A stretch of DNA of 64,000 nucleotides, from the NCBI GenBank assembly GCA_044225175.1, contig JBGAJA010000002.1, positions 408,991 through 472,990 of the forward strand, written 5' to 3'. Below, in pieces: positions 1 through 64,000 of the stretch (within the stretch, counting starts at the first letter, position 1; the number at the start of each line of letters is the position of its first letter). The position numbers and the translations under genes are program-made. This DNA is from Candidatus Omnitrophota bacterium (GTDB taxonomy: Bacteria > Omnitrophota > Gorgyraeia > Zapsychrales > Fredricksoniimonadaceae). The notes under the pieces were generated by a model. The model saw only the letters and a list, made by a program, of their open reading frames with translations. It had not been told where the DNA came from and did not search any database.

Positions 1-51
1 ATTCCTGAAAGTTCCATTATCTATAAAGCTATTGAACAAGTATTGCTTAAG

Positions 52-459
52 ATGCCATATCAAGACTTTCTTTATGTGACCAACCGTCATAGGCCGATAC
101 TTTTTATTGATTATTATGATTCAGGAACAGCGCGCTTTGCTGGTTCCCAGGAGTTCTTCGTTAATCCTAATACTCCTCCATGCTGTCAGGAGGGATTTAC
201 TATAATCAAATTAGGTCAAGGTCTAGGAATTGCGAAAACACCTGAAGCCATCGAAGGAATCGTTGCTCACGAAATTGCTCATCGAGTCCTTGAACATATT
301 AAGAACGGTAATGTCAATTGTGACGCGGAACGTGAAGCCAATCGATTGATTAAGAAATGGGGATTTGAAAAAGAGTTCCAAGAAGCTAAAAAGATATTTG
401 GTACAAGAAAAGGCGACCCGGTTGGGTGCCAGGAAAAACCTAAAGGTAAGGACCTATGA
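52..459 (+). CDS. Hypothetical HExxH (HEIAH) metallopeptidase-like protein. The ORF track starts at a TTG at 43; the first ATG is at 52.
   Basis: The ORF contains HEIAHRVLEH, a zincin HExxH motif. No further homology was recognised. Confidence 0.35.
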   Translation: MPYQDFLYVTNRHRPILFIDYYDSGTARFAGSQEFFVNPNTPPCCQEGFTIIKLGQGLGIAKTPEAIEGIVAHEIAHRVLEHIKNGNVNCDAEREANRLIKKWGFEKEFQEAKKIFGTRKGDPVGCQEKPKGKDL

Positions 460-683
460 TTAAAAACAAGGGACAGTTCATTTTAGGGATATTTTATTCT
501 CTTTTGATCTTCTTTTTTGGGTATTTATCCTATTTTAAGAATTTAGCTTTCTCCCTCACAGTGCTCATTTCATTAATTATGGCCATGATGTTCTGGCGAA
601 AGAATAATAGCCTTGCGGTCGGAATATTATTCAGTGTGATTATTCAGATTGCAGTTTTTTTCTTAATTAATGCCAAGAGTTAA
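456..683 (+). CDS. Small hydrophobic membrane protein with two predicted TM helices.
   Basis: Hydrophobic composition. The start overlaps the upstream stop, and the gene is convergent with thiF. Confidence 0.3.
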   Translation: MIKNKGQFILGIFYSLLIFFFGYLSYFKNLAFSLTVLISLIMAMMFWRKNNSLAVGILFSVIIQIAVFFLINAKS

Positions 684-1271
684 ATCGAGCACTACTTCTG
701 CCATCATAGAAGCACAAGCAGTGACGCGTGGGGCCATAGGGGGATGGCCTTGATGGGAGTCGGTGGATCTATCTCCGCAGATGTACATGTTTCCAATTTT
801 CTTAACAGACATCGGTTGTTTCTGAGTTAAGCCTGCCATTCCAACCCCGCTGACAACTACAGGGAATCTAGAAGAGTAGTACTGGGCAAATCGGTATTTC
901 CAATCGGCCACATCGAAAGCTTCCACAATAAAATCGAACCCTCGAAAGAATTGATCGGCGTTTTGTTCATTCCATTCTTTTTGATGAATGATGATTTCCG
1001 CTTGAGGATTGATTTTTAAAAGACGCTTCTTAGTCATTTCAACTTTAGAAAGTCCAATCTCATCCAAGAAGTATTGCTGGCGATTTAAGTTTGAGGGGTC
1101 AATGACATCTTTATCAATGATTTCAAAGTGTTTGAAGCCGGTGCGAATCAGCATCATGGCACAATTCGAGCCAAGTCCTCCAGCCCCGCCAATACCAATC
1201 TTCTTGGATTGAATGGTCTGCAATTGTTCAGGTTTTAGGTACTTTAGCAGGCCTTGTTCAAAGATGTTCAT
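663..1271 (-). CDS. thiF: ThiF/MoeB-family sulfur-carrier adenylyltransferase (E1-like).
   Basis: GIGGAGGLGS nucleotide-binding motif, short ThiF-size protein, last gene of the thiSGH-thiF operon. Confidence 0.8.
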   Translation of the reverse strand: MNIFEQGLLKYLKPEQLQTIQSKKIGIGGAGGLGSNCAMMLIRTGFKHFEIIDKDVIDPSNLNRQQYFLDEIGLSKVEMTKKRLLKINPQAEIIIHQKEWNEQNADQFFRGFDFIVEAFDVADWKYRFAQYYSSRFPVVVSGVGMAGLTQKQPMSVKKIGNMYICGDRSTDSHQGHPPMAPRVTACASMMAEVVLDLTLGIN

Positions 1272-2326
1272 AGCGCATTCTCAATTCTTCGCCAGTCTGT
1301 AAAGATTGGATCAAAGTTCTTGGATTTAAGAAGGGCAATCACCTGGGCTACTGAACGCTCGTCTTTGATATCAAATTGGGGGTCTTGGTCGTCTTCTTCA
1401 ATGAGTGAATAGCCGCCTACGGATGTATTGGAGCCAGCAGACATACGTGTGATGCCAATTTCTAAGAGATGATCGCGAAGATTCGCATCTTCACGAGTTG
1501 AAAGATTGATTCCAACTCTGGGGAAAAGAATTCGGGTTAAAGCAACGATCTTGGTTAGTTTAATATCATCTACATCACAGTGGGCAAACTCTTGTGTCTT
1601 GATTGTACGCATTCTAGGGAATGATACGCTGTATTCCACTCCAGGATAATTCTTTTCCATTTCACGTAAGTGATTGTAGAGTTCAAACAAGTCTGTTGCG
1701 GTATCACTTAATCCCAAAAGAATCCCAATGGCAATCTGACGCATGCCAGCTTCCGCTGCCCTTTGGGGAGTGCCACGACGGAAATCATAATCTTTTTTAT
1801 AACCAGATAAATGCACTTGAGCATAACGGATGCGGTCATATGTTTCTTGATAGACTGTAATCCCATCAACACCTGCCGCAAAAAGCTCTTTATATTCATC
1901 TGTCTTCATAGGATGAACTTCCAGGGCAATGCCTTGGAAATAATTGGAAGCAATCTGGGCTGCTTCTTTTAAGTATTCTACAGGTGTGTGTTTATATGAT
2001 TCGCCGGTTAGCATTAAGAGATTGCGGATTCCTTGAGAATGGATGAATTCCATTTCCTTTTGGTATTGTGCTGGTTCAAGTTTGATACGAGTAATTTTAT
2101 TATTGCTATGAAATCCACAATAGGTGCAATGACTAGAGCAGTAATTCGATAAATATAAAGGGGAATACAAGCCAATCGTTCGTCCGAATTGCTGGCGAGT
2201 AATACGGGATGCTTCCTGAGCTAATTCTTCTAAGGATTCAGGTCTTTGATCATCTAAGAGATCTTTAATTTTTTGCAGTTGTATCATACAAAAATCCAGT
2301 GAGAGGAGAAGAGGGATTTGCTGCAT
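1268..2326 (-). CDS. thiH: 2-iminoacetate synthase ThiH (radical SAM).
   Basis: [10 protein letters not shown], i.e. a CxxxCxxC radical-SAM motif. Overall ThiH-like sequence. Overlaps the thiG 3' end, consistent with translational coupling. Confidence 0.85.
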
Positions 2327-3053
2327 CTTGTTGAGCAGGTAGTTGGCTTAAATAAGCCATATGCCCCGCTTCAACGGCTTGGGCAAAGGCTTTGGCTAAC
2401 AAAGGAGGATTCTGCGCACTTGCAACCGCTGTGTTGCAAAGAATAGCATCAGCTCCCATTTCCATAGCTTCAGCTGCTTGAGAAGGAGCGCCAATGCCTG
2501 CATCCACGACGATAGGAAGATCAATTTCATCGATTAGAATTTTGATAAATTCTTTGGTTTTAAGCCCTTGATTGCTTCCAATTAAAGACCCCAAAGGCAT
2601 GATCGTTGCCGCGCCAGCTTTCACGAGTGCGCGTGCCGTATAAAGATCAGGGTACATATATGGTAGGACTATAAATCCTTCTGCTGCTAGGATTTCGGTT
2701 GCTTTGATTGTTTCAACATTATCTGGCAGTAAGTATTTGCTGTCATTGATGACTTCAATCTTGACCCAGTTGCCACAGCCGGACGCTTTAGCTAGGCGTG
2801 CAATTCTAACAGCTTCCTGTGCTGTACGCGCGCCAGAAGTATTTGTTAAAAGTGTTACATTTTTAGGGATATATTCGAGGATATTGTCTTCGTGGCGTTC
2901 TAAGTCAATACGGCGAAGGGCCACGGTCACAATTTCACTTTCCGAAGCCAGAATTGTATCAGAGAGATCTTTTTTGTTTTTAAATTTACCGGTGCCTAAC
3001 AAAAAGCGGCTTTTGAATTGTTTACCAGCTATAATTAAAGGGGAGTCGTTCAT
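2265..3053 (-). CDS. thiG: Thiazole synthase ThiG. The start was trimmed to [11 protein letters not shown]; the ORF track extends it to 3122.
   Basis: Conserved ThiG sequence with the KFKN..GTGK region and a TIM-barrel ThiG C-terminal half. Confidence 0.85.
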
Positions 3054-3055
3054 TG

Positions 3056-3256
3056 TTAACCGCCTCCAACAAAGGCGACTAATTCGATAGTATCTCCGTC
3101 TTTGATGGGAGTTGTCGTCCAATTGCCAGAGACAACAATATTTCCATTAACTTCAGTGATGATATGTTTTGGTTCTTTACAAAATTGGCTCACCAGATCA
3201 GAAAGATGAGGGGTATTAGAAAATTCTTTGACTGTTCCGTTGATTGTGACTTTCAT
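3056..3256 (-). CDS. thiS: Sulfur carrier protein ThiS.
   Basis: 66 aa, ends in GG, lies immediately upstream of thiG. Confidence 0.75.
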
Positions 3257-3527
3257 AAAAATCCTCCAGTTAAGGTGTCCATTGTAGAGGATTTGGTTTG
3301 AAAAATCAAATATCTCATGGGTGAGGGAAAATTAAAAAAATTTCTCATTTTTAGTTTTGATTTGGTATAAAATAAGGCTATCAAATTAGAGAAGTTACCT
3401 CAGAAAAAACACTTTTATTTTGGAACGATTTTTGTATAATACACTGTTTTTTCGAAAGATTTATTAACAGACCCAACAGGTCGTCAAGATCTGTTCGCCA
3501 GAGTGAGGCTGGCATAAGGAGCATAAA

Positions 3528-3956
3528 ATGGGCAAACCTGGAGTATTCGGGTACGAGTTGTTGTTGGACCTCTATGATTGTAAGGCGGGTGTTTGTGATG
3601 ATTTAACCGTTTGTTACAACTTTCTAGATGAAGTTGTTGGATTTCTAGGAATGGAAAAACAAGCGCCACCATCAATCTTTCGTTCTGACGCCTCACGCTT
3701 TCCAGATAAAGCAGGTCTTTCTGGTTGGGTGCCATTGATTGAAAGTTCGATCGTCATTCACACACTGACTCCTAAGGACTTTATTACGGTCGACATTTAT
3801 TGTTGCCGTGCCTTTGATCAGAAAAAAGCAGAAGAATTTTGCCGTAAGTTTTTCTCTCCAAAACGCGTTGAAACACAATTTGTAGAACGTGGTTTGAGTT
3901 ATTACAGCAAAGAAGAAGTAGCCGCACTCAAAGAAAAAGAGTTGGTACATAAATAA
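3528..3956 (+). CDS. speD: S-adenosylmethionine decarboxylase proenzyme (small bacterial, pyruvoyl type).
   Basis: Size about 125-140 aa, an LIESS self-cleavage motif (Glu-Ser), and family-like sequence. Confidence 0.75.
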   Translation: MGKPGVFGYELLLDLYDCKAGVCDDLTVCYNFLDEVVGFLGMEKQAPPSIFRSDASRFPDKAGLSGWVPLIESSIVIHTLTPKDFITVDIYCCRAFDQKKAEEFCRKFFSPKRVETQFVERGLSYYSKEEVAALKEKELVHK

Positions 3957-4024
3957 AATTCCTGATTTAGGAATAGAAATAATAAAGGGGATTGGCTAAT
4001 AACTAATCCCCTTCACTTTTTAAC

Positions 4025-6547
4025 ATGCCCTATACTACAAACGATATTAAAGCAATTGAAGCCAAGTGGCAGAAATTCTGGGATGATCAGAAGACCTTTA
4101 AGGTTGAAGCGGATCCTTCTAAGAAGAAGTATTATGTCTTGGAAATGTTCCCATATCCCTCCGGCAAAATCCACATGGGCCATGTGCGCAATTACACAAT
4201 TGGCGATGTGATTGCCCGTTACAAAATGATGCAAGGTTTTAATGTACTACATCCCATTGGCTATGATGCCTTTGGACAACCCGCCGAAAACGCAGCAATC
4301 AAACACAAAACAAATCCCTCTGACTGGACATACAAATGCATTGAACAAATGCATGACGAATTAAAGAAGATGGGATTTTCTTATAACTGGGACCGTGAAT
4401 TCTCGACCTGTGATAGTGAATACTACAAATGGAATCAGTGGATTTTTATTAAGATGTATGAGAAGGGCTTAGCTTATAAGAAAGCTTCTTCCGTTAATTG
4501 GTGCCCTAGTTGTCAGACGACACTCGCCAATGAAGAAGTGATTGATGGGGCTTGTTGGCGGTGCAAAACAGTTGTGGATCAAAAAGATTTGGATCAATGG
4601 TATCTGAAGATCACTCAGTATGCTGAAAGCTTACTGGAAGATTTGAAACAGTTGGATCAATGGCCTTCACGTGTGCGTGCCATGCAAGAGAATTGGATTG
4701 GTAAAAGCTTTGGTGTGGAGATTTATTTCAAAATTGTAGGGGTGGGTTCCAAACCCACCCAACAAAAGGCAGGTTTAGAACCTGCCCCTACAGATGATGT
4801 AATCAAGGTTTTCACCACACGTCCGGATACTATCTTTGGTGCAACCTACGTCGTACTTGCCCCTGAACATCCCTTAGTTAAGAAATTGGTTAAAGGAACT
4901 CCTCAAGAAAAAGATGTTTTAGCATTTATCGAAAAGACGGCTAATAAAAGCAAGTCTATGCGTATGTCTGGTGGAGAACGTAAAGAAGGAATAGCTCTTG
5001 GGATTCATGCGATTAATCCAGTGAATGGAGAATCTATTCCAGTATTTATAGGGGACTATGTTCTCATGGATTATGGAACGGGTGCCATTATGGCAGTTCC
5101 AACACATGATCAGCGTGATTTCGAATTTGCCAACACGCATAAGCTTCCCATGCGCATTGTTATTCAGCATCCCAAAGAAGCCTTTACATTAGAAAGCATG
5201 TCTCAAGCCTATGAGGATCCAGGTGTTCTTGTGAATTCCAAGGAATTTGATGGCATTGGTAATGAAGAAGCTAAGAAGAAAATTGGCGAATGGATGACTC
5301 AAGAAAAAATGGGTAAGATCACTGTCCACTGGCGCTTGCGTGATTGGCTTATTTCTCGTCAGCGTTATTGGGGAACGCCCATTCCTATGATCTATTGTGA
5401 TAGTTGCGGGGTTGTACCTGTTCCTTATGAACAATTGCCCGTTGAATTGCCTAAGAATGTTGAGATTACAGGTCAGGGAGGCAGTCCATTAAATCGTGTG
5501 TCAGAATTCGTGAATGTGTCTTGTCCTAAATGCAAGAAAGCAGCCCGTCGTGAAACAGACACGATGGCCACATTCTTTGATTCTTCTTGGTATTTCTTAA
5601 GATTTTGCTCCGCACATAATGATAAAGAGGTGTTTAATAAGAATAATGCCAAGTATTGGATGACAGTTGATCAATACATTGGGGGGATTGAACATGCCAT
5701 TCTTCATTTGCTCTATTCTCGTTTCTTCACCAAGTTCTTTAAAGATTTAGGATTGATTGACTCAAGCGAACCTTTTAACCGTTTACTGACTCAAGGGATG
5801 GTGCTTAAAGATGGGGAGGTCATGTCTAAGTCTCGGGGCAATACGGTGGATCCAGATGAAGTCTTAAGCAAATATGGTGCAGATACACTTCGTTTGTTCA
5901 TTCTTTTTGCAGCTCCTCCAGAAGATCAACTGGAGTGGAATAGCGACGGGCTAGAAGGTTCTTGGAGGTTCTTGAATCGTGTGTATCAAATGGTTGAGAA
6001 ACGTTATGTGAAAGATGTAAAAGAAGAGGGTAAGGATCAGGTATTGGAACGAGCCCGTCATTCTGCCATCAAACAAATCACTCAATCGTTTGAAGAAGGA
6101 TATAAATTTAATACCGCTATCAGCCAGATGATGATTTTGGCAAATGCCATTGATAAATATAAGCCAGAATCCACGAGCACATTGAATCAAGCCATCGAAA
6201 CGCTCGTCTTATTATTAGGCCCTTTTGCGCCTCACATGTGCGAAGAGCTTTGGCAAATGATGTCCGCCAGAGGCGGATCCGCCTTTGGCGGAGGTCAAGA
6301 CTATTCTAGTATTAGCCGTGTTGCCTGGCCCAAATTCGATGAAGCAGCCCTTATCCAAGATGAAATCACATATGCCATTCAAATCAATGGTAAGGTCAGA
6401 AGCGAAGTCAAAGCCTCAGTCACAGCCACCCAAGAAGACTTGCAGAAGTTAGTCTTAGCCGATGCCAATGTCGCCCGCTATTTAGAGGGCGCCACCATCA
6501 AAAAATTCATTGTCGTCCCAAAGAAATTAGTTAGTATAGTCATTTAG
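4025..6547 (+). CDS. leuS: Leucyl-tRNA synthetase.
   Basis: HMGH motif (PSGKIHMGHVRNY), a KMSKS-like SKSRGN motif, 840 aa. The gene carries two in-frame palindromic insertions (4736-4791 and 6266-6299). Confidence 0.95.
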   Translation: MPYTTNDIKAIEAKWQKFWDDQKTFKVEADPSKKKYYVLEMFPYPSGKIHMGHVRNYTIGDVIARYKMMQGFNVLHPIGYDAFGQPAENAAIKHKTNPSDWTYKCIEQMHDELKKMGFSYNWDREFSTCDSEYYKWNQWIFIKMYEKGLAYKKASSVNWCPSCQTTLANEEVIDGACWRCKTVVDQKDLDQWYLKITQYAESLLEDLKQLDQWPSRVRAMQENWIGKSFGVEIYFKIVGVGSKPTQQKAGLEPAPTDDVIKVFTTRPDTIFGATYVVLAPEHPLVKKLVKGTPQEKDVLAFIEKTANKSKSMRMSGGERKEGIALGIHAINPVNGESIPVFIGDYVLMDYGTGAIMAVPTHDQRDFEFANTHKLPMRIVIQHPKEAFTLESMSQAYEDPGVLVNSKEFDGIGNEEAKKKIGEWMTQEKMGKITVHWRLRDWLISRQRYWGTPIPMIYCDSCGVVPVPYEQLPVELPKNVEITGQGGSPLNRVSEFVNVSCPKCKKAARRETDTMATFFDSSWYFLRFCSAHNDKEVFNKNNAKYWMTVDQYIGGIEHAILHLLYSRFFTKFFKDLGLIDSSEPFNRLLTQGMVLKDGEVMSKSRGNTVDPDEVLSKYGADTLRLFILFAAPPEDQLEWNSDGLEGSWRFLNRVYQMVEKRYVKDVKEEGKDQVLERARHSAIKQITQSFEEGYKFNTAISQMMILANAIDKYKPESTSTLNQAIETLVLLLGPFAPHMCEELWQMMSARGGSAFGGGQDYSSISRVAWPKFDEAALIQDEITYAIQINGKVRSEVKASVTATQEDLQKLVLADANVARYLEGATIKKFIVVPKKLVSIVI
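4736..4791. repeat. REP-like nested palindrome, family A, with outer stem GTAGGG...CCCTAC. It lies in frame inside leuS.
   Basis: The sequence is gtaggggtgggttccaaacccacccaacaaaaggcaggtttagaacctgcccctac. It contains two internal hairpins, GGTGGGTT/AACCCACC and GCAGGTTT/AACCTGC. Its translation within leuS is VGVGSKPTQQKAGLEPAPT. Confidence 0.85.
6266..6299. repeat. 22-bp perfect palindrome CCAGAGGCGGATCCGCCTTTGG plus flanks, family D. It lies in frame inside leuS.
   Basis: A nearly identical 34-nt stretch is found at 29555-29588 inside the second large secreted protein gene. Within leuS it translates as ARGGSAFGGGQ. Confidence 0.7.
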
Positions 6548-6553
6548 TTGTCC

Positions 6554-6578
6554 CCGTAATCCCCTTACGGTTTAAATA
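6554..6578 (+). terminator. Candidate rho-independent terminator after leuS.
   Basis: A CCGTAA/TTACGG stem with a tcccc loop, followed by tttaaat. Confidence 0.3.
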
Positions 6579-6619
6579 AAAATTCCCCAAAAATCCCAAA
6601 AAATCCACGAGGGGAACCT

Positions 6620-7171
6620 ATGTCTGAAAGAAAGCAATTACGGTTAAAGAATTATGAATATTCTGCGGCGGGGTATTATTTTGTGACGATTTGTGTTCAG
6701 GATCGTGTTCGTTTGTTTGGGGAAATAATAAATAATGAAATGATTTTAAACGAAACCGGAGAAATTCTAAAATTTACATGGTTTGATTTGGTAAATCATA
6801 ATGCAAATATTATATTGGATCATTTTGTGATCATGCCGAATCATATTCATGGAATTATACAAATCGTAGGGGCGGGTTCTGAACCCGCCTTTATGCCCAA
6901 TGGGGCAGGTTTGGAACCTGCCCCTACGACATTGGCAGAAATTGTTCGTCAATTTAAAACATTTTCATCAAAACGAATCAATAAATTATGCAATACGCCG
7001 GGCACAAAAATCTGGCAACGCAATTATTATGAACGTGTTATCAGAAATGAAAAAGAATTGAATAATATTCGACAATATATACAAGACAATCCTATAAATT
7101 GGGAATTTGATGAAAATTATTGTAGAGGTGGGTTCCAAACCCACCTTTTATGCGTAATAGGGCAGGTTTAG
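6620..7171 (+). mobile_element. REP-associated tyrosine transposase (RAYT, IS200/IS605-like TnpA_REP). It carries an internal REP insertion and a 3' end encoded by a REP.
   Basis: HuH motif (PNHIHGII) and the RAYT signature WQRNYYERVIRNE. A REP copy lies in frame between these two motifs, and another overlaps the last 16 codons. Confidence 0.85.
6866..6927. repeat. REP-like palindrome, family A, in frame inside the RAYT gene.
   Basis: The sequence is gtaggggcgggttctgaacccgcctttatgcccaatggggcaggtttggaacctgcccctac. It translates as VGAGSEPAFMPNGAGLEPAPT. Confidence 0.85.
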
Positions 7172-7184
7172 AACCTGCCCCTAC
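7122..7184. repeat. REP-like palindrome, family A, overlapping the RAYT 3' end and stop codon.
   Basis: The sequence is gtagaggtgggttccaaacccaccttttatgcgtaatagggcaggtttagaacctgcccctac. Confidence 0.85.
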
Positions 7185-7226
7185 GTAGATATTGTAAATA
7201 TTAATTGATTGGAATATACTGTCTTC

Positions 7227-8513
7227 ATGAAATTTTACGCTGACCTTCATATTCATTCCAAATACTCCCGTGCTACATCCAAAGATCTTGATTTAGAACA
7301 CCTTTACCTGTGGGCCCAATATAAGGGGATTCACGTCGTGGGGACAGGGGATTTTGTGCATCCGGCTTGGCTTAAAGAGATGGAAGAGAAGTTAGAGCCG
7401 GCTGAAGAAGGGTTATTTAAGCTTAAAGATCAATTTGCTAAAGAGATCGATAAAATTGTCCCAAAATCCTGCCAAATGCCCGTCCGATTTATGCTGACGG
7501 TTGAGATTTCTAATATTTATAAGAGGTTAGATAAGGTACGTAAGGTCCATAATTTGATTTGGGCGCCTTCGATTGAATCAGCTAAGAAGATTCAGGCCAA
7601 GCTTGGCAGCATTGGTAATATCAAATCCGACGGGCGACCTATTCTGGGCCTTGATTCTAAAGATCTGCTGGAAATTACACTCGAAGCAGATCCCAAAAAC
7701 ATCTTTGTTCCAGCCCATATCTGGACGCCTTGGTTTTCTGCACTTGGTTCAATGGGTGGCTTTGATCGTATGGAAGATTGCTTTGCAGATCTAACCAAGC
7801 ATATCTTTGCCGTTGAAACTGGTCTTTCATCAGATCCTTTGATGAATTGGCGGCTTAAGCAATTGGATTCATTTATTCTAGTCTCTAACTCTGATGCTCA
7901 TTCTCCTGGCAAATTAGGACGCGAGTGTAATGTATTTGATACAGAATTATCTTACCCTGCCATTTATAGTGCTTTATCCAATGAGAATGATAAGGGATTA
8001 GTGGGAACACTTGAGTTTTTTCCTGAAGAAGGAAAGTATCACTACGACGGACATCGTAATTGCCATGTGCGCTGGCATCCGAAACAAACAATTGAGAATC
8101 AGGGAATATGTACAGGTTGCGGGAAACCTGTCACTGTGGGCGTCATGGCTCGTGTCGAGCAATTAGCGGATAGACCCGAAGGACAAAAAGGCAAACGCCA
8201 TCGTCCTTATTGGAATTTAGTGACTTTACCGGAAGTCATTGCGGGAGCTAAAGGTGTTGGTTCCTCTAGTAAAGCCGTTCAAGCCGTGTATATGAATATG
8301 CTTAGCCAGATTGGCAATGAGTTCTATATCTTACTTGATGCTTCGATCGATGAAATTCGCTCTGTTGCAGGAGAGGTTATTGCAGAGGGAATTAGCCGCA
8401 TGCGAAAAGGTGATATTAAGATTGCAGCTGGATATGATGGTGAGTATGGAACGATTGAAATCTTCAAAGACGGCGAGCGCGATTTAATCGAAAAGCAATT
8501 GGCACTCTTCTAA
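7227..8513 (+). CDS. PHP-domain phosphoesterase/nuclease, EndoQ-like (TIGR00375-type). The ORF track starts at a TTG at 7209.
   Basis: N-terminal MKFYADLHIHSKYS PHP motif, additional His/Asp clusters, and a C-terminal CTGCGKP zinc-finger-like motif. The stop overlaps the start of the helicase gene (TAATG). Confidence 0.6.
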   Translation: MKFYADLHIHSKYSRATSKDLDLEHLYLWAQYKGIHVVGTGDFVHPAWLKEMEEKLEPAEEGLFKLKDQFAKEIDKIVPKSCQMPVRFMLTVEISNIYKRLDKVRKVHNLIWAPSIESAKKIQAKLGSIGNIKSDGRPILGLDSKDLLEITLEADPKNIFVPAHIWTPWFSALGSMGGFDRMEDCFADLTKHIFAVETGLSSDPLMNWRLKQLDSFILVSNSDAHSPGKLGRECNVFDTELSYPAIYSALSNENDKGLVGTLEFFPEEGKYHYDGHRNCHVRWHPKQTIENQGICTGCGKPVTVGVMARVEQLADRPEGQKGKRHRPYWNLVTLPEVIAGAKGVGSSSKAVQAVYMNMLSQIGNEFYILLDASIDEIRSVAGEVIAEGISRMRKGDIKIAAGYDGEYGTIEIFKDGERDLIEKQLALF

Positions 8514-10156
8514 TGAATTTCCCAAGACCAACAGATTTAAATGATGCACAGTGGAATGCCGTTTCCCACGATGATTCCCACCTTATGATCGTCGCAGGAC
8601 CAGGCACAGGAAAGACGCACACAATCACCTATCGTATTATTCGCACCATTCAAAAATTAAAACAAGATCAAAAGATCCTAGCGATCACATTTACCAATAA
8701 AGCAGCCAATCAGATGCGTGAGCGTTTGGAGGCAAAGATTCCCAATTATTGGAGACAGGTAAATGTAGGTACATTTCATCGTTTTGCTTTGAGTTTACTG
8801 CGGGAGTTTAGTCAGTACTTGCCTTTGCCAAAAGATTTTCAAATTGCTCTTCCTGAAGATATTCAGGAATGTCTAAGTGAGATTTTCCCTCAGAAAAGCC
8901 CCTTGCAGCGCAAAGAAACGCTGGAGGCAATATCTTGGATGAAATCCACTCAATTGGCTATTGATCCCTCCGAAGACTTCCAGAAATACCACCGCTTCTT
9001 AAGAGCCAAAGGTATGATTGATTTTGATGATATCTTACGAGAAGTTTTGATGCTTTTGGAGAATGAAGAGGTGTTACATAAGGTGCAAGGCAGATATCGT
9101 TACATCTTTGTGGACGAATATCAGGATGTGAATATTGTTCAGAATGCGTTGTTGAAATTGATTGTAGGGGTAACCCCCTGTGGTTGCCCTGAAGATAAGG
9201 GCAGGCACGGGGGCCTGCCCCTACTGACGGTTATCGGTGACCCTAATCAATCGATCTATGGCTTTCGTGGTTCTCAGGTGAAATTCTTTAATCGTTTCGA
9301 AGAAGATTTTCCAGGAGCTGCCAAGCTATACCTAAATGAGAATTATCGTTCAACAGCTAATCTTCTAACGGCCAGTTCTCAGGTCATCAATAAAGACCCT
9401 GGAGGCAAAGTTCCAGAGGCCATTGCCAAGATCTACGACGAGGGAAGACTTGTTATTCATGAAGCAGCAACTGACAGAGCAGAAGCTGAGTATGTGGCTC
9501 ATCAGATTGAACAATTGATTGGCGGAGTGAGCATGTTCTCTCAAGACTCCAATCGTGTTGAAACATATAGGCAGGCGCACCGTAGTTTTGGCGATATCGC
9601 TATTTTGTATCGCCTTAACACCCAAAAGAATGTATTGATTGAAGCGCTTGATCATTTAGGAATTCCTTATAGTGTGTCTTCTAAACCTAAGGTAGGGGCG
9701 GCTCTTGCAGACGCCCTTTTAGGGCAGGGGCAAGCCCTGCCCCTACAGACACAGGAACAGAAAGATGAACAGATATTAAATTGTTTCGAAGAATCCTTGG
9801 ACTACAAAGTAGAAAAGGTCTCTCTTTTAACATTACATGCTGCCAAAGGTTTGGAATTTCCTGTTGTTTTTATTGTCGGATGCGAAGCAAAGCTAATTCC
9901 CTTGGACATCAACGATCTTAAAGGCGACATCCAAGAAGAACGCCGGCTTTTTTATGTGGGGATGACACGAGCAAAAGAACATTTGTTTTTAACTAGAGCA
10001 GGACGGCGTCAAATCTTTGGAACCACGGTATTTAATCCACCCTCTATGTTTTTAGCTGACATTGAAGAAGACCTTAAAGCCTATGAGAATTCCAAGCTTC
10101 GCCGAAAATTATCTAAAAGCAAGGAAGCCGAGAAACAGCAGTTGAAATTGTTTTAG
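8513..10156 (+). CDS. Short UvrD/PcrA/Rep-family SF1 DNA helicase.
   Basis: Walker A (AGPGTGKTHT), motif II (FVDEYQD), motif III (VIGDPNQSIYGFRG), and a C-terminal segment LTLHAAKGLEFPVVF..FYVGMTRAK. It carries two in-frame REP insertions. Confidence 0.8.
   Translation: MNFPRPTDLNDAQWNAVSHDDSHLMIVAGPGTGKTHTITYRIIRTIQKLKQDQKILAITFTNKAANQMRERLEAKIPNYWRQVNVGTFHRFALSLLREFSQYLPLPKDFQIALPEDIQECLSEIFPQKSPLQRKETLEAISWMKSTQLAIDPSEDFQKYHRFLRAKGMIDFDDILREVLMLLENEEVLHKVQGRYRYIFVDEYQDVNIVQNALLKLIVGVTPCGCPEDKGRHGGLPLLTVIGDPNQSIYGFRGSQVKFFNRFEEDFPGAAKLYLNENYRSTANLLTASSQVINKDPGGKVPEAIAKIYDEGRLVIHEAATDRAEAEYVAHQIEQLIGGVSMFSQDSNRVETYRQAHRSFGDIAILYRLNTQKNVLIEALDHLGIPYSVSSKPKVGAALADALLGQGQALPLQTQEQKDEQILNCFEESLDYKVEKVSLLTLHAAKGLEFPVVFIVGCEAKLIPLDINDLKGDIQEERRLFYVGMTRAKEHLFLTRAGRRQIFGTTVFNPPSMFLADIEEDLKAYENSKLRRKLSKSKEAEKQQLKLF
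9164..9224. repeat. REP-like palindrome, family A variant, in frame inside the UvrD-like helicase.
   Basis: The sequence is gtaggggtaaccccctgtggttgccctgaagataagggcaggcacgggggcctgcccctac. It translates as VGVTPCGCPEDKGRHGGLPLL and lies immediately before motif III. Confidence 0.8.
9692..9746. repeat. REP-like palindrome, family A variant, in frame inside the UvrD-like helicase.
   Basis: The sequence is gtaggggcggctcttgcagacgcccttttagggcaggggcaagccctgcccctac. It translates as VGAALADALLGQGQALPLQ. Confidence 0.8.
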
Positions 10157-10168
10157 ATTTTTACTATA

Positions 10169-10257
10169 GTGTCATTGCGAAGCCGATGTTTTTGTCGGCT
10201 GAAGCAATCTTACATGACAGATTGCTTCGTCGCAAAAAGCGCTCCTCGCAATGACAC
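10169..10257. repeat. Complex nested palindrome, family B, with outer inverted repeat GTGTCATTGCGA...TCGCAATGACAC.
   Basis: Homologous copies are at 14454-14535 and 18603-18687. The GTG start proposed for comEA by the ORF track lies inside this element. Confidence 0.8.
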
Positions 10258-10318
10258 TGTACTTATAAGCCAATCCCCTGGCTTTTTTAATAACTTCCCA
10301 ACCATATATTATTTTCCC

Positions 10319-10654
10319 ATGATTCATTTAACACCTCAGGAAAAATCTGTAGTTATATGTCTTTGTGTGATTACTCTATGCGGATCACTCGTTCATGTGG
10401 GTTTGCAGAAAGAGATACGTGTGTTTGATTGGCTGCACACAGCCCAGAAGAAGTCATTTGCAACCACGATCAATATTAATAAAGCCTCAATGGAGGAGTT
10501 GTTAAGGGTTCCTGGCATTGGGCCCAAGACAGCAGAATTCATCTTAGATTATCGAACCTCAAAGGGAAAATTCACCAATCTGAATCCTTTGCAAGAGGCT
10601 AGAGGCATGAGCCCGGAGCGTTATGAACGTATTAGCAAATATCTTAAAATTTGA
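10319..10654 (+). CDS. comEA: ComEA-like helix-hairpin-helix DNA-binding protein. The start was trimmed to MIHLTPQEK after the repeat; the ORF track starts at a GTG at 10169.
   Basis: N-terminal TM/signal-like segment, and ASMEELLRVPGIGPKTAEFILDYR, a tandem HhH motif typical of ComEA. Confidence 0.65.
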   Translation: MIHLTPQEKSVVICLCVITLCGSLVHVGLQKEIRVFDWLHTAQKKSFATTININKASMEELLRVPGIGPKTAEFILDYRTSKGKFTNLNPLQEARGMSPERYERISKYLKI

Positions 10655-12173
10655 TTCAAAAATCCATAGGCCCTGTTTCTTTTTGAGCGTAGCCATGGCA
10701 TTAGGAATTCTCCTGGGACGTTTTTTTCATTGTCCTTGGATGATCTGGGTCATATTAACTGTGGTTTTACTTTATCTGAGTTGTTTGATAGGGAGATTCT
10801 CCGTCGTACTACTTCATATTGCAGTTGTATTTCTAGGGGCTTTCTATTATCAGAGTTATTATCTATTTCCCTCCAACCATATCGCCTTTATGTCATTTTA
10901 TGATCAGAAAAAGATCTCGGAAGTGGAAGGGGTGATTGATTCGGATATTCAAGTCAAGTCTACCCCCTATGGAACGAAGAGGGTTTTTGAATTGGATCTA
11001 AAAGAGATTAATTTTGACGGCACAAGGCAAAAAGCAACCGGCAGAATACTTATTAATATGTTTCAGCGCATAGATTTGAATTACGGAGATCGTCTTAGAA
11101 TAGAAGGCGTTTTATTTAAGCCTAAGAGTGATCCAAGTGAGAAATTTTCCTACCAACGATATTTGGAAGATCATGGCCTCTTTTTTATCCTTAGTGTTGG
11201 TAAACGAAAAGGAGTGGTGATAGTTAGTCACAATGAAGGGCATTGGTGGATCAAAGCATCGTTAAAGATTAGAGAGAGATTTAAGCGTGTTCTTGAGAAA
11301 TATTTGGAACCTCAAGAAGTGGGGATGATCCAAGCGATGACCCTTGGCGATAAATCCACAATGAGTAAGGATATGTATGAATTATTTAGTAAGACAGGGA
11401 CCGCACATATTATTGCAATTAGCGGCATGAATATGGCGATCATTGGGGCAATTATTCTCTTTATACTTAAAGTAATGCATTGTTCTCGCCGCTGGCAGCT
11501 GATTTTAACAGCATTATTCTTATTATGTTATGCGGTTATTTGTGGTTGGTCAGCTTCGGTCGTACGTTCTGTCATTATGGCGTCCGTCATTTTGAGTAGT
11601 TTTTGCCTCGAACATGAGTCGGATGGAATCAATTCCCTCGGATTTGCAGCAATTATCCTGTTTCTTTTTAATCCGTCTAATCTTTTCGATATCGGTTTTC
11701 AATTATCTTTCTTGTGTGTGTTCATTATCATGATTTTCTATCCAAAGTTTCAGCCAATGGTTGAAAAGACTATAGAAAATACATTCCTTAAGTATGTAAC
11801 CCAGGTCTTATTGATATCCGTAATCATCTGGATTGGAATCACGCCTTTAATTGCCTATCAATTTGGAATTATTTCGTTTATTTCGATCATTGCTAATATT
11901 CCAATTGTTGTCCTATCGGACATGATCATAGCTTTGAGTTTAGGTCTAATGATGATCGGGTTATGTTGTGCCCCTCTGGCGGTTATATTTGCAGGTTCTC
12001 TCAAAGCAGTCTTTAATTTAACCCTTCTTTTAGTTTTTGGTTTTGCTCAGATCCCCGGAGGATATGTGTATATCATGAACATACAACAATGGTGCGTGAT
12101 CTTGTATTACGCATTTTTGCTCACAATTATATTTATTGTGATGAATAAAAGAGCTTCTTTTAAAAAGCATTAA
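10623..12173 (+). CDS. comEC: ComEC/Rec2-family DNA internalisation channel, lacking the C-terminal metallo-beta-lactamase domain.
   Basis: Polytopic membrane protein with a DUF4131-like N-terminus and a competence-domain core (AHIIAISGMNMAI). 516 aa, compared with about 750 aa for full ComEC. Confidence 0.7.
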   Translation: MNVLANILKFDSKIHRPCFFLSVAMALGILLGRFFHCPWMIWVILTVVLLYLSCLIGRFSVVLLHIAVVFLGAFYYQSYYLFPSNHIAFMSFYDQKKISEVEGVIDSDIQVKSTPYGTKRVFELDLKEINFDGTRQKATGRILINMFQRIDLNYGDRLRIEGVLFKPKSDPSEKFSYQRYLEDHGLFFILSVGKRKGVVIVSHNEGHWWIKASLKIRERFKRVLEKYLEPQEVGMIQAMTLGDKSTMSKDMYELFSKTGTAHIIAISGMNMAIIGAIILFILKVMHCSRRWQLILTALFLLCYAVICGWSASVVRSVIMASVILSSFCLEHESDGINSLGFAAIILFLFNPSNLFDIGFQLSFLCVFIIMIFYPKFQPMVEKTIENTFLKYVTQVLLISVIIWIGITPLIAYQFGIISFISIIANIPIVVLSDMIIALSLGLMMIGLCCAPLAVIFAGSLKAVFNLTLLLVFGFAQIPGGYVYIMNIQQWCVILYYAFLLTIIFIVMNKRASFKKH

Positions 12174-13804
12174 TGAGAGTATGTTAGCGGAGAAATATCT
12201 TTTGCTTGCTGCAGATATTCTTGAGACTTCTTAGAGTCGCCTAATTCTTTGGAGATATTGCTTAGTATAAAATATGTTTTATGAGACAAAGGAGATAGAC
12301 GGGCAGCTTCAAGAAAATCTTGCTCGGCTTGTTTGAGGAAGGAAGTATCTTTGGCTATGAAATACTTTCTGATGTTGAGAGATCCCAAGGCAGAAGGATA
12401 GCGAAACTCTGTTGGGTCTAATAATCTGGCCTTTTCAAAATAAACTTCTGATTGCGTTATCTTTCCTGAACTAAAGAAAACCATCCCTTTATTGTAATCT
12501 AAGAGAGCTAAAGAAATTCGTGTGCCTAATATTAATAGGCTAATGATGAGAATGGCTAAGAATCCAAAGATCCATTGGTCTCGTTTTGTTGATTTTAGTG
12601 ATTCTTGGTTTATTTTATAAGAGTTAATGAATGCCCCAAAGCCTGCTAATACAATCCAAAAGAATAAACTCACGTTTGGTCTAAGTAGGGTAAAGTTGCT
12701 TAAATTGTCGATAAAAAAGAAGCTTAATGACCAAATAAAGGCAATCAGTACTATTCTGCGACTATATTCGTTTTCTTTTCTTAAGGCGAACAAGCTCTCT
12801 TTGATAAATAATCCAACCATACACAGGCCAGCTAGAAATCCCAACACGCCTGTTTCTATCCACAGTTGTAAATAGCTGTTGTGCACATAGGCGCTGTATC
12901 CAAAAAGATAGGTGATGTATTTTTTACTGACTAAACTAAAAGTATCGAGCCCGCTTCCAATCCATGGATGATCTTTGAGGACTAAAAACGTACATCTAAG
13001 GTAGTCCCATCGGGCCCCTAGTGAGAAATCTTTTCGAAGAAGAAGGATGAGAATACAAAAGGCAAGGGTTGCGACGATAATGCCAAAGAAATATTTCCTA
13101 TTCTCTGGTTTATTCGACCATTGTTTAAAGATTAATGGAGTGAGAATGAGAGTTGTGATGATGAAATTGAGCGTACATAGGAACGCAAAGGTCAACAGAA
13201 ACAAACCTAAGCAAACACATAAAAGTAAGATGAATGCTCTTTTTTTCCACTGATTTTTCGTTAGCGTAATCGTGGCCCACAGAAAGGGGGTTAAAAGCAT
13301 TAAGAACCCAGCTAAAACATTAGGAAGCTGAAATATAGATCCGACCCGTTTGACTGATCCACTCACGGGATCTTTAAGAAAGAAATACTCCCAGAATCCA
13401 AAGAGGATAACCAAAACAAGACTTATCTGCATATAGCTCCACACATCTAAGATTTGTTTTGAATCTTTTAGAGTGGCAGCCAATATATAAAATAAAGCAA
13501 TATAAGAAATGGTAACAATAAAGAAATTAACAGAAGCCGATGCATCCACGCTTGAGCTTAAGGATAAACACAATGCTCCCACCAAAAGATAAATGGATAG
13601 ATCAAAAGGAGTGCGTGGAAACTTAGCTTGTGCTCGGATTTGATTAAAGATCCAGATTAAAGAAAGAACGAATATAGAACCTGCAATAACCAGGTCTGAG
13701 AGGCGTTCTTTAGTGTAAACGTAGTTATCTGGAAAAAGGTGCACAATGATGAGTCGTAATAAAACAATGGCGCCGCATGCACGAATAAAAAAGGTATAAT
13801 TCAT
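12170..13804 (-). CDS. O-antigen ligase (Wzy_C) family membrane protein with a C-terminal TPR region.
   Basis: Multi-TM protein with a YVHNSYLQLWIETGVLG ligase motif and C-terminal TPR-like repeats. Confidence 0.55.
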   Translation of the reverse strand: MNYTFFIRACGAIVLLRLIIVHLFPDNYVYTKERLSDLVIAGSIFVLSLIWIFNQIRAQAKFPRTPFDLSIYLLVGALCLSLSSSVDASASVNFFIVTISYIALFYILAATLKDSKQILDVWSYMQISLVLVILFGFWEYFFLKDPVSGSVKRVGSIFQLPNVLAGFLMLLTPFLWATITLTKNQWKKRAFILLLCVCLGLFLLTFAFLCTLNFIITTLILTPLIFKQWSNKPENRKYFFGIIVATLAFCILILLLRKDFSLGARWDYLRCTFLVLKDHPWIGSGLDTFSLVSKKYITYLFGYSAYVHNSYLQLWIETGVLGFLAGLCMVGLFIKESLFALRKENEYSRRIVLIAFIWSLSFFFIDNLSNFTLLRPNVSLFFWIVLAGFGAFINSYKINQESLKSTKRDQWIFGFLAILIISLLILGTRISLALLDYNKGMVFFSSGKITQSEVYFEKARLLDPTEFRYPSALGSLNIRKYFIAKDTSFLKQAEQDFLEAARLSPLSHKTYFILSNISKELGDSKKSQEYLQQAKDISPLTYSH

Positions 13805-13867
13805 AAGATAAAAAAGAATACCACCATCTTATAAAGTCAACAATCAAATTAACCTAAAAATTGATAC

Positions 13868-13895
13868 TTGACAAAATCGATGGATATGCTATCTT
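13868..13895 (+). promoter_or_regulatory. Sigma70-type promoter: TTGACA, 16-nt spacer, TGcTATCTT (extended -10).
   Basis: Consensus -35 and an extended -10. The same architecture (..ATGCTATCTT) recurs at 21696-21723 and 26643-26671. Confidence 0.55.
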
Positions 13896-13920
13896 ATCAC
13901 TCAGAAGAAGCGAGTGCTAG
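13894..13920 (+). promoter_or_regulatory. CIRCE (HrcA operator) inverted repeat TTATCACTC-N9-GAGTGCTAG.
   Basis: Differs from the consensus TTAGCACTC-N9-GAGTGCTAA at two positions. It overlaps the -10 and lies upstream of hsp20, and hrcA is present in the window. Confidence 0.65.
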
Positions 13921-14031
13921 AATATGTAAAGATGAGAGGAGAAATCCTCATTTTTTAGGTTTAATAATTAGCAGTCATAAAGTATGAGTGATAATTCTTA
14001 TTAATGTTAACTTAATAACAAGGAGGGTAAT

Positions 14032-14445
14032 ATGTCATTAGTCAGATTCTGTGGTAATCCGGTTACATCTTCATTTTGGCCAACTTTGGAGGAAGCTTTA
14101 TCCCAAAATTCTCTGCCTTGGTTACCTGAGGTTGATATTTTGGAAGAAAAAGATCATTATAAGATCAAAGCTGATCTTCCGGGTGTTAAGAAAGAGGATG
14201 TTAAGCTATCTTTTGAAGATGGTGTGCTGACCTTGGATGGTGAGCGTAAGAATGAAACAGAACAAAAAGAGACAAACTATCATCGTGTAGAACGCAGTTA
14301 TGGTCGTTTTGTTCGCTCTTTCAATCTGGGGCACGAAGTTGATGCTAATAAGATCCAGGCTAGTTACAAAGATGGAGTTTTAGAAATCACTGTACCTAAA
14401 ACTGAAAAAGCTCAACCAAAAGCCATTGATATAAGGGTAGAATAA
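14032..14445 (+). CDS. Hsp20/alpha-crystallin small heat shock protein.
   Basis: Alpha-crystallin domain (DHYKIKADLPGVKKEDVKLSFEDGVLTLDGER), 137 aa. Confidence 0.9.
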   Translation: MSLVRFCGNPVTSSFWPTLEEALSQNSLPWLPEVDILEEKDHYKIKADLPGVKKEDVKLSFEDGVLTLDGERKNETEQKETNYHRVERSYGRFVRSFNLGHEVDANKIQASYKDGVLEITVPKTEKAQPKAIDIRVE

Positions 14446-14453
14446 TAATTCAC

Positions 14454-14535
14454 GTGTCATTGCGAGCGAACGCAGTGAGTGTGGCAATCTCTCACGATCA
14501 AGATTGCTTCGTCGCTTCGCTCCTCGCAATGACAC
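14454..14535. repeat. Family B nested palindrome between hsp20 and clpB.
   Basis: The sequence is gtgtcattgcgagcgaacgcagtgagtgtggcaatctctcacgatcaagattgcttcgtcgcttcgctcctcgcaatgacac. Confidence 0.8.
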
Positions 14536-14553
14536 AAAGAAAAAGGTGAACAT

Positions 14554-16677
14554 ATGCAAATGGAACAACAACCCAAACCACTAGAAGCATACGGCAAGGA
14601 TTTAACTGATTTAGCCAGCAAGGGGAAGCTTGATCCTGTTATTGGACGGGATGAAGAGATTCGTCGTGTCATTCAAGTGCTGTCACGTAGGACTAAGAAT
14701 AATCCTGTGCTTATTGGTGAGCCAGGGGTTGGAAAAACAGCCATTGTTGAAGGTTTAGCACAAAGAATATTTCTAGGTGACGTTCCTGAAGGCTTAAAGC
14801 ATAAGAAAGTGATTGTTTTAGACATGGGAGCCTTAGTGGCTGGTGCAAAATTCAGAGGAGAATTTGAGGAACGTTTAAAAGCAGTTTTGAAGGAGGTTGA
14901 AAGTAGTGATGGATCCATTATTTTATTCATTGATGAGTTACATACAATTGTTGGAGCAGGACGAGCGGAGGGAAGTGCAGATGCCGCCAATTTACTTAAA
15001 CCTGCTTTAAGTCGTGGCATGTTGCGCTGCGTGGGTGCTACCACATTAGATGAGTATCGCCAATATATTGAGAAAGATGCTGCTTTAGAGCGTCGTTTTC
15101 AACCTGTTATGGTGAATGAACCAACGGTTGAAGATACGATTGCTATTTTACGTGGTTTAAAAGAAAAATATGAAGTGCATCATGGGGTGCGTATTCAAGA
15201 TTCCGCTATCATCGCGGCCGCCACTATGAGCCAACGCTATATTACAGAACGTTTCCTTCCAGATAAGGCGATCGACCTGATTGATGAAGCAGCATCCAAG
15301 CTTCGTATTGAAATCGACAGCATGCCTCAAGAGCTAGATCAGAATGAAAGAGAAATTCGTCGACTTGAAATTGAGCGTCAGGCCCTTAAGAAAGAGTCTG
15401 ATGCTGCATCTAAAGAGAGAGTCAAAGGAATCGAAGATGAGCTTACGACTTTAAAAGAAGAAAATAAAAAGATGCGAGCCCAATGGCAAGCTGAGAAGGT
15501 CGTGATTGACCAAATCCGCAAAATTAAAACCGAAATCGAGTCTGCCAAATTAGAAGAAACAAAAGCTGAGAAGACAGGAGACCTCAATAAGGTAGCCCAG
15601 ATCCGCTATGGCGTTCTAGTTGATTTAGAAAAACAATTAGTAGCTAAGAACAAGGAGCTTGCCAAGCAACAAAAAGATGGAGGTATGCTAAAAGAAGAAG
15701 TTGACGATCAAGACATTGCTGAAATCATCTCCAAATGGACTAAGATTCCTCTTTCAAAGCTTATGCAGGGTGAAACAGAAAAACTAGTTTCCATGGAAGC
15801 TGAGCTTAAGAAAAGGGTTGTGGGTCAAGATAAGGCTATTGACGCTATTTCTGCCTGTATCCGTCGAAGCCGAACAGGTTTAAGTGATCCAAACAGACCC
15901 TTAGGTTCATTTATCTTTGTTGGGCCTACGGGGGTAGGAAAAACCGAACTTGCCAAGGCGCTTGCCGGCTTTTTGTTTGATGATGATAACTCTGTGATTC
16001 GTATTGATATGAGTGAATACATGGAGAAGCACAGCACATCTCGTTTGATTGGAGCGCCTCCAGGATATGTGGGTTATGATGAAGGCGGGCAATTGACAGA
16101 AGCTGTCCGTCGAAGACCATTCTCTGTTGTGCTCTTTGATGAAATCGAAAAGGCCCATTCAGATGTGTTCAATGTGCTTTTGCAGCTCTTGGATGATGGT
16201 CGCCTGACGGATTCCCAAGGAAGGGTTGTGAACTTCAAGAATACGATTGTGATCATGACATCTAACATCGGAACAGCCGAGCTTTCTGAGATGACCAATC
16301 AAAAAGAAATGGAAGACCATATTCAAAAAGCCCTACGTGCTCACTTCCGTCCAGAATTCTTAAATCGTGTGGATGAGATTGTAGTCTTCTCACGTTTAAA
16401 AGAAGAGCAGATCAAGAAAATTGTTGGTCTTCAGTTGGATATTTTGACAGAGCGTTTGAGTCAGCGAAAGATATCTTTGCATGTTTCTGATAAAGCAAAA
16501 GCTTTGCTTGCTCGTCAAGGATATGATCCTATTTATGGGGCTAGACCCTTAAAGAGAGCTATTCAAACCTTGGTGCAAGATCCAATTGCTTTGCGTCTTT
16601 TGCAAAATGAAGCTAAAGAAGGTGACACCATTGATGTGGATGCGCAAGGTGAAGATTTGGCAATTGAGGTTAAATAA
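14554..16677 (+). CDS. clpB: ClpB-type AAA+ disaggregase lacking the N-terminal domain.
   Basis: Two AAA+ modules (GEPGVGKT and GPTGVGKT), a coiled-coil middle domain, and a C-terminal ClpB signature. At 707 aa it is shorter than the usual roughly 860 aa. The family-B repeat directly upstream leaves no room for an N-domain. Confidence 0.9.
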
Positions 16678-16706
16678 TTATTAACTGTTCATCGGGAGGA
16701 GGACAT

Positions 16707-17336
16707 ATGAACACAATGACATTATCTAAACTCGTTCTAGCTTCAACATTAGCCTGCACTATGATTAGTGCGCCAGTTTATGCAGATGAAAATGAGGATT
16801 TGAGAAATCAAGTCAAGGCTCTGCAAGATAAGGTAAGTCAACTAGAACAGCAAGCTGCTATTCAAAGATCTCAAAGAGAACCATCTAGGACTGACTCCCA
16901 AACATCGAATGCAGATGTATATGATCCATGGGACCCATTTCAAGAAATGCGAATGATTGAGCGACAAATGAATCAACTCATGAAAGCAAACATGGTCGAT
17001 TTTAATCCTAGGGAAGATATCAAGCAGACTGCAGATCATTATATTGTCAGTATGGATATTCCAGGAATGGAGAAAGATAAGATCAATGTTGAAGTTAAAT
17101 CAGGGATGCTTATTGTTTCAGGTGAAAGAAAAAGTGAAGTTAAAGAACAGAAACCAAATCAGTTCTATCGCCAAGAACGTTCTTTTGGCCATTTTTTAAG
17201 AACAATGCCCTTACCATCTGATGCCAAGGCGGATCATATTGAAGCCAAATACACCAATGGTGTTCTGACGGTTACAGTTCCTCGTGAGAAGGCGTCCAAG
17301 GAAAAGAAAGTAGGACAAAAAGTAGTTGTGAAATAA
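16707..17336 (+). CDS. Secreted (signal-peptide) Hsp20-family protein.
   Basis: N-terminal signal peptide (LVLASTLACTMISAPVYA), an alpha-crystallin domain (ADHYIVSMDIPGMEKDKINVEV), and an RBS-like GGGAGGAGG upstream. Confidence 0.7.
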   Translation: MNTMTLSKLVLASTLACTMISAPVYADENEDLRNQVKALQDKVSQLEQQAAIQRSQREPSRTDSQTSNADVYDPWDPFQEMRMIERQMNQLMKANMVDFNPREDIKQTADHYIVSMDIPGMEKDKINVEVKSGMLIVSGERKSEVKEQKPNQFYRQERSFGHFLRTMPLPSDAKADHIEAKYTNGVLTVTVPREKASKEKKVGQKVVVK

Positions 17337-17348
17337 ATTGGAGGAGCT

Positions 17349-17870
17349 ATGAAATTAAAAGGCCAAAAGATTCTGATGTTTGTGGATGACATTTATGAAG
17401 ACATGGAACTTATGTATCCTAAGTATCGTTTGATTGAAGAAGGAGCTCAAGTGGTGGTAGCGGGTCCCAAAGCGGGACAGATTTATAAAGGGAAACATGG
17501 TTATCCTTGCAAAAGCGATGAGGCAATTGCAAATATTCAGTCTAAAGATTTCATAGCTCTAGTCATACCAGGGGGTTTTGCACCTGATCAATTAAGACGG
17601 GATCCAAAAGTATTAAGTCTCACAAAGGAATTCCATCAGGCTGGAAAACTGGTAGCTCATATTTGTCATGCCGGATGGATTCCAATCTCAGCTGGAGTAG
17701 TTAAGGGTATTAAATGCACATCCACTCCTGGGATTAAAGACGATCTAGTCAACGCTGGAGCCACATGGGTAGATGAGACTGTTGTGGTTGATAAGAACCA
17801 TATTACAAGCCGTAAACCAGATGATTTGCCTATTTTTTGTAAATCGATTATAGACTTCCTTTCTAGATAA
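17349..17870 (+). CDS. DJ-1/PfpI-family protein (protease/deglycase-like).
   Basis: PfpI-like fold sequence with a nucleophile elbow, AHICHAGW. Confidence 0.8.
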   Translation: MKLKGQKILMFVDDIYEDMELMYPKYRLIEEGAQVVVAGPKAGQIYKGKHGYPCKSDEAIANIQSKDFIALVIPGGFAPDQLRRDPKVLSLTKEFHQAGKLVAHICHAGWIPISAGVVKGIKCTSTPGIKDDLVNAGATWVDETVVVDKNHITSRKPDDLPIFCKSIIDFLSR

Positions 17871-17938
17871 CGGTTTTTTTTCAATATAGCCTCACAGGAC
17901 TTGATTTTTCATGTTTATATGGTTTACTTTATATAAAT

Positions 17939-20900
17939 ATGAGAAAACAAACCACAATGACCTACATCAGCCGAAGGCTGATCAGCCTCTGGCTGACAGC
18001 TGCTTTTATAGTTGGCCCTTTGCCCAGGGCTCAGGCGCAAGATTTTACCTTACCTAAGCCTGGTGTCATGGTGCATCTAAGCCCTGAATTTACACCTGCT
18101 CATTTACAGGGCATGACCATTCATCCTGGTAATGCCTTACAATTCGATTTCTTAATTCACAAAGGCGATAAGAATTTACAAGCAGATCAGAAGAAAGAAG
18201 AATATAAGAAACTGATCAAGTATTTCCTCGCTTCTTTGACCATTCCTGATGAAGATCAATGGGTGAACCTTTCTCCCTATGAGAAGGATCGGATCATTAA
18301 GGATGATTTTGGTAAGACTGAGATGGGCCGAGATCTTTTAGCTCAGGATTATCTATTAAAACAAATTACCTCTAGCCTCATTTATCCCGAAGATAGTTTA
18401 GGACAGAAGTTCTGGGACAAGATCTATGAACGTGCCTGGAAGGAATATCATACGACCAATATCCCAGTGAATACGTTTAATAAGGTCTGGATTGTTCCGG
18501 ATGAAGCGATTGTGTATGAGAGTGGCAATAGCGCTTACATTCTCAAAAGTCATTTGAAGGTCATGCTAGAGGAAGATTATTTGTCATTAGAAAAGCATTC
18601 TGGTGTCATGGCGAACCACAAAGGGGTGAAGCAATTTTTTAAATCTGAAAAGATTGCCCCGTCGCCTTCGGCTCCTCGCAATGACACAAGTTCTCTTGGT
18701 TCGCAGGTAGTCCGCGAAATTGTACTTCCTGCTCTTGAGAAGGAAGTTAATGAAGGGGAGAATTTTTCTAATCTTCGTCAAATGTACAGCGGGATGGTTC
18801 TGGCGACATGGTACAAGAAAGCCCTTAAAGAATCTTTACTGGGAAAGTTTTATACTGATAAAGCCAAGGTCAAAGGAGTTAATCAGGATCCACAAAATAA
18901 TCAAGCCATTTACCAACAGTATCTCAAAGCTTTCAAGAAGGGCTGTTTTAATTATATCAAAGAAGATGTAGACAAATACACCAAGGAATCGGTTCCTAGA
19001 AAATATTTCTCCGGCGGTTTTCACCGCCCTATGTTCAGAAATGGATCCGAAGTAACCTTTATCCCTGCAGGGAAGTTGAATAGAACCTTAGCGATGGCAG
19101 CTATAGTTTCATCGCAAGAATCTCTAGAGCAGGCCACTGTTGCGTTTAATGCAGCAGGAGAGATAAGGAACAGTGCTCAATCGGCAGGCGATCAGGCGAT
19201 GATGGAAAATCCTCCGAAAGACTCCAATGCGGGAAGAGAAACATTAACCTTAGAAGCTTTGGAGAGAATTATGAGCTCCTATATCCAATCGAATGAAAAA
19301 TCGATCTATGGGTTTATTCAAACTTTGATACATAGCGTAGGAGGGGAAGCAAACATAACTGCGGATCCTAAAGGAATCGAACAAGGCGCTACAATTAGCT
19401 TTGCTTTTAGTTTTCGCAGAAATATTGAGTTATCAGGCAAAACATATAGTGCCCTTGAAGTGTCAACATTTATCCTAACCGAACTTGAAAGAAAGCTTAA
19501 TGAAGAATATGGCCGCAACTATAAAGTTGAAAGCCATATCATAGACAACCACGAGAGAGAATTGCATGATGACAGGAATTTTCAACTTGTGGTTGATATC
19601 GATAGAAGAACATTTGAAAAGGCGAAAATGCGCTATAAACAATTAATGTCCTTTTCGGATATTCTTAGTCGAATTGATGAAATACCCAGAACAGCACGCC
19701 CTAATATTTTATTTATGGTGCCTAGAGACGGCAACAGCCCAATTTATTTGATGCTTCAAAATACCGGACGATACATATTCTTTGACCATGTCACTGCCTT
19801 TAGTGTATTTAATGAAGAGCTTTATTATTCTTATTTGGATCCACAGGAACAAGGCAATGTAATTTTTGTTTGTTTGAATGCAAAAGGTGTTATTAGGCAA
19901 TTAAGACCAAATGAGGTCCCAAAGAGCCTCAGAGAAGAATTTGGTATACAAGAATCTGATTTGATGGATTTAAATGGTAATTATAAGGCCAGTTTTATTA
20001 TTGGCGGGTTCAATGATAATAATGTAATTGATTCCTTAACTCAGCTAAAAGGCGTCAAAATGGAAGATGTTGAGAATAAGATGAAAGAAACTTCACAAAC
20101 AGATGCAAAATCGATTAAGGATTTATTAAAAGATCAAAACACAAAGGTAACAAAGAGAGGATTTACACATCAAGAAATAGCTGAAGCGCTTTTTATAGCT
20201 ATGCAAAATATACCTGGAAAATATTTTAAAATTGCCAACTATGATTTCTTAATTGAAAAATCAACAAGTGATTCAAATAAAGATCCTGTATTCATAAACC
20301 CCAACAATTTTCTATCGCCAGACGCACGAAAAGTCCAATATACGCTAAGGAACATCTCATTGGATAGATCAATTACATTTTTTGCATCAACTGCTTACGA
20401 TATTGCGAATTTTGGTTTTTACGGGGACCTTGATCCATTAAATATGATCGAAGTATTAGGATTAAAACCTGTGGGAAGAGATACTGGCTCTTCTGAGGAT
20501 CAGCCAAATATTATCGATGGTAAAGCTCGAATCAATCCTGATGCAAGGATGCCAGATATTAAGAAAAAGATGCGAGCAAGTAACGAAGAGTTAGAGCGAT
20601 ATCATGCTGGGATTACAGCGGCATTAACGGCCGTAGTGAAGATTAATTTAGGCAAAGATGATATAGGAGAGACAAAAATTATTAATTTTGGATCAACATC
20701 AAGAGATACGCACATCGATAATTTTTCTAATGAAGGTTTAGATATTGATTATCTTATTCAATTTAGTACTGAAGATGAGTTGAAGCTGTTTAGACGAAAC
20801 CTGAAAACATTCGGTTTTTCTGCTGCAAAGGTTATTTTTCAAGATAAAGGTTTTGAATTTGCGCAGGGACAGAGAGGTTTGACTCCTGAAGGTCAATATT

Positions 20901-21661
20901 TACAGTCGTTTTATGTTAGAGAAAAGGGTCAAAAGATATGGATTCTATTGCATGTAAAATTTGCAGTAACGAAAAAAGATTTAATTTATATAGATTGGTT
21001 TGACCGGCAAATGACTCAAATTGAAAATTTAGGAGAAAGCCGTGAACAAATTGCCAGAGAAATTCGTAAGATGAAAAGCGTTATTCAAGATATGCGAAAG
21101 GGAAAAACTTATAAGCGTCGTGCTATTTCTATTGCCTTTGAGCAATTGGTTATTCAATCAGCGGGTGCTTCAGATTATGGGCGCACAATATTAGGAGTTG
21201 GAAGTTTTCAAAAGGCCATCGATCGAGTTTATGAGGCAGGTTATGATAAGCTAAATAAACGTGTAATCCCTCTTCAAGAAGTTCAAGATACTTTTCAAAT
21301 TTTTGATCCGGAGAAGAGAACTAATTATATAGCTACTTTTACAGTTCAGGAATGGAATGATTTAGTCAATTTAGTTATAAAAATTAAAGAAACACCAGAT
21401 TTTCTTAAGGAGATTATCGTAGGCAACCCAGGGAACTTGACAGATTCAAACAAAGCGATGACAGCAAAAGGTGGTGTTGACTTTAACTCTGCGAATTTGA
21501 ATTTACAAATCAAGCGTGATGGCCGTGGGGTGCCGCTGCCTTTAGCCCAGCAGGATATGGCCCAACTAAACGCCATTGAAGGTTTTGAAGTTAATATCTT
21601 GGAAATTAAACCTGCTGTTAATGTTTCCATCATTTCTGAATTAAAAACCATTGCAAAATAA
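17939..21661 (+). CDS. Large secreted modular protein, paralog 1 (1240 aa). It has a conserved N-terminal domain, a putative pol-beta-like nucleotidyltransferase motif in the middle region, and a conserved C-terminal domain.
   Basis: Signal peptide. The N-terminal roughly 330 aa and C-terminal roughly 90 aa are homologous to the 26711 and 63512 ORFs (KLIKYFLASLTIP..WVNLSPYEKDRI). A GS..(15)..DID motif lies near 20690-20749. Confidence 0.6.
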   Translation: MRKQTTMTYISRRLISLWLTAAFIVGPLPRAQAQDFTLPKPGVMVHLSPEFTPAHLQGMTIHPGNALQFDFLIHKGDKNLQADQKKEEYKKLIKYFLASLTIPDEDQWVNLSPYEKDRIIKDDFGKTEMGRDLLAQDYLLKQITSSLIYPEDSLGQKFWDKIYERAWKEYHTTNIPVNTFNKVWIVPDEAIVYESGNSAYILKSHLKVMLEEDYLSLEKHSGVMANHKGVKQFFKSEKIAPSPSAPRNDTSSLGSQVVREIVLPALEKEVNEGENFSNLRQMYSGMVLATWYKKALKESLLGKFYTDKAKVKGVNQDPQNNQAIYQQYLKAFKKGCFNYIKEDVDKYTKESVPRKYFSGGFHRPMFRNGSEVTFIPAGKLNRTLAMAAIVSSQESLEQATVAFNAAGEIRNSAQSAGDQAMMENPPKDSNAGRETLTLEALERIMSSYIQSNEKSIYGFIQTLIHSVGGEANITADPKGIEQGATISFAFSFRRNIELSGKTYSALEVSTFILTELERKLNEEYGRNYKVESHIIDNHERELHDDRNFQLVVDIDRRTFEKAKMRYKQLMSFSDILSRIDEIPRTARPNILFMVPRDGNSPIYLMLQNTGRYIFFDHVTAFSVFNEELYYSYLDPQEQGNVIFVCLNAKGVIRQLRPNEVPKSLREEFGIQESDLMDLNGNYKASFIIGGFNDNNVIDSLTQLKGVKMEDVENKMKETSQTDAKSIKDLLKDQNTKVTKRGFTHQEIAEALFIAMQNIPGKYFKIANYDFLIEKSTSDSNKDPVFINPNNFLSPDARKVQYTLRNISLDRSITFFASTAYDIANFGFYGDLDPLNMIEVLGLKPVGRDTGSSEDQPNIIDGKARINPDARMPDIKKKMRASNEELERYHAGITAALTAVVKINLGKDDIGETKIINFGSTSRDTHIDNFSNEGLDIDYLIQFSTEDELKLFRRNLKTFGFSAAKVIFQDKGFEFAQGQRGLTPEGQYLQSFYVREKGQKIWILLHVKFAVTKKDLIYIDWFDRQMTQIENLGESREQIAREIRKMKSVIQDMRKGKTYKRRAISIAFEQLVIQSAGASDYGRTILGVGSFQKAIDRVYEAGYDKLNKRVIPLQEVQDTFQIFDPEKRTNYIATFTVQEWNDLVNLVIKIKETPDFLKEIIVGNPGNLTDSNKAMTAKGGVDFNSANLNLQIKRDGRGVPLPLAQQDMAQLNAIEGFEVNILEIKPAVNVSIISELKTIAK
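18603..18687. repeat. Degenerate family B palindrome, in frame inside the paralog-1 gene.
   Basis: The sequence is gtgtcatggcgaacc...gaagattgccccgtcgccttcggctcctcgcaatgacac. It translates as SGVMANHKGVKQFFKSEKIAPSPSAPRNDTSS and lies exactly in a segment that is hypervariable between paralogs. Confidence 0.7.
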
Positions 21662-21695
21662 GAGAGTATGAAACACTTAGAGGTCAAATGTGGTC

Positions 21696-21723
21696 TTGAC
21701 AAAGAAATAGCTCATGCTATACT
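21696..21723 (+). promoter_or_regulatory. Sigma70-type promoter: TTGACA, 16-nt spacer, TGcTATACT.
   Basis: Consensus -35 and an extended -10, upstream of hrcA. Confidence 0.55.
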
Positions 21724-21724
21724 T

Positions 21725-21751
21725 CTAGCAGTCAAACATTGAGAGTGCTAA
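21725..21751 (+). promoter_or_regulatory. CIRCE (HrcA operator) CTAGCAGTC-N9-GAGTGCTAA.
   Basis: Perfect right arm and a 9-nt spacer. It lies between the promoter and hrcA. Confidence 0.65.
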
Positions 21752-21812
21752 TCCTGCTGCGCTCCAAAACTTCCGTTTGGGAGCTTCGCAGAGATGAGTC
21801 TCAGGAAAACAT

Positions 21813-22547
21813 ATGGCAGCTAAACATTTAGATATCAAACAACGTAAAGATCGAATCCTGGCTATTGTCGTTGGGCAATATATCAAGACAATTACGCCGG
21901 TTGGGTCTCATTTTTTGACTGCTGAATACAATTTAGATGTTTCTCCCGCCACTGTCAGGAACATCTTGGCAGAGTTAGAAGAACAAGGTTATTTGACACA
22001 TCCTCACACATCCGCGGGCCGCATTCCGACCCAGCGCGGTTATCGGTACTATGTAGATCACTTAATGAATGAAATTCAGCTTTTGGAAGAAGAAAAGCGG
22101 CGAATTCAGTCAGAACACAAGCAATATACTAATCAGTTAGAAGCTTTAATGGAAAAAACGTCTGAAACCCTTTCAGACTTAACACATTGCACCAGTATCA
22201 TTTCAATTGATGGCTGGGGAAGTAAAATTATTTTAAAAGGGACGAGCCATGTGGTTGGCTATCCTGAACAAGTAGATGTTTTGAAGATTCAGGCGATCTT
22301 GAGGATTCTTGAAGAGAAGGAACGTTTATTATCTTTGATTAATCGTGATTTGGAACACAAAACGGAGATCTTTATCGGCCATGAAATGGCCTTGAAAGAA
22401 ATGGAAAGCTGTTCTTTAGCTGTCTCAAGCTTTGAACAAGAGGGTGTCACAGGACGCATTGCAGTTTTGGGACCAACTCGTATGGACTATGACCGCGTAG
22501 TTTCTGCTCTTGAGTATATCTCCGATTTGTTAAGTCATAGAAAATAG
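21813..22547 (+). CDS. hrcA: Heat-inducible transcription repressor HrcA.
   Basis: N-terminal winged HTH and HrcA-like sequence. It lies upstream of grpE-dnaK. Confidence 0.9.
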   Translation: MAAKHLDIKQRKDRILAIVVGQYIKTITPVGSHFLTAEYNLDVSPATVRNILAELEEQGYLTHPHTSAGRIPTQRGYRYYVDHLMNEIQLLEEEKRRIQSEHKQYTNQLEALMEKTSETLSDLTHCTSIISIDGWGSKIILKGTSHVVGYPEQVDVLKIQAILRILEEKERLLSLINRDLEHKTEIFIGHEMALKEMESCSLAVSSFEQEGVTGRIAVLGPTRMDYDRVVSALEYISDLLSHRK

Positions 22548-22565
22548 AAAAGGACACAATAAGGT

Positions 22566-23105
22566 ATGGACGAAAAAGTTCAACAACCTCAAGAAGAAAT
22601 TTTGTCACAAGAACAACATCCTCAAGAGCCCAGCGCTTCACAAGCTAGTGAAGTAGATGTGTTAAAGAATTTGTTGAGTATTGAGAAAGATAAATATGTT
22701 CGTCTCTTAGCTGAATTCGACAATATGAGAAAACGTCATGAGCGCGATCGCATGGAATTGATTAAATATGCTCATGAGGAAGTTATTATTGAATGTTTAA
22801 AGCTTTATGATAATCTTGAACGCTCTTTGAACGCTTTTAAGGCAAAAGAAGGAACTGATCCAAACTTGGTCAAAGGTCTTGAAATGGTTTTTAATACGAT
22901 GAAAGAACTGATGACTAAATATGAGGTTAAACCAATAGAAGCTGTTGGTAAACCTTTTGATCCAAACACACAAGAAGTGTTGATGCAGCAAGAAACAACG
23001 GATTTTCCCGACGGTGTTGTCATGGAAGAATTTGAAAAAGGATATACCCTAGGTGGTAAGGTTGTGCGGACCCCTAAAGTTAAAGTAGCGAAGAACAATA
23101 CGTAG
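22566..23105 (+). CDS. grpE: Nucleotide exchange factor GrpE.
   Basis: GrpE coiled-coil and C-terminal beta domain, in the conserved operon position. Confidence 0.9.
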   Translation: MDEKVQQPQEEILSQEQHPQEPSASQASEVDVLKNLLSIEKDKYVRLLAEFDNMRKRHERDRMELIKYAHEEVIIECLKLYDNLERSLNAFKAKEGTDPNLVKGLEMVFNTMKELMTKYEVKPIEAVGKPFDPNTQEVLMQQETTDFPDGVVMEEFEKGYTLGGKVVRTPKVKVAKNNT

Positions 23106-23163
23106 AGACGTAGCAGTGCTGCGTCTGTACAGGAAATATTAATCAAGAATCAAGGAGGAATAT

Positions 23164-25092
23164 ATGGGTAAAGTCATTGGAATCGATTTAGGTACATCAA
23201 ATTCAGCTGCAGCTGTGATGGAAGGCGGCAGACCAGTCATCATCCCTTCAGCAGAAGGGGCTGGGGTTGCATCGGGTAAGGCATTTCCATCATTTGTTGC
23301 CTTCACCAAAGACGGGCAATTACTCGTCGGAGAACCTGCACGTCGTCAGGCTCCTATCAATTCAGAAGGAACCATTTATGCTTCCAAGCGTAAAATGGGT
23401 ACAGATTTTAAATTTAAAGTGTTCGGTAAGGAATACACTCCTCAACAAGTCGGATCATTTATCTTACAAAAAATCAAAGCAGATGCTGAGAAGTTTTTAG
23501 GCGAAACAGTTGATGGCGTTGTCATCACCGTTCCTGCTTACTTCAATGATAATCAGCGTCAAGCCACAAAAGATGCTGGTGAAATCGCTGGCTTAAAAGT
23601 TCTTCGTATTATCAACGAACCAACCGCTGCTTGCTTGGCTTATGGTTTGGATAAAGTCGGCAAAGAACAAAAGGTCATGGTTTTCGATCTTGGCGGTGGA
23701 ACATTGGATGTCACCATCCTTGAAATGGGCTGGGATGAAGCAGCTAAAGCAGCTACATTTGAAGTATTATCGACGAGTGGTGACAATCAACTAGGCGGTA
23801 CTGATATGGATAACGCTTTGATTGATCATATCGTTAACGAATTCAAAAAAGAAAGCGGTATTGATTTGCGTAACGATAAAATGTCATTCCAACGTTTACG
23901 CGAAGCTGCTGAAAAAGCTAAGGTGGAGTTATCTAGCACTGTTTCCACTGAAGTGAATCTACCTTATATTACGGCTGATGCCACAGGGCCAAAGCATTTA
24001 AATATGAAGATCGATCGTGCCAAATTAGAAAGTTTGATTGGGCCAATCGTTGATCGTTGTAAAGGGCCTGTTCGTCAAGCCATTAAAGATGCTTCTTCCA
24101 AATTAGGCGAAGAGGTGAAGGTTGACCGCATTGTCTTAGTCGGCGGTCCAACACGTATGCCAGTTGTTCAACAATTCTTGGAAAAAGAAGTTGGACAAAA
24201 AATCGAAGGTGGTATTGATCCAATGGAATGCGTGGCCTTAGGAGCTGCAATCCAGGGCGCTATCATCACTGGAGATGCTAAAGAAGTTCTTTTACTCGAC
24301 GTGACACCACTCTCTTTAGGGATTGAAACCATGGGTGGAGTTTTTACCAAGATGATTGAACGAAACACCACAATCCCAACTAAAAAAGCAATGCCATTCT
24401 CAACGGCTGAAGATAATCAGCCTGCGGTGACAATCCGTGTCCTGCAAGGTGAACGTCAAATGGCTAATGACAATACAGAGCTTGGAAGATTTGATTTAGT
24501 AGGGATTCCTCCAGCTCCTCGAGGCGTTCCTAAGATCGAAGTCACATTCGACATTGATGCCAACGGTATTGTTCACGTGACGGCTAAGGACACAGCAACC
24601 AACAAAGAACAAAAAATTCAAATCACAGCAAAGACCAAGTTGTCCGACGACGAAATTCAGAAAATGGTCAAAGAAGCAGAGAAATTTGCTGAAGAAGATA
24701 AAAAACGCCGTGAAGAAGCTGAGCTTCTTAATCAAGCCAATACATTGCTTTATTCTACAGAAAAGTCATTGAAAGATTATGGTGATAAAGTTTCTGCTGA
24801 TGATAAAGCTAATATCGAGAAAGAATTGGCTGCTTTAAAAGAAGCTATCGAAAAGAAAGATCAAGAAAAAATCAAATCATCTATGGAATCATTGCAAAAG
24901 GTCAGCCACAAGCTAGCTGAAGAAATGTACAAGGCTACAGCTGCCCAGCAACAAGGTGCTCCTGGAGCAGATGCAGGAGCTCAGCCTAATGATGCGGGTC
25001 CTTCACAAGATCAAGGTGGCGCATCAGATGAAGGTTCTAAACCAAAGGATGATGTAATCGACGCTGATTTTAAGGCGACGGATAAAAAATAA
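23164..25092 (+). CDS. dnaK: Chaperone DnaK (Hsp70).
   Basis: Highly conserved Hsp70 sequence with GIDLGTSNS and DLGGGTLD motifs. Confidence 0.97.
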
Positions 25093-25114
25093 TAAAATGA
25101 ATGCGGAATTTATC

Positions 25115-25173
25115 GTAGGGGCGGCCCCCTGTGGCCGCCCTTAATAAGGGCCGGCACAGGGGCCTGCCCCTAC
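25115..25173. repeat. REP-like palindrome, family A variant, in the dnaK-dnaJ intergenic region.
   Basis: The sequence is gtaggggcggccccctgtggccgcccttaataagggccggcacaggggcctgcccctac. Confidence 0.8.
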
Positions 25174-25183
25174 AAAAATTATT

Positions 25184-26302
25184 ATGAAAAAAGATTATTA
25201 CGAAATATTAGGCGTCGCCAAAACTGCAACTTTAGCTGAAGTTAAAAAAGCTTATCGATCACTGGCCCTCAAATATCATCCAGACCGTGTTGCAGAGGCT
25301 GAGAAAAAAGATGCTGAGGCAAAGTTTAAAGAAATCTCTGAGGCCTATGGTGTCCTTTCAGATCCACAGAAAAGACAAACTTACGATCAATACGGCCATC
25401 AAGGAATTGATCAGACATATACGTCAGAAGATATTTTTAAAGGCGCTGATTTTTCAAGCATTTTTGAAGGAGCTGGTCTTGGAGATATTTTAGGTCAAAT
25501 GTTTGGAGGTAGTTTTGAAGGCGGTGGTCGTTCAAGTCGACGCGCGCGCGGTCGCGATATTCAATATGAAGTAGAGCTTACTCTGGAAGATGCTTATAAA
25601 GGCGTTCACAAAGAAATCAAAGTTCCTCGTCATGAATATTGCAAGCAATGCGATGGGACAGGGGCTAAGAATGGCACTGCTTTAAAGACTTGCCCAACAT
25701 GTCATGGTCAAGGACAAGTTGTGATGTCATCGGGTTTTTTCCGTATGGCTCAAACATGCGGGCAATGTCAAGGTCGTGGTAAGACAATCACAGAAAGCTG
25801 TCTTGAATGTTCAGGCCAAGGTGTTAAACGGGTCGTTAGAAATATTGACGTCACAATTCCAGCTGGTGTTGACAATGATTCTCAGCTTCGTGTGCGTGGA
25901 GAAGGTGAAATAGGCCAAGGTGGAAGTGGGGACTTGTATTTATTTATCAAAGTCAGAGACCACCAGGTCTATCGACGAGATGGGGATGATTTATATATGG
26001 ATGTCCCAGTGAGTTTTGTGAAGGCGACATTGGGTGGAGATGTGCTTGTTAAGACATTAAAAGAATCCGTTGAGATGAAGATCCCAAGCGGTACTCAAGG
26101 TGGAAAGATGTTTAGGCTCAAAGGCCAAGGAATGCCTTCTGTTCATGGGCATGACCATGGAGATTTATATGCAAGAGTTATGATTGAAATACCCACAAAC
26201 CTAAATACACGCCAGAGAGAAATTCTGGAAGAATTCGCCAAAGAATCTGGGGAATCCGTCAAAGGTTCATTAAAAGATCGATTCAAGAAAGCATTTAAAT
26301 AA
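25184..26302 (+). CDS. dnaJ: Chaperone DnaJ.
   Basis: J-domain HPD motif (YHPDR), Gly-rich linker, and four CxxCxGxG zinc-finger repeats. Confidence 0.95.
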   Translation: MKKDYYEILGVAKTATLAEVKKAYRSLALKYHPDRVAEAEKKDAEAKFKEISEAYGVLSDPQKRQTYDQYGHQGIDQTYTSEDIFKGADFSSIFEGAGLGDILGQMFGGSFEGGGRSSRRARGRDIQYEVELTLEDAYKGVHKEIKVPRHEYCKQCDGTGAKNGTALKTCPTCHGQGQVVMSSGFFRMAQTCGQCQGRGKTITESCLECSGQGVKRVVRNIDVTIPAGVDNDSQLRVRGEGEIGQGGSGDLYLFIKVRDHQVYRRDGDDLYMDVPVSFVKATLGGDVLVKTLKESVEMKIPSGTQGGKMFRLKGQGMPSVHGHDHGDLYARVMIEIPTNLNTRQREILEEFAKESGESVKGSLKDRFKKAFK

Positions 26303-26303
26303 T

Positions 26304-26585
26304 ATGCCAACATATCAATACCAATGCGAAGCCTGTGGTCATGAATTTGAAGAACTTCAATCCATGACTGATAAGAAATTAACGAAATGTCCTAAGTGTA
26401 AAAAGCCTAAGCTAGTTCGTTTAATCGGAAGCGGCGCCGGCATGATTTTCAAAGGCAGCGGCTTTTATGAAACCGATTATAAGAAAAAATCACCATCTTC
26501 TGATTCAAAGCCTGCATCAAAACCCTCTTCGCCTGCTTCAAGCACTGGTAGTTGCGGAGGCGGGTGTGCCTGCCATCCTGCATAG
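26304..26585 (+). CDS. FmdB-family zinc-ribbon protein.
   Basis: N-terminal YQYQCEACGHEFE...CPKCK zinc ribbon and an S/P-rich tail. Confidence 0.6.
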   Translation: MPTYQYQCEACGHEFEELQSMTDKKLTKCPKCKKPKLVRLIGSGAGMIFKGSGFYETDYKKKSPSSDSKPASKPSSPASSTGSCGGGCACHPA

Positions 26586-26642
26586 TTAAGGGATTAATAG
26601 CCAATTTAGATTATAACTCATTTCATATCAATGGGTTATAAG

Positions 26643-26671
26643 TTGGACAACTTTTCTTTATATGCTATCTT
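26643..26671 (+). promoter_or_regulatory. Sigma70-type promoter: TTGGAC(A), about 17-nt spacer, TGcTATCTT.
   Basis: Shares the ATATGCTATCTT -10 region with the hsp20 promoter. No CIRCE follows it. Confidence 0.45.
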
Positions 26672-26710
26672 TTCTTTAAATCTTATCTAGTCCTATTTAA
26701 GAGGTGAATT

Positions 26711-29700
26711 TTGTTTCAACGCGGGACATCATTAGGTGTACTTCTAGCTTTCTGTCTATCCTTGATTGCTCCTTATCAAACGGTTTGGGCTAAAGATGCG
26801 GGATTGATTTTGCCGAAACCCGGGGCAATGGTTAATTTAAGCCCTGCTTTTGAGCCTGTGATGATGAAGGGATTGAAGGTTGATCCGAAGAATCCGTTTC
26901 GGTTTGAATTCATTTTGGATCCAGGTGACGTAGGGGTGGGTTCTAAAACCATCCCTACGGATTTGAAAATCGAATCCACCAAATTAATCAAATATTTCCT
27001 CGCCTCTTTAACCATCCCCGAAAAAGACCTTTGGGTCAATTTATCTCCTTATGAAAAAGATCGAATGATTCCTTCCACCTTGGCCCAGACTGAGATGGGA
27101 CGTGATATGTTGTCCCAGGATTACATCCTCAAACAGCTAACAGCCTCTTTGATCTATCCTGAGAAAGAACTGGGAAAGGCGTTCTGGGATAAGGTCTATT
27201 CCAAAGCTCAAGCAATCTACGGAAGCACCCAGATTCCAGTGAACACCTTTAACAAGGTTTGGATTGTCGCAGACAAGGCAGATGTATTTGAGAGGGGAAA
27301 TGTAGCGTATGTGGTGGGGGCACATTTGAAGGTGATGCTAGAAGAAGACTATTTAGCGAATTCGAAAAATCAATTGCCAGCCAGGGGACATGTTCCGGAC
27401 AAAACCAACAGGAACGTGTCCCCCAGCACTTTGCCAAGCCATGTCGGGTTGGAAATGAAAGCAACCCAGGGACAATCACCAAACGTATTAGGAAACCAAA
27501 TCATCCGCGAAATTGTCCTTCCTGCTCTCGAACAAGAAATCAACACCGGCAAGCATTTCGCCCTCTTACGCCAGATGTTTTATTCCATGATCCTAGCCAG
27601 TTGGTACAAAATGGCGCTCAAGGATGCACTCATTTCTAAAATTTACGGCAATCAAAGTAAGGTCAAGGTGGGCATTAACCAGAAAGATATTAAAACCAAC
27701 GACGAAATCTTCAATCAATACCTGAAAGCTTACAAGAAGGGAGTGTTTAATTACATCAAGGAAGACATTTCCGCCATAGGCGGAACCGCCTCTGGCGGAG
27801 ATCACACTCGTCAACAACGTATCCCTAGGAAATATTTTTCAGGTGGAGAGCACGTTTGGCAATACCTAGATCATGCTCGGGTGGTCCATATGATCCCTAG
27901 AGGAACAAGTTTTGCAAATCAAGCCATGATTGCAGTGGTGGATATGACGCCTAAATCTAAAAATTCCGCCATGGCTTCAAAATTGACCCCTAATCAAATC
28001 ATCAATTTATTTAATCAAAAGTTTCCAGATAAGCATAAGCAGATTGCAGGGCTTCCTATTGCTGATGTTCAAAGCATAATAAATCCTACTACACAAAGAG
28101 CGTTTTATAGGGACTTTAAGAATAGAACAGAAAGAGATGGGATAGTGTTTAGCCGTTCCGCGACTAATCCTGTTTTTCTTAACAACTATATTAATCATAT
28201 TATGAAATTTGTTAAACCAGGTCAGAAAATTCTGTGTGTGGGAGAAGGCAGGGGCCATGTGGCTGCGGAATTAAAGAAAAGAGGGATAGATGTTTATGCC
28301 ATTGATCTGAGTGAGGAAAATACTGTTATTTCAAAAAGAAAAGGTGTTAACCAAATGGTTGGAGATGCCAGGGATTTACTTAAGCTGTACGGTCCAGAAA
28401 ATTTTGATATTGTGCTTTTTAGCGAATCCATAGGAGCAATGCCTATGGAGGACGTTTTAAAACAGGCCCATCTTGTGTTAAAACAAGGCGGAAATCTTCT
28501 GATCGGCGCTTATCCATCAACAGAAGAACGGGTGAAGATATCTCATCGGAGTAAATTCGTATATTATTCCACCCTTGAAATTAATGAAGCCCTCACTAAA
28601 GCTAAGTTTTCACATTTTCATCATGAACCCGTTTATGAAAATCCTGTCAATTTCTTTGATCTAGATGAAATGCCTGCAACATATCTTAATTTATTCGTAG
28701 CAACTAAACCACAAACAATGGATCTGCAATCCAGACAGGATCGTGCGATGGGAGTTCTTCAAGAAGATATTTCAAGGGAATTCTTATTGCTTCAAAGAAA
28801 AGTTCAGGAGTTACTTCAATATATTTTAATTGATGAAAATTGGGCAACATCACAACCAGTTACCTCAGAAATTTTTGAGGGGTTAGATTTAGATGCAAAC
28901 AGTCTTTTGAATGATTTAAGGACAAATGGTTATCTGAATGCAGCTAATGTCATGACAACAAAGCTTCAGGATCTTGAGTTTTCTTCCTTAATGCAATTTA
29001 CAAACCCCGTTTTTTCAGCCAAGAAATATGAGATTCACCAGAGAATTAAGAAGTTAAGACCGCTTATGGACTTTCGCGATATCACCCATCATGCTTTAAC
29101 AGGCCTTCTTTATTTTATGCTGATTTTAAGTACGGAAGACCTTCAAATCCTAGAAAAATTCAAAACAGACGAATTGGATGATATTGCGCATCTTTTATCG
29201 GGTTTGGGGGCTTCTTTAGGAAACCTTAATCAATATGAGATTCCAGGTGAATTAAGTACCAAGGATTTTATGTTTGCAACTCAATTGGGTAGGGTCGTGG
29301 GGGGGGTGCAACGAGCTTTGAAGGATCGAGTCTTTTTAGAAGAACATCAACAAGCAATCGCAGAAGTTGTCCAAAGGATTGAATTGATAAGCGAGCAAAC
29401 TAATCAAATCATTAAGCAAATCAGAGACCAGGCCATGAGTAATACCCCAGTTGATTCCACCAAACGTACAACACCAGGAGGTATTGACTTTGATCGCTCT
29501 AAAATGCAAATGAATGTGTCTAAAGAAGGCCAGGGAGTTCAAATGGATGCTCCAGCCAGAGGCAGGTCCGCCTTTGGCGGAGATCAAGCTATGATCGAAC
29601 GCATTCAGCGGGAGGGTTTTGATGGTTTAGAGTTTACTATTCGATCTCTTGAACCAGTGAAAGATTTGGAGTTGTTTTTGGGACTAAAAGAAAAGCCCCT

Positions 29701-29722
29701 AAGTCTTGCCGTTGCAAAATAA
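26711..29722 (+). CDS. Large secreted modular protein, paralog 2 (1003 aa), with a class I SAM-dependent methyltransferase module.
   Basis: Signal peptide. The N- and C-terminal domains are shared with paralog 1. A KILCVGEGRGHVAAE...IDLSE...GDARDL..FDIVLF Rossmann methyltransferase motif lies near 28226-28450. Confidence 0.6.
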   Translation: MFQRGTSLGVLLAFCLSLIAPYQTVWAKDAGLILPKPGAMVNLSPAFEPVMMKGLKVDPKNPFRFEFILDPGDVGVGSKTIPTDLKIESTKLIKYFLASLTIPEKDLWVNLSPYEKDRMIPSTLAQTEMGRDMLSQDYILKQLTASLIYPEKELGKAFWDKVYSKAQAIYGSTQIPVNTFNKVWIVADKADVFERGNVAYVVGAHLKVMLEEDYLANSKNQLPARGHVPDKTNRNVSPSTLPSHVGLEMKATQGQSPNVLGNQIIREIVLPALEQEINTGKHFALLRQMFYSMILASWYKMALKDALISKIYGNQSKVKVGINQKDIKTNDEIFNQYLKAYKKGVFNYIKEDISAIGGTASGGDHTRQQRIPRKYFSGGEHVWQYLDHARVVHMIPRGTSFANQAMIAVVDMTPKSKNSAMASKLTPNQIINLFNQKFPDKHKQIAGLPIADVQSIINPTTQRAFYRDFKNRTERDGIVFSRSATNPVFLNNYINHIMKFVKPGQKILCVGEGRGHVAAELKKRGIDVYAIDLSEENTVISKRKGVNQMVGDARDLLKLYGPENFDIVLFSESIGAMPMEDVLKQAHLVLKQGGNLLIGAYPSTEERVKISHRSKFVYYSTLEINEALTKAKFSHFHHEPVYENPVNFFDLDEMPATYLNLFVATKPQTMDLQSRQDRAMGVLQEDISREFLLLQRKVQELLQYILIDENWATSQPVTSEIFEGLDLDANSLLNDLRTNGYLNAANVMTTKLQDLEFSSLMQFTNPVFSAKKYEIHQRIKKLRPLMDFRDITHHALTGLLYFMLILSTEDLQILEKFKTDELDDIAHLLSGLGASLGNLNQYEIPGELSTKDFMFATQLGRVVGGVQRALKDRVFLEEHQQAIAEVVQRIELISEQTNQIIKQIRDQAMSNTPVDSTKRTTPGGIDFDRSKMQMNVSKEGQGVQMDAPARGRSAFGGDQAMIERIQREGFDGLEFTIRSLEPVKDLELFLGLKEKPLSLAVAK
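27384..27424. repeat. Hairpin GGGGACATGTTCC-(15)-GGAACGTGTCCCC, in frame at the hypervariable site of paralog 2.
   Basis: A 13-bp inverted repeat with one mismatch. It occupies the same variable segment where paralog 1 carries the family-B element. Confidence 0.55.
29555..29588. repeat. Family D palindrome copy (CCAGAGGCAGGTCCGCCTTTGG), in frame in paralog 2.
   Basis: About 32 of 34 nt identical to 6266-6299 in leuS. It translates as ARGRSAFGGDQ. Confidence 0.7.
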
Positions 29723-29751
29723 CTCAGGGGCTTAAGCTAGTATTAACTTGT

Positions 29752-29857
29752 TTTCTTAGGGGGATGTTTGGCGCGCCATAAATCAATGCACCATACAATA
29801 CCTAGGAAACCAGTGAAGGTTAATAACCCATAAAGGGCAACATCGGCCATTTTATTT
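29752..29857 (-). CDS. Small hydrophobic protein of about 35 aa (MADVALYGLLTFTGFLGIVWCIDLW...).
   Basis: Single TM helix. It overlaps the upstream small ORF, forming a likely two-gene minus-strand unit. Confidence 0.25.
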
Positions 29858-30049
29858 CTCCTTTTCTGTTGGACAAACAAAGAATCCTAGAATTCCTGTT
29901 AACCCTATGACAGTGAAAATTATTAAACGTATTGGTGGGTTAAAGTTTGGAAAAAACCAACTCGCACAAAGTGCAACCGTGGTTAGCTTAAATATATCAA
30001 AAAAAGCCTTAGCGATTAAATCACGCCTATTACGATGAAAAATCAGCAT
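29852..30049 (-). CDS. Small membrane protein (65 aa).
   Basis: Two predicted TM helices. A strong RBS, AGGAGG, lies upstream on the minus strand at about 30055. Confidence 0.3.
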   Translation of the reverse strand: MLIFHRNRRDLIAKAFFDIFKLTTVALCASWFFPNFNPPIRLIIFTVIGLTGILGFFVCPTEKEK

Positions 30050-30260
30050 AACATGTTCCTCCTTTCGTCAAAATTGGGGATCAATCAAACCCATACGTGG
30101 GGGAAACACATATGCTTGTAATTCGTTTCAAGTATAGCAATTCAGGATAAAAAGTCAACGACGGCACCCCTTTAGAAGAACAAAATTTTAATTTCCATTT
30201 TAACGAGGATTCTGATATCATTTCTGTCTTATATTACTCAAATAAACAATTAGAAGAGGG

Positions 30261-31532
30261 TTGAAAATGCCAGCAATTAAGCCATTTAACGCAGTTTTCT
30301 ACAACAAAGAGAAGATCGAAAACCTTTCCTCAGTCATTTGTCCACCTTATGACGTTATTTCCAAAGAGCAGCAGGAAAGTTACTATAAGCAGCATCCTTC
30401 CAATTTTATTCGCCTTGAATTAGCTAAAGAAACCCCCAAAGATACAGCCAAAGACAATAAATACACCCGCGCCAAGAAAACATATGAAGATTGGCTGGCC
30501 AAGGGTGTTTTAAAGCAAGATGAAGCCTATTGCATCTACTTCTATAAGCAGGATTATCACTATTTAGGTCAAAAATATACAAGAACCGGGTTTTTGGCTT
30601 TGTTAAATCTTAATGAAGATTCCGGCGTTAAGATTTTGCCCCACGAACACACTCACTCGGCCGCTAAAACTGATAGACATACTCTTTGGACCACCCTTAA
30701 AAGCAATCTAAGTTCCATTTTTGTGGGATATAGCGACAAAATGAATGTCATTGAGAAGATGTTTCTAAAGGAACTAGCCAGCCAAAAGCCTTATTTGGAA
30801 GCTGTCGACCAAGATAAAGTCAAACATATGATTTGGCGTTTGGCTGATCCAGACAAGATTCAAATGATCGTAGATATTATTGATGGTCAAAATCTCTTTA
30901 TCTGCGATGGTCATCATCGTTTTGAAGTCGCTAGTCAAATTAGGCGTGATGCGCTAAAAAAACAAAAGAATCACACAGGTAAAGAACCATATAATTATGT
31001 GATGAGTTACTTTACTAATTTGGACTCCAAAGATCTTCAAATTTTCCCTATTCATCGTATTGTTAAGAAATTTTCTATCAGTGTTAATCTTCTAGAGCAA
31101 TATTTTCGTATCGACAAAATTAAAACTAAGACCGACTTAATGGTTCTTTTGGCCCGCGCTGGACAAAATGAACATTCTTTTGGACTCATCAAGAAAGAAG
31201 GGATGTTTCTTCTTCGCTTAAAGAGTAAGACATTAATTGATAAAGTTGTTCATGAAGGGTCTAAGGATTATAAAAGCCTTGATGCGGCAATTTTAAAAGC
31301 ATTTATTTTTGATCAAGTAGGTGTTAAATCAGAAGACATTGTATATTCTAAAGATCCTTCAGAGGTCATAAGTGCTGTCCATGAAGGTCAGGCGGATGCA
31401 GGATTCATCTTAAATCCCGTATTAATCAGCCAGCTGAAAGCCATCGCCCTTAATGATGAACGTATGCCTCCTAAGACCACATATTTCTATCCAAAGGTTT
31501 TATCAGGTTTAACCATGTACAAGATGGATTAA
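30261..31532 (+). CDS. DUF1015-family protein.
   Basis: N-terminal IKPFNAVFYN...SSVICPPYDVIS, characteristic of DUF1015. It lies immediately upstream of accD. Confidence 0.55.
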   Translation: MKMPAIKPFNAVFYNKEKIENLSSVICPPYDVISKEQQESYYKQHPSNFIRLELAKETPKDTAKDNKYTRAKKTYEDWLAKGVLKQDEAYCIYFYKQDYHYLGQKYTRTGFLALLNLNEDSGVKILPHEHTHSAAKTDRHTLWTTLKSNLSSIFVGYSDKMNVIEKMFLKELASQKPYLEAVDQDKVKHMIWRLADPDKIQMIVDIIDGQNLFICDGHHRFEVASQIRRDALKKQKNHTGKEPYNYVMSYFTNLDSKDLQIFPIHRIVKKFSISVNLLEQYFRIDKIKTKTDLMVLLARAGQNEHSFGLIKKEGMFLLRLKSKTLIDKVVHEGSKDYKSLDAAILKAFIFDQVGVKSEDIVYSKDPSEVISAVHEGQADAGFILNPVLISQLKAIALNDERMPPKTTYFYPKVLSGLTMYKMD

Positions 31533-31533
31533 C

Positions 31534-32376
31534 ATGTCCCTATTTGGAAAATCCAACTACACTTTTATCAAAGTTAAGCGTAAAGAAATCCCGACGGGGG
31601 TATGGACCAAATGCCCTGGTTGTGAATCTCCTGCTTATTCCAAAGAACTTCGCAACAATTTCAATGTATGTCCCAAATGTGGGTACCATTTGGTTTTAAA
31701 CGCTCCTGAGCGTATTGAGCATTTGATGGATGAAGGAACGTTTGTCGAGCTTGATCGAGAAATGCTTTCTGGTGATCCTCTTCATTTCGAAGGACCAAAG
31801 ACATATAAAGATAAACTCAAAGCTGATCAGGAAGCAACAGATCTCGTGGATGCGGTTATTACAGGTTATGGAAAAATTGCAGGACATAAGGCTGTTTTAG
31901 CTGTTACAGATTCTAGATTCATTATGGGTTCTATGGGTTCTGTTGTAGGGGAGAAAATTACACGTGCAGTTGAATACGCAACCAAGCATAAATTGCCCGT
32001 TATTATTATCTCAGGTTCTGGTGGTGGGGCCCGTATGTATGAGGGTGCTATTTCTCTTATGCAAATGGCAAAGACATGCGCTGCTTTAGCCAGACATGCC
32101 AAAGCCAATCAACTGTACATTTCCGTATTAACGAATCCCACCATGGGTGGGATTATGGCTTCCTTTGCAGGGGTGGGTGATATTATTATGGCAGAACCGA
32201 AAGCGCTCATTGGATTCGCAGGCCCCCGAGTTGTTGAGCAGACCATTCGACAGAAACTCCCAGCTGGTTTTCAACGCTCTGAATTCCTTTTGGCTCATGG
32301 CATGATCGATATGATTGTCGAAAGGCAAGATTTAAAGAGTGTCATTGCGCATACGATTGATTACTCAGAAAACTGA
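31534..32376 (+). CDS. accD: Acetyl-CoA carboxylase carboxyltransferase beta subunit.
   Basis: N-terminal C4 zinc finger (CPGCESPAY..CPKCGYH) and a carboxyltransferase domain. Confidence 0.9.
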   Translation: MSLFGKSNYTFIKVKRKEIPTGVWTKCPGCESPAYSKELRNNFNVCPKCGYHLVLNAPERIEHLMDEGTFVELDREMLSGDPLHFEGPKTYKDKLKADQEATDLVDAVITGYGKIAGHKAVLAVTDSRFIMGSMGSVVGEKITRAVEYATKHKLPVIIISGSGGGARMYEGAISLMQMAKTCAALARHAKANQLYISVLTNPTMGGIMASFAGVGDIIMAEPKALIGFAGPRVVEQTIRQKLPAGFQRSEFLLAHGMIDMIVERQDLKSVIAHTIDYSEN

Positions 32377-32451
32377 TTGCGCATTTAGATCACAGATAAT
32401 ACAATACGCCTTTATTTGACACACCAATCTTTTCAGAAACTGATTGCTTCT

Positions 32452-33558
32452 ATGGCAAGAATCCTTATAAAAAATCTTCATAAAACATACAAAGGCAGCA
32501 TTCCAGAAGCTGTTAATAATGTTAGATTAGAAATTGCCGATAAAGAATTTTTAGTTTTAGTTGGCCCCTCCGGATGTGGAAAATCAAGTATTTTACGAAT
32601 GATTGCAGGATTAGAAGAGATCACTTCCGGCGAAATTTGGATTGATGATCGATTAGTTAATGATGTTCCTGCTAAGGACCGCAATATTGCCATGGTTTTC
32701 CAAAACTATGCGCTTTATCCTCACATGACTGTTTTTGAAAACATGGCTTTTGGTTTAAAATTGCGAGGGTATCCTAAGCCAGAAATAGAAAAACGTGTTC
32801 ATGAGGCAGCTGACATATTGGGAATTAGAAAGTATCTGGATCGACGTCCACGTCAGCTCTCTGGTGGTGAACGTCAGCGTGTTGCTTTAGGCCGGGCTAT
32901 TGTTCGTAAACCTTCCGTATTTCTTTTCGATGAACCTTTAAGTAACCTTGATGCTAAGATGCGCGTTCAAATGCGCACCGAAATCCATAAGCTCCGCTTA
33001 AAACTACAGACCACTTTTATTTACGTAACCCACGATCAAACAGAAGCTATGACGATGGGAGATCGTATTGTTGTCATGAAAGACGGTGTCATCCAACAAT
33101 GTGCTGACCCCATGAGCATTTATGACAATCCAAGTAATAAATTTGTGGCATCATTTATCGGTTCTCCTCCAATCAATCTTTTTAAGGGTCGTATCATTAA
33201 GCGTGAGAGAAAATATTATTTCGATGAGGGTAAGTTTCAGGTTAAATTGATTGAAGATATGTTTGTCAGGATGTCCAAATATGAAGGCAAGGATGTAACA
33301 ATGGGGGTTCGTTCAGAGGATATTTATGATAAACTTTTTGCTTCTGAAGCTTCTGATGACAATACAGTCAAAGCCACATGTGAAGTAGTTGAACCTTTGG
33401 GTTCTGAAGTGTATTTGTATTTAAACTCAGGCAACCATACTTTTATCGCTCGTGTCGGTGCACACGATAGACCTGAGGTCAACCGTGAGATGGACTTGGT
33501 TTTTGACATGAGTAAGGTGCATTTCTTTGACGTCCAAACCGAAGAAACCATTATTTAA
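32452..33558 (+). CDS. ABC transporter ATP-binding protein, MalK/UgpC-like, with a C-terminal TOBE domain. The start was trimmed to MARILIKNL.
   Basis: Walker A (GPSGCGKSS), ABC signature (LSGGERQR), Walker B (FLFDEPLSNLD), and a C-terminal regulatory domain. Confidence 0.85.
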   Translation: MARILIKNLHKTYKGSIPEAVNNVRLEIADKEFLVLVGPSGCGKSSILRMIAGLEEITSGEIWIDDRLVNDVPAKDRNIAMVFQNYALYPHMTVFENMAFGLKLRGYPKPEIEKRVHEAADILGIRKYLDRRPRQLSGGERQRVALGRAIVRKPSVFLFDEPLSNLDAKMRVQMRTEIHKLRLKLQTTFIYVTHDQTEAMTMGDRIVVMKDGVIQQCADPMSIYDNPSNKFVASFIGSPPINLFKGRIIKRERKYYFDEGKFQVKLIEDMFVRMSKYEGKDVTMGVRSEDIYDKLFASEASDDNTVKATCEVVEPLGSEVYLYLNSGNHTFIARVGAHDRPEVNREMDLVFDMSKVHFFDVQTEETII

Positions 33559-34822
33559 GTTGTACCTTTTAGTGGTCTTTAGTTTTTTGATCCCACTCGT
33601 GGGTTTCTTTGTTTACGCCGCAAAATATCATGCGGCGTTTTTCTTTCTAGCCGCAGTACTTATCATTAATATCATTGTTTTGATTTCCTTTAATAAGCGA
33701 TTATCCAAGAAACAAGCGCACATTGTTCTGCAAAAAGAAGAGTATTTTGAAAAAGCCAATATGCTTAAGGCAGAATTAAGTAATGAGTGGCAATCCATCG
33801 AAGCTCTCCGTCATAAGATCGTTAACTACTCGCATCTTAAAGATATTACAGAAAAACTTAATATGTGTTTGAGTTTAGAGGATACTTCAAATACCCTTTC
33901 CGTTGAGGTTAATAAACTCTTTGGGCATAAAGATGTCACTGTTATTTTGTATTTATTCCATTCCAAGTTAGGGGAATTGGGGATATCTTCTTCCCAAAAA
34001 GCTCAGATGAATATTAATTTGAAAGCTAAAAGAGGAGATTTGTATGATCAATGGGTAGTCAAGACATTGCATCCTCTTTTAGTTGAAGATGCTAATAATG
34101 ATTTTCGTTTTGATGTGGATAAGCTCTCCTCAGAAGATTCACGAGAAATTAGATCCGTAATGAGCGCTCCTTTAATGGATGGCAATAAGATTCTTGGCAT
34201 CCTGCGAGTAGATAGTCCCTTGCCTCTACATTTTACAACGGATGATTTACGCTTTCTTAGGACCATAGCTGATTTAACTTCAATTGCTGTTGAAAATGCT
34301 CAGCTTTATCAACGCTTGCAGGAATTAGCCATCCGTGATGGTCTGACGGGCCTTTATTTGAGACGGTTCTTGATGAGTCGTATTGAAGAAGAAATGGCTA
34401 GAAGCTTGCGAAGTAATAATAAGCTAGCGTTCATGCTCATAGACTTAGATCATTTTAAGAAATACAACGATACATTTGGTCATACTGCAGGAGATATCGT
34501 CCTTCGCAATGTGGCCGAAATCTTGAGCGAACATTTTAAAGAACCTGGACAATTGGTTTGTCGATATGGAGGAGAGGAATTTTGTGTTCTTTTGCCTGAT
34601 TGCAGCAAAACTAAGGCCACGACACTAGCAGAAGAATTACGTGTAAAAGTTTATAATCGGCAAATTCTATTGCGCCGCCAGAAAACAAATGTATCTATTT
34701 CCGTTGGGATCGCTATCTTTCCAGAACATGGTCGCTTGAAGGAAGAACTTATCCTTAAAGCTGATGAAGCTTTGTATCAAGCGAAAAAACAAGGACGAAA
34801 CCAGGTATGCTTAGCTTCCTAA
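33527..34822 (+). CDS. Membrane-anchored sensor diguanylate cyclase (GAF-like domain plus GGDEF).
   Basis: Two N-terminal TM helices, a GGEEF active site (RYGGEEFCVLL), and the RxxD I-site region. Confidence 0.8.
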   Translation: MTSKPKKPLFKLYLLVVFSFLIPLVGFFVYAAKYHAAFFFLAAVLIINIIVLISFNKRLSKKQAHIVLQKEEYFEKANMLKAELSNEWQSIEALRHKIVNYSHLKDITEKLNMCLSLEDTSNTLSVEVNKLFGHKDVTVILYLFHSKLGELGISSSQKAQMNINLKAKRGDLYDQWVVKTLHPLLVEDANNDFRFDVDKLSSEDSREIRSVMSAPLMDGNKILGILRVDSPLPLHFTTDDLRFLRTIADLTSIAVENAQLYQRLQELAIRDGLTGLYLRRFLMSRIEEEMARSLRSNNKLAFMLIDLDHFKKYNDTFGHTAGDIVLRNVAEILSEHFKEPGQLVCRYGGEEFCVLLPDCSKTKATTLAEELRVKVYNRQILLRRQKTNVSISVGIAIFPEHGRLKEELILKADEALYQAKKQGRNQVCLAS

Positions 34823-35823
34823 TCATTTTAATGATTGTTTTTGTTGGTGTTATTTTCTACTTAGTGAAGACCTTTGTCTTTCAATCTGAGCAAAATGCTG
34901 ATGAAGATGTGTTAAAGGTCAAACAGGGCCTGCAAAATATTATTGAACAAAAAGAAAAAGCTCACGCGGAAAAGGCTAAGCTTGAGAAGGAAGCCAAACA
35001 GATATTTACACTTTACGAGATTACCAAGGACATTAATCGCCAAATGAATGAAAAAGAGGCTTTTGAGCTCTTTCGTACCAAGTTAAAAGACAATATTGCG
35101 TTAGAGGACTGCCAATTGGTATCTGATTTTGGGGTAGAATCTCAGGAGAAGGTTCTTCCTAAAGATTACTCTATTTTTCCTCTTAAAAGTAAAGATGAAA
35201 ATCTTGGATATCTCATTTATAAAGGCGTCTCTCCTAAAGACATTGAGAAATTCATGATTCTAGCCAATCAATTCGCTTTGACTCTTCGCAGAAGCAAGCT
35301 TTATAAAGATGTGGAGCGCTTGGCCATTACAGATAGTTTAACTGATGTTTATACCCGAAGGTACTTCTTAGAGAGATTTGAGGAAGAAATCAAGCGCGCG
35401 GCTGCTAAGAAAATCAAATTATCCTTTATTATGTTGGATGTGGACCATTTTAAGATGGTGAATGATCAGTTCGGACATTTGACAGGAGATTATGTCTTAA
35501 AAGAGATTAGTTTAATTATTAAAGAAAATATTCGTGAGATAGATTTCGTAGGAAGGTATGGAGGAGAAGAGTTTTGTATTGTTCTTCCTGAAACAGATTT
35601 AGAAGGGGCCTTTCTTGTAGCTGAGCGTATTCGAAAATCAGCGCAAGATAGACTAATTAAAGCTTATGATGCCTCTGTTCGTATTACTTTAAGTCTTGGA
35701 ATTTCTACATTTCCATCTCACGGTAAACAAACGGATGAACTTATTGATAAGGCAGACTGGGCTCTGTATCGCGCTAAAACACAGGGACGCAATCGAATTG
35801 TGGCTTTTGGCCAATACTCATAG
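34807..35823 (+). CDS. Diguanylate cyclase (GGDEF), a tandem paralog.
   Basis: N-terminal TM helix, a GGEEF motif (RYGGEEFCIVLP), and DHFKMVND. Confidence 0.8.
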   Translation: MLSFLIILMIVFVGVIFYLVKTFVFQSEQNADEDVLKVKQGLQNIIEQKEKAHAEKAKLEKEAKQIFTLYEITKDINRQMNEKEAFELFRTKLKDNIALEDCQLVSDFGVESQEKVLPKDYSIFPLKSKDENLGYLIYKGVSPKDIEKFMILANQFALTLRRSKLYKDVERLAITDSLTDVYTRRYFLERFEEEIKRAAAKKIKLSFIMLDVDHFKMVNDQFGHLTGDYVLKEISLIIKENIREIDFVGRYGGEEFCIVLPETDLEGAFLVAERIRKSAQDRLIKAYDASVRITLSLGISTFPSHGKQTDELIDKADWALYRAKTQGRNRIVAFGQYS

Positions 35824-35930
35824 ATTTAAGATTTTTCAGATTTATTACTATCATCCTGCTTGAATCCTAAAGCTCTTTCAGTTAAAATATCGCATCTTAT
35901 TAAGAACTCCCCCTCAATTTAAAGGAATTT

Positions 35931-36854
35931 ATGAAGAAGTATGTAGTTGGCGTGGATGTTGGCGGTACCAATATCAAGTTGGGTTTAGTGCATCCGCAGG
36001 GACATGTGATTGCCCGAAGCCATTTCTCCACAAGGCCTTTTACCTCTTCTAAAATGCAATTGATTGAAGGACTCTCCAGTGAAATTAAGAAAATTATTGA
36101 ACAACAGAATCTTAAGTTTAACCAAATTGCTGGGGTTGGCATTGGTCTTCCTGGTCTTATCGATTATTCCAAAGGAATAGTCACTTTTTTACCCAATATT
36201 CCAGGCTGGAAAAATGTTCCTTTAAAATCTATTTTAGAAAAAAAACTAAACTTGCCTGTTTTTATTGATAATGATGTTAAGTTAATTACATTAGCAGAGT
36301 GGAAATTAGGTGCTGGAAAAGGTATCCAAAACCTGATCTGTTTAACGTTAGGAACGGGCGTAGGCAGCGGTTTGATCTTAAATAACCAACTTTATCGGGG
36401 CATTCTTAATGCTGCGGGAGAGTTAGGCCACATGCCTCTTACTCAAGAAAAACGTCCATGCAATTGTGGTGGATATGGTTGTTTTGAGACATATGTAGGC
36501 CATCATCGTTTAGCCATATTAGCTAATCACATCATGAGGAAAAATGAAATGACTATCCCAAAGATGTTTGCTTTAGCAAATGAGGGGAATATTAAAGCAT
36601 TACGTTTCTGGAAAGAGGCTGGCACGCTTATAGGTAATGGTCTAGTAGGAGTAGTTAATTTATTGAATCCTGAACTTATTATTATTGGCGGAGGAATTGC
36701 TAATAATGAGAAATACTTATTTCCAACAATCAGAGAAGTCATTAAACATAGAGCCATGACATTACAGGGATCTATGGTCAAAATCAAAAGAGTAAAATTT
36801 GGGGATGATGCTGGTATTATCGGCGCCTACGTTTTAGTTGCTAATGCAAAATAA
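35931..36854 (+). CDS. glk: ROK-family glucokinase.
   Basis: N-terminal VGVDVGGTNIKLGLV and a CNCGGYGCFE zinc motif typical of ROK kinases. Confidence 0.8.
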   Translation: MKKYVVGVDVGGTNIKLGLVHPQGHVIARSHFSTRPFTSSKMQLIEGLSSEIKKIIEQQNLKFNQIAGVGIGLPGLIDYSKGIVTFLPNIPGWKNVPLKSILEKKLNLPVFIDNDVKLITLAEWKLGAGKGIQNLICLTLGTGVGSGLILNNQLYRGILNAAGELGHMPLTQEKRPCNCGGYGCFETYVGHHRLAILANHIMRKNEMTIPKMFALANEGNIKALRFWKEAGTLIGNGLVGVVNLLNPELIIIGGGIANNEKYLFPTIREVIKHRAMTLQGSMVKIKRVKFGDDAGIIGAYVLVANAK

Positions 36855-39054
36855 ATATAAAATCTTTATTTGTATATTCTGTACTGTCTTTGTTTGCGGC
36901 AGTTTCTTTTTAATTTATTCTCCTTCCCTAGCGTCCATTAATCCATTTAGTGGTATGAGCACGAGCACAATCAATACTAAAGACATTAAACAGGTCCAGC
37001 TTGAAGCTGATCAGGTGCAATTTTCTAAAGATAACGGTAAAGCCAATGCTAAAGGAAACGTTGTTGTCACCTCCAATGACACCATTCTTTATGCTGACCA
37101 AATGGAACTTGCTAAAGCCGTAGGAGAGGGGATTGCCAGCGGACATGTGTTTATTGATTCTCCCAATATGAAGGTGGATGCGGATTCCGTTAAGTTTAAT
37201 TTTAATAATTCTACCGGCGAGTTTCAAAATGCCAGAGTATTTAATGATCCTTTTCAAATCAAAGGGGCCATCATAACAAAAGTCTCAGAGAACCATATGA
37301 TCATGCAAAATGGGTATTTGACTACGTGTGACCATGATCAACCTCATTTTCGCATGTCTACGCGTCGAATGGATTATTATCCTGGAGATCAAGTTGTTGC
37401 TCGTGGAGTGAAGTTGTATTTAGGCAATCTTCCTCTGATCTATCTACCCAAATTTTCTCAAGATTTAAAAGATCGTCCTATTTTTACAGTCATACCTGGT
37501 TATAAAAAAGATTTTGGTGCATTTTTGTTAGGTACCCTGAGATTAAAGTTGTCAGATAATGTTAAATTAGTTGTCCATACTGATTTTCGTGAACGCTTAG
37601 GGTTGGGAGAAGGTTTTGATTTGAAATATAAGACCCCACAATTTGGGTCAGGCCTTTTGAGGACCTATTACACGCATGAACGAGAAATTGCCTCTAAACA
37701 TTTATGGAATATGGAGAATTCAGACGGTACAAAAAAAGGACCTACCATTCGACATGAGCTTTATCGCATTCAATGGCGTCATTTCTGGCAGATTGATAAA
37801 GATACGAATGCCATTTGGCAGTATTACAAAGTTCATGACTATAACTTAGCAAACATGGGATTCATTAAGCGATATTTCGAAAAAGAATATCGTAGAGGTC
37901 CGGATGTGAACACCTACTTCTTATTGACCAGAAACTTACCTGAAGGAAGTTTGTCTTACCGTATCGACGTAAGCCGTATTAACCCAGCTATCCGTACGGT
38001 GGAACGCTTGCCAGAAATTCAATATCAACTCAGTGGAAAAAAGCTAGGAGACTCTAACTTCTATCTTAAATCAATTGAGACTTTCTCTAATCTTCAAAAT
38101 ATGCCTGGTAATGTAGGTCCTCATATGAAAACGATGCGCCTGGACGTAGATAATGAGATTTCTTATCCTATGAAGATATCTTTTATTGAATTTAGACCTT
38201 TTGCTGGCGGAGAACATACATACTATAGCCGCACGAACAATACTAATTTCAATAACATTATTCGAGGACAATTCAAAACAGGTTCAGATATAACCACTCA
38301 CTTCTATCGCATGTGGAATTATCGTAATAGTAATTTTTTTGGTACAGAGATTAATGGTTTGCGTCATGTCGTTACTCCGACTGTGACATATTCCTATTCC
38401 CATCGCCCAACGTTAAGTAACTCTTACCTGAATCAATTTGATAGCATTGATTCAAGGGGACTAATCAATAATGTCCATTTTTCTGTAGAAAATAAAATAC
38501 AAACAAAAAGAAACAAACAATCCGTAGATTTGTTGCGTGCAATTTTTGAAACAGATTATTCATTGATCAGAAGTGATAAGAACCCTGGCTTTAGGCTGAT
38601 CACCTCAAAGATAGAATTTAATCCAAATGATTGGCTGACTTTTTCTTCGGATAGTATTTATGATAATCATGAGAAACACTGGAATGAGTTTGATTTTGAT
38701 GCGTACATTCATAAAAGCGATAAATGGGCCTTTGGATTAGGGAAGCGTTATGCGAGAGATCAAGATGATCAATTAACTACGCAATGGAAATATAAGATCA
38801 ATCCTAAGTGGAAATTTACTCTTGATGATAGGTTCTTATTAAATACAGGAGAGCTCAAGGAAGAAAATTATATTTTTACCCGGGATCTGCATGAATGGGA
38901 AATGGATCTCCAGTATCATCAAGAAAGAGGTAATGGTGTAGGATTCTTTATCATCTTTAGACTAAAAGCTTTTCCTGATATGGCCCTTGATTTGTTCTCA
39001 AGCACTTTCAATGCGCCTAAGGCAGGATCTCAAAATTCAACTAGCAGCAAATAA
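36838..39054 (+). CDS. lptD: LPS-assembly protein LptD (OstA family).
   Basis: Signal/TM segment, an OstA-like N-terminal domain (LEADQVQFSKDNGKANAKGNVVVTSNDTILYADQMEL), and a large beta-barrel-like C-terminal region. Confidence 0.65.
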   Translation: MLMQNKYKIFICIFCTVFVCGSFFLIYSPSLASINPFSGMSTSTINTKDIKQVQLEADQVQFSKDNGKANAKGNVVVTSNDTILYADQMELAKAVGEGIASGHVFIDSPNMKVDADSVKFNFNNSTGEFQNARVFNDPFQIKGAIITKVSENHMIMQNGYLTTCDHDQPHFRMSTRRMDYYPGDQVVARGVKLYLGNLPLIYLPKFSQDLKDRPIFTVIPGYKKDFGAFLLGTLRLKLSDNVKLVVHTDFRERLGLGEGFDLKYKTPQFGSGLLRTYYTHEREIASKHLWNMENSDGTKKGPTIRHELYRIQWRHFWQIDKDTNAIWQYYKVHDYNLANMGFIKRYFEKEYRRGPDVNTYFLLTRNLPEGSLSYRIDVSRINPAIRTVERLPEIQYQLSGKKLGDSNFYLKSIETFSNLQNMPGNVGPHMKTMRLDVDNEISYPMKISFIEFRPFAGGEHTYYSRTNNTNFNNIIRGQFKTGSDITTHFYRMWNYRNSNFFGTEINGLRHVVTPTVTYSYSHRPTLSNSYLNQFDSIDSRGLINNVHFSVENKIQTKRNKQSVDLLRAIFETDYSLIRSDKNPGFRLITSKIEFNPNDWLTFSSDSIYDNHEKHWNEFDFDAYIHKSDKWAFGLGKRYARDQDDQLTTQWKYKINPKWKFTLDDRFLLNTGELKEENYIFTRDLHEWEMDLQYHQERGNGVGFFIIFRLKAFPDMALDLFSSTFNAPKAGSQNSTSSK

Positions 39055-39064
39055 GGGAGTTCGT

Positions 39065-40387
39065 ATGAATATTGCCATTATCGGTTCTGGATATGTTGGT
39101 CTAGTGACCGGAGTTTGTTTGTCTCACATTGGTCATCATGTAATCTGTGTGGATAATAATCCAGATAAGATCAAAAAGTTAAAAAGAAGTGAGGTTCCTA
39201 TTTATGAACCTGGCCTACAGGAATTAATGCAAAGTTGTATTAAGAAAAAGAGGTTAGTGTTTAGTGGGTCGATTAAAGAAGCCTGTCACAAAGCACAGGT
39301 CATTTTTCTGGCCCTGCCAACTCCACCAAAAGCTAACGGCGATGCGGATTTAACATATATTGAAAACGTATCCCGAGAGATTGCTTTAAATATGGATTCC
39401 TATAAGTTAATTGTAGAGAAATCTACGGTCCCTGCAGAAACAGGAAAGAAAATTCGAAGGACTATTCAATTAAATCTGCCAAAGAAATTTAAAAAAGGTA
39501 CTAAGGTCCTTTTAGATTTTGATGTGGCCTCGAATCCTGAGTTTTTAAAAGAAGGTTCTGCCGTCCACGATTTCATGAACCCTGATCGAGTTGTTTTTGG
39601 TGTGGAAAGTAAGAAGGCTGAAAAGCTCTTGCGAGAGATTTATCAGCCCATTAAAACGAAGATCTTAGTTACTAACACAGCTTCCTCAGAAATGATTAAA
39701 CACGCATCGAATTCATTCTTAGCAACAAAGATTTCTTTCATTAATGCTGTAGCGCAGATTTGTGATCATGTTGGAGCTGATGTCTTAAAAGTAGCTGAGG
39801 GAATGGGTATGGATAAAAGAATTGGCCGACAATTCCTGGATGCAGGAATAGGATATGGTGGAAGCTGTTTTCCAAAGGACGTGGATTCTTTTATTCGTTT
39901 GGCTGAGAAGAATCGTTATGATTTTAGTCTGTTAAAGGAAGTCCGACGTATCAATGACCATCAACGTAAAACGTTTCTTCACTTAGTGGAAGAAAAGCTT
40001 TGGAATGTTAAAGATAAGACCATAGGTGTTCTTGGCCTGGCTTTCAAACCAAACACAGATGATATGAGAAGCGCTGCATCACTAGACATCATTACGATTT
40101 TAAAAGCAGAAGGTGCTAAGATCAAAGCGTATGATCCAAAATCTATGCATAATGCAGCTCAAATGCTTAAAGGTATTAAATTATGTGACGATCCTTATGC
40201 TGTGGCTGAAGATGCTGATGCTCTTTTGATCTTAACAGAGTGGCCTGAGTTTAAAGAATTAGATTTTGTGCAAATCCGTGATTTCATGCGTCAGGCGATC
40301 ATTTTTGATGGCAGAAATATGCTTGATCCAAAGAAATTACGAGGTATAGGGTTTGAATACTTTGGAATTGGAAGAGGACGTATTTGA
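39065..40387 (+). CDS. ugd: UDP-glucose 6-dehydrogenase. The start was trimmed to MNIAIIGSGYVG; the ORF track starts at a TTG at 38987.
   Basis: Rossmann motif (GSGYVG), the catalytic Cys in GYGGSCFPKD, and the UDPGDH central and C-terminal domains. Confidence 0.85.
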   Translation: MNIAIIGSGYVGLVTGVCLSHIGHHVICVDNNPDKIKKLKRSEVPIYEPGLQELMQSCIKKKRLVFSGSIKEACHKAQVIFLALPTPPKANGDADLTYIENVSREIALNMDSYKLIVEKSTVPAETGKKIRRTIQLNLPKKFKKGTKVLLDFDVASNPEFLKEGSAVHDFMNPDRVVFGVESKKAEKLLREIYQPIKTKILVTNTASSEMIKHASNSFLATKISFINAVAQICDHVGADVLKVAEGMGMDKRIGRQFLDAGIGYGGSCFPKDVDSFIRLAEKNRYDFSLLKEVRRINDHQRKTFLHLVEEKLWNVKDKTIGVLGLAFKPNTDDMRSAASLDIITILKAEGAKIKAYDPKSMHNAAQMLKGIKLCDDPYAVAEDADALLILTEWPEFKELDFVQIRDFMRQAIIFDGRNMLDPKKLRGIGFEYFGIGRGRI

Positions 40388-40391
40388 TTGT

Positions 40392-41687
40392 ATGAAACAT
40401 GTTGATGTGCTTAAAAAGAAAATTATTTCAAAGAATGCCAAGATAGCAGTGATTGGCTTAGGGTACGTTGGACTTCCTTTAGCGATTAGCTTTGCCAAAA
40501 AAGGTTTCCATGTCTTTGGTGTAGACATTAACTTACAGCACATTGAAAGACTTAAAAAAGGTGAAAGCTACATCACGGATGTTAAAAGCACACACTTTGT
40601 CGGTCTTATCAGAAATGGGAAGCTTAATGTATCTTCTGATTTTGAGGCTCTTAATCATTGTGATGTAGTCATCATATGCGTCCCAACACCCATTAAGCGT
40701 AAATATACTCCTGATATTTCTTATATTCTTTCTTCTGTTAAAAGCATTAGCCAGTATCTTCGTTCGGGAATGTTGGTTGTTCTTGAAAGCACAACATATC
40801 CTGGGACCACAGAAGAGCTCATTAAACCTCAGTTAGAGAAAAAAGGCCTTAAAGCGGGACGTGATTTTTGTTTGGCGTTCTCTCCAGAACGTATTGATCC
40901 TGGTAATAAAAGTTTTGATGTGACTCATATCCCTAAGGTAGTTGGAGGTTTAACTCAACAATGCTGCGATCTGACGGTCTTACTCTATAGTTCCATTATT
41001 AAGAAAATTCATCCTGTTTCTTCACCTAAAGCGGCAGAAATGACGAAGTTATTAGAGAACTCTTTTCGTATTGTTAACATTGGCTGGATCAATGAAATAG
41101 CTCAGGCTTGTCACAAGATGGGAATTGATGTTTGGGAAGTCATCGATGCTGCTAAAACAAAACCATTTGGTTTTATGCCCTTTTATCCTGGGCTTGGGGT
41201 GGGTGGGCACTGTATTCCAGAAGATCCTTTATATCTCTATTGGAAAGCTAAGCGATATGGTTTTAATTCCAAATTTATTAAATTAGCAGCCGACACAAAC
41301 AGCCACATGCCCCATTATATTGTTCATCGATTGGAGGAATTCTTATCGAAGAGTATCTCTAAATCAAAGATTTTAATATTAGGTGTAACGTATAAAAAAG
41401 ATGTGAAAGATTTAAGAAAGTCTCCATCTGTTAAACTGATAGACCTTCTTAAACAACAAGCAACGGTAGATTATTATGATCCTTTGGTGCCTTTCTTAAA
41501 GATTGGTCCAATTGATATGAAAAGGGTTTCTTTAGATGCAAGTACCCTTAAGAAATATGATTGTGTTGTGCTAGCAGTGGACCATAGCCATGTGGATTAT
41601 CAATTGATTTATAAGAATTCAAAACGAATATTTGATGTCAAAAATGTATATAAGAACCAGAAAGATTCGAAGATAGAAAGGTTATAA
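40392..41687 (+). CDS. UDP-N-acetyl-D-hexosamine (ManNAc/GlcNAc) dehydrogenase family nucleotide-sugar dehydrogenase.
   Basis: IAVIGLGYVGLPLA Rossmann motif and GVGGHCIPEDP catalytic Cys motif, WecC/WbpA-like. Confidence 0.75.
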   Translation: MKHVDVLKKKIISKNAKIAVIGLGYVGLPLAISFAKKGFHVFGVDINLQHIERLKKGESYITDVKSTHFVGLIRNGKLNVSSDFEALNHCDVVIICVPTPIKRKYTPDISYILSSVKSISQYLRSGMLVVLESTTYPGTTEELIKPQLEKKGLKAGRDFCLAFSPERIDPGNKSFDVTHIPKVVGGLTQQCCDLTVLLYSSIIKKIHPVSSPKAAEMTKLLENSFRIVNIGWINEIAQACHKMGIDVWEVIDAAKTKPFGFMPFYPGLGVGGHCIPEDPLYLYWKAKRYGFNSKFIKLAADTNSHMPHYIVHRLEEFLSKSISKSKILILGVTYKKDVKDLRKSPSVKLIDLLKQQATVDYYDPLVPFLKIGPIDMKRVSLDASTLKKYDCVVLAVDHSHVDYQLIYKNSKRIFDVKNVYKNQKDSKIERL

Positions 41688-42629
41688 ATGGCCGTATCTA
41701 AAACTGTTTTAGTCATTGGAGGAGCAGGTTTTATTGGAAGTCATCTGTGTGACTGGTTTATTCAAAGAAATTACAAAGTCATTGCTCTGGATAATCTCAT
41801 CACAGGTTCCAAGAGTAATATTTCTCATTTAATGAAGAATAAAAAATTCAAATTCATTAAACATGATATTACTAAACCTATTAAGATTGCAGGACAGATT
41901 CACTATGTTCTTAATTTTGCTTCACCCGCGTCTCCCATTGATTATTTAGAGCTGCCTATTCAAACGATGAAAGTAGGCTCGCTTGGGACTCATAATGCTT
42001 TAGGAATTGCTAAAGCTAAGAAAGCTGTTTTTTTTATGGCTTCTACATCAGAAGTGTATGGAGATCCATTGGAACATCCTCAGAAAGAGACATATTGGGG
42101 AAACGTTAATCCTATTGGTCCGCGGGGAGTTTACGATGAGGCCAAGCGTTTTTCAGAAGCTTTGACTCTGGCTTACAAAAATGTACATAAACTTGATGTA
42201 AAAATTATCCGAATTTTTAATACATACGGCCCACGCATGCGTCTTAAAGATGGCCGTGTTGTTCCAAACTTTATCGATCAGATCTTACATGGTAAGCCAT
42301 TGACGATTTATGGGGATGGCAAACAAACAAGATCGTTCTGCTATGTAGATGACTTAGTGGATGGAATTACAAAACTTTTATTCTCAAAATTAACAGGTCC
42401 AGTCAATATGGGCAATCCCAGAGAGTTTACGATTGGAGAATTTGCTGATTTAGTCATGAAGACATATGGAAGTAAATCCAAGCTTATATATGAGCCTCTT
42501 CCTAAAGATGATCCCAAGCAGAGAAAGCCGGATATCACATTGGCACGCAAGGAATTAGGCTGGGAACCCAAGATTCCTTTAGAAGAAGGTCTGAGATCAA
42601 CCATGGAATGGTTTAGGAGCCAAAGGTAA
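41688..42629 (+). CDS. UDP-glucuronate decarboxylase (UDP-xylose synthase)-like SDR.
   Basis: GGAGFIGSH, the YDEAKR catalytic motif, and UXS/ArnA-C-terminal-like sequence. Confidence 0.8.
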
Positions 42630-42633
42630 AGAT

Positions 42634-43245
42634 ATGATGACAAAAGAAGATATAGTAGCCTTCGAAAAAGAAATTGCAGATGTTTTTGCAACTGGGGTCA
42701 TTCGAGCTCCTGTTCATCTGCGAGCTGGTCGGGAAGACCAGTTGATTAAGATTTTTCAGGACCACAACATAGGTGATGACGATTACATCTTTGGCTTCTG
42801 GGATTCTCATGAGCTGGCCCTTCTAAAAGGAGTTCCTCGGGAAGAATTGAAACAAGCGATTATTGATGGAAAAAGTATTGCGCTTTGTTTTCCCAAATAT
42901 AAGGTCCTTTGTTCAGGGATCGTTGGATCATTAATGGGAACTGCAGCAGGGGTGGCATGGTCTTTAAAGAACCAAAATAAAAAAGGTCATGTGTATCTTT
43001 TTTGTGGAGACATGTCTGCAGAGACAGGTATTTTTCATGAGGCTGTCAAATATGTATATAACTTTGATTTGCCAGCTACTTTTGTGGTCTGTGACAATGG
43101 GGTGAGTGTTATGACGAATACTCGGGAAACTTGGGGGGCGCCTGAACCATGGTTTACAGGGACTAAATATGAGAAGAAAATTATCTATTTTAAATATACT
43201 AATGGGTACCCACATTCGGGACTCGGAAAACTGATTAAATTCTAA
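42634..43245 (+). CDS. TPP-dependent enzyme, PP-domain subunit (split transketolase/E1-alpha-like).
   Basis: TPP-binding GD..(about 27)..DNG motif (CGDMSAETG...VVCDNG). Confidence 0.5.
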   Translation: MMTKEDIVAFEKEIADVFATGVIRAPVHLRAGREDQLIKIFQDHNIGDDDYIFGFWDSHELALLKGVPREELKQAIIDGKSIALCFPKYKVLCSGIVGSLMGTAAGVAWSLKNQNKKGHVYLFCGDMSAETGIFHEAVKYVYNFDLPATFVVCDNGVSVMTNTRETWGAPEPWFTGTKYEKKIIYFKYTNGYPHSGLGKLIKF

Positions 43246-43247
43246 CT

Positions 43248-43823
43248 ATGACAACTACAGCCCAATTAAAATACTTCGATGAATTAAAACGTACTATGGA
43301 ATGGTTGGCCCAGCAGCCAAAGGTTATGTTTGTCGGACAAACAGTCGCTGGTCCTGGAACATTTATGTTTCAAACCTTACGAGATTGCCCTAAAGATAGG
43401 GCCCTTGAAATGCCAATCAATGAAAGTTTTCAAATGCAGTTTACAATTGGCATGGCCCTGGCGGGATATATTCCTGTATCTGTTTATCCTAGACAGAATT
43501 TTCTGTTATTAGCGACGGGAGATATGGCCAACATGCTGGATAAAATCCCTGATATCAGTGAAGGCAAATGGCCCCTTAAAGTGATCATTAGAGTAGCCAT
43601 TGGTCCTGATTTTCCCGTTCATCCAGGGCATCAACACATTGGAAATTTTGCCCAGGCGTTCAAGAAGTTATTTGACCATATTGAGGTCGTTGAACTCAAT
43701 CGTGCAGAAGATATTTTTCCAGCTTATAAGAATGCTTTGGAACGCACGGATGGAAAAGCAACGTTAATCATTGAGCATGGTAATTATTACAACGAAGAAT
43801 ATTATGCTAAGCATGCAGCGTAA
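43248..43823 (+). CDS. TPP-dependent enzyme, Pyr-domain subunit (split transketolase/E1-beta-like).
   Basis: Pyrimidine-binding-domain-like sequence (PINESFQMQFTIGMALAG), directly downstream of the PP-domain subunit. Confidence 0.5.
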   Translation: MTTTAQLKYFDELKRTMEWLAQQPKVMFVGQTVAGPGTFMFQTLRDCPKDRALEMPINESFQMQFTIGMALAGYIPVSVYPRQNFLLLATGDMANMLDKIPDISEGKWPLKVIIRVAIGPDFPVHPGHQHIGNFAQAFKKLFDHIEVVELNRAEDIFPAYKNALERTDGKATLIIEHGNYYNEEYYAKHAA

Positions 43824-44739
43824 CAGCCGTATTTTTATTGTTGGCCATCAGGATAGTTTAGAAAATTCTCTTTGGAATTATTTCTCATCTAAAGGCTTTT
43901 CTCACGTTTACACAAATAGTCGTAATCGTTTGGATGTTGTTTCTCAGGCAAAAGTAGAGAAGTTTTTTAAAGACGTGTGTCCTGAGTATGTTTTTTTAGG
44001 TTCAGTACGATCTGGTGGTATTGTGGCCAATCAAAAGCATGCTGCAGAATTCATTTATGAGAATCTTCAATCTCAGAGCAATGTTATTCATAGTGCCTAT
44101 AAAGCAGGCGTAAAGAAATTTGTTTTCTTTGGTGCCTCCTGTGCATATCCCAAAGAAGCTAAGCAGCCAATCAAAGAAGATTCACTTTTAACAGGGTTAA
44201 TGGAAGAAACGAGTGAACCTTATTCAGTTGCTAAATTAGCTGGAATCAAAATGTGTCAGACTTATCGCAAACAGTATGGGTTAGATGCCATGGTGATAGT
44301 TCCGGCCACTCTTTATGGCCCAGGAAGCGATACCAATCTTGAAACAGCTCATGTCATGGGAGCTCTGATGGCCAAATTTCATAAGGCAGTCAGTGAGAAT
44401 CAAAAAGAAGTGCAAGTGTGGGGCACAGGTAAGGCACGACGAGAATTCTTATATGTTGATGATTTTGTGAATGGCGTTCTTTTTTTGATGAAGAATTATA
44501 AGGGTGATGAAATTATTAATTTGGGTGTTGGATCAGATATCACCATTTCTCAGTTAGCTCACCTTATGTCCAAAATGACAGCATTTAAGGGTAAGATTAT
44601 TTTCGATCGAACTAAGCCTGATGGCACTATGCGTAAACTATTGAACAGTAATCGTGTTCGCAATTTAGGATGGAAGCCCAAGGTTGATTTGGAAATAGGG
44701 ATTCGTAAGACATATCAATGGTATAAAAATTTATCATAA
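43813..44739 (+). CDS. GDP-L-fucose synthase (Fcl/ColC)-like bifunctional epimerase/reductase. The ORF track starts at a TTG at 43771.
   Basis: SDR with a YSVAK catalytic motif and LYGPGSD, resembling GDP-4-keto-6-deoxymannose 3,5-epimerase/4-reductases. Confidence 0.6.
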   Translation: MQRNSRIFIVGHQDSLENSLWNYFSSKGFSHVYTNSRNRLDVVSQAKVEKFFKDVCPEYVFLGSVRSGGIVANQKHAAEFIYENLQSQSNVIHSAYKAGVKKFVFFGASCAYPKEAKQPIKEDSLLTGLMEETSEPYSVAKLAGIKMCQTYRKQYGLDAMVIVPATLYGPGSDTNLETAHVMGALMAKFHKAVSENQKEVQVWGTGKARREFLYVDDFVNGVLFLMKNYKGDEIINLGVGSDITISQLAHLMSKMTAFKGKIIFDRTKPDGTMRKLLNSNRVRNLGWKPKVDLEIGIRKTYQWYKNLS

Positions 44740-44750
44740 GAAAGGAATGT

Positions 44751-45683
44751 ATGAAAATTTTAGTCACCGGCGCCGCAGGTTATATCGGCTCAATTTTTGT
44801 TCCACGTTTATTGCAAGAAGGACATGAAGTCATCGCTTTAGATAATTTTATGTATAATCAAAGTTCGCTGTTAGATGTTTGTTATCATGATAAATTGACT
44901 GTTGTCCGAGGAGATACGCGTGATAAACAGGTGATGACGAAATTGATGAAGGACGCTGATGCGATCTTTCCCTTAGCGTGTTTAACGGGTGCTCCTTTAT
45001 GTGCGAAAGATCCAGTAGGTGCCCAAACTATTCTTTTGGATGCCGTTAATATGATCATTCAATTACGTAGTAAAGACCAAAGGATTATTTTCCCAACAAC
45101 GAATAGTGGTTATGGCGTTGGAGAGAAGGGCAAACATTGCACAGAAGAAACAACGCTTCGTCCAATTTCTTTGTATGGAAAACTAAAGGTTGATGCTGAG
45201 AATGCTATTTTGGATGCTGGAAACTCGATCACATTTCGTTTAGCTACCGCTTTTGGTGTAGCTCCTAGAATGCGTTTGGATTTATTGGTCAATGATTTCG
45301 TTTATCGAGCAGTATATGATCGATTTGTGGTTCTATTTGAAGCCCATTTCAATAGAAATTTTATTCATGTTCGTGATATCTCAAAAGCTTTCATCCATGG
45401 ATTGAATAATTTTGATAAAATGAAGAACCAGCCATATAACGTTGGACTGAGTGATGCGAATTTGACAAAATTACAGCTATGTCAGGAAATAAAGAAATTC
45501 GTCCCTGATTTTTATTTTGTGGAAGCAACCATTGGCGAAGATCCGGATAAACGGGATTACATTGTTAGTAATGAAAAGATTGAGAAAACAGGGTTCAAGC
45601 CTGATGTGAGTCTCCAAAAAGGAATTCAAGAGTTAATCAAGGCTTATCAAGTTATCAAGAGAAATCAATATGCCAATATCTAA
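44751..45683 (+). CDS. NAD-dependent epimerase/dehydratase (SDR).
   Basis: VTGAAGYIGS Rossmann motif and YGKLK catalytic motif. Confidence 0.7.
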   Translation: MKILVTGAAGYIGSIFVPRLLQEGHEVIALDNFMYNQSSLLDVCYHDKLTVVRGDTRDKQVMTKLMKDADAIFPLACLTGAPLCAKDPVGAQTILLDAVNMIIQLRSKDQRIIFPTTNSGYGVGEKGKHCTEETTLRPISLYGKLKVDAENAILDAGNSITFRLATAFGVAPRMRLDLLVNDFVYRAVYDRFVVLFEAHFNRNFIHVRDISKAFIHGLNNFDKMKNQPYNVGLSDANLTKLQLCQEIKKFVPDFYFVEATIGEDPDKRDYIVSNEKIEKTGFKPDVSLQKGIQELIKAYQVIKRNQYANI

Positions 45684-47184
45684 AATCGACGCACTATTCA
45701 TTCATCCGAATGCTTCCAAGAAAATCTATCAAGATTTAGCCAAAGATTTTTCTGCAATTGAACCTCCCATTTGGGCGGGAATGCTGGCTAATCATTGTCG
45801 AATTAAAGGATTTTCAGTCAATATTCTAGATTGCGAAGCTTTGCATTTATCTGAAGAACAGTCCTCGCAACACATCATTGACGAGCGTCCTAAACTTGCC
45901 TGTTTTGTTGTCTATGGGCAACAGCCTTCTGCCAGTTCCCAGAACATGGAGGGGGCTCTTGCGGTTGCTCAGATGGTTAAAGATATGAACGCAGATATCA
46001 AGATTCTTTTTGTAGGCGGTCATATTGCAGCGTTATCCAGAGAAGTCTTGGAGAAACATTCATGTGTTGATTTCGTTTGTCAGAACGAAGGCGTTTATAC
46101 CATTTCCAATTTATTAAAAACAAACCTTAGCGATCATTTAGATAAAGTGCTGGGTCTAGGCTACAGAAAAGATGGCGGGATCATTTTGAATCCTCCCTCG
46201 CCCATTGTAGAGAAAGCAGATCTCCCAAAAGAAATGCCGGGTATTGCTTGGGATTTACTACCTATCAAGAATTATCGTACAGCCCTTTGGCATTCTTATC
46301 CTAATAACTCACAACGTCAGCCTTTTGCGGCATTGTATACGAGTCTTGGCTGCCCGATGAAATGTTCTTTTTGTATGATTAACATTATTAATCGCCAGGA
46401 AAATGAATACTCTGATGGGTCAGCTGTGTTTCGTTACTGGGATCCTGAACATATCATTAAAGAGTTTGATTTCTTTGCTTCTCAAGGGATCACTAATATT
46501 AAAATTGCTGATGAACTCTTTGTTCTAAACGCCAATCATTTCATGAAGCTTTGCGAATTAATTATTGCTCGAGGTTATAAATTTAACATTTGGTGTTATT
46601 CAAGGGTGGATACAGTTAAAGATCATTTCCTCGCTACTTTAAAGAAGGCTGGGGTTAATTGGTTAGCCTTGGGAATCGAAAGCGGAAATACCAGAGTTCG
46701 TAAAGATGTGACTAAAGGCCGTTTTGAAGATGTTGATATTCGATCCGTTGTTAATAAAATTCGTGCCCATGGGATAAATGTCATAGGTAATTATATTTTT
46801 GGTTTGCCTGAAGATGATTTCGAAAGCATGCAGATGACCCTAGACTTAGCTATCGAGATGAACACGGAAGAAGCTAATTTTTATTCAGCGATGGCTTATC
46901 CAGGAAGCCCTTTGCATGGGATTGCAAGAAAAGAAGGTTGGAAATTACCAGAAACATACAGTGGGTACTCTCAGCATTCCTATAATTGTCAACCCCTACC
47001 AACCAAATATCTGACTTCTGCTCAAGTTTTAGGTTTTAGAGACGAGGCCTGGATGAAATACCATACCAACCATAATTTTCTAGATTTGCTTAAGACCAAA
47101 TTTGGTCAGATAGCTGTAGATGAAACTTTAAAATCTACTCAAATTAAACTTAAACGTAAGATTTTAGAAGGCGTGAGTGTCTAA
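45670..47184 (+). CDS. B12-binding radical SAM enzyme (class B; likely sugar C-methyltransferase or epimerase).
   Basis: N-terminal cobalamin-binding-like region and the radical-SAM CxxxCxxC (CPMKCSFC). Confidence 0.75.
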   Translation: MPISKIDALFIHPNASKKIYQDLAKDFSAIEPPIWAGMLANHCRIKGFSVNILDCEALHLSEEQSSQHIIDERPKLACFVVYGQQPSASSQNMEGALAVAQMVKDMNADIKILFVGGHIAALSREVLEKHSCVDFVCQNEGVYTISNLLKTNLSDHLDKVLGLGYRKDGGIILNPPSPIVEKADLPKEMPGIAWDLLPIKNYRTALWHSYPNNSQRQPFAALYTSLGCPMKCSFCMINIINRQENEYSDGSAVFRYWDPEHIIKEFDFFASQGITNIKIADELFVLNANHFMKLCELIIARGYKFNIWCYSRVDTVKDHFLATLKKAGVNWLALGIESGNTRVRKDVTKGRFEDVDIRSVVNKIRAHGINVIGNYIFGLPEDDFESMQMTLDLAIEMNTEEANFYSAMAYPGSPLHGIARKEGWKLPETYSGYSQHSYNCQPLPTKYLTSAQVLGFRDEAWMKYHTNHNFLDLLKTKFGQIAVDETLKSTQIKLKRKILEGVSV

Positions 47185-48185
47185 TGATCATTTCTCGTAC
47201 ACCCTTTAGGGTATCTTTTTTTGGCGGCGGAACAGATTATCATGGCTGGTATCACTCGAATAAAGGGGCGGTTCTTGCCACAACGATTGATAAATATTGT
47301 TATATCACTTGTCGCTATTTACCTCCTTTTTTTGAACACAAATCACGCATTATATATTCCAAGATGGAACATGTTCAAAAATCGATCAATGAAATTGATC
47401 ACCCTTCCGTTAGAGAAGTATTACGATATTTGAAGATTCATCAGGGTATTGAAATCCACCATGATGGCGATTTACCTGCTCGAACAGGTTTAGGCTCCAG
47501 TTCTTCTTTCACGGTGGGTTTGTTGAATTCTTTATATGCTCTCAAAGGTCAAATGGTCACCAAAGAACAATTGGCCAACGAAGCCATTTATATTGAACAC
47601 GAAATGATTAAAGAAAATGTGGGATGTCAGGACCAGACTTTGGCAGCACACGGAGGGTTTAATCTGATTGAATTTGGGGGGCCGAATCACTTAAGAGTTC
47701 AACCGCTTACAATTTCCATAGATAAACTTAATTTATTACAAAGTCATTTGATGTTGTTTTTCACTGGTTTTTCCAGAACAGCTTCTCAAATTGCTTTGCA
47801 TCAGATCAAGAACATTCCCAACAAGAAAAAAGAATTACAGCGTATGTATGAAATGGTTTATGAGGCAGTTGAGATTCTTAATGGAAAGAATATTGTTAAA
47901 TTTGGCCGCCTTTTAGATGAAAGTTGGAAATTAAAGCGCACGCTTTCTGATAAGATCTCAACAGAACATATTGATGACCTTTATAAAACTGCAATTCGTG
48001 CTGGTGCTCAAGGCGGAAAACTCTTAGGGGCAGGTGGAGGAGGATTTATACTTTTTTTTGTTGAACCTCATAAACAAGAAAAAGTACGCCAATCGTTAAA
48101 AAAGTTAGTTGAAGTCCCTATTAAGTTTGAAAACCTTGGTAGTCAGATCATTTTCTTTCAACCTGCAACCGGTATTGTTAAATAA
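47184..48185 (+). CDS. hddA: GHMP kinase, D-glycero-alpha-D-manno-heptose 7-phosphate kinase (HddA)-like.
   Basis: N-terminal RTPFRVSFFGGGTDY and the GHMP motif PARTGLGSSSS. Confidence 0.7.
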   Translation: MIISRTPFRVSFFGGGTDYHGWYHSNKGAVLATTIDKYCYITCRYLPPFFEHKSRIIYSKMEHVQKSINEIDHPSVREVLRYLKIHQGIEIHHDGDLPARTGLGSSSSFTVGLLNSLYALKGQMVTKEQLANEAIYIEHEMIKENVGCQDQTLAAHGGFNLIEFGGPNHLRVQPLTISIDKLNLLQSHLMLFFTGFSRTASQIALHQIKNIPNKKKELQRMYEMVYEAVEILNGKNIVKFGRLLDESWKLKRTLSDKISTEHIDDLYKTAIRAGAQGGKLLGAGGGGFILFFVEPHKQEKVRQSLKKLVEVPIKFENLGSQIIFFQPATGIVK

Positions 48186-48193
48186 TTTAATCC

Positions 48194-48925
48194 ATGAAGA
48201 CCCTAAAAGATACAGATGTGGTGATTCTAGCAGGAGGTTTGGGTAAAAGGCTTCAGTCTGTGACGGGCGGTTCACAGAAGATCCTTGCTCAGATTGATGG
48301 TAAACCTTTTATTAGCATCTTAATTGACTATCTTGCAGCCCAAGGTGCTTCGCGCTTTATCTTATGCACTGGCCATGATGCAAAGAATGTTGAAGAGACG
48401 TTAGCTAATGCCCACAGAGGACTCACTGTTTTATTTTCCAGAGAAGATGAACCTTTGGGTACGGGGGGAGCAATTAAAAAAGGGGCAGGCTTAGTTGAAA
48501 GCGACTTATTTCTGGCTATGAATGGAGATTGTTTTTGTGTGATTGATTATAATCGTATGATTCAAGAGCATCAAATGAACAAAGCCCAAGCCACTATTGC
48601 AATAACACAAATTGCAGATGCTCGAGAATATGGAACAATTGAAATTAATTCGAATAAAGAAATTATTACTTTTAAAGAAAAACAACCAATCTTGCAAAAA
48701 GCTTTGATCAACACTGGTACATATTGTTTGAATCGAAATATATTTAATGTAGGGGTGGGTTCTAAACCCACCCAAGGAAAATTTTCCATCGAATACGATT
48801 TTTTCCCTTATTTGGTTGGGAAAGGTTTTTTTGGGTTTGAAGTAGAAAATAAATTTATAGACATCGGTACGCCTGAGAGATATCAATGGGCGCAACAACA
48901 TTTAGCAGGATTAAATGGAAAATAA
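48194..48925 (+). CDS. hddC: Sugar-1-phosphate nucleotidyltransferase, D-glycero-alpha-D-manno-heptose 1-phosphate guanylyltransferase (HddC)-like.
   Basis: N-terminal VVILAGGLGKRL. The gene carries a half REP (48749-48773) in frame. Confidence 0.65.
   Translation: MKTLKDTDVVILAGGLGKRLQSVTGGSQKILAQIDGKPFISILIDYLAAQGASRFILCTGHDAKNVEETLANAHRGLTVLFSREDEPLGTGGAIKKGAGLVESDLFLAMNGDCFCVIDYNRMIQEHQMNKAQATIAITQIADAREYGTIEINSNKEIITFKEKQPILQKALINTGTYCLNRNIFNVGVGSKPTQGKFSIEYDFFPYLVGKGFFGFEVENKFIDIGTPERYQWAQQHLAGLNGK
48749..48773. repeat. Partial family-A REP (first hairpin only), in frame in the hddC-like gene.
   Basis: The sequence is gtaggggtgggttctaaacccaccc. It translates as VGVGSKPTQ, the same peptide as the leuS insertion. 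Confidence 0.7.
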
Positions 48926-48938
48926 GAAGGAAAGGAAT

Positions 48939-50120
48939 ATGGATTTTAATAAAACGACAGCCATTCGTGAAGGCCAGGAAGCTAAAAAAGCTGGTTACAA
49001 AGTCCCCTTTGGAACTGTTTCTATCACACAAAAAGCAGAACAACTTATAGCGGAATCTCTTCGTACAAAATGGGTCACTAAGGGTGCGTACGTCGCAGAA
49101 TTTGAGTCAAAATTTGCCGCTCTTTTTGGTGTCAAGCATGGTATTGCTGTTTCCAGTGGAACGGATGCGGATGCCATTGCGTGTGCTGTTCTCTATGATT
49201 TTGGCGCACAACGTGGAGATGAGATTATTATTCCAGCTCTGACATTTGTAGCGACAGGAAATGCTGTGTTACAGGCAGGTTTTAAGCCGGTGTTTGTGGA
49301 TGTTAATCGTGAAACTTTAAACATTGATCCAGTTAAAATTGAAGCCGTCATCACAAGCAAAACCCGCGCGATTATGCCTGTGCATTTGATGGGCAAGCCA
49401 GCTGCAATGGACCAGATTATGGCGATTGCCAAGAAATATAAACTTCATGTGATTGAAGATGCGGCAGAGGCTCATGGGGCAGAATATAAAGGCAAAAAGA
49501 TTGGTGCTATCGGAGATATGGCATGCTTTTCATTGTATGCTGCACATATTATTACTTCCATTGAAGGAGGTATGATTATTACAAACAATGACCAAATGGC
49601 TGAAGCTGCCAAATCATTGCGTAATCATGGAATAGACGGTAAGTTTCGTTTCAAACGAATAGGATTTTCGGCCAAGATGAATGAAATTGAAGCGGCTGTT
49701 GGGTTAGGTAATATTGATATTTTTCATGAGATACTCGAAAAACGTCGACGTAATGTTAGATATTTGATTAAGCACTTTGCCCCTTTTGAAAAATATTTCT
49801 GGTATTTAAAAGAAGATGCTTACGAGGTCTTAGGACCACACGCATTTTCCATGATTCTAAAGCCCGGACTTAATTTCACTAAAGATGAATTCGTGACATA
49901 CCTTGAACGAGAGGGTGTGGATTCACGAAATTTATTTTATTCCATTCCTACCCAAACTCCCAGTTATGAATTCATGGGATATAAGCTTGGTGATTTTCCT
50001 GAAACAGAATATTGTTCTGATCATGGAACGCATATTGGCTGCCATCAAGACATTGAATTATCCCATTGTGATTATGCCATTGAGACAGTCGTTAAATTTT
50101 TAAAAAGCAAAGGTTATTAA
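48939..50120 (+). CDS. DegT/AHBA-synthase-fold sugar 3-dehydratase (ColD/E1-like), with His in place of the PLP lysine. The ORF track ATG is at 48915.
   Basis: AAT-fold. The active-site segment CFSLYAAHIITSIEGG has His where aminotransferases have Lys. Compare the paralog at 55088, which has SFYPTKSLG. Confidence 0.5.
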   Translation: MDFNKTTAIREGQEAKKAGYKVPFGTVSITQKAEQLIAESLRTKWVTKGAYVAEFESKFAALFGVKHGIAVSSGTDADAIACAVLYDFGAQRGDEIIIPALTFVATGNAVLQAGFKPVFVDVNRETLNIDPVKIEAVITSKTRAIMPVHLMGKPAAMDQIMAIAKKYKLHVIEDAAEAHGAEYKGKKIGAIGDMACFSLYAAHIITSIEGGMIITNNDQMAEAAKSLRNHGIDGKFRFKRIGFSAKMNEIEAAVGLGNIDIFHEILEKRRRNVRYLIKHFAPFEKYFWYLKEDAYEVLGPHAFSMILKPGLNFTKDEFVTYLEREGVDSRNLFYSIPTQTPSYEFMGYKLGDFPETEYCSDHGTHIGCHQDIELSHCDYAIETVVKFLKSKGY

Positions 50121-50129
50121 GGTTCTTAA

Positions 50130-51119
50130 ATGAGTTCTTCATCAAAGATCAAGAAAGTCTTGGTTATTGGTGGGACAGGTTACATCGGCTCCCATATGAC
50201 AAAATTACTTCTGGAGAAGGGGTGTAAGTCTATTATTTTTGACCGGGCCAATCTAAAACCATCCCAGAAATTACCTAATGTCAAAATTATTAAAGGGGAT
50301 CTAAGAAAATATAAAGATATCAGTTTAGCCTTACAGGAAACCCAACCAGATCTCATTATGTATTTTGCCGGTCTTATTGTTGCCCCTGAGTCCAATGTAA
50401 AACCTGTGCAATACCTGGATCATAATGTATTGGGAGCAGTGAATTTACTTAAAGCGATGCAGGAAACAGGAATCAAAAGAATTATTTTCTCATCGACAGC
50501 GGCTGTTTATGGAAACGCTTCTAATAAGACCATTACTGAGGAAACTCCATTGCTGCCGATTAATACCTATGGTTATACAAAATTGATGTTTGAACAAATG
50601 TTAGAACGTGTGGCTTGTGCAGATCAAGAATTTGCTTATATCGCTTTGCGATATTTTAATACCGCAGGGGCCCATCATTCCGGAACGTTAGGGGAATGCC
50701 ATGAACCTGAAACACATCTGATTCCTAACGTCTTACGCACGATCAAAGGTCAATTGAAAGAACTCGTTATTTACGGCGATGATTATCCGACAAAAGATGG
50801 CACCTGCATCCGGGATTATATTCATATTGAGGATCTTGTTGAAGCGCATTGGTTAGCCATACAGGCCTTAGGTAGGGGATTATCTAATCAAGCCATTAAT
50901 CTAGGAACAGGGCATGGTTATTCTGTAAAAGAAATTATCGCTGTGTCGGAAAAAATTACAGGAGCTAAGGTGAATGTGCGAATTTCTGATCGACGACCTG
51001 GAGATCCTGCAGTCTTAGTCGCTTCTTATAAAAAGGCCAAGAAATTTTTGGGATGGCAGCCTAAAAGAAATCTCACTCAAATTATCCATTCCGCTTGGCA
51101 ATGGGAGAAAAACTTGTGA
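50130..51119 (+). CDS. galE: UDP-glucose 4-epimerase.
   Basis: GGTGYIGSH, the YGYTK catalytic motif, and GalE-like length and sequence. Confidence 0.85.
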   Translation: MSSSSKIKKVLVIGGTGYIGSHMTKLLLEKGCKSIIFDRANLKPSQKLPNVKIIKGDLRKYKDISLALQETQPDLIMYFAGLIVAPESNVKPVQYLDHNVLGAVNLLKAMQETGIKRIIFSSTAAVYGNASNKTITEETPLLPINTYGYTKLMFEQMLERVACADQEFAYIALRYFNTAGAHHSGTLGECHEPETHLIPNVLRTIKGQLKELVIYGDDYPTKDGTCIRDYIHIEDLVEAHWLAIQALGRGLSNQAINLGTGHGYSVKEIIAVSEKITGAKVNVRISDRRPGDPAVLVASYKKAKKFLGWQPKRNLTQIIHSAWQWEKNL

Positions 51120-52075
51120 TTCCAAAAGAAATTCCTGTTGTCATTGCTCATTTTGGAACGAAACCAAATTATTTAAAACTGGCCCTGAAATCTGCTGCTC
51201 GCTTTAATCAAAAAGTCGTGCTTATTGGTGATGAAGCTAATAAAGATGTTTGGATAGATCATTGGGACACGAAACCTTCTGAAATTGGGAAATTTCAAGA
51301 ATTTTTAAAATCCTATACCCATATGTCTAGCTTTTCTCAAGAATACGAGATTTCATGTTTTAAGCGTATGTTTGCCATGGAAGTATGGATGAAACAAAAT
51401 GGTCTTAAGGAAGCTTTTCATTTAGACAGTGATATCATGACCTTTGCTAATTATTCTAAAGAAATCCTTCCGATCCTTCCCAATGGTTGTATGGCGACTC
51501 TCATGGCTGTCGAAAAAGAACAACATGATTATTTATGGGTGAAATCTTGTCATTTTTCATATTGGACCATCGAGGCCTTGGAGGATTACACCAATTTTTG
51601 TATTCAGGCATACCGCGATTCCAAAATAAGAAATATGTTAGAGGCTAAATGGAAGTGGCATTGTGATCATCATAAAGGTGGTGGTATATGCGATATGACA
51701 GTCTTATATTTCTGGGCTAAGGGGAATCCGCATATTTTGTATATGACCAAGGTGCACAATGGGCTTACGGCGGATCATAATTTTAATCAATCGGCCCAAT
51801 ATTACGACCATGAATATCAGATGGAGTTTGGTCTTAAGAAATTTGTTTTTAAAGAGGGCCTTCCTTACGGTTACAATCAATTGGCCAAACAATGGATTAG
51901 ATTCTTGTGCGTTCATTGTCAGGGAGCAGGTAAGTGCACAATGCCTTTCTTAAGCAATGATTACTTAAGATCTTATTACGTGGTTTCTCGTATCTATCAT
52001 CGAATTAAATCAAAATATCTTAGGTTCTCCTTTCGAAAGTTTAAAAAACTGATAGAAAAGAACAAAAAGAAATAA
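51095..52075 (+). CDS. Hypothetical protein in the glycan cluster (possible novel transferase).
   Basis: No recognisable motifs. It is conserved-looking, soluble, and sits between galE and a GT4 gene. Confidence 0.35.
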   Translation: MAMGEKLVIPKEIPVVIAHFGTKPNYLKLALKSAARFNQKVVLIGDEANKDVWIDHWDTKPSEIGKFQEFLKSYTHMSSFSQEYEISCFKRMFAMEVWMKQNGLKEAFHLDSDIMTFANYSKEILPILPNGCMATLMAVEKEQHDYLWVKSCHFSYWTIEALEDYTNFCIQAYRDSKIRNMLEAKWKWHCDHHKGGGICDMTVLYFWAKGNPHILYMTKVHNGLTADHNFNQSAQYYDHEYQMEFGLKKFVFKEGLPYGYNQLAKQWIRFLCVHCQGAGKCTMPFLSNDYLRSYYVVSRIYHRIKSKYLRFSFRKFKKLIEKNKKK

Positions 52076-52099
52076 TTTGGGTTATCGGGAGATAAGGAA

Positions 52100-53212
52100 T
52101 TGAATCATGTGTTATTTATCAATCATGTGTCTTTTTTAGGGGGGGCCGAACGGAATTTATTATCACTCATTGAAGCGTTAGACCAAAAGTTCAAAGTTTT
52201 TTTTATTTGTCAAGAACCTGGGCCTTTACCTGAAGCCTTAAAAAAAATAGGTGTAGTAGTTGAGTACATGCCATTAGGGGCATGGCGTAAGCCGATCAAT
52301 ATTATTAAGAATCATTTTACAGTTCGAAAGATCCGTCAATTTTGCAAGAGTCATCGGATCAATCTCATCTGCAGTAATAATTATCGGGTTAGTTCCTATG
52401 CCGTTCTTCCGGCCCAGTCGTTAAAGATTCCTTCCATCACAATCATTCAAGATTTTGTGGATGAAAATAAATTGCGTAAATTTAATGCTTTTGAATCAAC
52501 AGCGTTAATCACTGTTTCCGATAGTGTGACTAACTCCATTAACAAGTTTTACAAGAAAAAAATTTATAGAATCTATAATGGACTGGACACTCATCAATAC
52601 ATTCAAGAGGCAGGTATTCATGAGAAATTAGGTGAGGAATTCCCAATATTGAGAAATAAGCGTGTGATAGGAATGATCGCTCAAATTGTTCCTGTGAAAG
52701 GCCATAAATTCTTCTTTAGAGCAATGAAAAGAATTGCGGATGAATTTGATGATGTCATGTTCTTTATCATTGGAGACTCCCCGCAAGTGGCAAAAGCATC
52801 ACTGATAGAAATTAAAAATTATGTCACTGCACTCCATTTAGAAGATAAAGTTATTTTTGCTGGTCCGCGGGAGGACGTTCCGAATTTACTCAAATCTTTT
52901 GATCTGCTGGTTGTGCCATCATCATTGGAACCTTTCGGTAGAGTTGTTATTGAATCCATGGTTTTAAGAGTGCCTGTTGTCGCTACAATGAGCGGAGGAC
53001 CATCGGAGATTATTCAACACGATACTAATGGATTATTGGTGCCTGTAGATAATGAACAAAGTTTAACTAATGCTGTCCGGATATTATTAACAGATGACAC
53101 CAAGCGAAAGATGTTTGGTGAAAAAGCGCAAAAGCATATCCAAGATCAGTTTGACCTGAAACATACCGTTGTCCATATTAACCAAGTTGTGTCAGAGGTT
53201 TTATCCAAATGA
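52100..53212 (+). CDS. Glycosyltransferase family 4.
   Basis: GT-B fold with the GT4 C-terminal motif (EPFGRVVIESM). Confidence 0.75.
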   Translation: MNHVLFINHVSFLGGAERNLLSLIEALDQKFKVFFICQEPGPLPEALKKIGVVVEYMPLGAWRKPINIIKNHFTVRKIRQFCKSHRINLICSNNYRVSSYAVLPAQSLKIPSITIIQDFVDENKLRKFNAFESTALITVSDSVTNSINKFYKKKIYRIYNGLDTHQYIQEAGIHEKLGEEFPILRNKRVIGMIAQIVPVKGHKFFFRAMKRIADEFDDVMFFIIGDSPQVAKASLIEIKNYVTALHLEDKVIFAGPREDVPNLLKSFDLLVVPSSLEPFGRVVIESMVLRVPVVATMSGGPSEIIQHDTNGLLVPVDNEQSLTNAVRILLTDDTKRKMFGEKAQKHIQDQFDLKHTVVHINQVVSEVLSK

Positions 53213-54045
53213 AGATCAGTGGTTTTACCATTGTCCGAAATGCTATTAAGCTCAGATACCCCGTGATTGAATCCATCCATTCGATTCTATCGATTTGTGA
53301 CGAATTTATTATCAATGTGGGAGATTCACAAGATGGCACCTTGGAATTAATTCAGGGAATGGCTAATCCTAAAATCAAGATTATTCAGACAGAATGGAAC
53401 ATGGAGCAGGGGGCTGCAGTGCTTTCCGAGCAAACCAATAGAGCACTTAAAGAGTGTACAGGAGATTGGGCTTTTTATTTACAAACGGATGAAGTCATTC
53501 ATGAACATGATTTACCAAGACTTGTCAAATGTATGAAGGAGAACTTAAATAATCTTGAGGTGGACGCATTAAGATTTAAATGGTTTCATTTTTATGGAAG
53601 TCATTACCGATATCGGATTGATCGAGGATGGTATCAAAAACAAGATCGAATAGTCCGTAATAATGGAACGATTCGTTCCCTGGGGGATGCCTTTGCTTTT
53701 GAAAGATATGATGGAAAACCTTTAAGATCTAAAAATACAGGATGTTTTCTGTATCATTATGGATGGGTCCAAATCCCCGAAGATATGGCCAAACGAAAAG
53801 AAAATGCTCAGGCGATTGGTTATGCGGCAGATATGGTCAAAAGTACAAAGCATGATTATGGTGATTTAAATCGTTTTCCTATTTATTTTGGAACACATCC
53901 TTTAGTGATGAGAGATTTAATCAGTTCTCATCCTCTGAGCCAGCAAGACTTAAGAGAAATACATCAAAAACATTGGTGGAATCCGCTTAGAATTTTTCAA
54001 GTACGCTATAAAACGGGAAGACGCATTAAAGAAAAGATTCTATGA
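53209..54045 (+). CDS. Putative glycosyltransferase (GT2-like) or hypothetical.
   Basis: N-terminal GT-A-like segment (FTIVRNAIKLRYPVIESIHS). Weak evidence. Confidence 0.35.
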   Translation: MKISGFTIVRNAIKLRYPVIESIHSILSICDEFIINVGDSQDGTLELIQGMANPKIKIIQTEWNMEQGAAVLSEQTNRALKECTGDWAFYLQTDEVIHEHDLPRLVKCMKENLNNLEVDALRFKWFHFYGSHYRYRIDRGWYQKQDRIVRNNGTIRSLGDAFAFERYDGKPLRSKNTGCFLYHYGWVQIPEDMAKRKENAQAIGYAADMVKSTKHDYGDLNRFPIYFGTHPLVMRDLISSHPLSQQDLREIHQKHWWNPLRIFQVRYKTGRRIKEKIL

Positions 54046-55091
54046 AGATTCTTATTATTAATTCCTTTGGTATTGGGGATGTTCTTTTTACCACCCCATT
54101 GGTCAGCAATTTGAGGCTGGCTTATCCCGATGCTTTTATTGGTTATATTGCCAATCTTCGGGCTCTTCCTGTTTTGCAAAATAATCCCAAGATTAATCGT
54201 GTCTATGTTTATGATCGAGATGAATTTCAAAAGGATTTTTATCGTTCTTGGTTAAAGTTGTTTCAAGAGATTCGAAAAGAACAATTCGATGCGGTCTTCG
54301 ATTTTTCTTTGAATCCCTCTTTTGGTTTTTTCGCATTGATCTGTGGAATTAAACGTCGTATTGGATATGACTATCGCAACAGAGGCCGATTTTTGACAGA
54401 CAAGATTGTTTTAGAAGGCTATGAAGCTCGGCATGTGGTTGATTATTATTTAAATTTACTGAAGAAATTGGATCTGCCTACTACGTCACAGTCTTTAGAA
54501 ATATATATTGGACAAGATAGTCACCAATGGGCCCAAGAGTGGATTAAACTCAAAGGAATTGATCTACAGAAACCTTTGATTGCTGTAATTCCTGGAGGTG
54601 GAGCTAGCTGGGGTAAGAATGCCAACCAAAAGCAGTGGCCTGTCGAGCAATACGCCTCTTTAGTGGATAAAATCGTTGCAAAAACAAAGGCCACCATTAT
54701 ACTGATGGGCGATTTGAAGGATCAAAAATTGTGCCAAGAATTGACCCATCAATGTGCTTATCCCGTCTATGATGCGGTGGGTATTACAAGCCTTCACCAA
54801 ATGGCTGCTTTATTGAAATTATGTCGTTTTGCTATTGTTAATGATGGCGGTCCTTTACATGTGGCGGTGGCGGCACAAACGAAAACTGTATCAATTTTTG
54901 GTCCTGTCGACCCCTTGGTTTATGGACCTTACCAAGGAAATCAACAAGCAATTGAGCATCTCGTGATCCAGAATCATGTGCCTTGTCAGCCTTGTTACCG
55001 ACAATTTCGAAAAGCAAATTGTGATCATTTAAGTTGTTTGAATTTATTATCAGCCAATCAAGTTTTTAATCACATAGAAAGGTTATTATGA
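54042..55091 (+). CDS. ADP-heptose:LPS heptosyltransferase (GT9).
   Basis: KILIINSFGIGDVLFTTP N-terminus and the C-terminal GT9 motif (NDGGPLHVAVA). Confidence 0.8.
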   Translation: MKILIINSFGIGDVLFTTPLVSNLRLAYPDAFIGYIANLRALPVLQNNPKINRVYVYDRDEFQKDFYRSWLKLFQEIRKEQFDAVFDFSLNPSFGFFALICGIKRRIGYDYRNRGRFLTDKIVLEGYEARHVVDYYLNLLKKLDLPTTSQSLEIYIGQDSHQWAQEWIKLKGIDLQKPLIAVIPGGGASWGKNANQKQWPVEQYASLVDKIVAKTKATIILMGDLKDQKLCQELTHQCAYPVYDAVGITSLHQMAALLKLCRFAIVNDGGPLHVAVAAQTKTVSIFGPVDPLVYGPYQGNQQAIEHLVIQNHVPCQPCYRQFRKANCDHLSCLNLLSANQVFNHIERLL

Positions 55092-56188
55092 ACGTATCAT
55101 TTATTGATTTTAAACAACAAAACTTGCTAATCAAAGATGAGATTGATGCTGGATTTAAGAAGGTTTTTGAAAAAGGCGATTATATTCTTGGTGAACAAGC
55201 TCAAATCTTTGAAAAATCTTTTGCGCAATACTGTGACGTTCAATATGGGGTAGGAGTTAATTCAGGTACAGATGCCCTGCATTTAGCTCTTCAAGCCATT
55301 GATATTCAAGAAGGTGATGAAGTCATTGTTCCAACCCACACATTTATTGCAACAGCCCTATGTGTTTCCTTTTGTCGTGCTAAAGTCGTCTTCGTAGATA
55401 TTGAAGAGAAAACTTACAATATTGATCCCAAATCAATTGAAAAAGCCATCACTAAGAAAACTAAAGCCATTATTCCAGTTCACATTTATGGTCAACCTGC
55501 CAACATGGACGAGATTGTGGCGATTGCACGTAAACATGGGATAAAAGTTGTTGAAGATGCCGCGCAAGCACATGGTTCACGTTATAAAGGCAAGCGTGTC
55601 GGTTCTTTAGGAGATGTGGCTTGCTTCTCATTCTATCCGACTAAAAGTTTAGGAGCTTGTGGGGATGCTGGGATGATTGTGACTAATAATAAAGAAATTT
55701 ACGAAAAAGCCCTTATGCTCCGTGATTATGGCCGCAAAGGTCGTTATGAGCATAAGATTAAGGGAACAAATTCTAGATTAGATACTCTTCAAGCTGTAGT
55801 TCTTAATGCAAAACTCAAGCATCTTGATCAATGGAATGAAATGAGAGCTAAAAGCGCAGCTATGTATGCCAAATTATTAAGTTCTATTCCAAGTGTTGTG
55901 ACTCCAATTACTGAGAATGATCGTACACATGTTTTCCAAACATATGCTGTACGTGTGCCAAATCGAGATAAAGTTGTTGAAGCCATGAAAGCCAAAGGAA
56001 TTGGTGTATTAATTCATTATCCTATTCCTTTACATATGCAGGAAGCTTATGCGGATTTAGGGTACAAACAAGGGGATTTTCCTGTAGCAGAACATGTGGC
56101 CCAAAACATTTTAAGTCTTCCGATGTTTCCACATATAACACAAGAACAAATTGATATGGTGGTCAAGGCTTTGAAAGAATCTTTATGA
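55088..56188 (+). CDS. DegT/DnrJ/EryC1/StrS PLP-dependent sugar aminotransferase.
   Basis: PLP lysine motif (SFYPTKSLGACGDAG). Confidence 0.85.
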   Translation: MNVSFIDFKQQNLLIKDEIDAGFKKVFEKGDYILGEQAQIFEKSFAQYCDVQYGVGVNSGTDALHLALQAIDIQEGDEVIVPTHTFIATALCVSFCRAKVVFVDIEEKTYNIDPKSIEKAITKKTKAIIPVHIYGQPANMDEIVAIARKHGIKVVEDAAQAHGSRYKGKRVGSLGDVACFSFYPTKSLGACGDAGMIVTNNKEIYEKALMLRDYGRKGRYEHKIKGTNSRLDTLQAVVLNAKLKHLDQWNEMRAKSAAMYAKLLSSIPSVVTPITENDRTHVFQTYAVRVPNRDKVVEAMKAKGIGVLIHYPIPLHMQEAYADLGYKQGDFPVAEHVAQNILSLPMFPHITQEQIDMVVKALKESL

Positions 56189-57567
56189 TAAAAGCTGTAA
56201 AAAATTGCGATCAAGTCATGTTTTTTGGACTTTTGATTTTGGTGATTTTTATTCCATATTCTTCGGCAATGATTCAAGGCAGTCTGTTTCTTATTATGCT
56301 TGCTTGGTTAAGCAAGCATATTTTTTTGTGGAAAAATCCATCTACAAGGAATTCTGCTTTTGTTTTTAATTTTCCCTTCAAGAGTATTTTCCTGCCATTA
56401 GTTTTAATCAGCCTGCTTATTCTATTAACAATTCCTTGGAGCCATGCTCCTGTTTTAAGTTTAAAGAAGTTTTTCTCTCGATTCGTCCAGCAAGTTTTTT
56501 TGATGTATGTGACGGTTGAGATCATTAATTCATCCAAGCGTTTATATTTATTGATGACTATGCTTCTTTGGACACTGCTTGTAGTTAATGCCGATGTTGT
56601 TTTTCAAATATTCTCTGGCAAGAGTTTTATTTTTAGCAATCACATGATTTTTGAGAGAGTTTCTGGTCCTATGCGTCATCCTAATGATCTGGGGACTGTG
56701 TTGATCACGGTCATTCCCATCATGGTGATTTTAATGATGACAAGAAGTTTTTGGGTTCCGATTATATTTCCCCAGAAATTTCAGAAATCAATAGGGGTCT
56801 GTGTTTTTGTTTTATTGGTACTTTCTTTGATTGCTTTGGGTTTAACCTCTTCACGAGGGGCATGGGTAGGCTTTGTCGTGTCGATGGTTGGAGCTAGTAT
56901 TTATTTAAGAAAGAAGCGTTGGATCGTTATGGTTGGTCTTTTTCTTGTTTTCTTTATTTGGGTATCAGGAATACACTTTGCTAACACTCGCAGCGATATT
57001 TTTATTAAAGAAACCCATAAAGAAACCCATAAGGAAACTCCCAAAGAGGGCCCTAAAGAAACCTATAAAGAAGTGCATGAGGCCGTAGTTGAGAATAAAA
57101 GCCAGGCTCAATATCCCATTGATCAATTCTTTACTCCGTCACGGAGAATTCAATATTGGAAGACAGCGTCAAGTGTTATAAAGGAATATCCTTGGTTTGG
57201 ATGCGGCTATAATGCATATATTCAAACCCTTCTAAAATTGAATAGGGAGCCTGTCGAATATCCTCATAATGGTATTTTACACATTGCTGCAGAATTAGGC
57301 CTTATTGGACTTTTGCTGTATATATTCTTTTTTGTAGGAGTGTTTTATCAAGGATTAAAAATTTTAAAATCAGTTTCAAAACAGTATGAGATTTATTTAT
57401 TAGGAGTGAGTATATTTTTTGGCCTTATTGCGTGGCTAATTCATTGTTTTTTAGACACCCCGTGGGAATCTTTACAACTAAGCATTTTATGGTGGTTATT
57501 AATAGGTGTCTTAATGAGTTTAAATAATATCGCTGTCTCTACAAAGGTAAGTACAGGAGGGAAATAA
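56185..57567 (+). CDS. O-antigen ligase/polymerase (Wzy_C) family membrane protein, with an internal KETH tandem repeat.
   Basis: Polytopic. YPHNGILHIAAELGLIG Wzy_C motif. Confidence 0.6.
   Translation: MIKAVKNCDQVMFFGLLILVIFIPYSSAMIQGSLFLIMLAWLSKHIFLWKNPSTRNSAFVFNFPFKSIFLPLVLISLLILLTIPWSHAPVLSLKKFFSRFVQQVFLMYVTVEIINSSKRLYLLMTMLLWTLLVVNADVVFQIFSGKSFIFSNHMIFERVSGPMRHPNDLGTVLITVIPIMVILMMTRSFWVPIIFPQKFQKSIGVCVFVLLVLSLIALGLTSSRGAWVGFVVSMVGASIYLRKKRWIVMVGLFLVFFIWVSGIHFANTRSDIFIKETHKETHKETPKEGPKETYKEVHEAVVENKSQAQYPIDQFFTPSRRIQYWKTASSVIKEYPWFGCGYNAYIQTLLKLNREPVEYPHNGILHIAAELGLIGLLLYIFFFVGVFYQGLKILKSVSKQYEIYLLGVSIFFGLIAWLIHCFLDTPWESLQLSILWWLLIGVLMSLNNIAVSTKVSTGGK
57007..57075. repeat. Tandem 12-bp repeat (aaagaaacccat, about 5.7 units) encoding KETHKETHKETPKEGPKETYKEV.
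   Basis: Direct repeats seen in the sequence. They are in frame and lie in a predicted loop of the ligase-like protein. Confidence 0.7.
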
Positions 57568-58367
57568 TGGCTTTAGAATTAAGTGTGGTCATCCTAGCAA
57601 AGAATGAACAAGCCCGTATTAAAGACTGCCTTGAGAGTATTAAGGGGTGGGCCAATGAAATTATTATTGTGGATGATGGAAGCACAGATGCCACTATTTC
57701 GATAGCCAAAGAATATACGAAATCCATATTCTCCCGTCAAATGGATTTGGAAGGAAAACAAAGAAACTTTGGGGCTTCTCATGCAAGTAATGATTGGATA
57801 TTAATCCTTGATTGTGATGAACGCATGACCAAAGAGTTGAAGGAAGAGATTTCTAATTCTTTGCCTAATGCTCCCAAAGAGGTGGTTGCCTATTGGGCAT
57901 CTCAATTTAATTATTTCGGTGATATTTATTTAGAACATGGAGGATGGTCTACTCCTCATATCCGATTATACAATAAGAAGCATGTCCGCTGGTCTGAAGC
58001 TGATTTTGATGTCGTGCATCCTGGAATAAAAATCGAACCTGGGTTTAAGGGCGGTCATTTTAAAGGCAAAACGATCCACTATAGTTTCAAGAACATGGAA
58101 GACTTTATCCATAAAATTAACCGCTATTCAACTTTGGAAGCCACCAAATGGTATCTAGATAAACGTAAAATGTCTTTAGGCAAGGCTGTATGGCGTACGG
58201 TTGATCGATTCTTTAGACGTTTTGTTGGTAAAAAAGGATACAAGGATGGGTATTATGGTTTTGCAGCTGCTTTACTGAGCGGCCTTCATGAATATTTCGC
58301 ATATAGTAAGTACAAAGAAATCAAAGAAAAGGGTTATTATTTAAAGAATAAAAACAGTGGGAGTTAA
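57567..58367 (+). CDS. Glycosyltransferase family 2.
   Basis: VVILAKNEQARI...IIIVDDGSTD and an LDCDE (DxD) motif. Confidence 0.8.
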   Translation: MALELSVVILAKNEQARIKDCLESIKGWANEIIIVDDGSTDATISIAKEYTKSIFSRQMDLEGKQRNFGASHASNDWILILDCDERMTKELKEEISNSLPNAPKEVVAYWASQFNYFGDIYLEHGGWSTPHIRLYNKKHVRWSEADFDVVHPGIKIEPGFKGGHFKGKTIHYSFKNMEDFIHKINRYSTLEATKWYLDKRKMSLGKAVWRTVDRFFRRFVGKKGYKDGYYGFAAALLSGLHEYFAYSKYKEIKEKGYYLKNKNSGS

Positions 58368-58368
58368 G

Positions 58369-59121
58369 ATGGGAAACTTTTATAAAAGTCATTTGTATCA
58401 ATATTATTTTAGTTTGATGTCAACGGTCATTAAAACGGCCAGACGAAACTGTGAAAACAGAAAATTTGAGCCAGAAGTTGAGGTCTTAAAGAAAATCATA
58501 AAACCTGAAAGTATTTGTATTGATATAGGAGGAGCATATGCTCGTTATGCATTTCCTCTATCTAAGATGGTTGGCCCAAAAGGCAAAGTTTATAGTTTCG
58601 AGCCAGGCAGCTATAGTTATGGGGTGTTTTGGTGGATCAAATTTCTTTTTAATCTGCGCAATGTTGTCATCACTAAGAAAGCTGTGTCTGATTCTCCCGG
58701 ACAAATTCAATTGTGCCTGCCCCTTAAAGCCTCGGGTAAACTGGGACCTTCTCTGGCTTATATCAATACACAGAAGGAAGAGAATAATTACTGCGAAACG
58801 GTTGAAAGAATTACTTTAGATGACTTTAATAAAGAAGCAAAACTTCCTCGTTTAGATTTCATGAAGTGTGACACGGAAGGTTCAGAATTGTTGGCTTTTC
58901 GAGGAGCAAAGGGGCTTATTGAGCGATTTAGACCGCTCGTTTTGGCAGAAGTGGATGCTAACAACATGAACCGTTATCAGTTAAAACCTTCAGATATTGT
59001 TAAATTCTTTACTGATTTGAATTATCGATTGATGGTCTGGGAGAATGATCAATTTGTTCTTAAGTCTTCCGCGGATGTTTCTTCAAACTATTTCTTTGTT
59101 CCTGAGCACATGAAGTTATAA
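58369..59121 (+). CDS. FkbM-family SAM-dependent methyltransferase. The ORF track starts at a GTG at 58357.
   Basis: CIDIGGAYARYAF and CDTEGSELLAF, as in FkbM domains. Confidence 0.7.
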   Translation: MGNFYKSHLYQYYFSLMSTVIKTARRNCENRKFEPEVEVLKKIIKPESICIDIGGAYARYAFPLSKMVGPKGKVYSFEPGSYSYGVFWWIKFLFNLRNVVITKKAVSDSPGQIQLCLPLKASGKLGPSLAYINTQKEENNYCETVERITLDDFNKEAKLPRLDFMKCDTEGSELLAFRGAKGLIERFRPLVLAEVDANNMNRYQLKPSDIVKFFTDLNYRLMVWENDQFVLKSSADVSSNYFFVPEHMKL

Positions 59122-59126
59122 CTTTT

Positions 59127-59717
59127 ATGAAGATTGTTTGTTTAGATAGAGATGGCATCATCAATCAATATCCAGGTCATGGGGATTATGTTACAAGGGT
59201 TAAAGATTTCCATCTTCTTAAAGGCGTTTTAGATGGTATTAAACGTTTGAATGACGCTCAGTTTAAAGTCTTTGTTATTTCTAATCAGGCATGTGTGGGT
59301 TGTGGTATAATTTCACAAAAGAAATTAGATCAAATCACGGCTAAACTTCTTAAAGCGGCCAAACAAAAGCATGTTAAGTTCAACGGGATTTTTTATTGCA
59401 CGCATAAGCCGGATGAAGGTTGTGATTGCCGAAAGCCAAAGATAGGTAATATTAAGAAAGCATTGTCTAGTGTTGGGAGTACTCTTTCAACAGTTCGTAG
59501 TGGTTTTTTCGTCGGAGACACAGATAAGGACATTGAGGCAGGGCATAACGCAGGATTAGTAACCATTTTGGCTGAAACTGGCCGTGATCGCCTGAAAGAT
59601 TTTAAGCATAAGAAATTTAAGCCTCATTATGTAGTTTCTGATTTTAATAGAGCGGTGGAGATTATATTAAATTATGAAAATTCTCATCATTCACGCAACC
59701 GCAGGCGCAGGGCATAA
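59127..59717 (+). CDS. gmhB: D-glycero-D-manno-heptose 1,7-bisphosphate phosphatase (HAD, GmhB-like).
   Basis: HAD motif I (VCLDRDGIIN), VISNQ, and the Zn-binding CxHx...CDCRKP. Confidence 0.75.
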   Translation: MKIVCLDRDGIINQYPGHGDYVTRVKDFHLLKGVLDGIKRLNDAQFKVFVISNQACVGCGIISQKKLDQITAKLLKAAKQKHVKFNGIFYCTHKPDEGCDCRKPKIGNIKKALSSVGSTLSTVRSGFFVGDTDKDIEAGHNAGLVTILAETGRDRLKDFKHKKFKPHYVVSDFNRAVEIILNYENSHHSRNRRRRA

Positions 59718-60765
59718 GAAGGCTGCAGAAGCTATCCACGATGGCCTGCAGAGGCATACCACCCACCAAGTCACAAGTATTGACTGTCTTGATTACACGA
59801 ATCCTTTTTTTAAAAAATCCTATCCCGCAGCATATGTGTTTATGGTGACCAAGGCCCCTGCGTTATGGGGATTTTTCTTTGGGCTGGTGGGGCTTCCTTT
59901 TATGCAGCCTTTAGTACGTTTGGTCCGCCGATGTTACCATAAGATCAATGCAGGTGCCCTTGAGAATTTCATAAGAAAAGAACAGTTTGATGTCATCATA
60001 ACCACCCACTTTATGTCAGCTGAGGTGAGCGGATATTTAAAACGCACACATCAGATTAAATCCAAAATCATTTGCTGTGTAACGGATTTTGATGTCCATC
60101 CTATTTGGATCAATCGAGGGGTTGATGTATATACAGGTGCCTGTGATTTTACGAGAGAAAAGATCATCAGTTTGGGCGTTCCATCCCACAGAGTTTTTGT
60201 AACGGGTATTCCTACAGATGAGAAATTCTCTGAGCTTGTTGACCGTAAAGTCATGCGTGAGAAATTAAAGATTAATAAAGAAGGCTTTACAGTGCTTTTA
60301 GCCACAGGTTCTTTTGGTATGGGACCTTTGGAAGAATTGATTGATTCATTGGCAGGATATCAATTGTTGGTCGTTTGCGGCCACAATAAAGCACTCTATG
60401 AACGTTTAAAATCAAGGAATGATGATCGTGTGCATATTTATGGATTGGTGCACAATATGCATGAACTGATGTCTGCAGCCGATGTCATGATTACCAAACC
60501 TGGAGGATTGTCCATTGCGGAAGCCTTAGTTAAAAAACTCCCTATGATTTTCTTTAGTGCCATTCCAGGCCAAGAAACAGGTAATATTAATGTGCTTAAG
60601 AAATATGAAGCAGCAGAAGATCAAAGTAATGGAATTATGGACATCATCAATAGACTTGATGATTTAAGTACTCATCCTCAAACTTTTGAAAATCTGCAGA
60701 AGAAGCTTGGAATTCTCTCTAAACCGAACGCTGTGAAAGATATTATCTCACTGGTCACTAAATAA
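59674..60765 (+). CDS. MGDG-synthase/UgtP-like glycosyltransferase (GT28).
   Basis: N-terminal KILIIHATAGAGHKKAAEAI and a C-terminal GT28 domain. Confidence 0.7.
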   Translation: MKILIIHATAGAGHKKAAEAIHDGLQRHTTHQVTSIDCLDYTNPFFKKSYPAAYVFMVTKAPALWGFFFGLVGLPFMQPLVRLVRRCYHKINAGALENFIRKEQFDVIITTHFMSAEVSGYLKRTHQIKSKIICCVTDFDVHPIWINRGVDVYTGACDFTREKIISLGVPSHRVFVTGIPTDEKFSELVDRKVMREKLKINKEGFTVLLATGSFGMGPLEELIDSLAGYQLLVVCGHNKALYERLKSRNDDRVHIYGLVHNMHELMSAADVMITKPGGLSIAEALVKKLPMIFFSAIPGQETGNINVLKKYEAAEDQSNGIMDIINRLDDLSTHPQTFENLQKKLGILSKPNAVKDIISLVTK

Positions 60766-60775
60766 GTCCTTTCTT

Positions 60776-62512
60776 ATGTTTGCCCAAGTTGTTTTTGACC
60801 TTCCTTTAGAAAAATCTTTTGACTATTCTGTTCCTTTAAACTTGGAAAAAGATCTGACCGTTGGCATGTGTGTGCATGCGACACTTGGTCCTAAGAGAGT
60901 CTCAGGAATCGTGACTAAGATCTCAGATCAAAGTGATTTTGAGAACTTGAAGTCTCTTAAATTGATCGATACGCAATATTCTCCTCTAGATTCAGCCCAA
61001 ATATCCTTGGCTTCAAAAATATCTATTTATTATGGTTGTTCTCTAGGTCAAGCCTTGTTTGCCATTGCCCGAGGTTCTCAGGGACAGCTGATTTTACAAT
61101 CCAGATCAGCCAAAAGCATATCCCATAAGGCCCTCTATATGGTGCCTGGAGAGTCCTATTGTGAGACGATAGAAGAGCTCATTCATCCTTTGGCTCAAGA
61201 TAAAAAACGACTTTTGATCTTAGTCCCAGACCAAGGGTATGTTTCTATTCTTGAGGAAAGATTAAAGAAATATTTGCTCTCAGAAACTATTGTGATTGGA
61301 ACAAGGTCAATGGTATTTCGTTCTTTTCTTGATATCTCACTTGTCATCATGATCGATGAGAACAATTCTTCTTATAAACAAGAGCAGACCCCTATGTATG
61401 AAACGCGTGATGTTCTACTCATGCGGGCTGCCCAAGAATATGTGGATATTGTTTTTGTAAGTACAACTCCGACTGTTGAGCTGATGGATTTGGTCAATAA
61501 GAAAGAAGTTTTGCTGCAATCCCCGCCTAATGCGACACAAGTCAGAGCACAAATCGTTGATTTGACCAACTACAATATCATTTGGAAGGGGATCCTCTCG
61601 CCGGCGGTCATGTCTTCGGTAGAAAGCAATATCCTTAAGAAATTTCCATCCATTCTGGTCTTTAATCATCGCGGATCATTTGCCATCACGCGTTGTCCAG
61701 AATGTAATTTTGTCCTTAAATGTGAGAGATGCGATAGTCCAATGACGTATTCAAGAATTAAGAAACAGTATCTTTGTCGTCACTGTTCATTTCATTTTCC
61801 TGGAGATAAACTTTGTCCTAATTGTAGAAAACCTTCATGGAAATCATTTGGGTTGGGGGTAGAACAGCTTCAGAAAGCATTGAAGGAGAAGTATCCATTG
61901 GCACGAATTTCTGCATTTGAACGAGGAATGGAAGAGCCGCCTGAGAATTTTGATATCATTATAGGTACGGTTGCACTGTTGCGATTTAAGATGTTTATGA
62001 AAGCAAAATTTGTGGCCCTTTTGGATATCGATTCAGAACTTAATCGATTGGATGCCCGCTCTTGTTTTAGAGCCTTTGCTTTGGCCCAAGACTTCAGGAA
62101 TATGGCGCAGGAACAATTTCTTATTCAGACACGTAATCCACATCATTATGTGATTGATTCATTAATGAAGGGGAATCCTGAACTGTTTTATTTAGAAGAC
62201 ATGAAGGTTCGCCATGAATTTGGATTTAGTCCTTTTGGTCATCAGGTATTGATTCAAATGCGCCACAAGACTCAAGCAGCAGTTGAAAAAAAGGCTCAAG
62301 AGTTGTTTATTGTTTTAAAGGAAGGAATGTCCCCAGAAATGCAAGTTCATGCACCTGCCATTGAAGCAACAACCAAGAAACGAGACTTATTTCGAGTGAA
62401 TATTCTACTGCAGGGAAAAGACGTTGCTGGTATGATAACTTTCATTAAAGAAGCTTTCAAAAAGCTAAAACGGTCACCTCAAGTGATTACAACTTTTAAT
62501 GTAGATCCATAG
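60776..62512 (+). CDS. priA: Primosomal protein N' (PriA)-like, with degenerate Walker A and DExH motifs.
   Basis: PriA N-terminus. The Walker-A position reads GESYC instead of GSGKT. DEEH is replaced by DENN. The Cys-rich zinc module is intact (CPECN..CERCD..CRHCS..CPNC). Confidence 0.6.
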   Translation: MFAQVVFDLPLEKSFDYSVPLNLEKDLTVGMCVHATLGPKRVSGIVTKISDQSDFENLKSLKLIDTQYSPLDSAQISLASKISIYYGCSLGQALFAIARGSQGQLILQSRSAKSISHKALYMVPGESYCETIEELIHPLAQDKKRLLILVPDQGYVSILEERLKKYLLSETIVIGTRSMVFRSFLDISLVIMIDENNSSYKQEQTPMYETRDVLLMRAAQEYVDIVFVSTTPTVELMDLVNKKEVLLQSPPNATQVRAQIVDLTNYNIIWKGILSPAVMSSVESNILKKFPSILVFNHRGSFAITRCPECNFVLKCERCDSPMTYSRIKKQYLCRHCSFHFPGDKLCPNCRKPSWKSFGLGVEQLQKALKEKYPLARISAFERGMEEPPENFDIIIGTVALLRFKMFMKAKFVALLDIDSELNRLDARSCFRAFALAQDFRNMAQEQFLIQTRNPHHYVIDSLMKGNPELFYLEDMKVRHEFGFSPFGHQVLIQMRHKTQAAVEKKAQELFIVLKEGMSPEMQVHAPAIEATTKKRDLFRVNILLQGKDVAGMITFIKEAFKKLKRSPQVITTFNVDP

Positions 62513-62521
62513 GGGATTTGA

Positions 62522-63445
62522 ATGAATATTGTATTTTTTGGCAGTGATGATTTTGCAGGGGAGTGTTTGAAAGAGATCTTGAAGAGTTCTCATATGGTGG
62601 TGGGGTGTGTTACCCAGCCGGATGCTCGTCAGGGTAGGGGGATGAATTTGACTTTTTCTCCTATCAAAGAGCTTGCTCTTGAGCATGATTTGATTTGTAT
62701 TCAGCCGGAATCATTAAAAGGCCAGGCAGTCATTGATGCCTTAAAGTTTTTTAATGCTGATGTATTTGTGGTTGTGGCTTACGGCAAAATACTTTCCCAA
62801 GCTGTTTTAGATATCCCTAAGCTTTTATGTGTTAATGTGCATGGATCTTTGCTTCCTAAGTATCGCGGTGCAGCACCTATCAATTGGGCCATTATTAATG
62901 GGGACAAAGAAACAGGTGTGACGATCATGAAGATGAATGCTCAAATGGATGCGGGAGATATTATTGCCCAAGAAGTGATGCCTTTAGACGAAAGCACGAC
63001 AGCAGATGTATTGAGGCCAGAAATGGCAAAAGTAGGGGCCAAGCTTCTGGTTAAAACTTTAGGTAATATTGCGTCGGGAAATTACACGTGTGAGTCTCAA
63101 AACGAAGCCCATGTGACGATCGCCCACAAGTTAACCAAAGAAATGGGACGTATTGACTGGAATCAACCCGCAGCCACAATTGAACGCCAGATCCGAGGGC
63201 TTAAGCCATGGCCAGGGACATTTTGTTCATTTAAAAATAAGACCCTTAAAATTCTGCAGGCGAGTGTTGTTTCAGAGACTGGAGAACCAGGCATGATTCT
63301 TGGAACCAGCAAAGATGGCTTTACCATTGCCTGCGGTAAAGATGCTCTCTTAATTAAAGAAGTCCATTTGGAAGCCTCCAAACCTACCTCAGCCTATAGT
63401 TTCACACAAGGCCACCGTTTAGTTTTAGGTCAAAAATTACTCTAA
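62522..63445 (+). CDS. fmt: Methionyl-tRNA formyltransferase.
   Basis: IVFFGSDDFA N-terminus, the HGSLLPKYRGAAPI formyltransferase motif, and the C-terminal Fmt domain. Confidence 0.9.
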   Translation: MNIVFFGSDDFAGECLKEILKSSHMVVGCVTQPDARQGRGMNLTFSPIKELALEHDLICIQPESLKGQAVIDALKFFNADVFVVVAYGKILSQAVLDIPKLLCVNVHGSLLPKYRGAAPINWAIINGDKETGVTIMKMNAQMDAGDIIAQEVMPLDESTTADVLRPEMAKVGAKLLVKTLGNIASGNYTCESQNEAHVTIAHKLTKEMGRIDWNQPAATIERQIRGLKPWPGTFCSFKNKTLKILQASVVSETGEPGMILGTSKDGFTIACGKDALLIKEVHLEASKPTSAYSFTQGHRLVLGQKLL

Positions 63446-63450
63446 AAGCT

Positions 63451-63479
63451 GTCAAAAAGGTGTCTGACACCTTTTTGAC
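63451..63479. terminator. Bidirectional rho-independent terminator hairpin.
   Basis: Perfect 14-bp inverted repeat GTCAAAAAGGTGTC-t-GACACCTTTTTGAC. An A-tract and a T-tract flank a GC core. It lies right after the fmt stop. Confidence 0.6.
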
Positions 63480-63511
63480 AATTATATATATACATGGCAT
63501 ACTTTTGCCAT

Positions 63512-64000
63512 CCTATGTTTAAACGTCTTATTGCCTCTATTGTCTGTCTTTGCTTTATTTCTTCAACTGTTCACGTTTCCTATGCCCAGACAGGTTTTAA
63601 ACCTGTCTCTACGTTAAATTTGCCAGAACCAGGCACTATGGTAGGCCCCTCAGTACCTTTTACACCTTTGTCCTTAAAAGGCCTAGTAATTAACCCTAAA
63701 AAGCCTTTGGAATTTCAATTCATTGTGGATACGGGTACAAATCATACCCCTCCAGATATTCAATCCGAATCCACCAAATTAATCAAATACTTCCTAGCCG
63801 GCCTAACGATTCCTGAAGGAGACCTGTGGGTGAATTTAAGCCCCTATGAGAAGGAACGAATCACCCCCCAAGCCTTAGGCCAGACCGAGTTAGGGCGAGA
63901 TTTGCTGGCGCAAGACTATATCTTAAAGCAGTTAACTGCCTCTTTGATCTATCCTGAGCGTGACCTAGGTAAGGAGTTCTGGAGCCGGGTGTATCAACAG
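63512..64000 (+). CDS. Large secreted modular protein, paralog 3 (N-terminal fragment only; it continues past the window).
   Basis: Signal peptide and the conserved N-terminal domain, including KLIKYFLAGLTIPEGDLWVNLSPYEKERI...LLAQDYILKQLTASLIYPE. Confidence 0.6.

Follow-up and report, generated by a model that had tools for sequence, protein, structure and literature searches.

Cj1427 of Campylobacter jejuni yields a 4-keto sugar in which the C6 hydroxyl is retained, its half-reaction converting 2-oxoglutarate to L-2-hydroxyglutarate, and together with the HS:5 C3-dehydratase it produces GDP-3-deoxy-4-keto-heptose in vitro (PMC10680097). ThDP-dependent C–C ligation onto NDP-4-keto sugars is known for YerE, ErwE, and MyGE (PMC9306805), and E1-like ThDP precedents are AviB1/AviB2 and Pau11/12 (PMC4753412). 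The original prediction for the DNA studied here proposed a 3,6-dideoxy-heptose and knew of no described sugar of that type; such heptoses and their GDP-linked pathway are in fact known, having been characterised in GDP-linked form for C. jejuni HS:5 and HS:11 in 2023 (PMC10440746).

We analysed a 64-kb window, meaning the whole 64,000-nucleotide stretch of an Omnitrophota contig. Its gene set most likely converts a seven-carbon sugar into an unusual cell-surface sugar, as judged from the sequence. Taken as a whole, the explanation that we consider probable, although far from assured, places the region within an envelope-glycan locus of LPS type that is conserved in Omnitrophota. Here, a nine-gene module (42634–50120 plus 59127–59717) would encode a pathway, conserved but so far uncharacterised, whose product is a 3-deoxy higher sugar, C2-extended or branched, and not a 3,6-dideoxy-heptose. 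Every gene family named in the original prediction was found at or adjoining its predicted position; the genes share the + strand, and most of them overlap or lie less than 12 nt apart. The cluster genes were thus confirmed, but the start of the region had been set 1.2 kb too late, leaving out 42634–43245 and 43248–43823, two ThDP-enzyme genes of the same unit.

Upstream of the module, the UDP-sugar branch of Ugd-like, UDP-HexNAc-dehydrogenase-like, and UXS genes (38987–42629, + strand) was conserved in Omnitrophota-type loci only. The UXS at 41688 scored 346 bits against human UXS1, so this genuine UXS was ruled out as a 4,6-dehydratase candidate. Between 50130 and 59121 on the same strand lie genes that may serve assembly or decoration, encoding GalE (50130, passing its cutoff), an unknown ORF, GT4, GT2, a GT9 heptosyltransferase, a 3-aminotransferase, a Wzy_C ligase, a second GT2, and an FkbM methyltransferase. 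The aminotransferase (55088–56188) is a bona fide Lys-bearing DegT enzyme, QdtB-like at 407 bits, as predicted. This interval was only partly conserved in the syntenic locus L001, which keeps both GT2 genes, GT9, and the Lys-type DegT but lacks GT4, Wzy, FkbM, and the unknown ORF; the FkbM methyltransferase and most glycosyltransferases therefore fall outside the conserved module. An MGDG-synthase-like GT28 glycosyltransferase (59674–60765, + strand), also syntenic in L001, is the last gene before priA. Within Omnitrophota, synteny extended through to priA, with 75–100% identity for the His-type DegT protein and 82–99% for the ThDP alpha subunit.

Two translationally coupled genes at 42634–43823, overlooked in the original prediction, encode a minimal two-subunit ThDP enzyme. 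The alpha subunit (42634–43245, + strand; 203 aa, an E1-alpha-like PP domain) matched Pfam E1_dh with 39 bits and TPP_enzyme_C with 23 bits, and it carries the ThDP/Mg motif GDM...(28 aa)...DNG, with G125, D126, and N155 fully or almost fully conserved across the family. The beta subunit (43248–43823, + strand; 191 aa, a Pyr domain without the transketolase C-terminal domain) matched Transket_pyr with 31 bits, and its PINE motif holds the cofactor-activating Glu. The pair scored only 27–28 bits against any solved E1. Alpha-beta fusions exist among the homologues, and the beta subunit adjoins the alpha subunit in every related locus.

We surveyed 41 full-context loci from many phyla that contain a Cj1427-like gene. 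This gene was accompanied by a heptose-type GHMP kinase in 35 loci, a ThDP pair in 34, a His-type DegT protein and a nucleotidyltransferase in 29 each, a B12-radical-SAM enzyme in 21, and an Fcl-like enzyme in 18, these being raw counts that still include shared ancestry and horizontal transfer of the whole cassette. The same gene set, so far uncharacterised, recurs across many bacterial phyla, with Solidesulfovibrio magneticus RS-1 and several Azospirillum strains among the carriers that can be cultured. The ThDP enzyme is linked to the pathway as tightly as the kinase (34 versus 35 of 41 loci). Each of these 34 loci carries just one of three pair types (mini, full-length E1 alpha/beta, or split transketolase-like), which exclude one another, and distant mini-E1 homologues (43–49% identity) occur in cassettes of this kind on marine contigs. 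Together with the translational coupling and the precedents for ThDP ligation onto NDP-4-keto sugars, these observations suggest that the ThDP step is integral to the pathway.

The ThDP pair could, however, act early, as it showed no significant association with the His-type DegT protein (25/34 versus 4/7, p = 0.4). In that case, the end product might be unbranched GDP-3-deoxy-D-glycero-heptose, the 6-hydroxy heptose analogue of colitose, with the ThDP pair only supplying precursors (e.g., sedoheptulose 7-phosphate from a pentose phosphate and a C2 donor) and the radical-SAM enzyme methylating or serving another glycan. We regard this as rather unlikely, although ThDP presence follows the kinase and not the dehydratase, one homologue carries a fused kinase-like domain, a cyanophage copy adjoins a phosphoheptose isomerase, 12 of the 41 loci have the split transketolase-like pair, and the Fcl-like and His-type DegT genes pair in the manner of ColC and ColD. 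Most loci (22 of the 34 with a ThDP pair) carry E1/DXS-like pairs, a class that decarboxylates 2-oxo acids and would yield 1-deoxy-ketoses and not sedoheptulose 7-phosphate, which counts against such a supply role. Sedoheptulose 7-phosphate normally comes from housekeeping transketolase, and gmhA is usually outside the cassette whereas the ThDP pair is almost always inside. Moreover, the heptose clusters of C. jejuni do not require a ThDP enzyme (PMC10680097).

The favoured route to a branched or extended higher sugar would begin with heptose activation. The GHMP sugar kinase (47184–48185, + strand), a putative anomeric kinase of heptose 7-phosphate, had HddA as its best NCBIfam family (154 bits, cutoff 600) and the heptose kinases 4n3o, 4usk, and 3k85 as its best solved relatives (~124 bits), and its copies in the related loci are 45–85% identical. 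For the HddC-like sugar-1-phosphate guanylyltransferase (48194–48925, + strand), the best family was HddC (139 bits, cutoff 300), and the top PDB matches were 5xhw and 6jq8 at 133 bits, annotated as 'putative 6-deoxy-D-mannoheptose pathway protein', with GDP-mannose pyrophosphorylases ranking next. The GmhB-like HAD-IIIA heptose-bisphosphate phosphatase (59127–59717, + strand) was kept in L001 and may also act in an ADP-heptose route; it reached 138 bits with PRK08942 (cutoff 178) and passed the HAD-IIIA and histidinol-phosphatase-domain models. The HddA, HddC, and GmhB assignments are best matches below the NCBIfam equivalog cutoffs. In agreement with the original prediction, no SIS/gmhA gene was found in the 64-kb window. 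However, SIS/GmhA genes were present in 10 related loci, and in other lineages a HAD domain was fused to the nucleotidyltransferase. These findings, the heptose-pathway best matches of the kinase and transferase, and the isomerase beside the cyanophage ThDP copy argue for a GDP-heptose route, and with four independent enzymes in GDP-sugar families, the predicted heptose-type activation branch is probably GDP-linked.

A non-heptose or non-GDP substrate would mean that a hexose or other sugar is activated, C4-oxidised, 3-deoxygenated, and branched to a yersiniose-type hexose, which seems improbable to us. The low kinase and transferase scores relative to the equivalog cutoffs and the missing gmhA are compatible with it, as is the best fit of the GmhB-like protein to the beta-anomer (ADP-heptose) phosphatase model, since that protein may serve the GT9 heptosyltransferase. 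The solved relatives from heptose pathways, the SIS genes and HAD fusions of related cassettes, and the GDP-sugar families speak against it, as does the SDR at 44751, whose closest characterised relative works on GDP-heptose.

This extended SDR (44751–45683, + strand), a putative GDP-heptose C4-dehydrogenase, matched PDB 6VO6/6VO8 with 403 bits and 57% identity over 308 aa, and we take 6VO6 to be Cj1427, the GDP-heptose C4-dehydrogenase. Its YxxxK motif is present, and its TTNS motif lacks an acidic residue, whereas 4,6-dehydratases have Asp or Glu at this position. At least 595 relatives occur across many phyla. On pDMC1 of S. magneticus, the cassette is flanked by an L-2-hydroxyglutarate oxidase gene, which fits the 2-oxoglutarate half-reaction of Cj1427 and C4 oxidation without 6-deoxygenation. 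No GMD/DmhA-type 4,6-dehydratase was found in the window, as had been noted before, the best gmd score among the four SDRs being 50 bits. Given this result and the 57% identity to Cj1427, the C6 hydroxyl is probably kept, and the predicted 6-deoxygenation is not borne out. In the pathway originally proposed, GDP-heptose would be 4,6-dehydrated, 3-dehydrated by a ColD-like enzyme, and reduced by a ColC-like enzyme, and the radical-SAM enzyme might C-methylate the resulting 3,6-dideoxy-heptose. The logic of this pathway has been demonstrated for C. jejuni HS:5 and HS:11 (PMC10440746), its His-type DegT and Fcl-like enzymes are present and co-occur, and a 4,6-dehydratase could sit outside the window, but we consider it very improbable, as the four SDRs include no GMD/DmhA-like protein (41688 is UXS, 50130 GalE, and 44751 Cj1427-like), the conserved cross-phylum partner of the His-type DegT protein is a C4-dehydrogenase, and the ThDP pair is left without explanation.

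The next step of the favoured pathway falls to the DegT protein at 48939–50120 (+ strand; alternative start 48915), a candidate PMP-dependent sugar 3-dehydratase. When its FSLYAAH was aligned with FSFFGNK of perosamine synthetase, the Schiff-base Lys was replaced by His, which was kept in 18 of 18 sampled Omnitrophota homologues and in the cross-phylum orthologues; no conserved Fe-S Cys motif was found in the family among the 18 Omnitrophota homologues. The earlier assignment as a ColD/E1-type 3-dehydratase was right about the His, but not about close ColD/E1 orthology, with scores of 223–225 bits for the GDP-perosamine synthase type, 164 for E1, and 142 for ColD. The Fcl/ColC-like GDP-4-keto-sugar epimerase/reductase (43813–44739, + strand) scored 382 bits with NCBIfam GDP-L-fucose synthase (cutoff 500) and 273 bits against E. 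coli GDP-fucose synthetase. It retains the Cys of GASCAYP, YxxxK, and the His of AHV, residues whose roles we assume to be those in E. coli GFS. This predicted finishing enzyme co-occurred with the His-type DegT protein in 16 of 18 loci. The conserved His, the presence of His-type DegT in 29 of 41 loci, and this partnership support a putative PMP-type C3 deoxygenation.

The enzyme at 45670–47184 (+ strand) is, as predicted, a B12-binding (class B) radical-SAM protein (Pfam B12-binding 56 bits, Radical_SAM 62 bits, CPMKCSFC motif), and it matched none of the curated subfamilies. AprD4 was its best PDB match (71 bits), and orthologues with 38–48% identity account for its presence in about half of the related loci (21/41).

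Best family matches and related loci point to a first step in which the HddA-like kinase would phosphorylate heptose 7-phosphate at C1, the GmhB-like phosphatase would remove the C7 phosphate, and the HddC-like transferase would form GDP-heptose, gmhA being encoded elsewhere. From its identity to the solved enzyme, the Cj1427-like SDR would then oxidise C4, with 2-oxoglutarate recycling bound NADH and the C6 hydroxyl kept. The Lys-to-His change suggests that the DegT protein, with PMP and glutamate, would strip the C3 hydroxyl in a ColD-like manner, making GDP-3-deoxy-4-keto-heptose a likely intermediate; the in vitro reaction of Cj1427 with the HS:5 dehydratase indicates that this step is feasible. 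The ThDP pair would extend a keto intermediate by two carbons, as an acyl or ketol C2 unit, C4 being the putative site by precedent, the B12-radical-SAM enzyme may methylate or rearrange the sugar, and the Fcl/ColC-like enzyme would epimerise and reduce. If C4 is reduced by the Fcl-like enzyme, a branch installed by the ThDP pair cannot sit on that carbon of the same molecule as well. As a whole, the pathway would lead to a higher sugar that is 3-deoxy and 6-hydroxy and probably C2-branched or extended, and that would be built into the envelope glycan by neighbouring glycosyltransferases.

Compared with known systems, the cassette is a variant of GDP-heptose and branched-sugar chemistry. It shares with the C. 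jejuni capsular GDP-heptose pathways activation by a GHMP kinase and a guanylyltransferase, the Cj1427-type SDR, a His-type PLP/PMP C3-dehydratase, and an Fcl-family reductase. To our knowledge, the C. jejuni clusters contain neither a ThDP enzyme nor a B12-radical-SAM enzyme. Natural 3-deoxygenation in C. jejuni follows a 4,6-dehydratase and leads to 3,6-dideoxy sugars, whereas here none was found in the window and the dehydratase is paired with a C4-dehydrogenase. The C. jejuni C3-dehydratases are 62–67% identical to ColD (PMC10440746), unlike the His-type DegT protein here, which is not a ColD orthologue. The GDP-L-colitose pathway (Gmd, ColD, and ColC) follows the same logic, with a 4-keto GDP-sugar, PMP/His-dependent loss of the 3-hydroxyl, and an Fcl-like epimerase/reductase, and, as for ColD, neither an Fe-S cluster nor an E3 reductase partner is present here. 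Here, however, the putative substrate is a heptose with a C6 hydroxyl, the 4-keto group would come from a dehydrogenase and not from Gmd, and the dehydratase is of another DegT lineage, nearest to the GDP-perosamine synthase type. The best NCBIfam matches of the radical-SAM enzyme were HpnJ (147 bits, cutoff 578) and BchE (113), B12-type radical-SAM enzymes that form carbocycles or are atypical in other ways, and the diol dehydratase AprD4 (96); all share its B12-binding domain and CX3CX2C motif, but all scores were far below the family cutoffs. We know of no sugar-nucleotide substrate for this class, and the enzyme could equally be a plain C-methyltransferase. With the ThDP acyl-branching systems (YerE of yersiniose, ErwE, MyGE, AviB1/AviB2, and Pau11/Pau12), the locus has in common a 3-dehydratase and a ThDP enzyme in one sugar-nucleotide cluster and an SDR at hand to reduce the branch, and the two-subunit E1 alpha/beta-like type found in many related loci is the one proposed for AviB1/AviB2 (PMC4753412). 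YerE and ErwE each consist of a single, acetolactate-synthase-like chain and use a CDP-3,6-dideoxy-4-keto-hexose as substrate, whereas the enzyme here is a stripped-down pair that would act on a heptose probably linked to GDP.

A run of plus-strand genes that overlap or almost touch starts near 36.8 kb and continues as far as priA at 60.8 kb, and the nearest homologues bear the names Candidatus Omnitrophica or Omnitrophota. Searches against Pfam, NCBIfam and PDB sequences recovered all the gene families named in the original prediction. The best NCBIfam match of the GHMP kinase at 47184 was HddA, with 154 bits against an equivalog cutoff of 600 that was not reached (NF049969), and its top PDB matches were the heptose kinases 4n3o, 4usk and 3k85 (about 124 bits). 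The nucleotidyltransferase at 48194 matched HddC best, at 139 bits and below the equivalog cutoff of 300 (NF049965); its top PDB matches were 5xhw and 6jq8 ("6-deoxy-D-mannoheptose pathway protein", 133 bits), followed by GDP-mannose pyrophosphorylases. For the HAD-IIIA/GmhB-like phosphatase at 59127-59717, HAD-IIIA domain models scored above threshold, while PRK08942 (138 bits, cutoff 178) and the alpha-specific model (87 bits, cutoff 250) fell short. The run also includes an Fcl-like SDR at 43813 (273 bits to E. coli GDP-fucose synthetase), a second SDR at 44751-45683, a B12-binding radical-SAM enzyme at 45670 and a Lys-bearing DegT aminotransferase at 55088, whose closest solved relatives were QdtB, DesV and WbpE, all 3-aminotransferases. 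The same searches confirmed an FkbM methyltransferase, GalE, Ugd-like and UDP-HexNAc-dehydrogenase-like enzymes, a UDP-xylose synthase (UXS), GT2, GT4, GT9 and GT28-like transferases, and a Wzy_C ligase.

The predicted GDP-heptose branch was supported by the heptose-type best family and PDB matches of the kinase and transferase, and by the SIS and HAD context in relatives. SIS genes were present in 10 related loci, among them that on plasmid pDMC1 of Solidesulfovibrio magneticus. GDP-sugar families account for four of the enzymes: the transferase, the second SDR, the perosamine-synthase-like DegT protein and the Fcl-like protein. On this evidence, the module would form GDP-heptose. No SIS/gmhA gene was found among the window ORFs and no GMD-type 4,6-dehydratase in the window (best TIGR01472 gmd score, 50 bits), in agreement with the absence of both that had been reported earlier.

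The second SDR was 57% identical over 308 aa (403 bits) to PDB 6VO6/6VO8, which we take to be Cj1427 of C. jejuni, and it carries the Tyr-x3-Lys motif (YGKLK). 4,6-Dehydratases have Asp or Glu at a position where the SDR, with the motif TTNS, has no acidic residue. Cj1427 is a GDP-heptose C4-dehydrogenase with tightly bound NADH that, in a ping-pong cycle, reduces 2-oxoglutarate to L-2-hydroxyglutarate and keeps the C6 hydroxyl (PMC10680097). Given the identity to a solved enzyme and the lack of a 4,6-dehydratase in the window, the Cj1427-like SDR would likewise oxidize C4 and leave the C6 hydroxyl in place. A gene for L-2-hydroxyglutarate oxidase (lhgO) lies near the cassette in S. magneticus, with weaker homologues in three other loci; this neighbour fits the by-product of Cj1427 and could recycle it. 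The sole plausible dehydratase candidate in the window, the SDR at 41688, was ruled out as the missing 4,6-dehydratase, being a genuine UXS with 346 bits to human UXS1. With the low gmd score, the UXS assignment and the Cj1427-like nature of the second SDR, the proposed 6-deoxygenation was not borne out.

The DegT-like protein at 48939-50120 has FSLYAAH opposite FSFFGNK of perosamine synthetase, so the replacement of Lys by His noted earlier is real. This His was kept in all 18 sampled homologues and also in cross-phylum orthologues. The protein scored 142 bits to ColD (2gms) versus 225 bits to aminotransferase-type relatives; of the ColD-type 3-dehydratase originally proposed, the His at the Lys position and the 3-deoxygenation stood, and orthology to ColD did not. 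An E1-type dehydratase mechanism, dependent on Fe-S and E3, was rejected because the C-terminal Cys of the E1-type [2Fe-2S] motif was not conserved among the homologues and no reductase gene for an E3 partner was present in the cassette. For the same reasons, we infer from sequence a ColD-like, glutamate-driven cycle. The conserved His points to a probable C3 deoxygenation, which is chemically feasible because Cj1427 and the dehydratase of C. jejuni serotype HS:5 together turn GDP-heptose into GDP-D-glycero-3-deoxy-4-keto-heptose in vitro; the authors reported m/z 616.08 for this 3-deoxy-4-keto sugar and termed the resulting 3-deoxy-heptoses novel (PMC10680097). A database copy of the His-type DegT protein, 100% identical, begins at a later start.

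Directly upstream of the Fcl-like gene and translationally coupled to it are two plus-strand genes absent from the original prediction, which encode small ThDP-dependent proteins of the E1/transketolase class: an alpha subunit with the PP domain (42634-43245, 203 aa) and a beta subunit with the Pyr domain (43248-43823, 191 aa). Natural alpha-beta fusions among the homologues show the two proteins to be parts of one enzyme. The GDM...DNG cofactor motif is intact in alpha and the activating Glu (PINE) in beta, and G125, D126 and N155 are conserved in 39 members of the alpha family. Pfam assigned the pair to E1_dh and Transket_pyr, not to TPP_enzyme_N or TPP_enzyme_M, and it scored only 27-28 bits with any solved E1.

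Four homologues of the mini-E1-alpha subunit (P0293, P0271, P0274 and P0323) were unusual: in one, the GDM motif for ThDP binding is the exact site of an intein-like insertion, two are extended at the N terminus by what by eye resembles homing-endonuclease or zinc-finger domains, and one is fused to what by eye resembles an APH/choline-kinase-type domain. ThiF-like, ThiH-like radical-SAM (BATS domain) and ThiG genes lie on the minus strand at 663-3122; part of thiamine thiazole synthesis is encoded in the same window as a ThDP-dependent sugar enzyme.

Within Omnitrophota, the His-type DegT protein was 75-100% identical over more than 120 protein clusters, and ThDP alpha 82-99% identical. A 1.29-Mb contig and a JGI contig kept the gene order, which runs UXS, ThDP alpha, ThDP beta, Fcl-like, Cj1427-like, radical-SAM, GHMP kinase, nucleotidyltransferase and DegT(His) and, farther along, GT9, DegT(Lys), GT2, GmhB, an MGDG-synthase-like gene and priA. 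The GT4, ligase and FkbM genes and the ORF at 51095 were not conserved. The locus thus looks like a core envelope function, not a serotype-variable O-antigen.

Several further features were observed in the window and in related loci. The nonconserved ORF (51095-52075, plus strand, 326 aa), which lies between galE and GT4 and is missing from the related locus L001, had no Pfam or NCBIfam match; its 'HLDSDIM' stretch could be a DXD-type glycosyltransferase motif. In L001 (3138-4289), an rve-family (IS481/IS630-like) transposase and a 287-aa ORF between the Fcl-like and Cj1427-like genes break the otherwise conserved operon of a related Omnitrophota genome. Elsewhere in the window, all on the plus strand, are a 1003-aa ORF (26711-29722) whose one recognised domain is a central class-I SAM methyltransferase (residues ~495-620), an IS200-like Y1 transposase fragment (6620-7171) and two neighbouring GGDEF diguanylate cyclases (33527-35823), one with a GAF domain. 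Several MAGs titled 'uncultured Planctomycetales' (L009, L011-L013, L019, L028, L029 and others) share the synteny of the Omnitrophota window in loci that are 70-88% identical to it; the taxonomic assignment of these bins seems unreliable.

Members of the mini-E1-alpha family are rare: a set of 1.84 billion proteins contained 875 representatives at E<=1e-3, although a profile search gave 3,528 members at E<=1e-10. We inspected the contigs of five distant members (43-49% identity). The beta subunit adjoined alpha in all five, and four had an adjacent orthologous GHMP kinase (41-49%) and nucleotidyltransferase, mostly fused to the HAD phosphatase. The Cj1427-like SDR was present in three contigs (46-59%), the radical-SAM enzyme in two (44-48%) and an SIS/GmhA gene in one, with a fragmentary SIS match in another. 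A fused alpha-beta mini ThDP enzyme is also encoded by Synechococcus phage S-SM2 (L095, NC_015279.1, 149421-150629), Prochlorococcus phage P-TIM68 and a 735-kb uncultured phage; the cyanophage sugar cluster around it comprises a phosphoheptose isomerase, an HldE-like fragment, a carbohydrate kinase, a class II aldolase and nucleotide-sugar epimerases. In the sugar locus of a marine contig, the mini-E1 pair is joined by another small ThDP pair (L003/L004, 13754-14988; Transketolase_N, 249 aa; Transket_pyr, 162 aa), and genes for HldE, a PhyH-family enzyme and a 2OG-Fe(II) oxygenase are nearby.

When genomes were scanned with an alignment of the Cj1427-like SDR, at least 595 relatives were found. 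The best 80 loci (61-90% identity) came from Omnitrophota, "Planctomycetales"-labelled MAGs, Saganbacteria, Chloroflexota, a Methanoperedenaceae archaeon, KSB1, Nitrospina, Elusimicrobiota, Verrucomicrobiota, Kiritimatiellae, Desulfobacterota, Myxococcota and CPR lineages. Partner genes were counted by tblastn and ORF clustering in the 41 loci whose flanks on both sides reached 6 kb or more. The GHMP kinase was present beside the Cj1427-like gene in 35 loci, a ThDP two-subunit enzyme of any type in 34, a nucleotidyltransferase in 29, the B12-radical-SAM enzyme in 21 and the Fcl-like enzyme in 18. A DegT protein with His at the Lys position occurred in 29 loci, being of the window type in 22 and of a ColD-like type (FSFYYAHH or FSFYFGHQ) in seven. 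Kinase, His-DegT, ThDP pair and radical-SAM enzyme were found together in 14 loci. The Fcl-like gene was accompanied by His-DegT in 16 of its 18 loci (Fisher p ~0.04, with kinship of the loci ignored), as expected for a ColD/ColC-like pair. The ThDP enzyme was a full-length E1 alpha/beta type in 15 loci, a split transketolase-like type in 12 and the mini type in seven, and none of the 41 loci held two types. Among Omnitrophota-type loci (L024, L026, L028 and L029 compared with L008, L012 and L013), the mini pair in some and the full-length E1 alpha/beta pair in others occupied the same position, which suggests displacement inside one lineage.

The cassette is also carried by cultured bacteria. 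In S. magneticus RS-1, it is complete on the 58.7-kb plasmid pDMC1 (24.3-39.7 kb; L089/L093), in the order radical-SAM, NUDIX, kinase, E1-alpha, E1-beta, Fcl-like, DegT (His, FSLYVAH), Cj1427-like and nucleotidyltransferase, with lhgO and the SIS-domain gene beyond. Versions of it occur in Azospirillum lipoferum 4B (p6), A. argentinense Az39 (p5), Azospirillum sp. B510 and a Sinorhizobium fredii chromid, and the NUDIX gene adjoins the kinase in Azospirillum as in pDMC1.

The ThDP step is clearly part of the pathway, since its genes are translationally coupled, co-occur in 83% of the loci and take one of three architectures that displace one another. YerE, ErwE and MyGE take acyl units from 2-oxo acids and join them to NDP-3-deoxy-4-keto sugars at the C4 ketone (PMC9306805), and the E1-like AviB1/AviB2 and Pau11/12 provide further ThDP precedent for C4 acyl ligation (PMC4753412). 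By analogy, the ThDP enzyme could attach a C2 acyl unit to the C4 ketone. It may instead act early, in precursor formation or chain extension; this is a live rival because the same C4 ketone is normally needed by the Fcl-like enzyme, which counts against a simple C4 branch, and because the presence of the ThDP enzyme follows the kinase and not the dehydratase.

The radical-SAM enzyme has B12-binding (PF02310, 56 bits) and radical-SAM (PF04055, 62 bits) domains and a CX3CX2C core (CPMKCSFC). Its best NCBIfam match, HpnJ, gave 147 bits where the cutoff is 578; BchE and AprD4 came next, all others were lower, and no curated subfamily (HpnJ, BchE, AprD4, methyltransferases) was reached. The enzyme may methylate, dehydrate or cyclise. 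The likeliest product is a heptose derivative that is 3-deoxy and 6-hydroxy and has a C2 branch or extension.

It is rather improbable that GDP-heptose is turned by the cassette into a caryose-type nonose, carbocyclic or 4-C-branched, although the carbon skeleton of caryose does match the enzymes present one-to-one. The heptose would supply C1-C7 and a pyruvate-derived C2 unit C8-C9, with C9 as the methyl group; the 3-deoxy position would come from His-DegT, the tertiary C4 from ThDP ligation onto the 4-ketone, and the C7-C8 bond closing the cyclopentane ring from the HpnJ/BchE-like radical-SAM enzyme. The biosynthetic origin of caryose was unknown according to a 2022 review (PMC9092360); if it does arise in this way, its sugar class would be made in many phyla and not just known from a single Burkholderia species. 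Bradyrhizose appears unrelated, its proposed operon being centred on a dTDP-glucose 4,6-dehydratase.

The module is a sugar-nucleotide tailoring cassette that is widely distributed and, to the extent of our searches, uncharacterised. Literature searches combining ThDP, GDP-heptose and branched sugars, or radical SAM, manno-heptose and cobalamin, returned nothing relevant, and we found no description of a 2-oxoglutarate-coupled dehydrogenase, a PMP dehydratase, a ThDP carboligase-type enzyme and a B12-radical-SAM enzyme acting sequentially on one sugar nucleotide. The cassette would define a widespread pathway combining these four enzyme types, and would give GDP-3-deoxy-D-glycero-heptoses, so far obtained only from mixed C. 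jejuni enzymes in vitro, a natural home. Because the module is among the most conserved Omnitrophota envelope genes and recurs in Elusimicrobiota, Chloroflexota, Nitrospinota, Verrucomicrobiota, Myxococcota, CPR lineages, an archaeon and cyanophages, its product may be a common, unrecognised surface sugar of uncultured microbes. As S. magneticus RS-1 and several Azospirillum strains are culturable, the question is directly testable.

The original prediction thus holds for the GDP-heptose branch and 3-deoxygenation, and fails for 6-deoxygenation and for the claim that no such sugar had been described: biosynthesis of GDP-linked 3,6-dideoxy-heptoses in C. jejuni HS:5 and HS:11 was published in 2023 (PMC10440746). 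That pathway proceeds through a 4,6-dehydratase, a ColD-like C3-dehydratase, a C5-epimerase and a C4-reductase, and its C3-dehydratases are 62-67% identical to ColD (PMC10440746). In contrast, the window has no GMD/DmhA-like GDP-manno-heptose 4,6-dehydratase, and its DegT protein is not orthologous to ColD although the His is present. The ThDP pair is not homologous by Pfam to YerE, an acetolactate-synthase-like single chain; set against the E1 alpha/beta architecture of AviB1/AviB2, it has two subunits but is truncated (203 + 191 aa) and has no C-terminal domain. The actual content is more interesting than a serotype-specific oddity: the cassette is a variation on C. jejuni GDP-heptose tailoring and on ThDP-branched LPS sugars.
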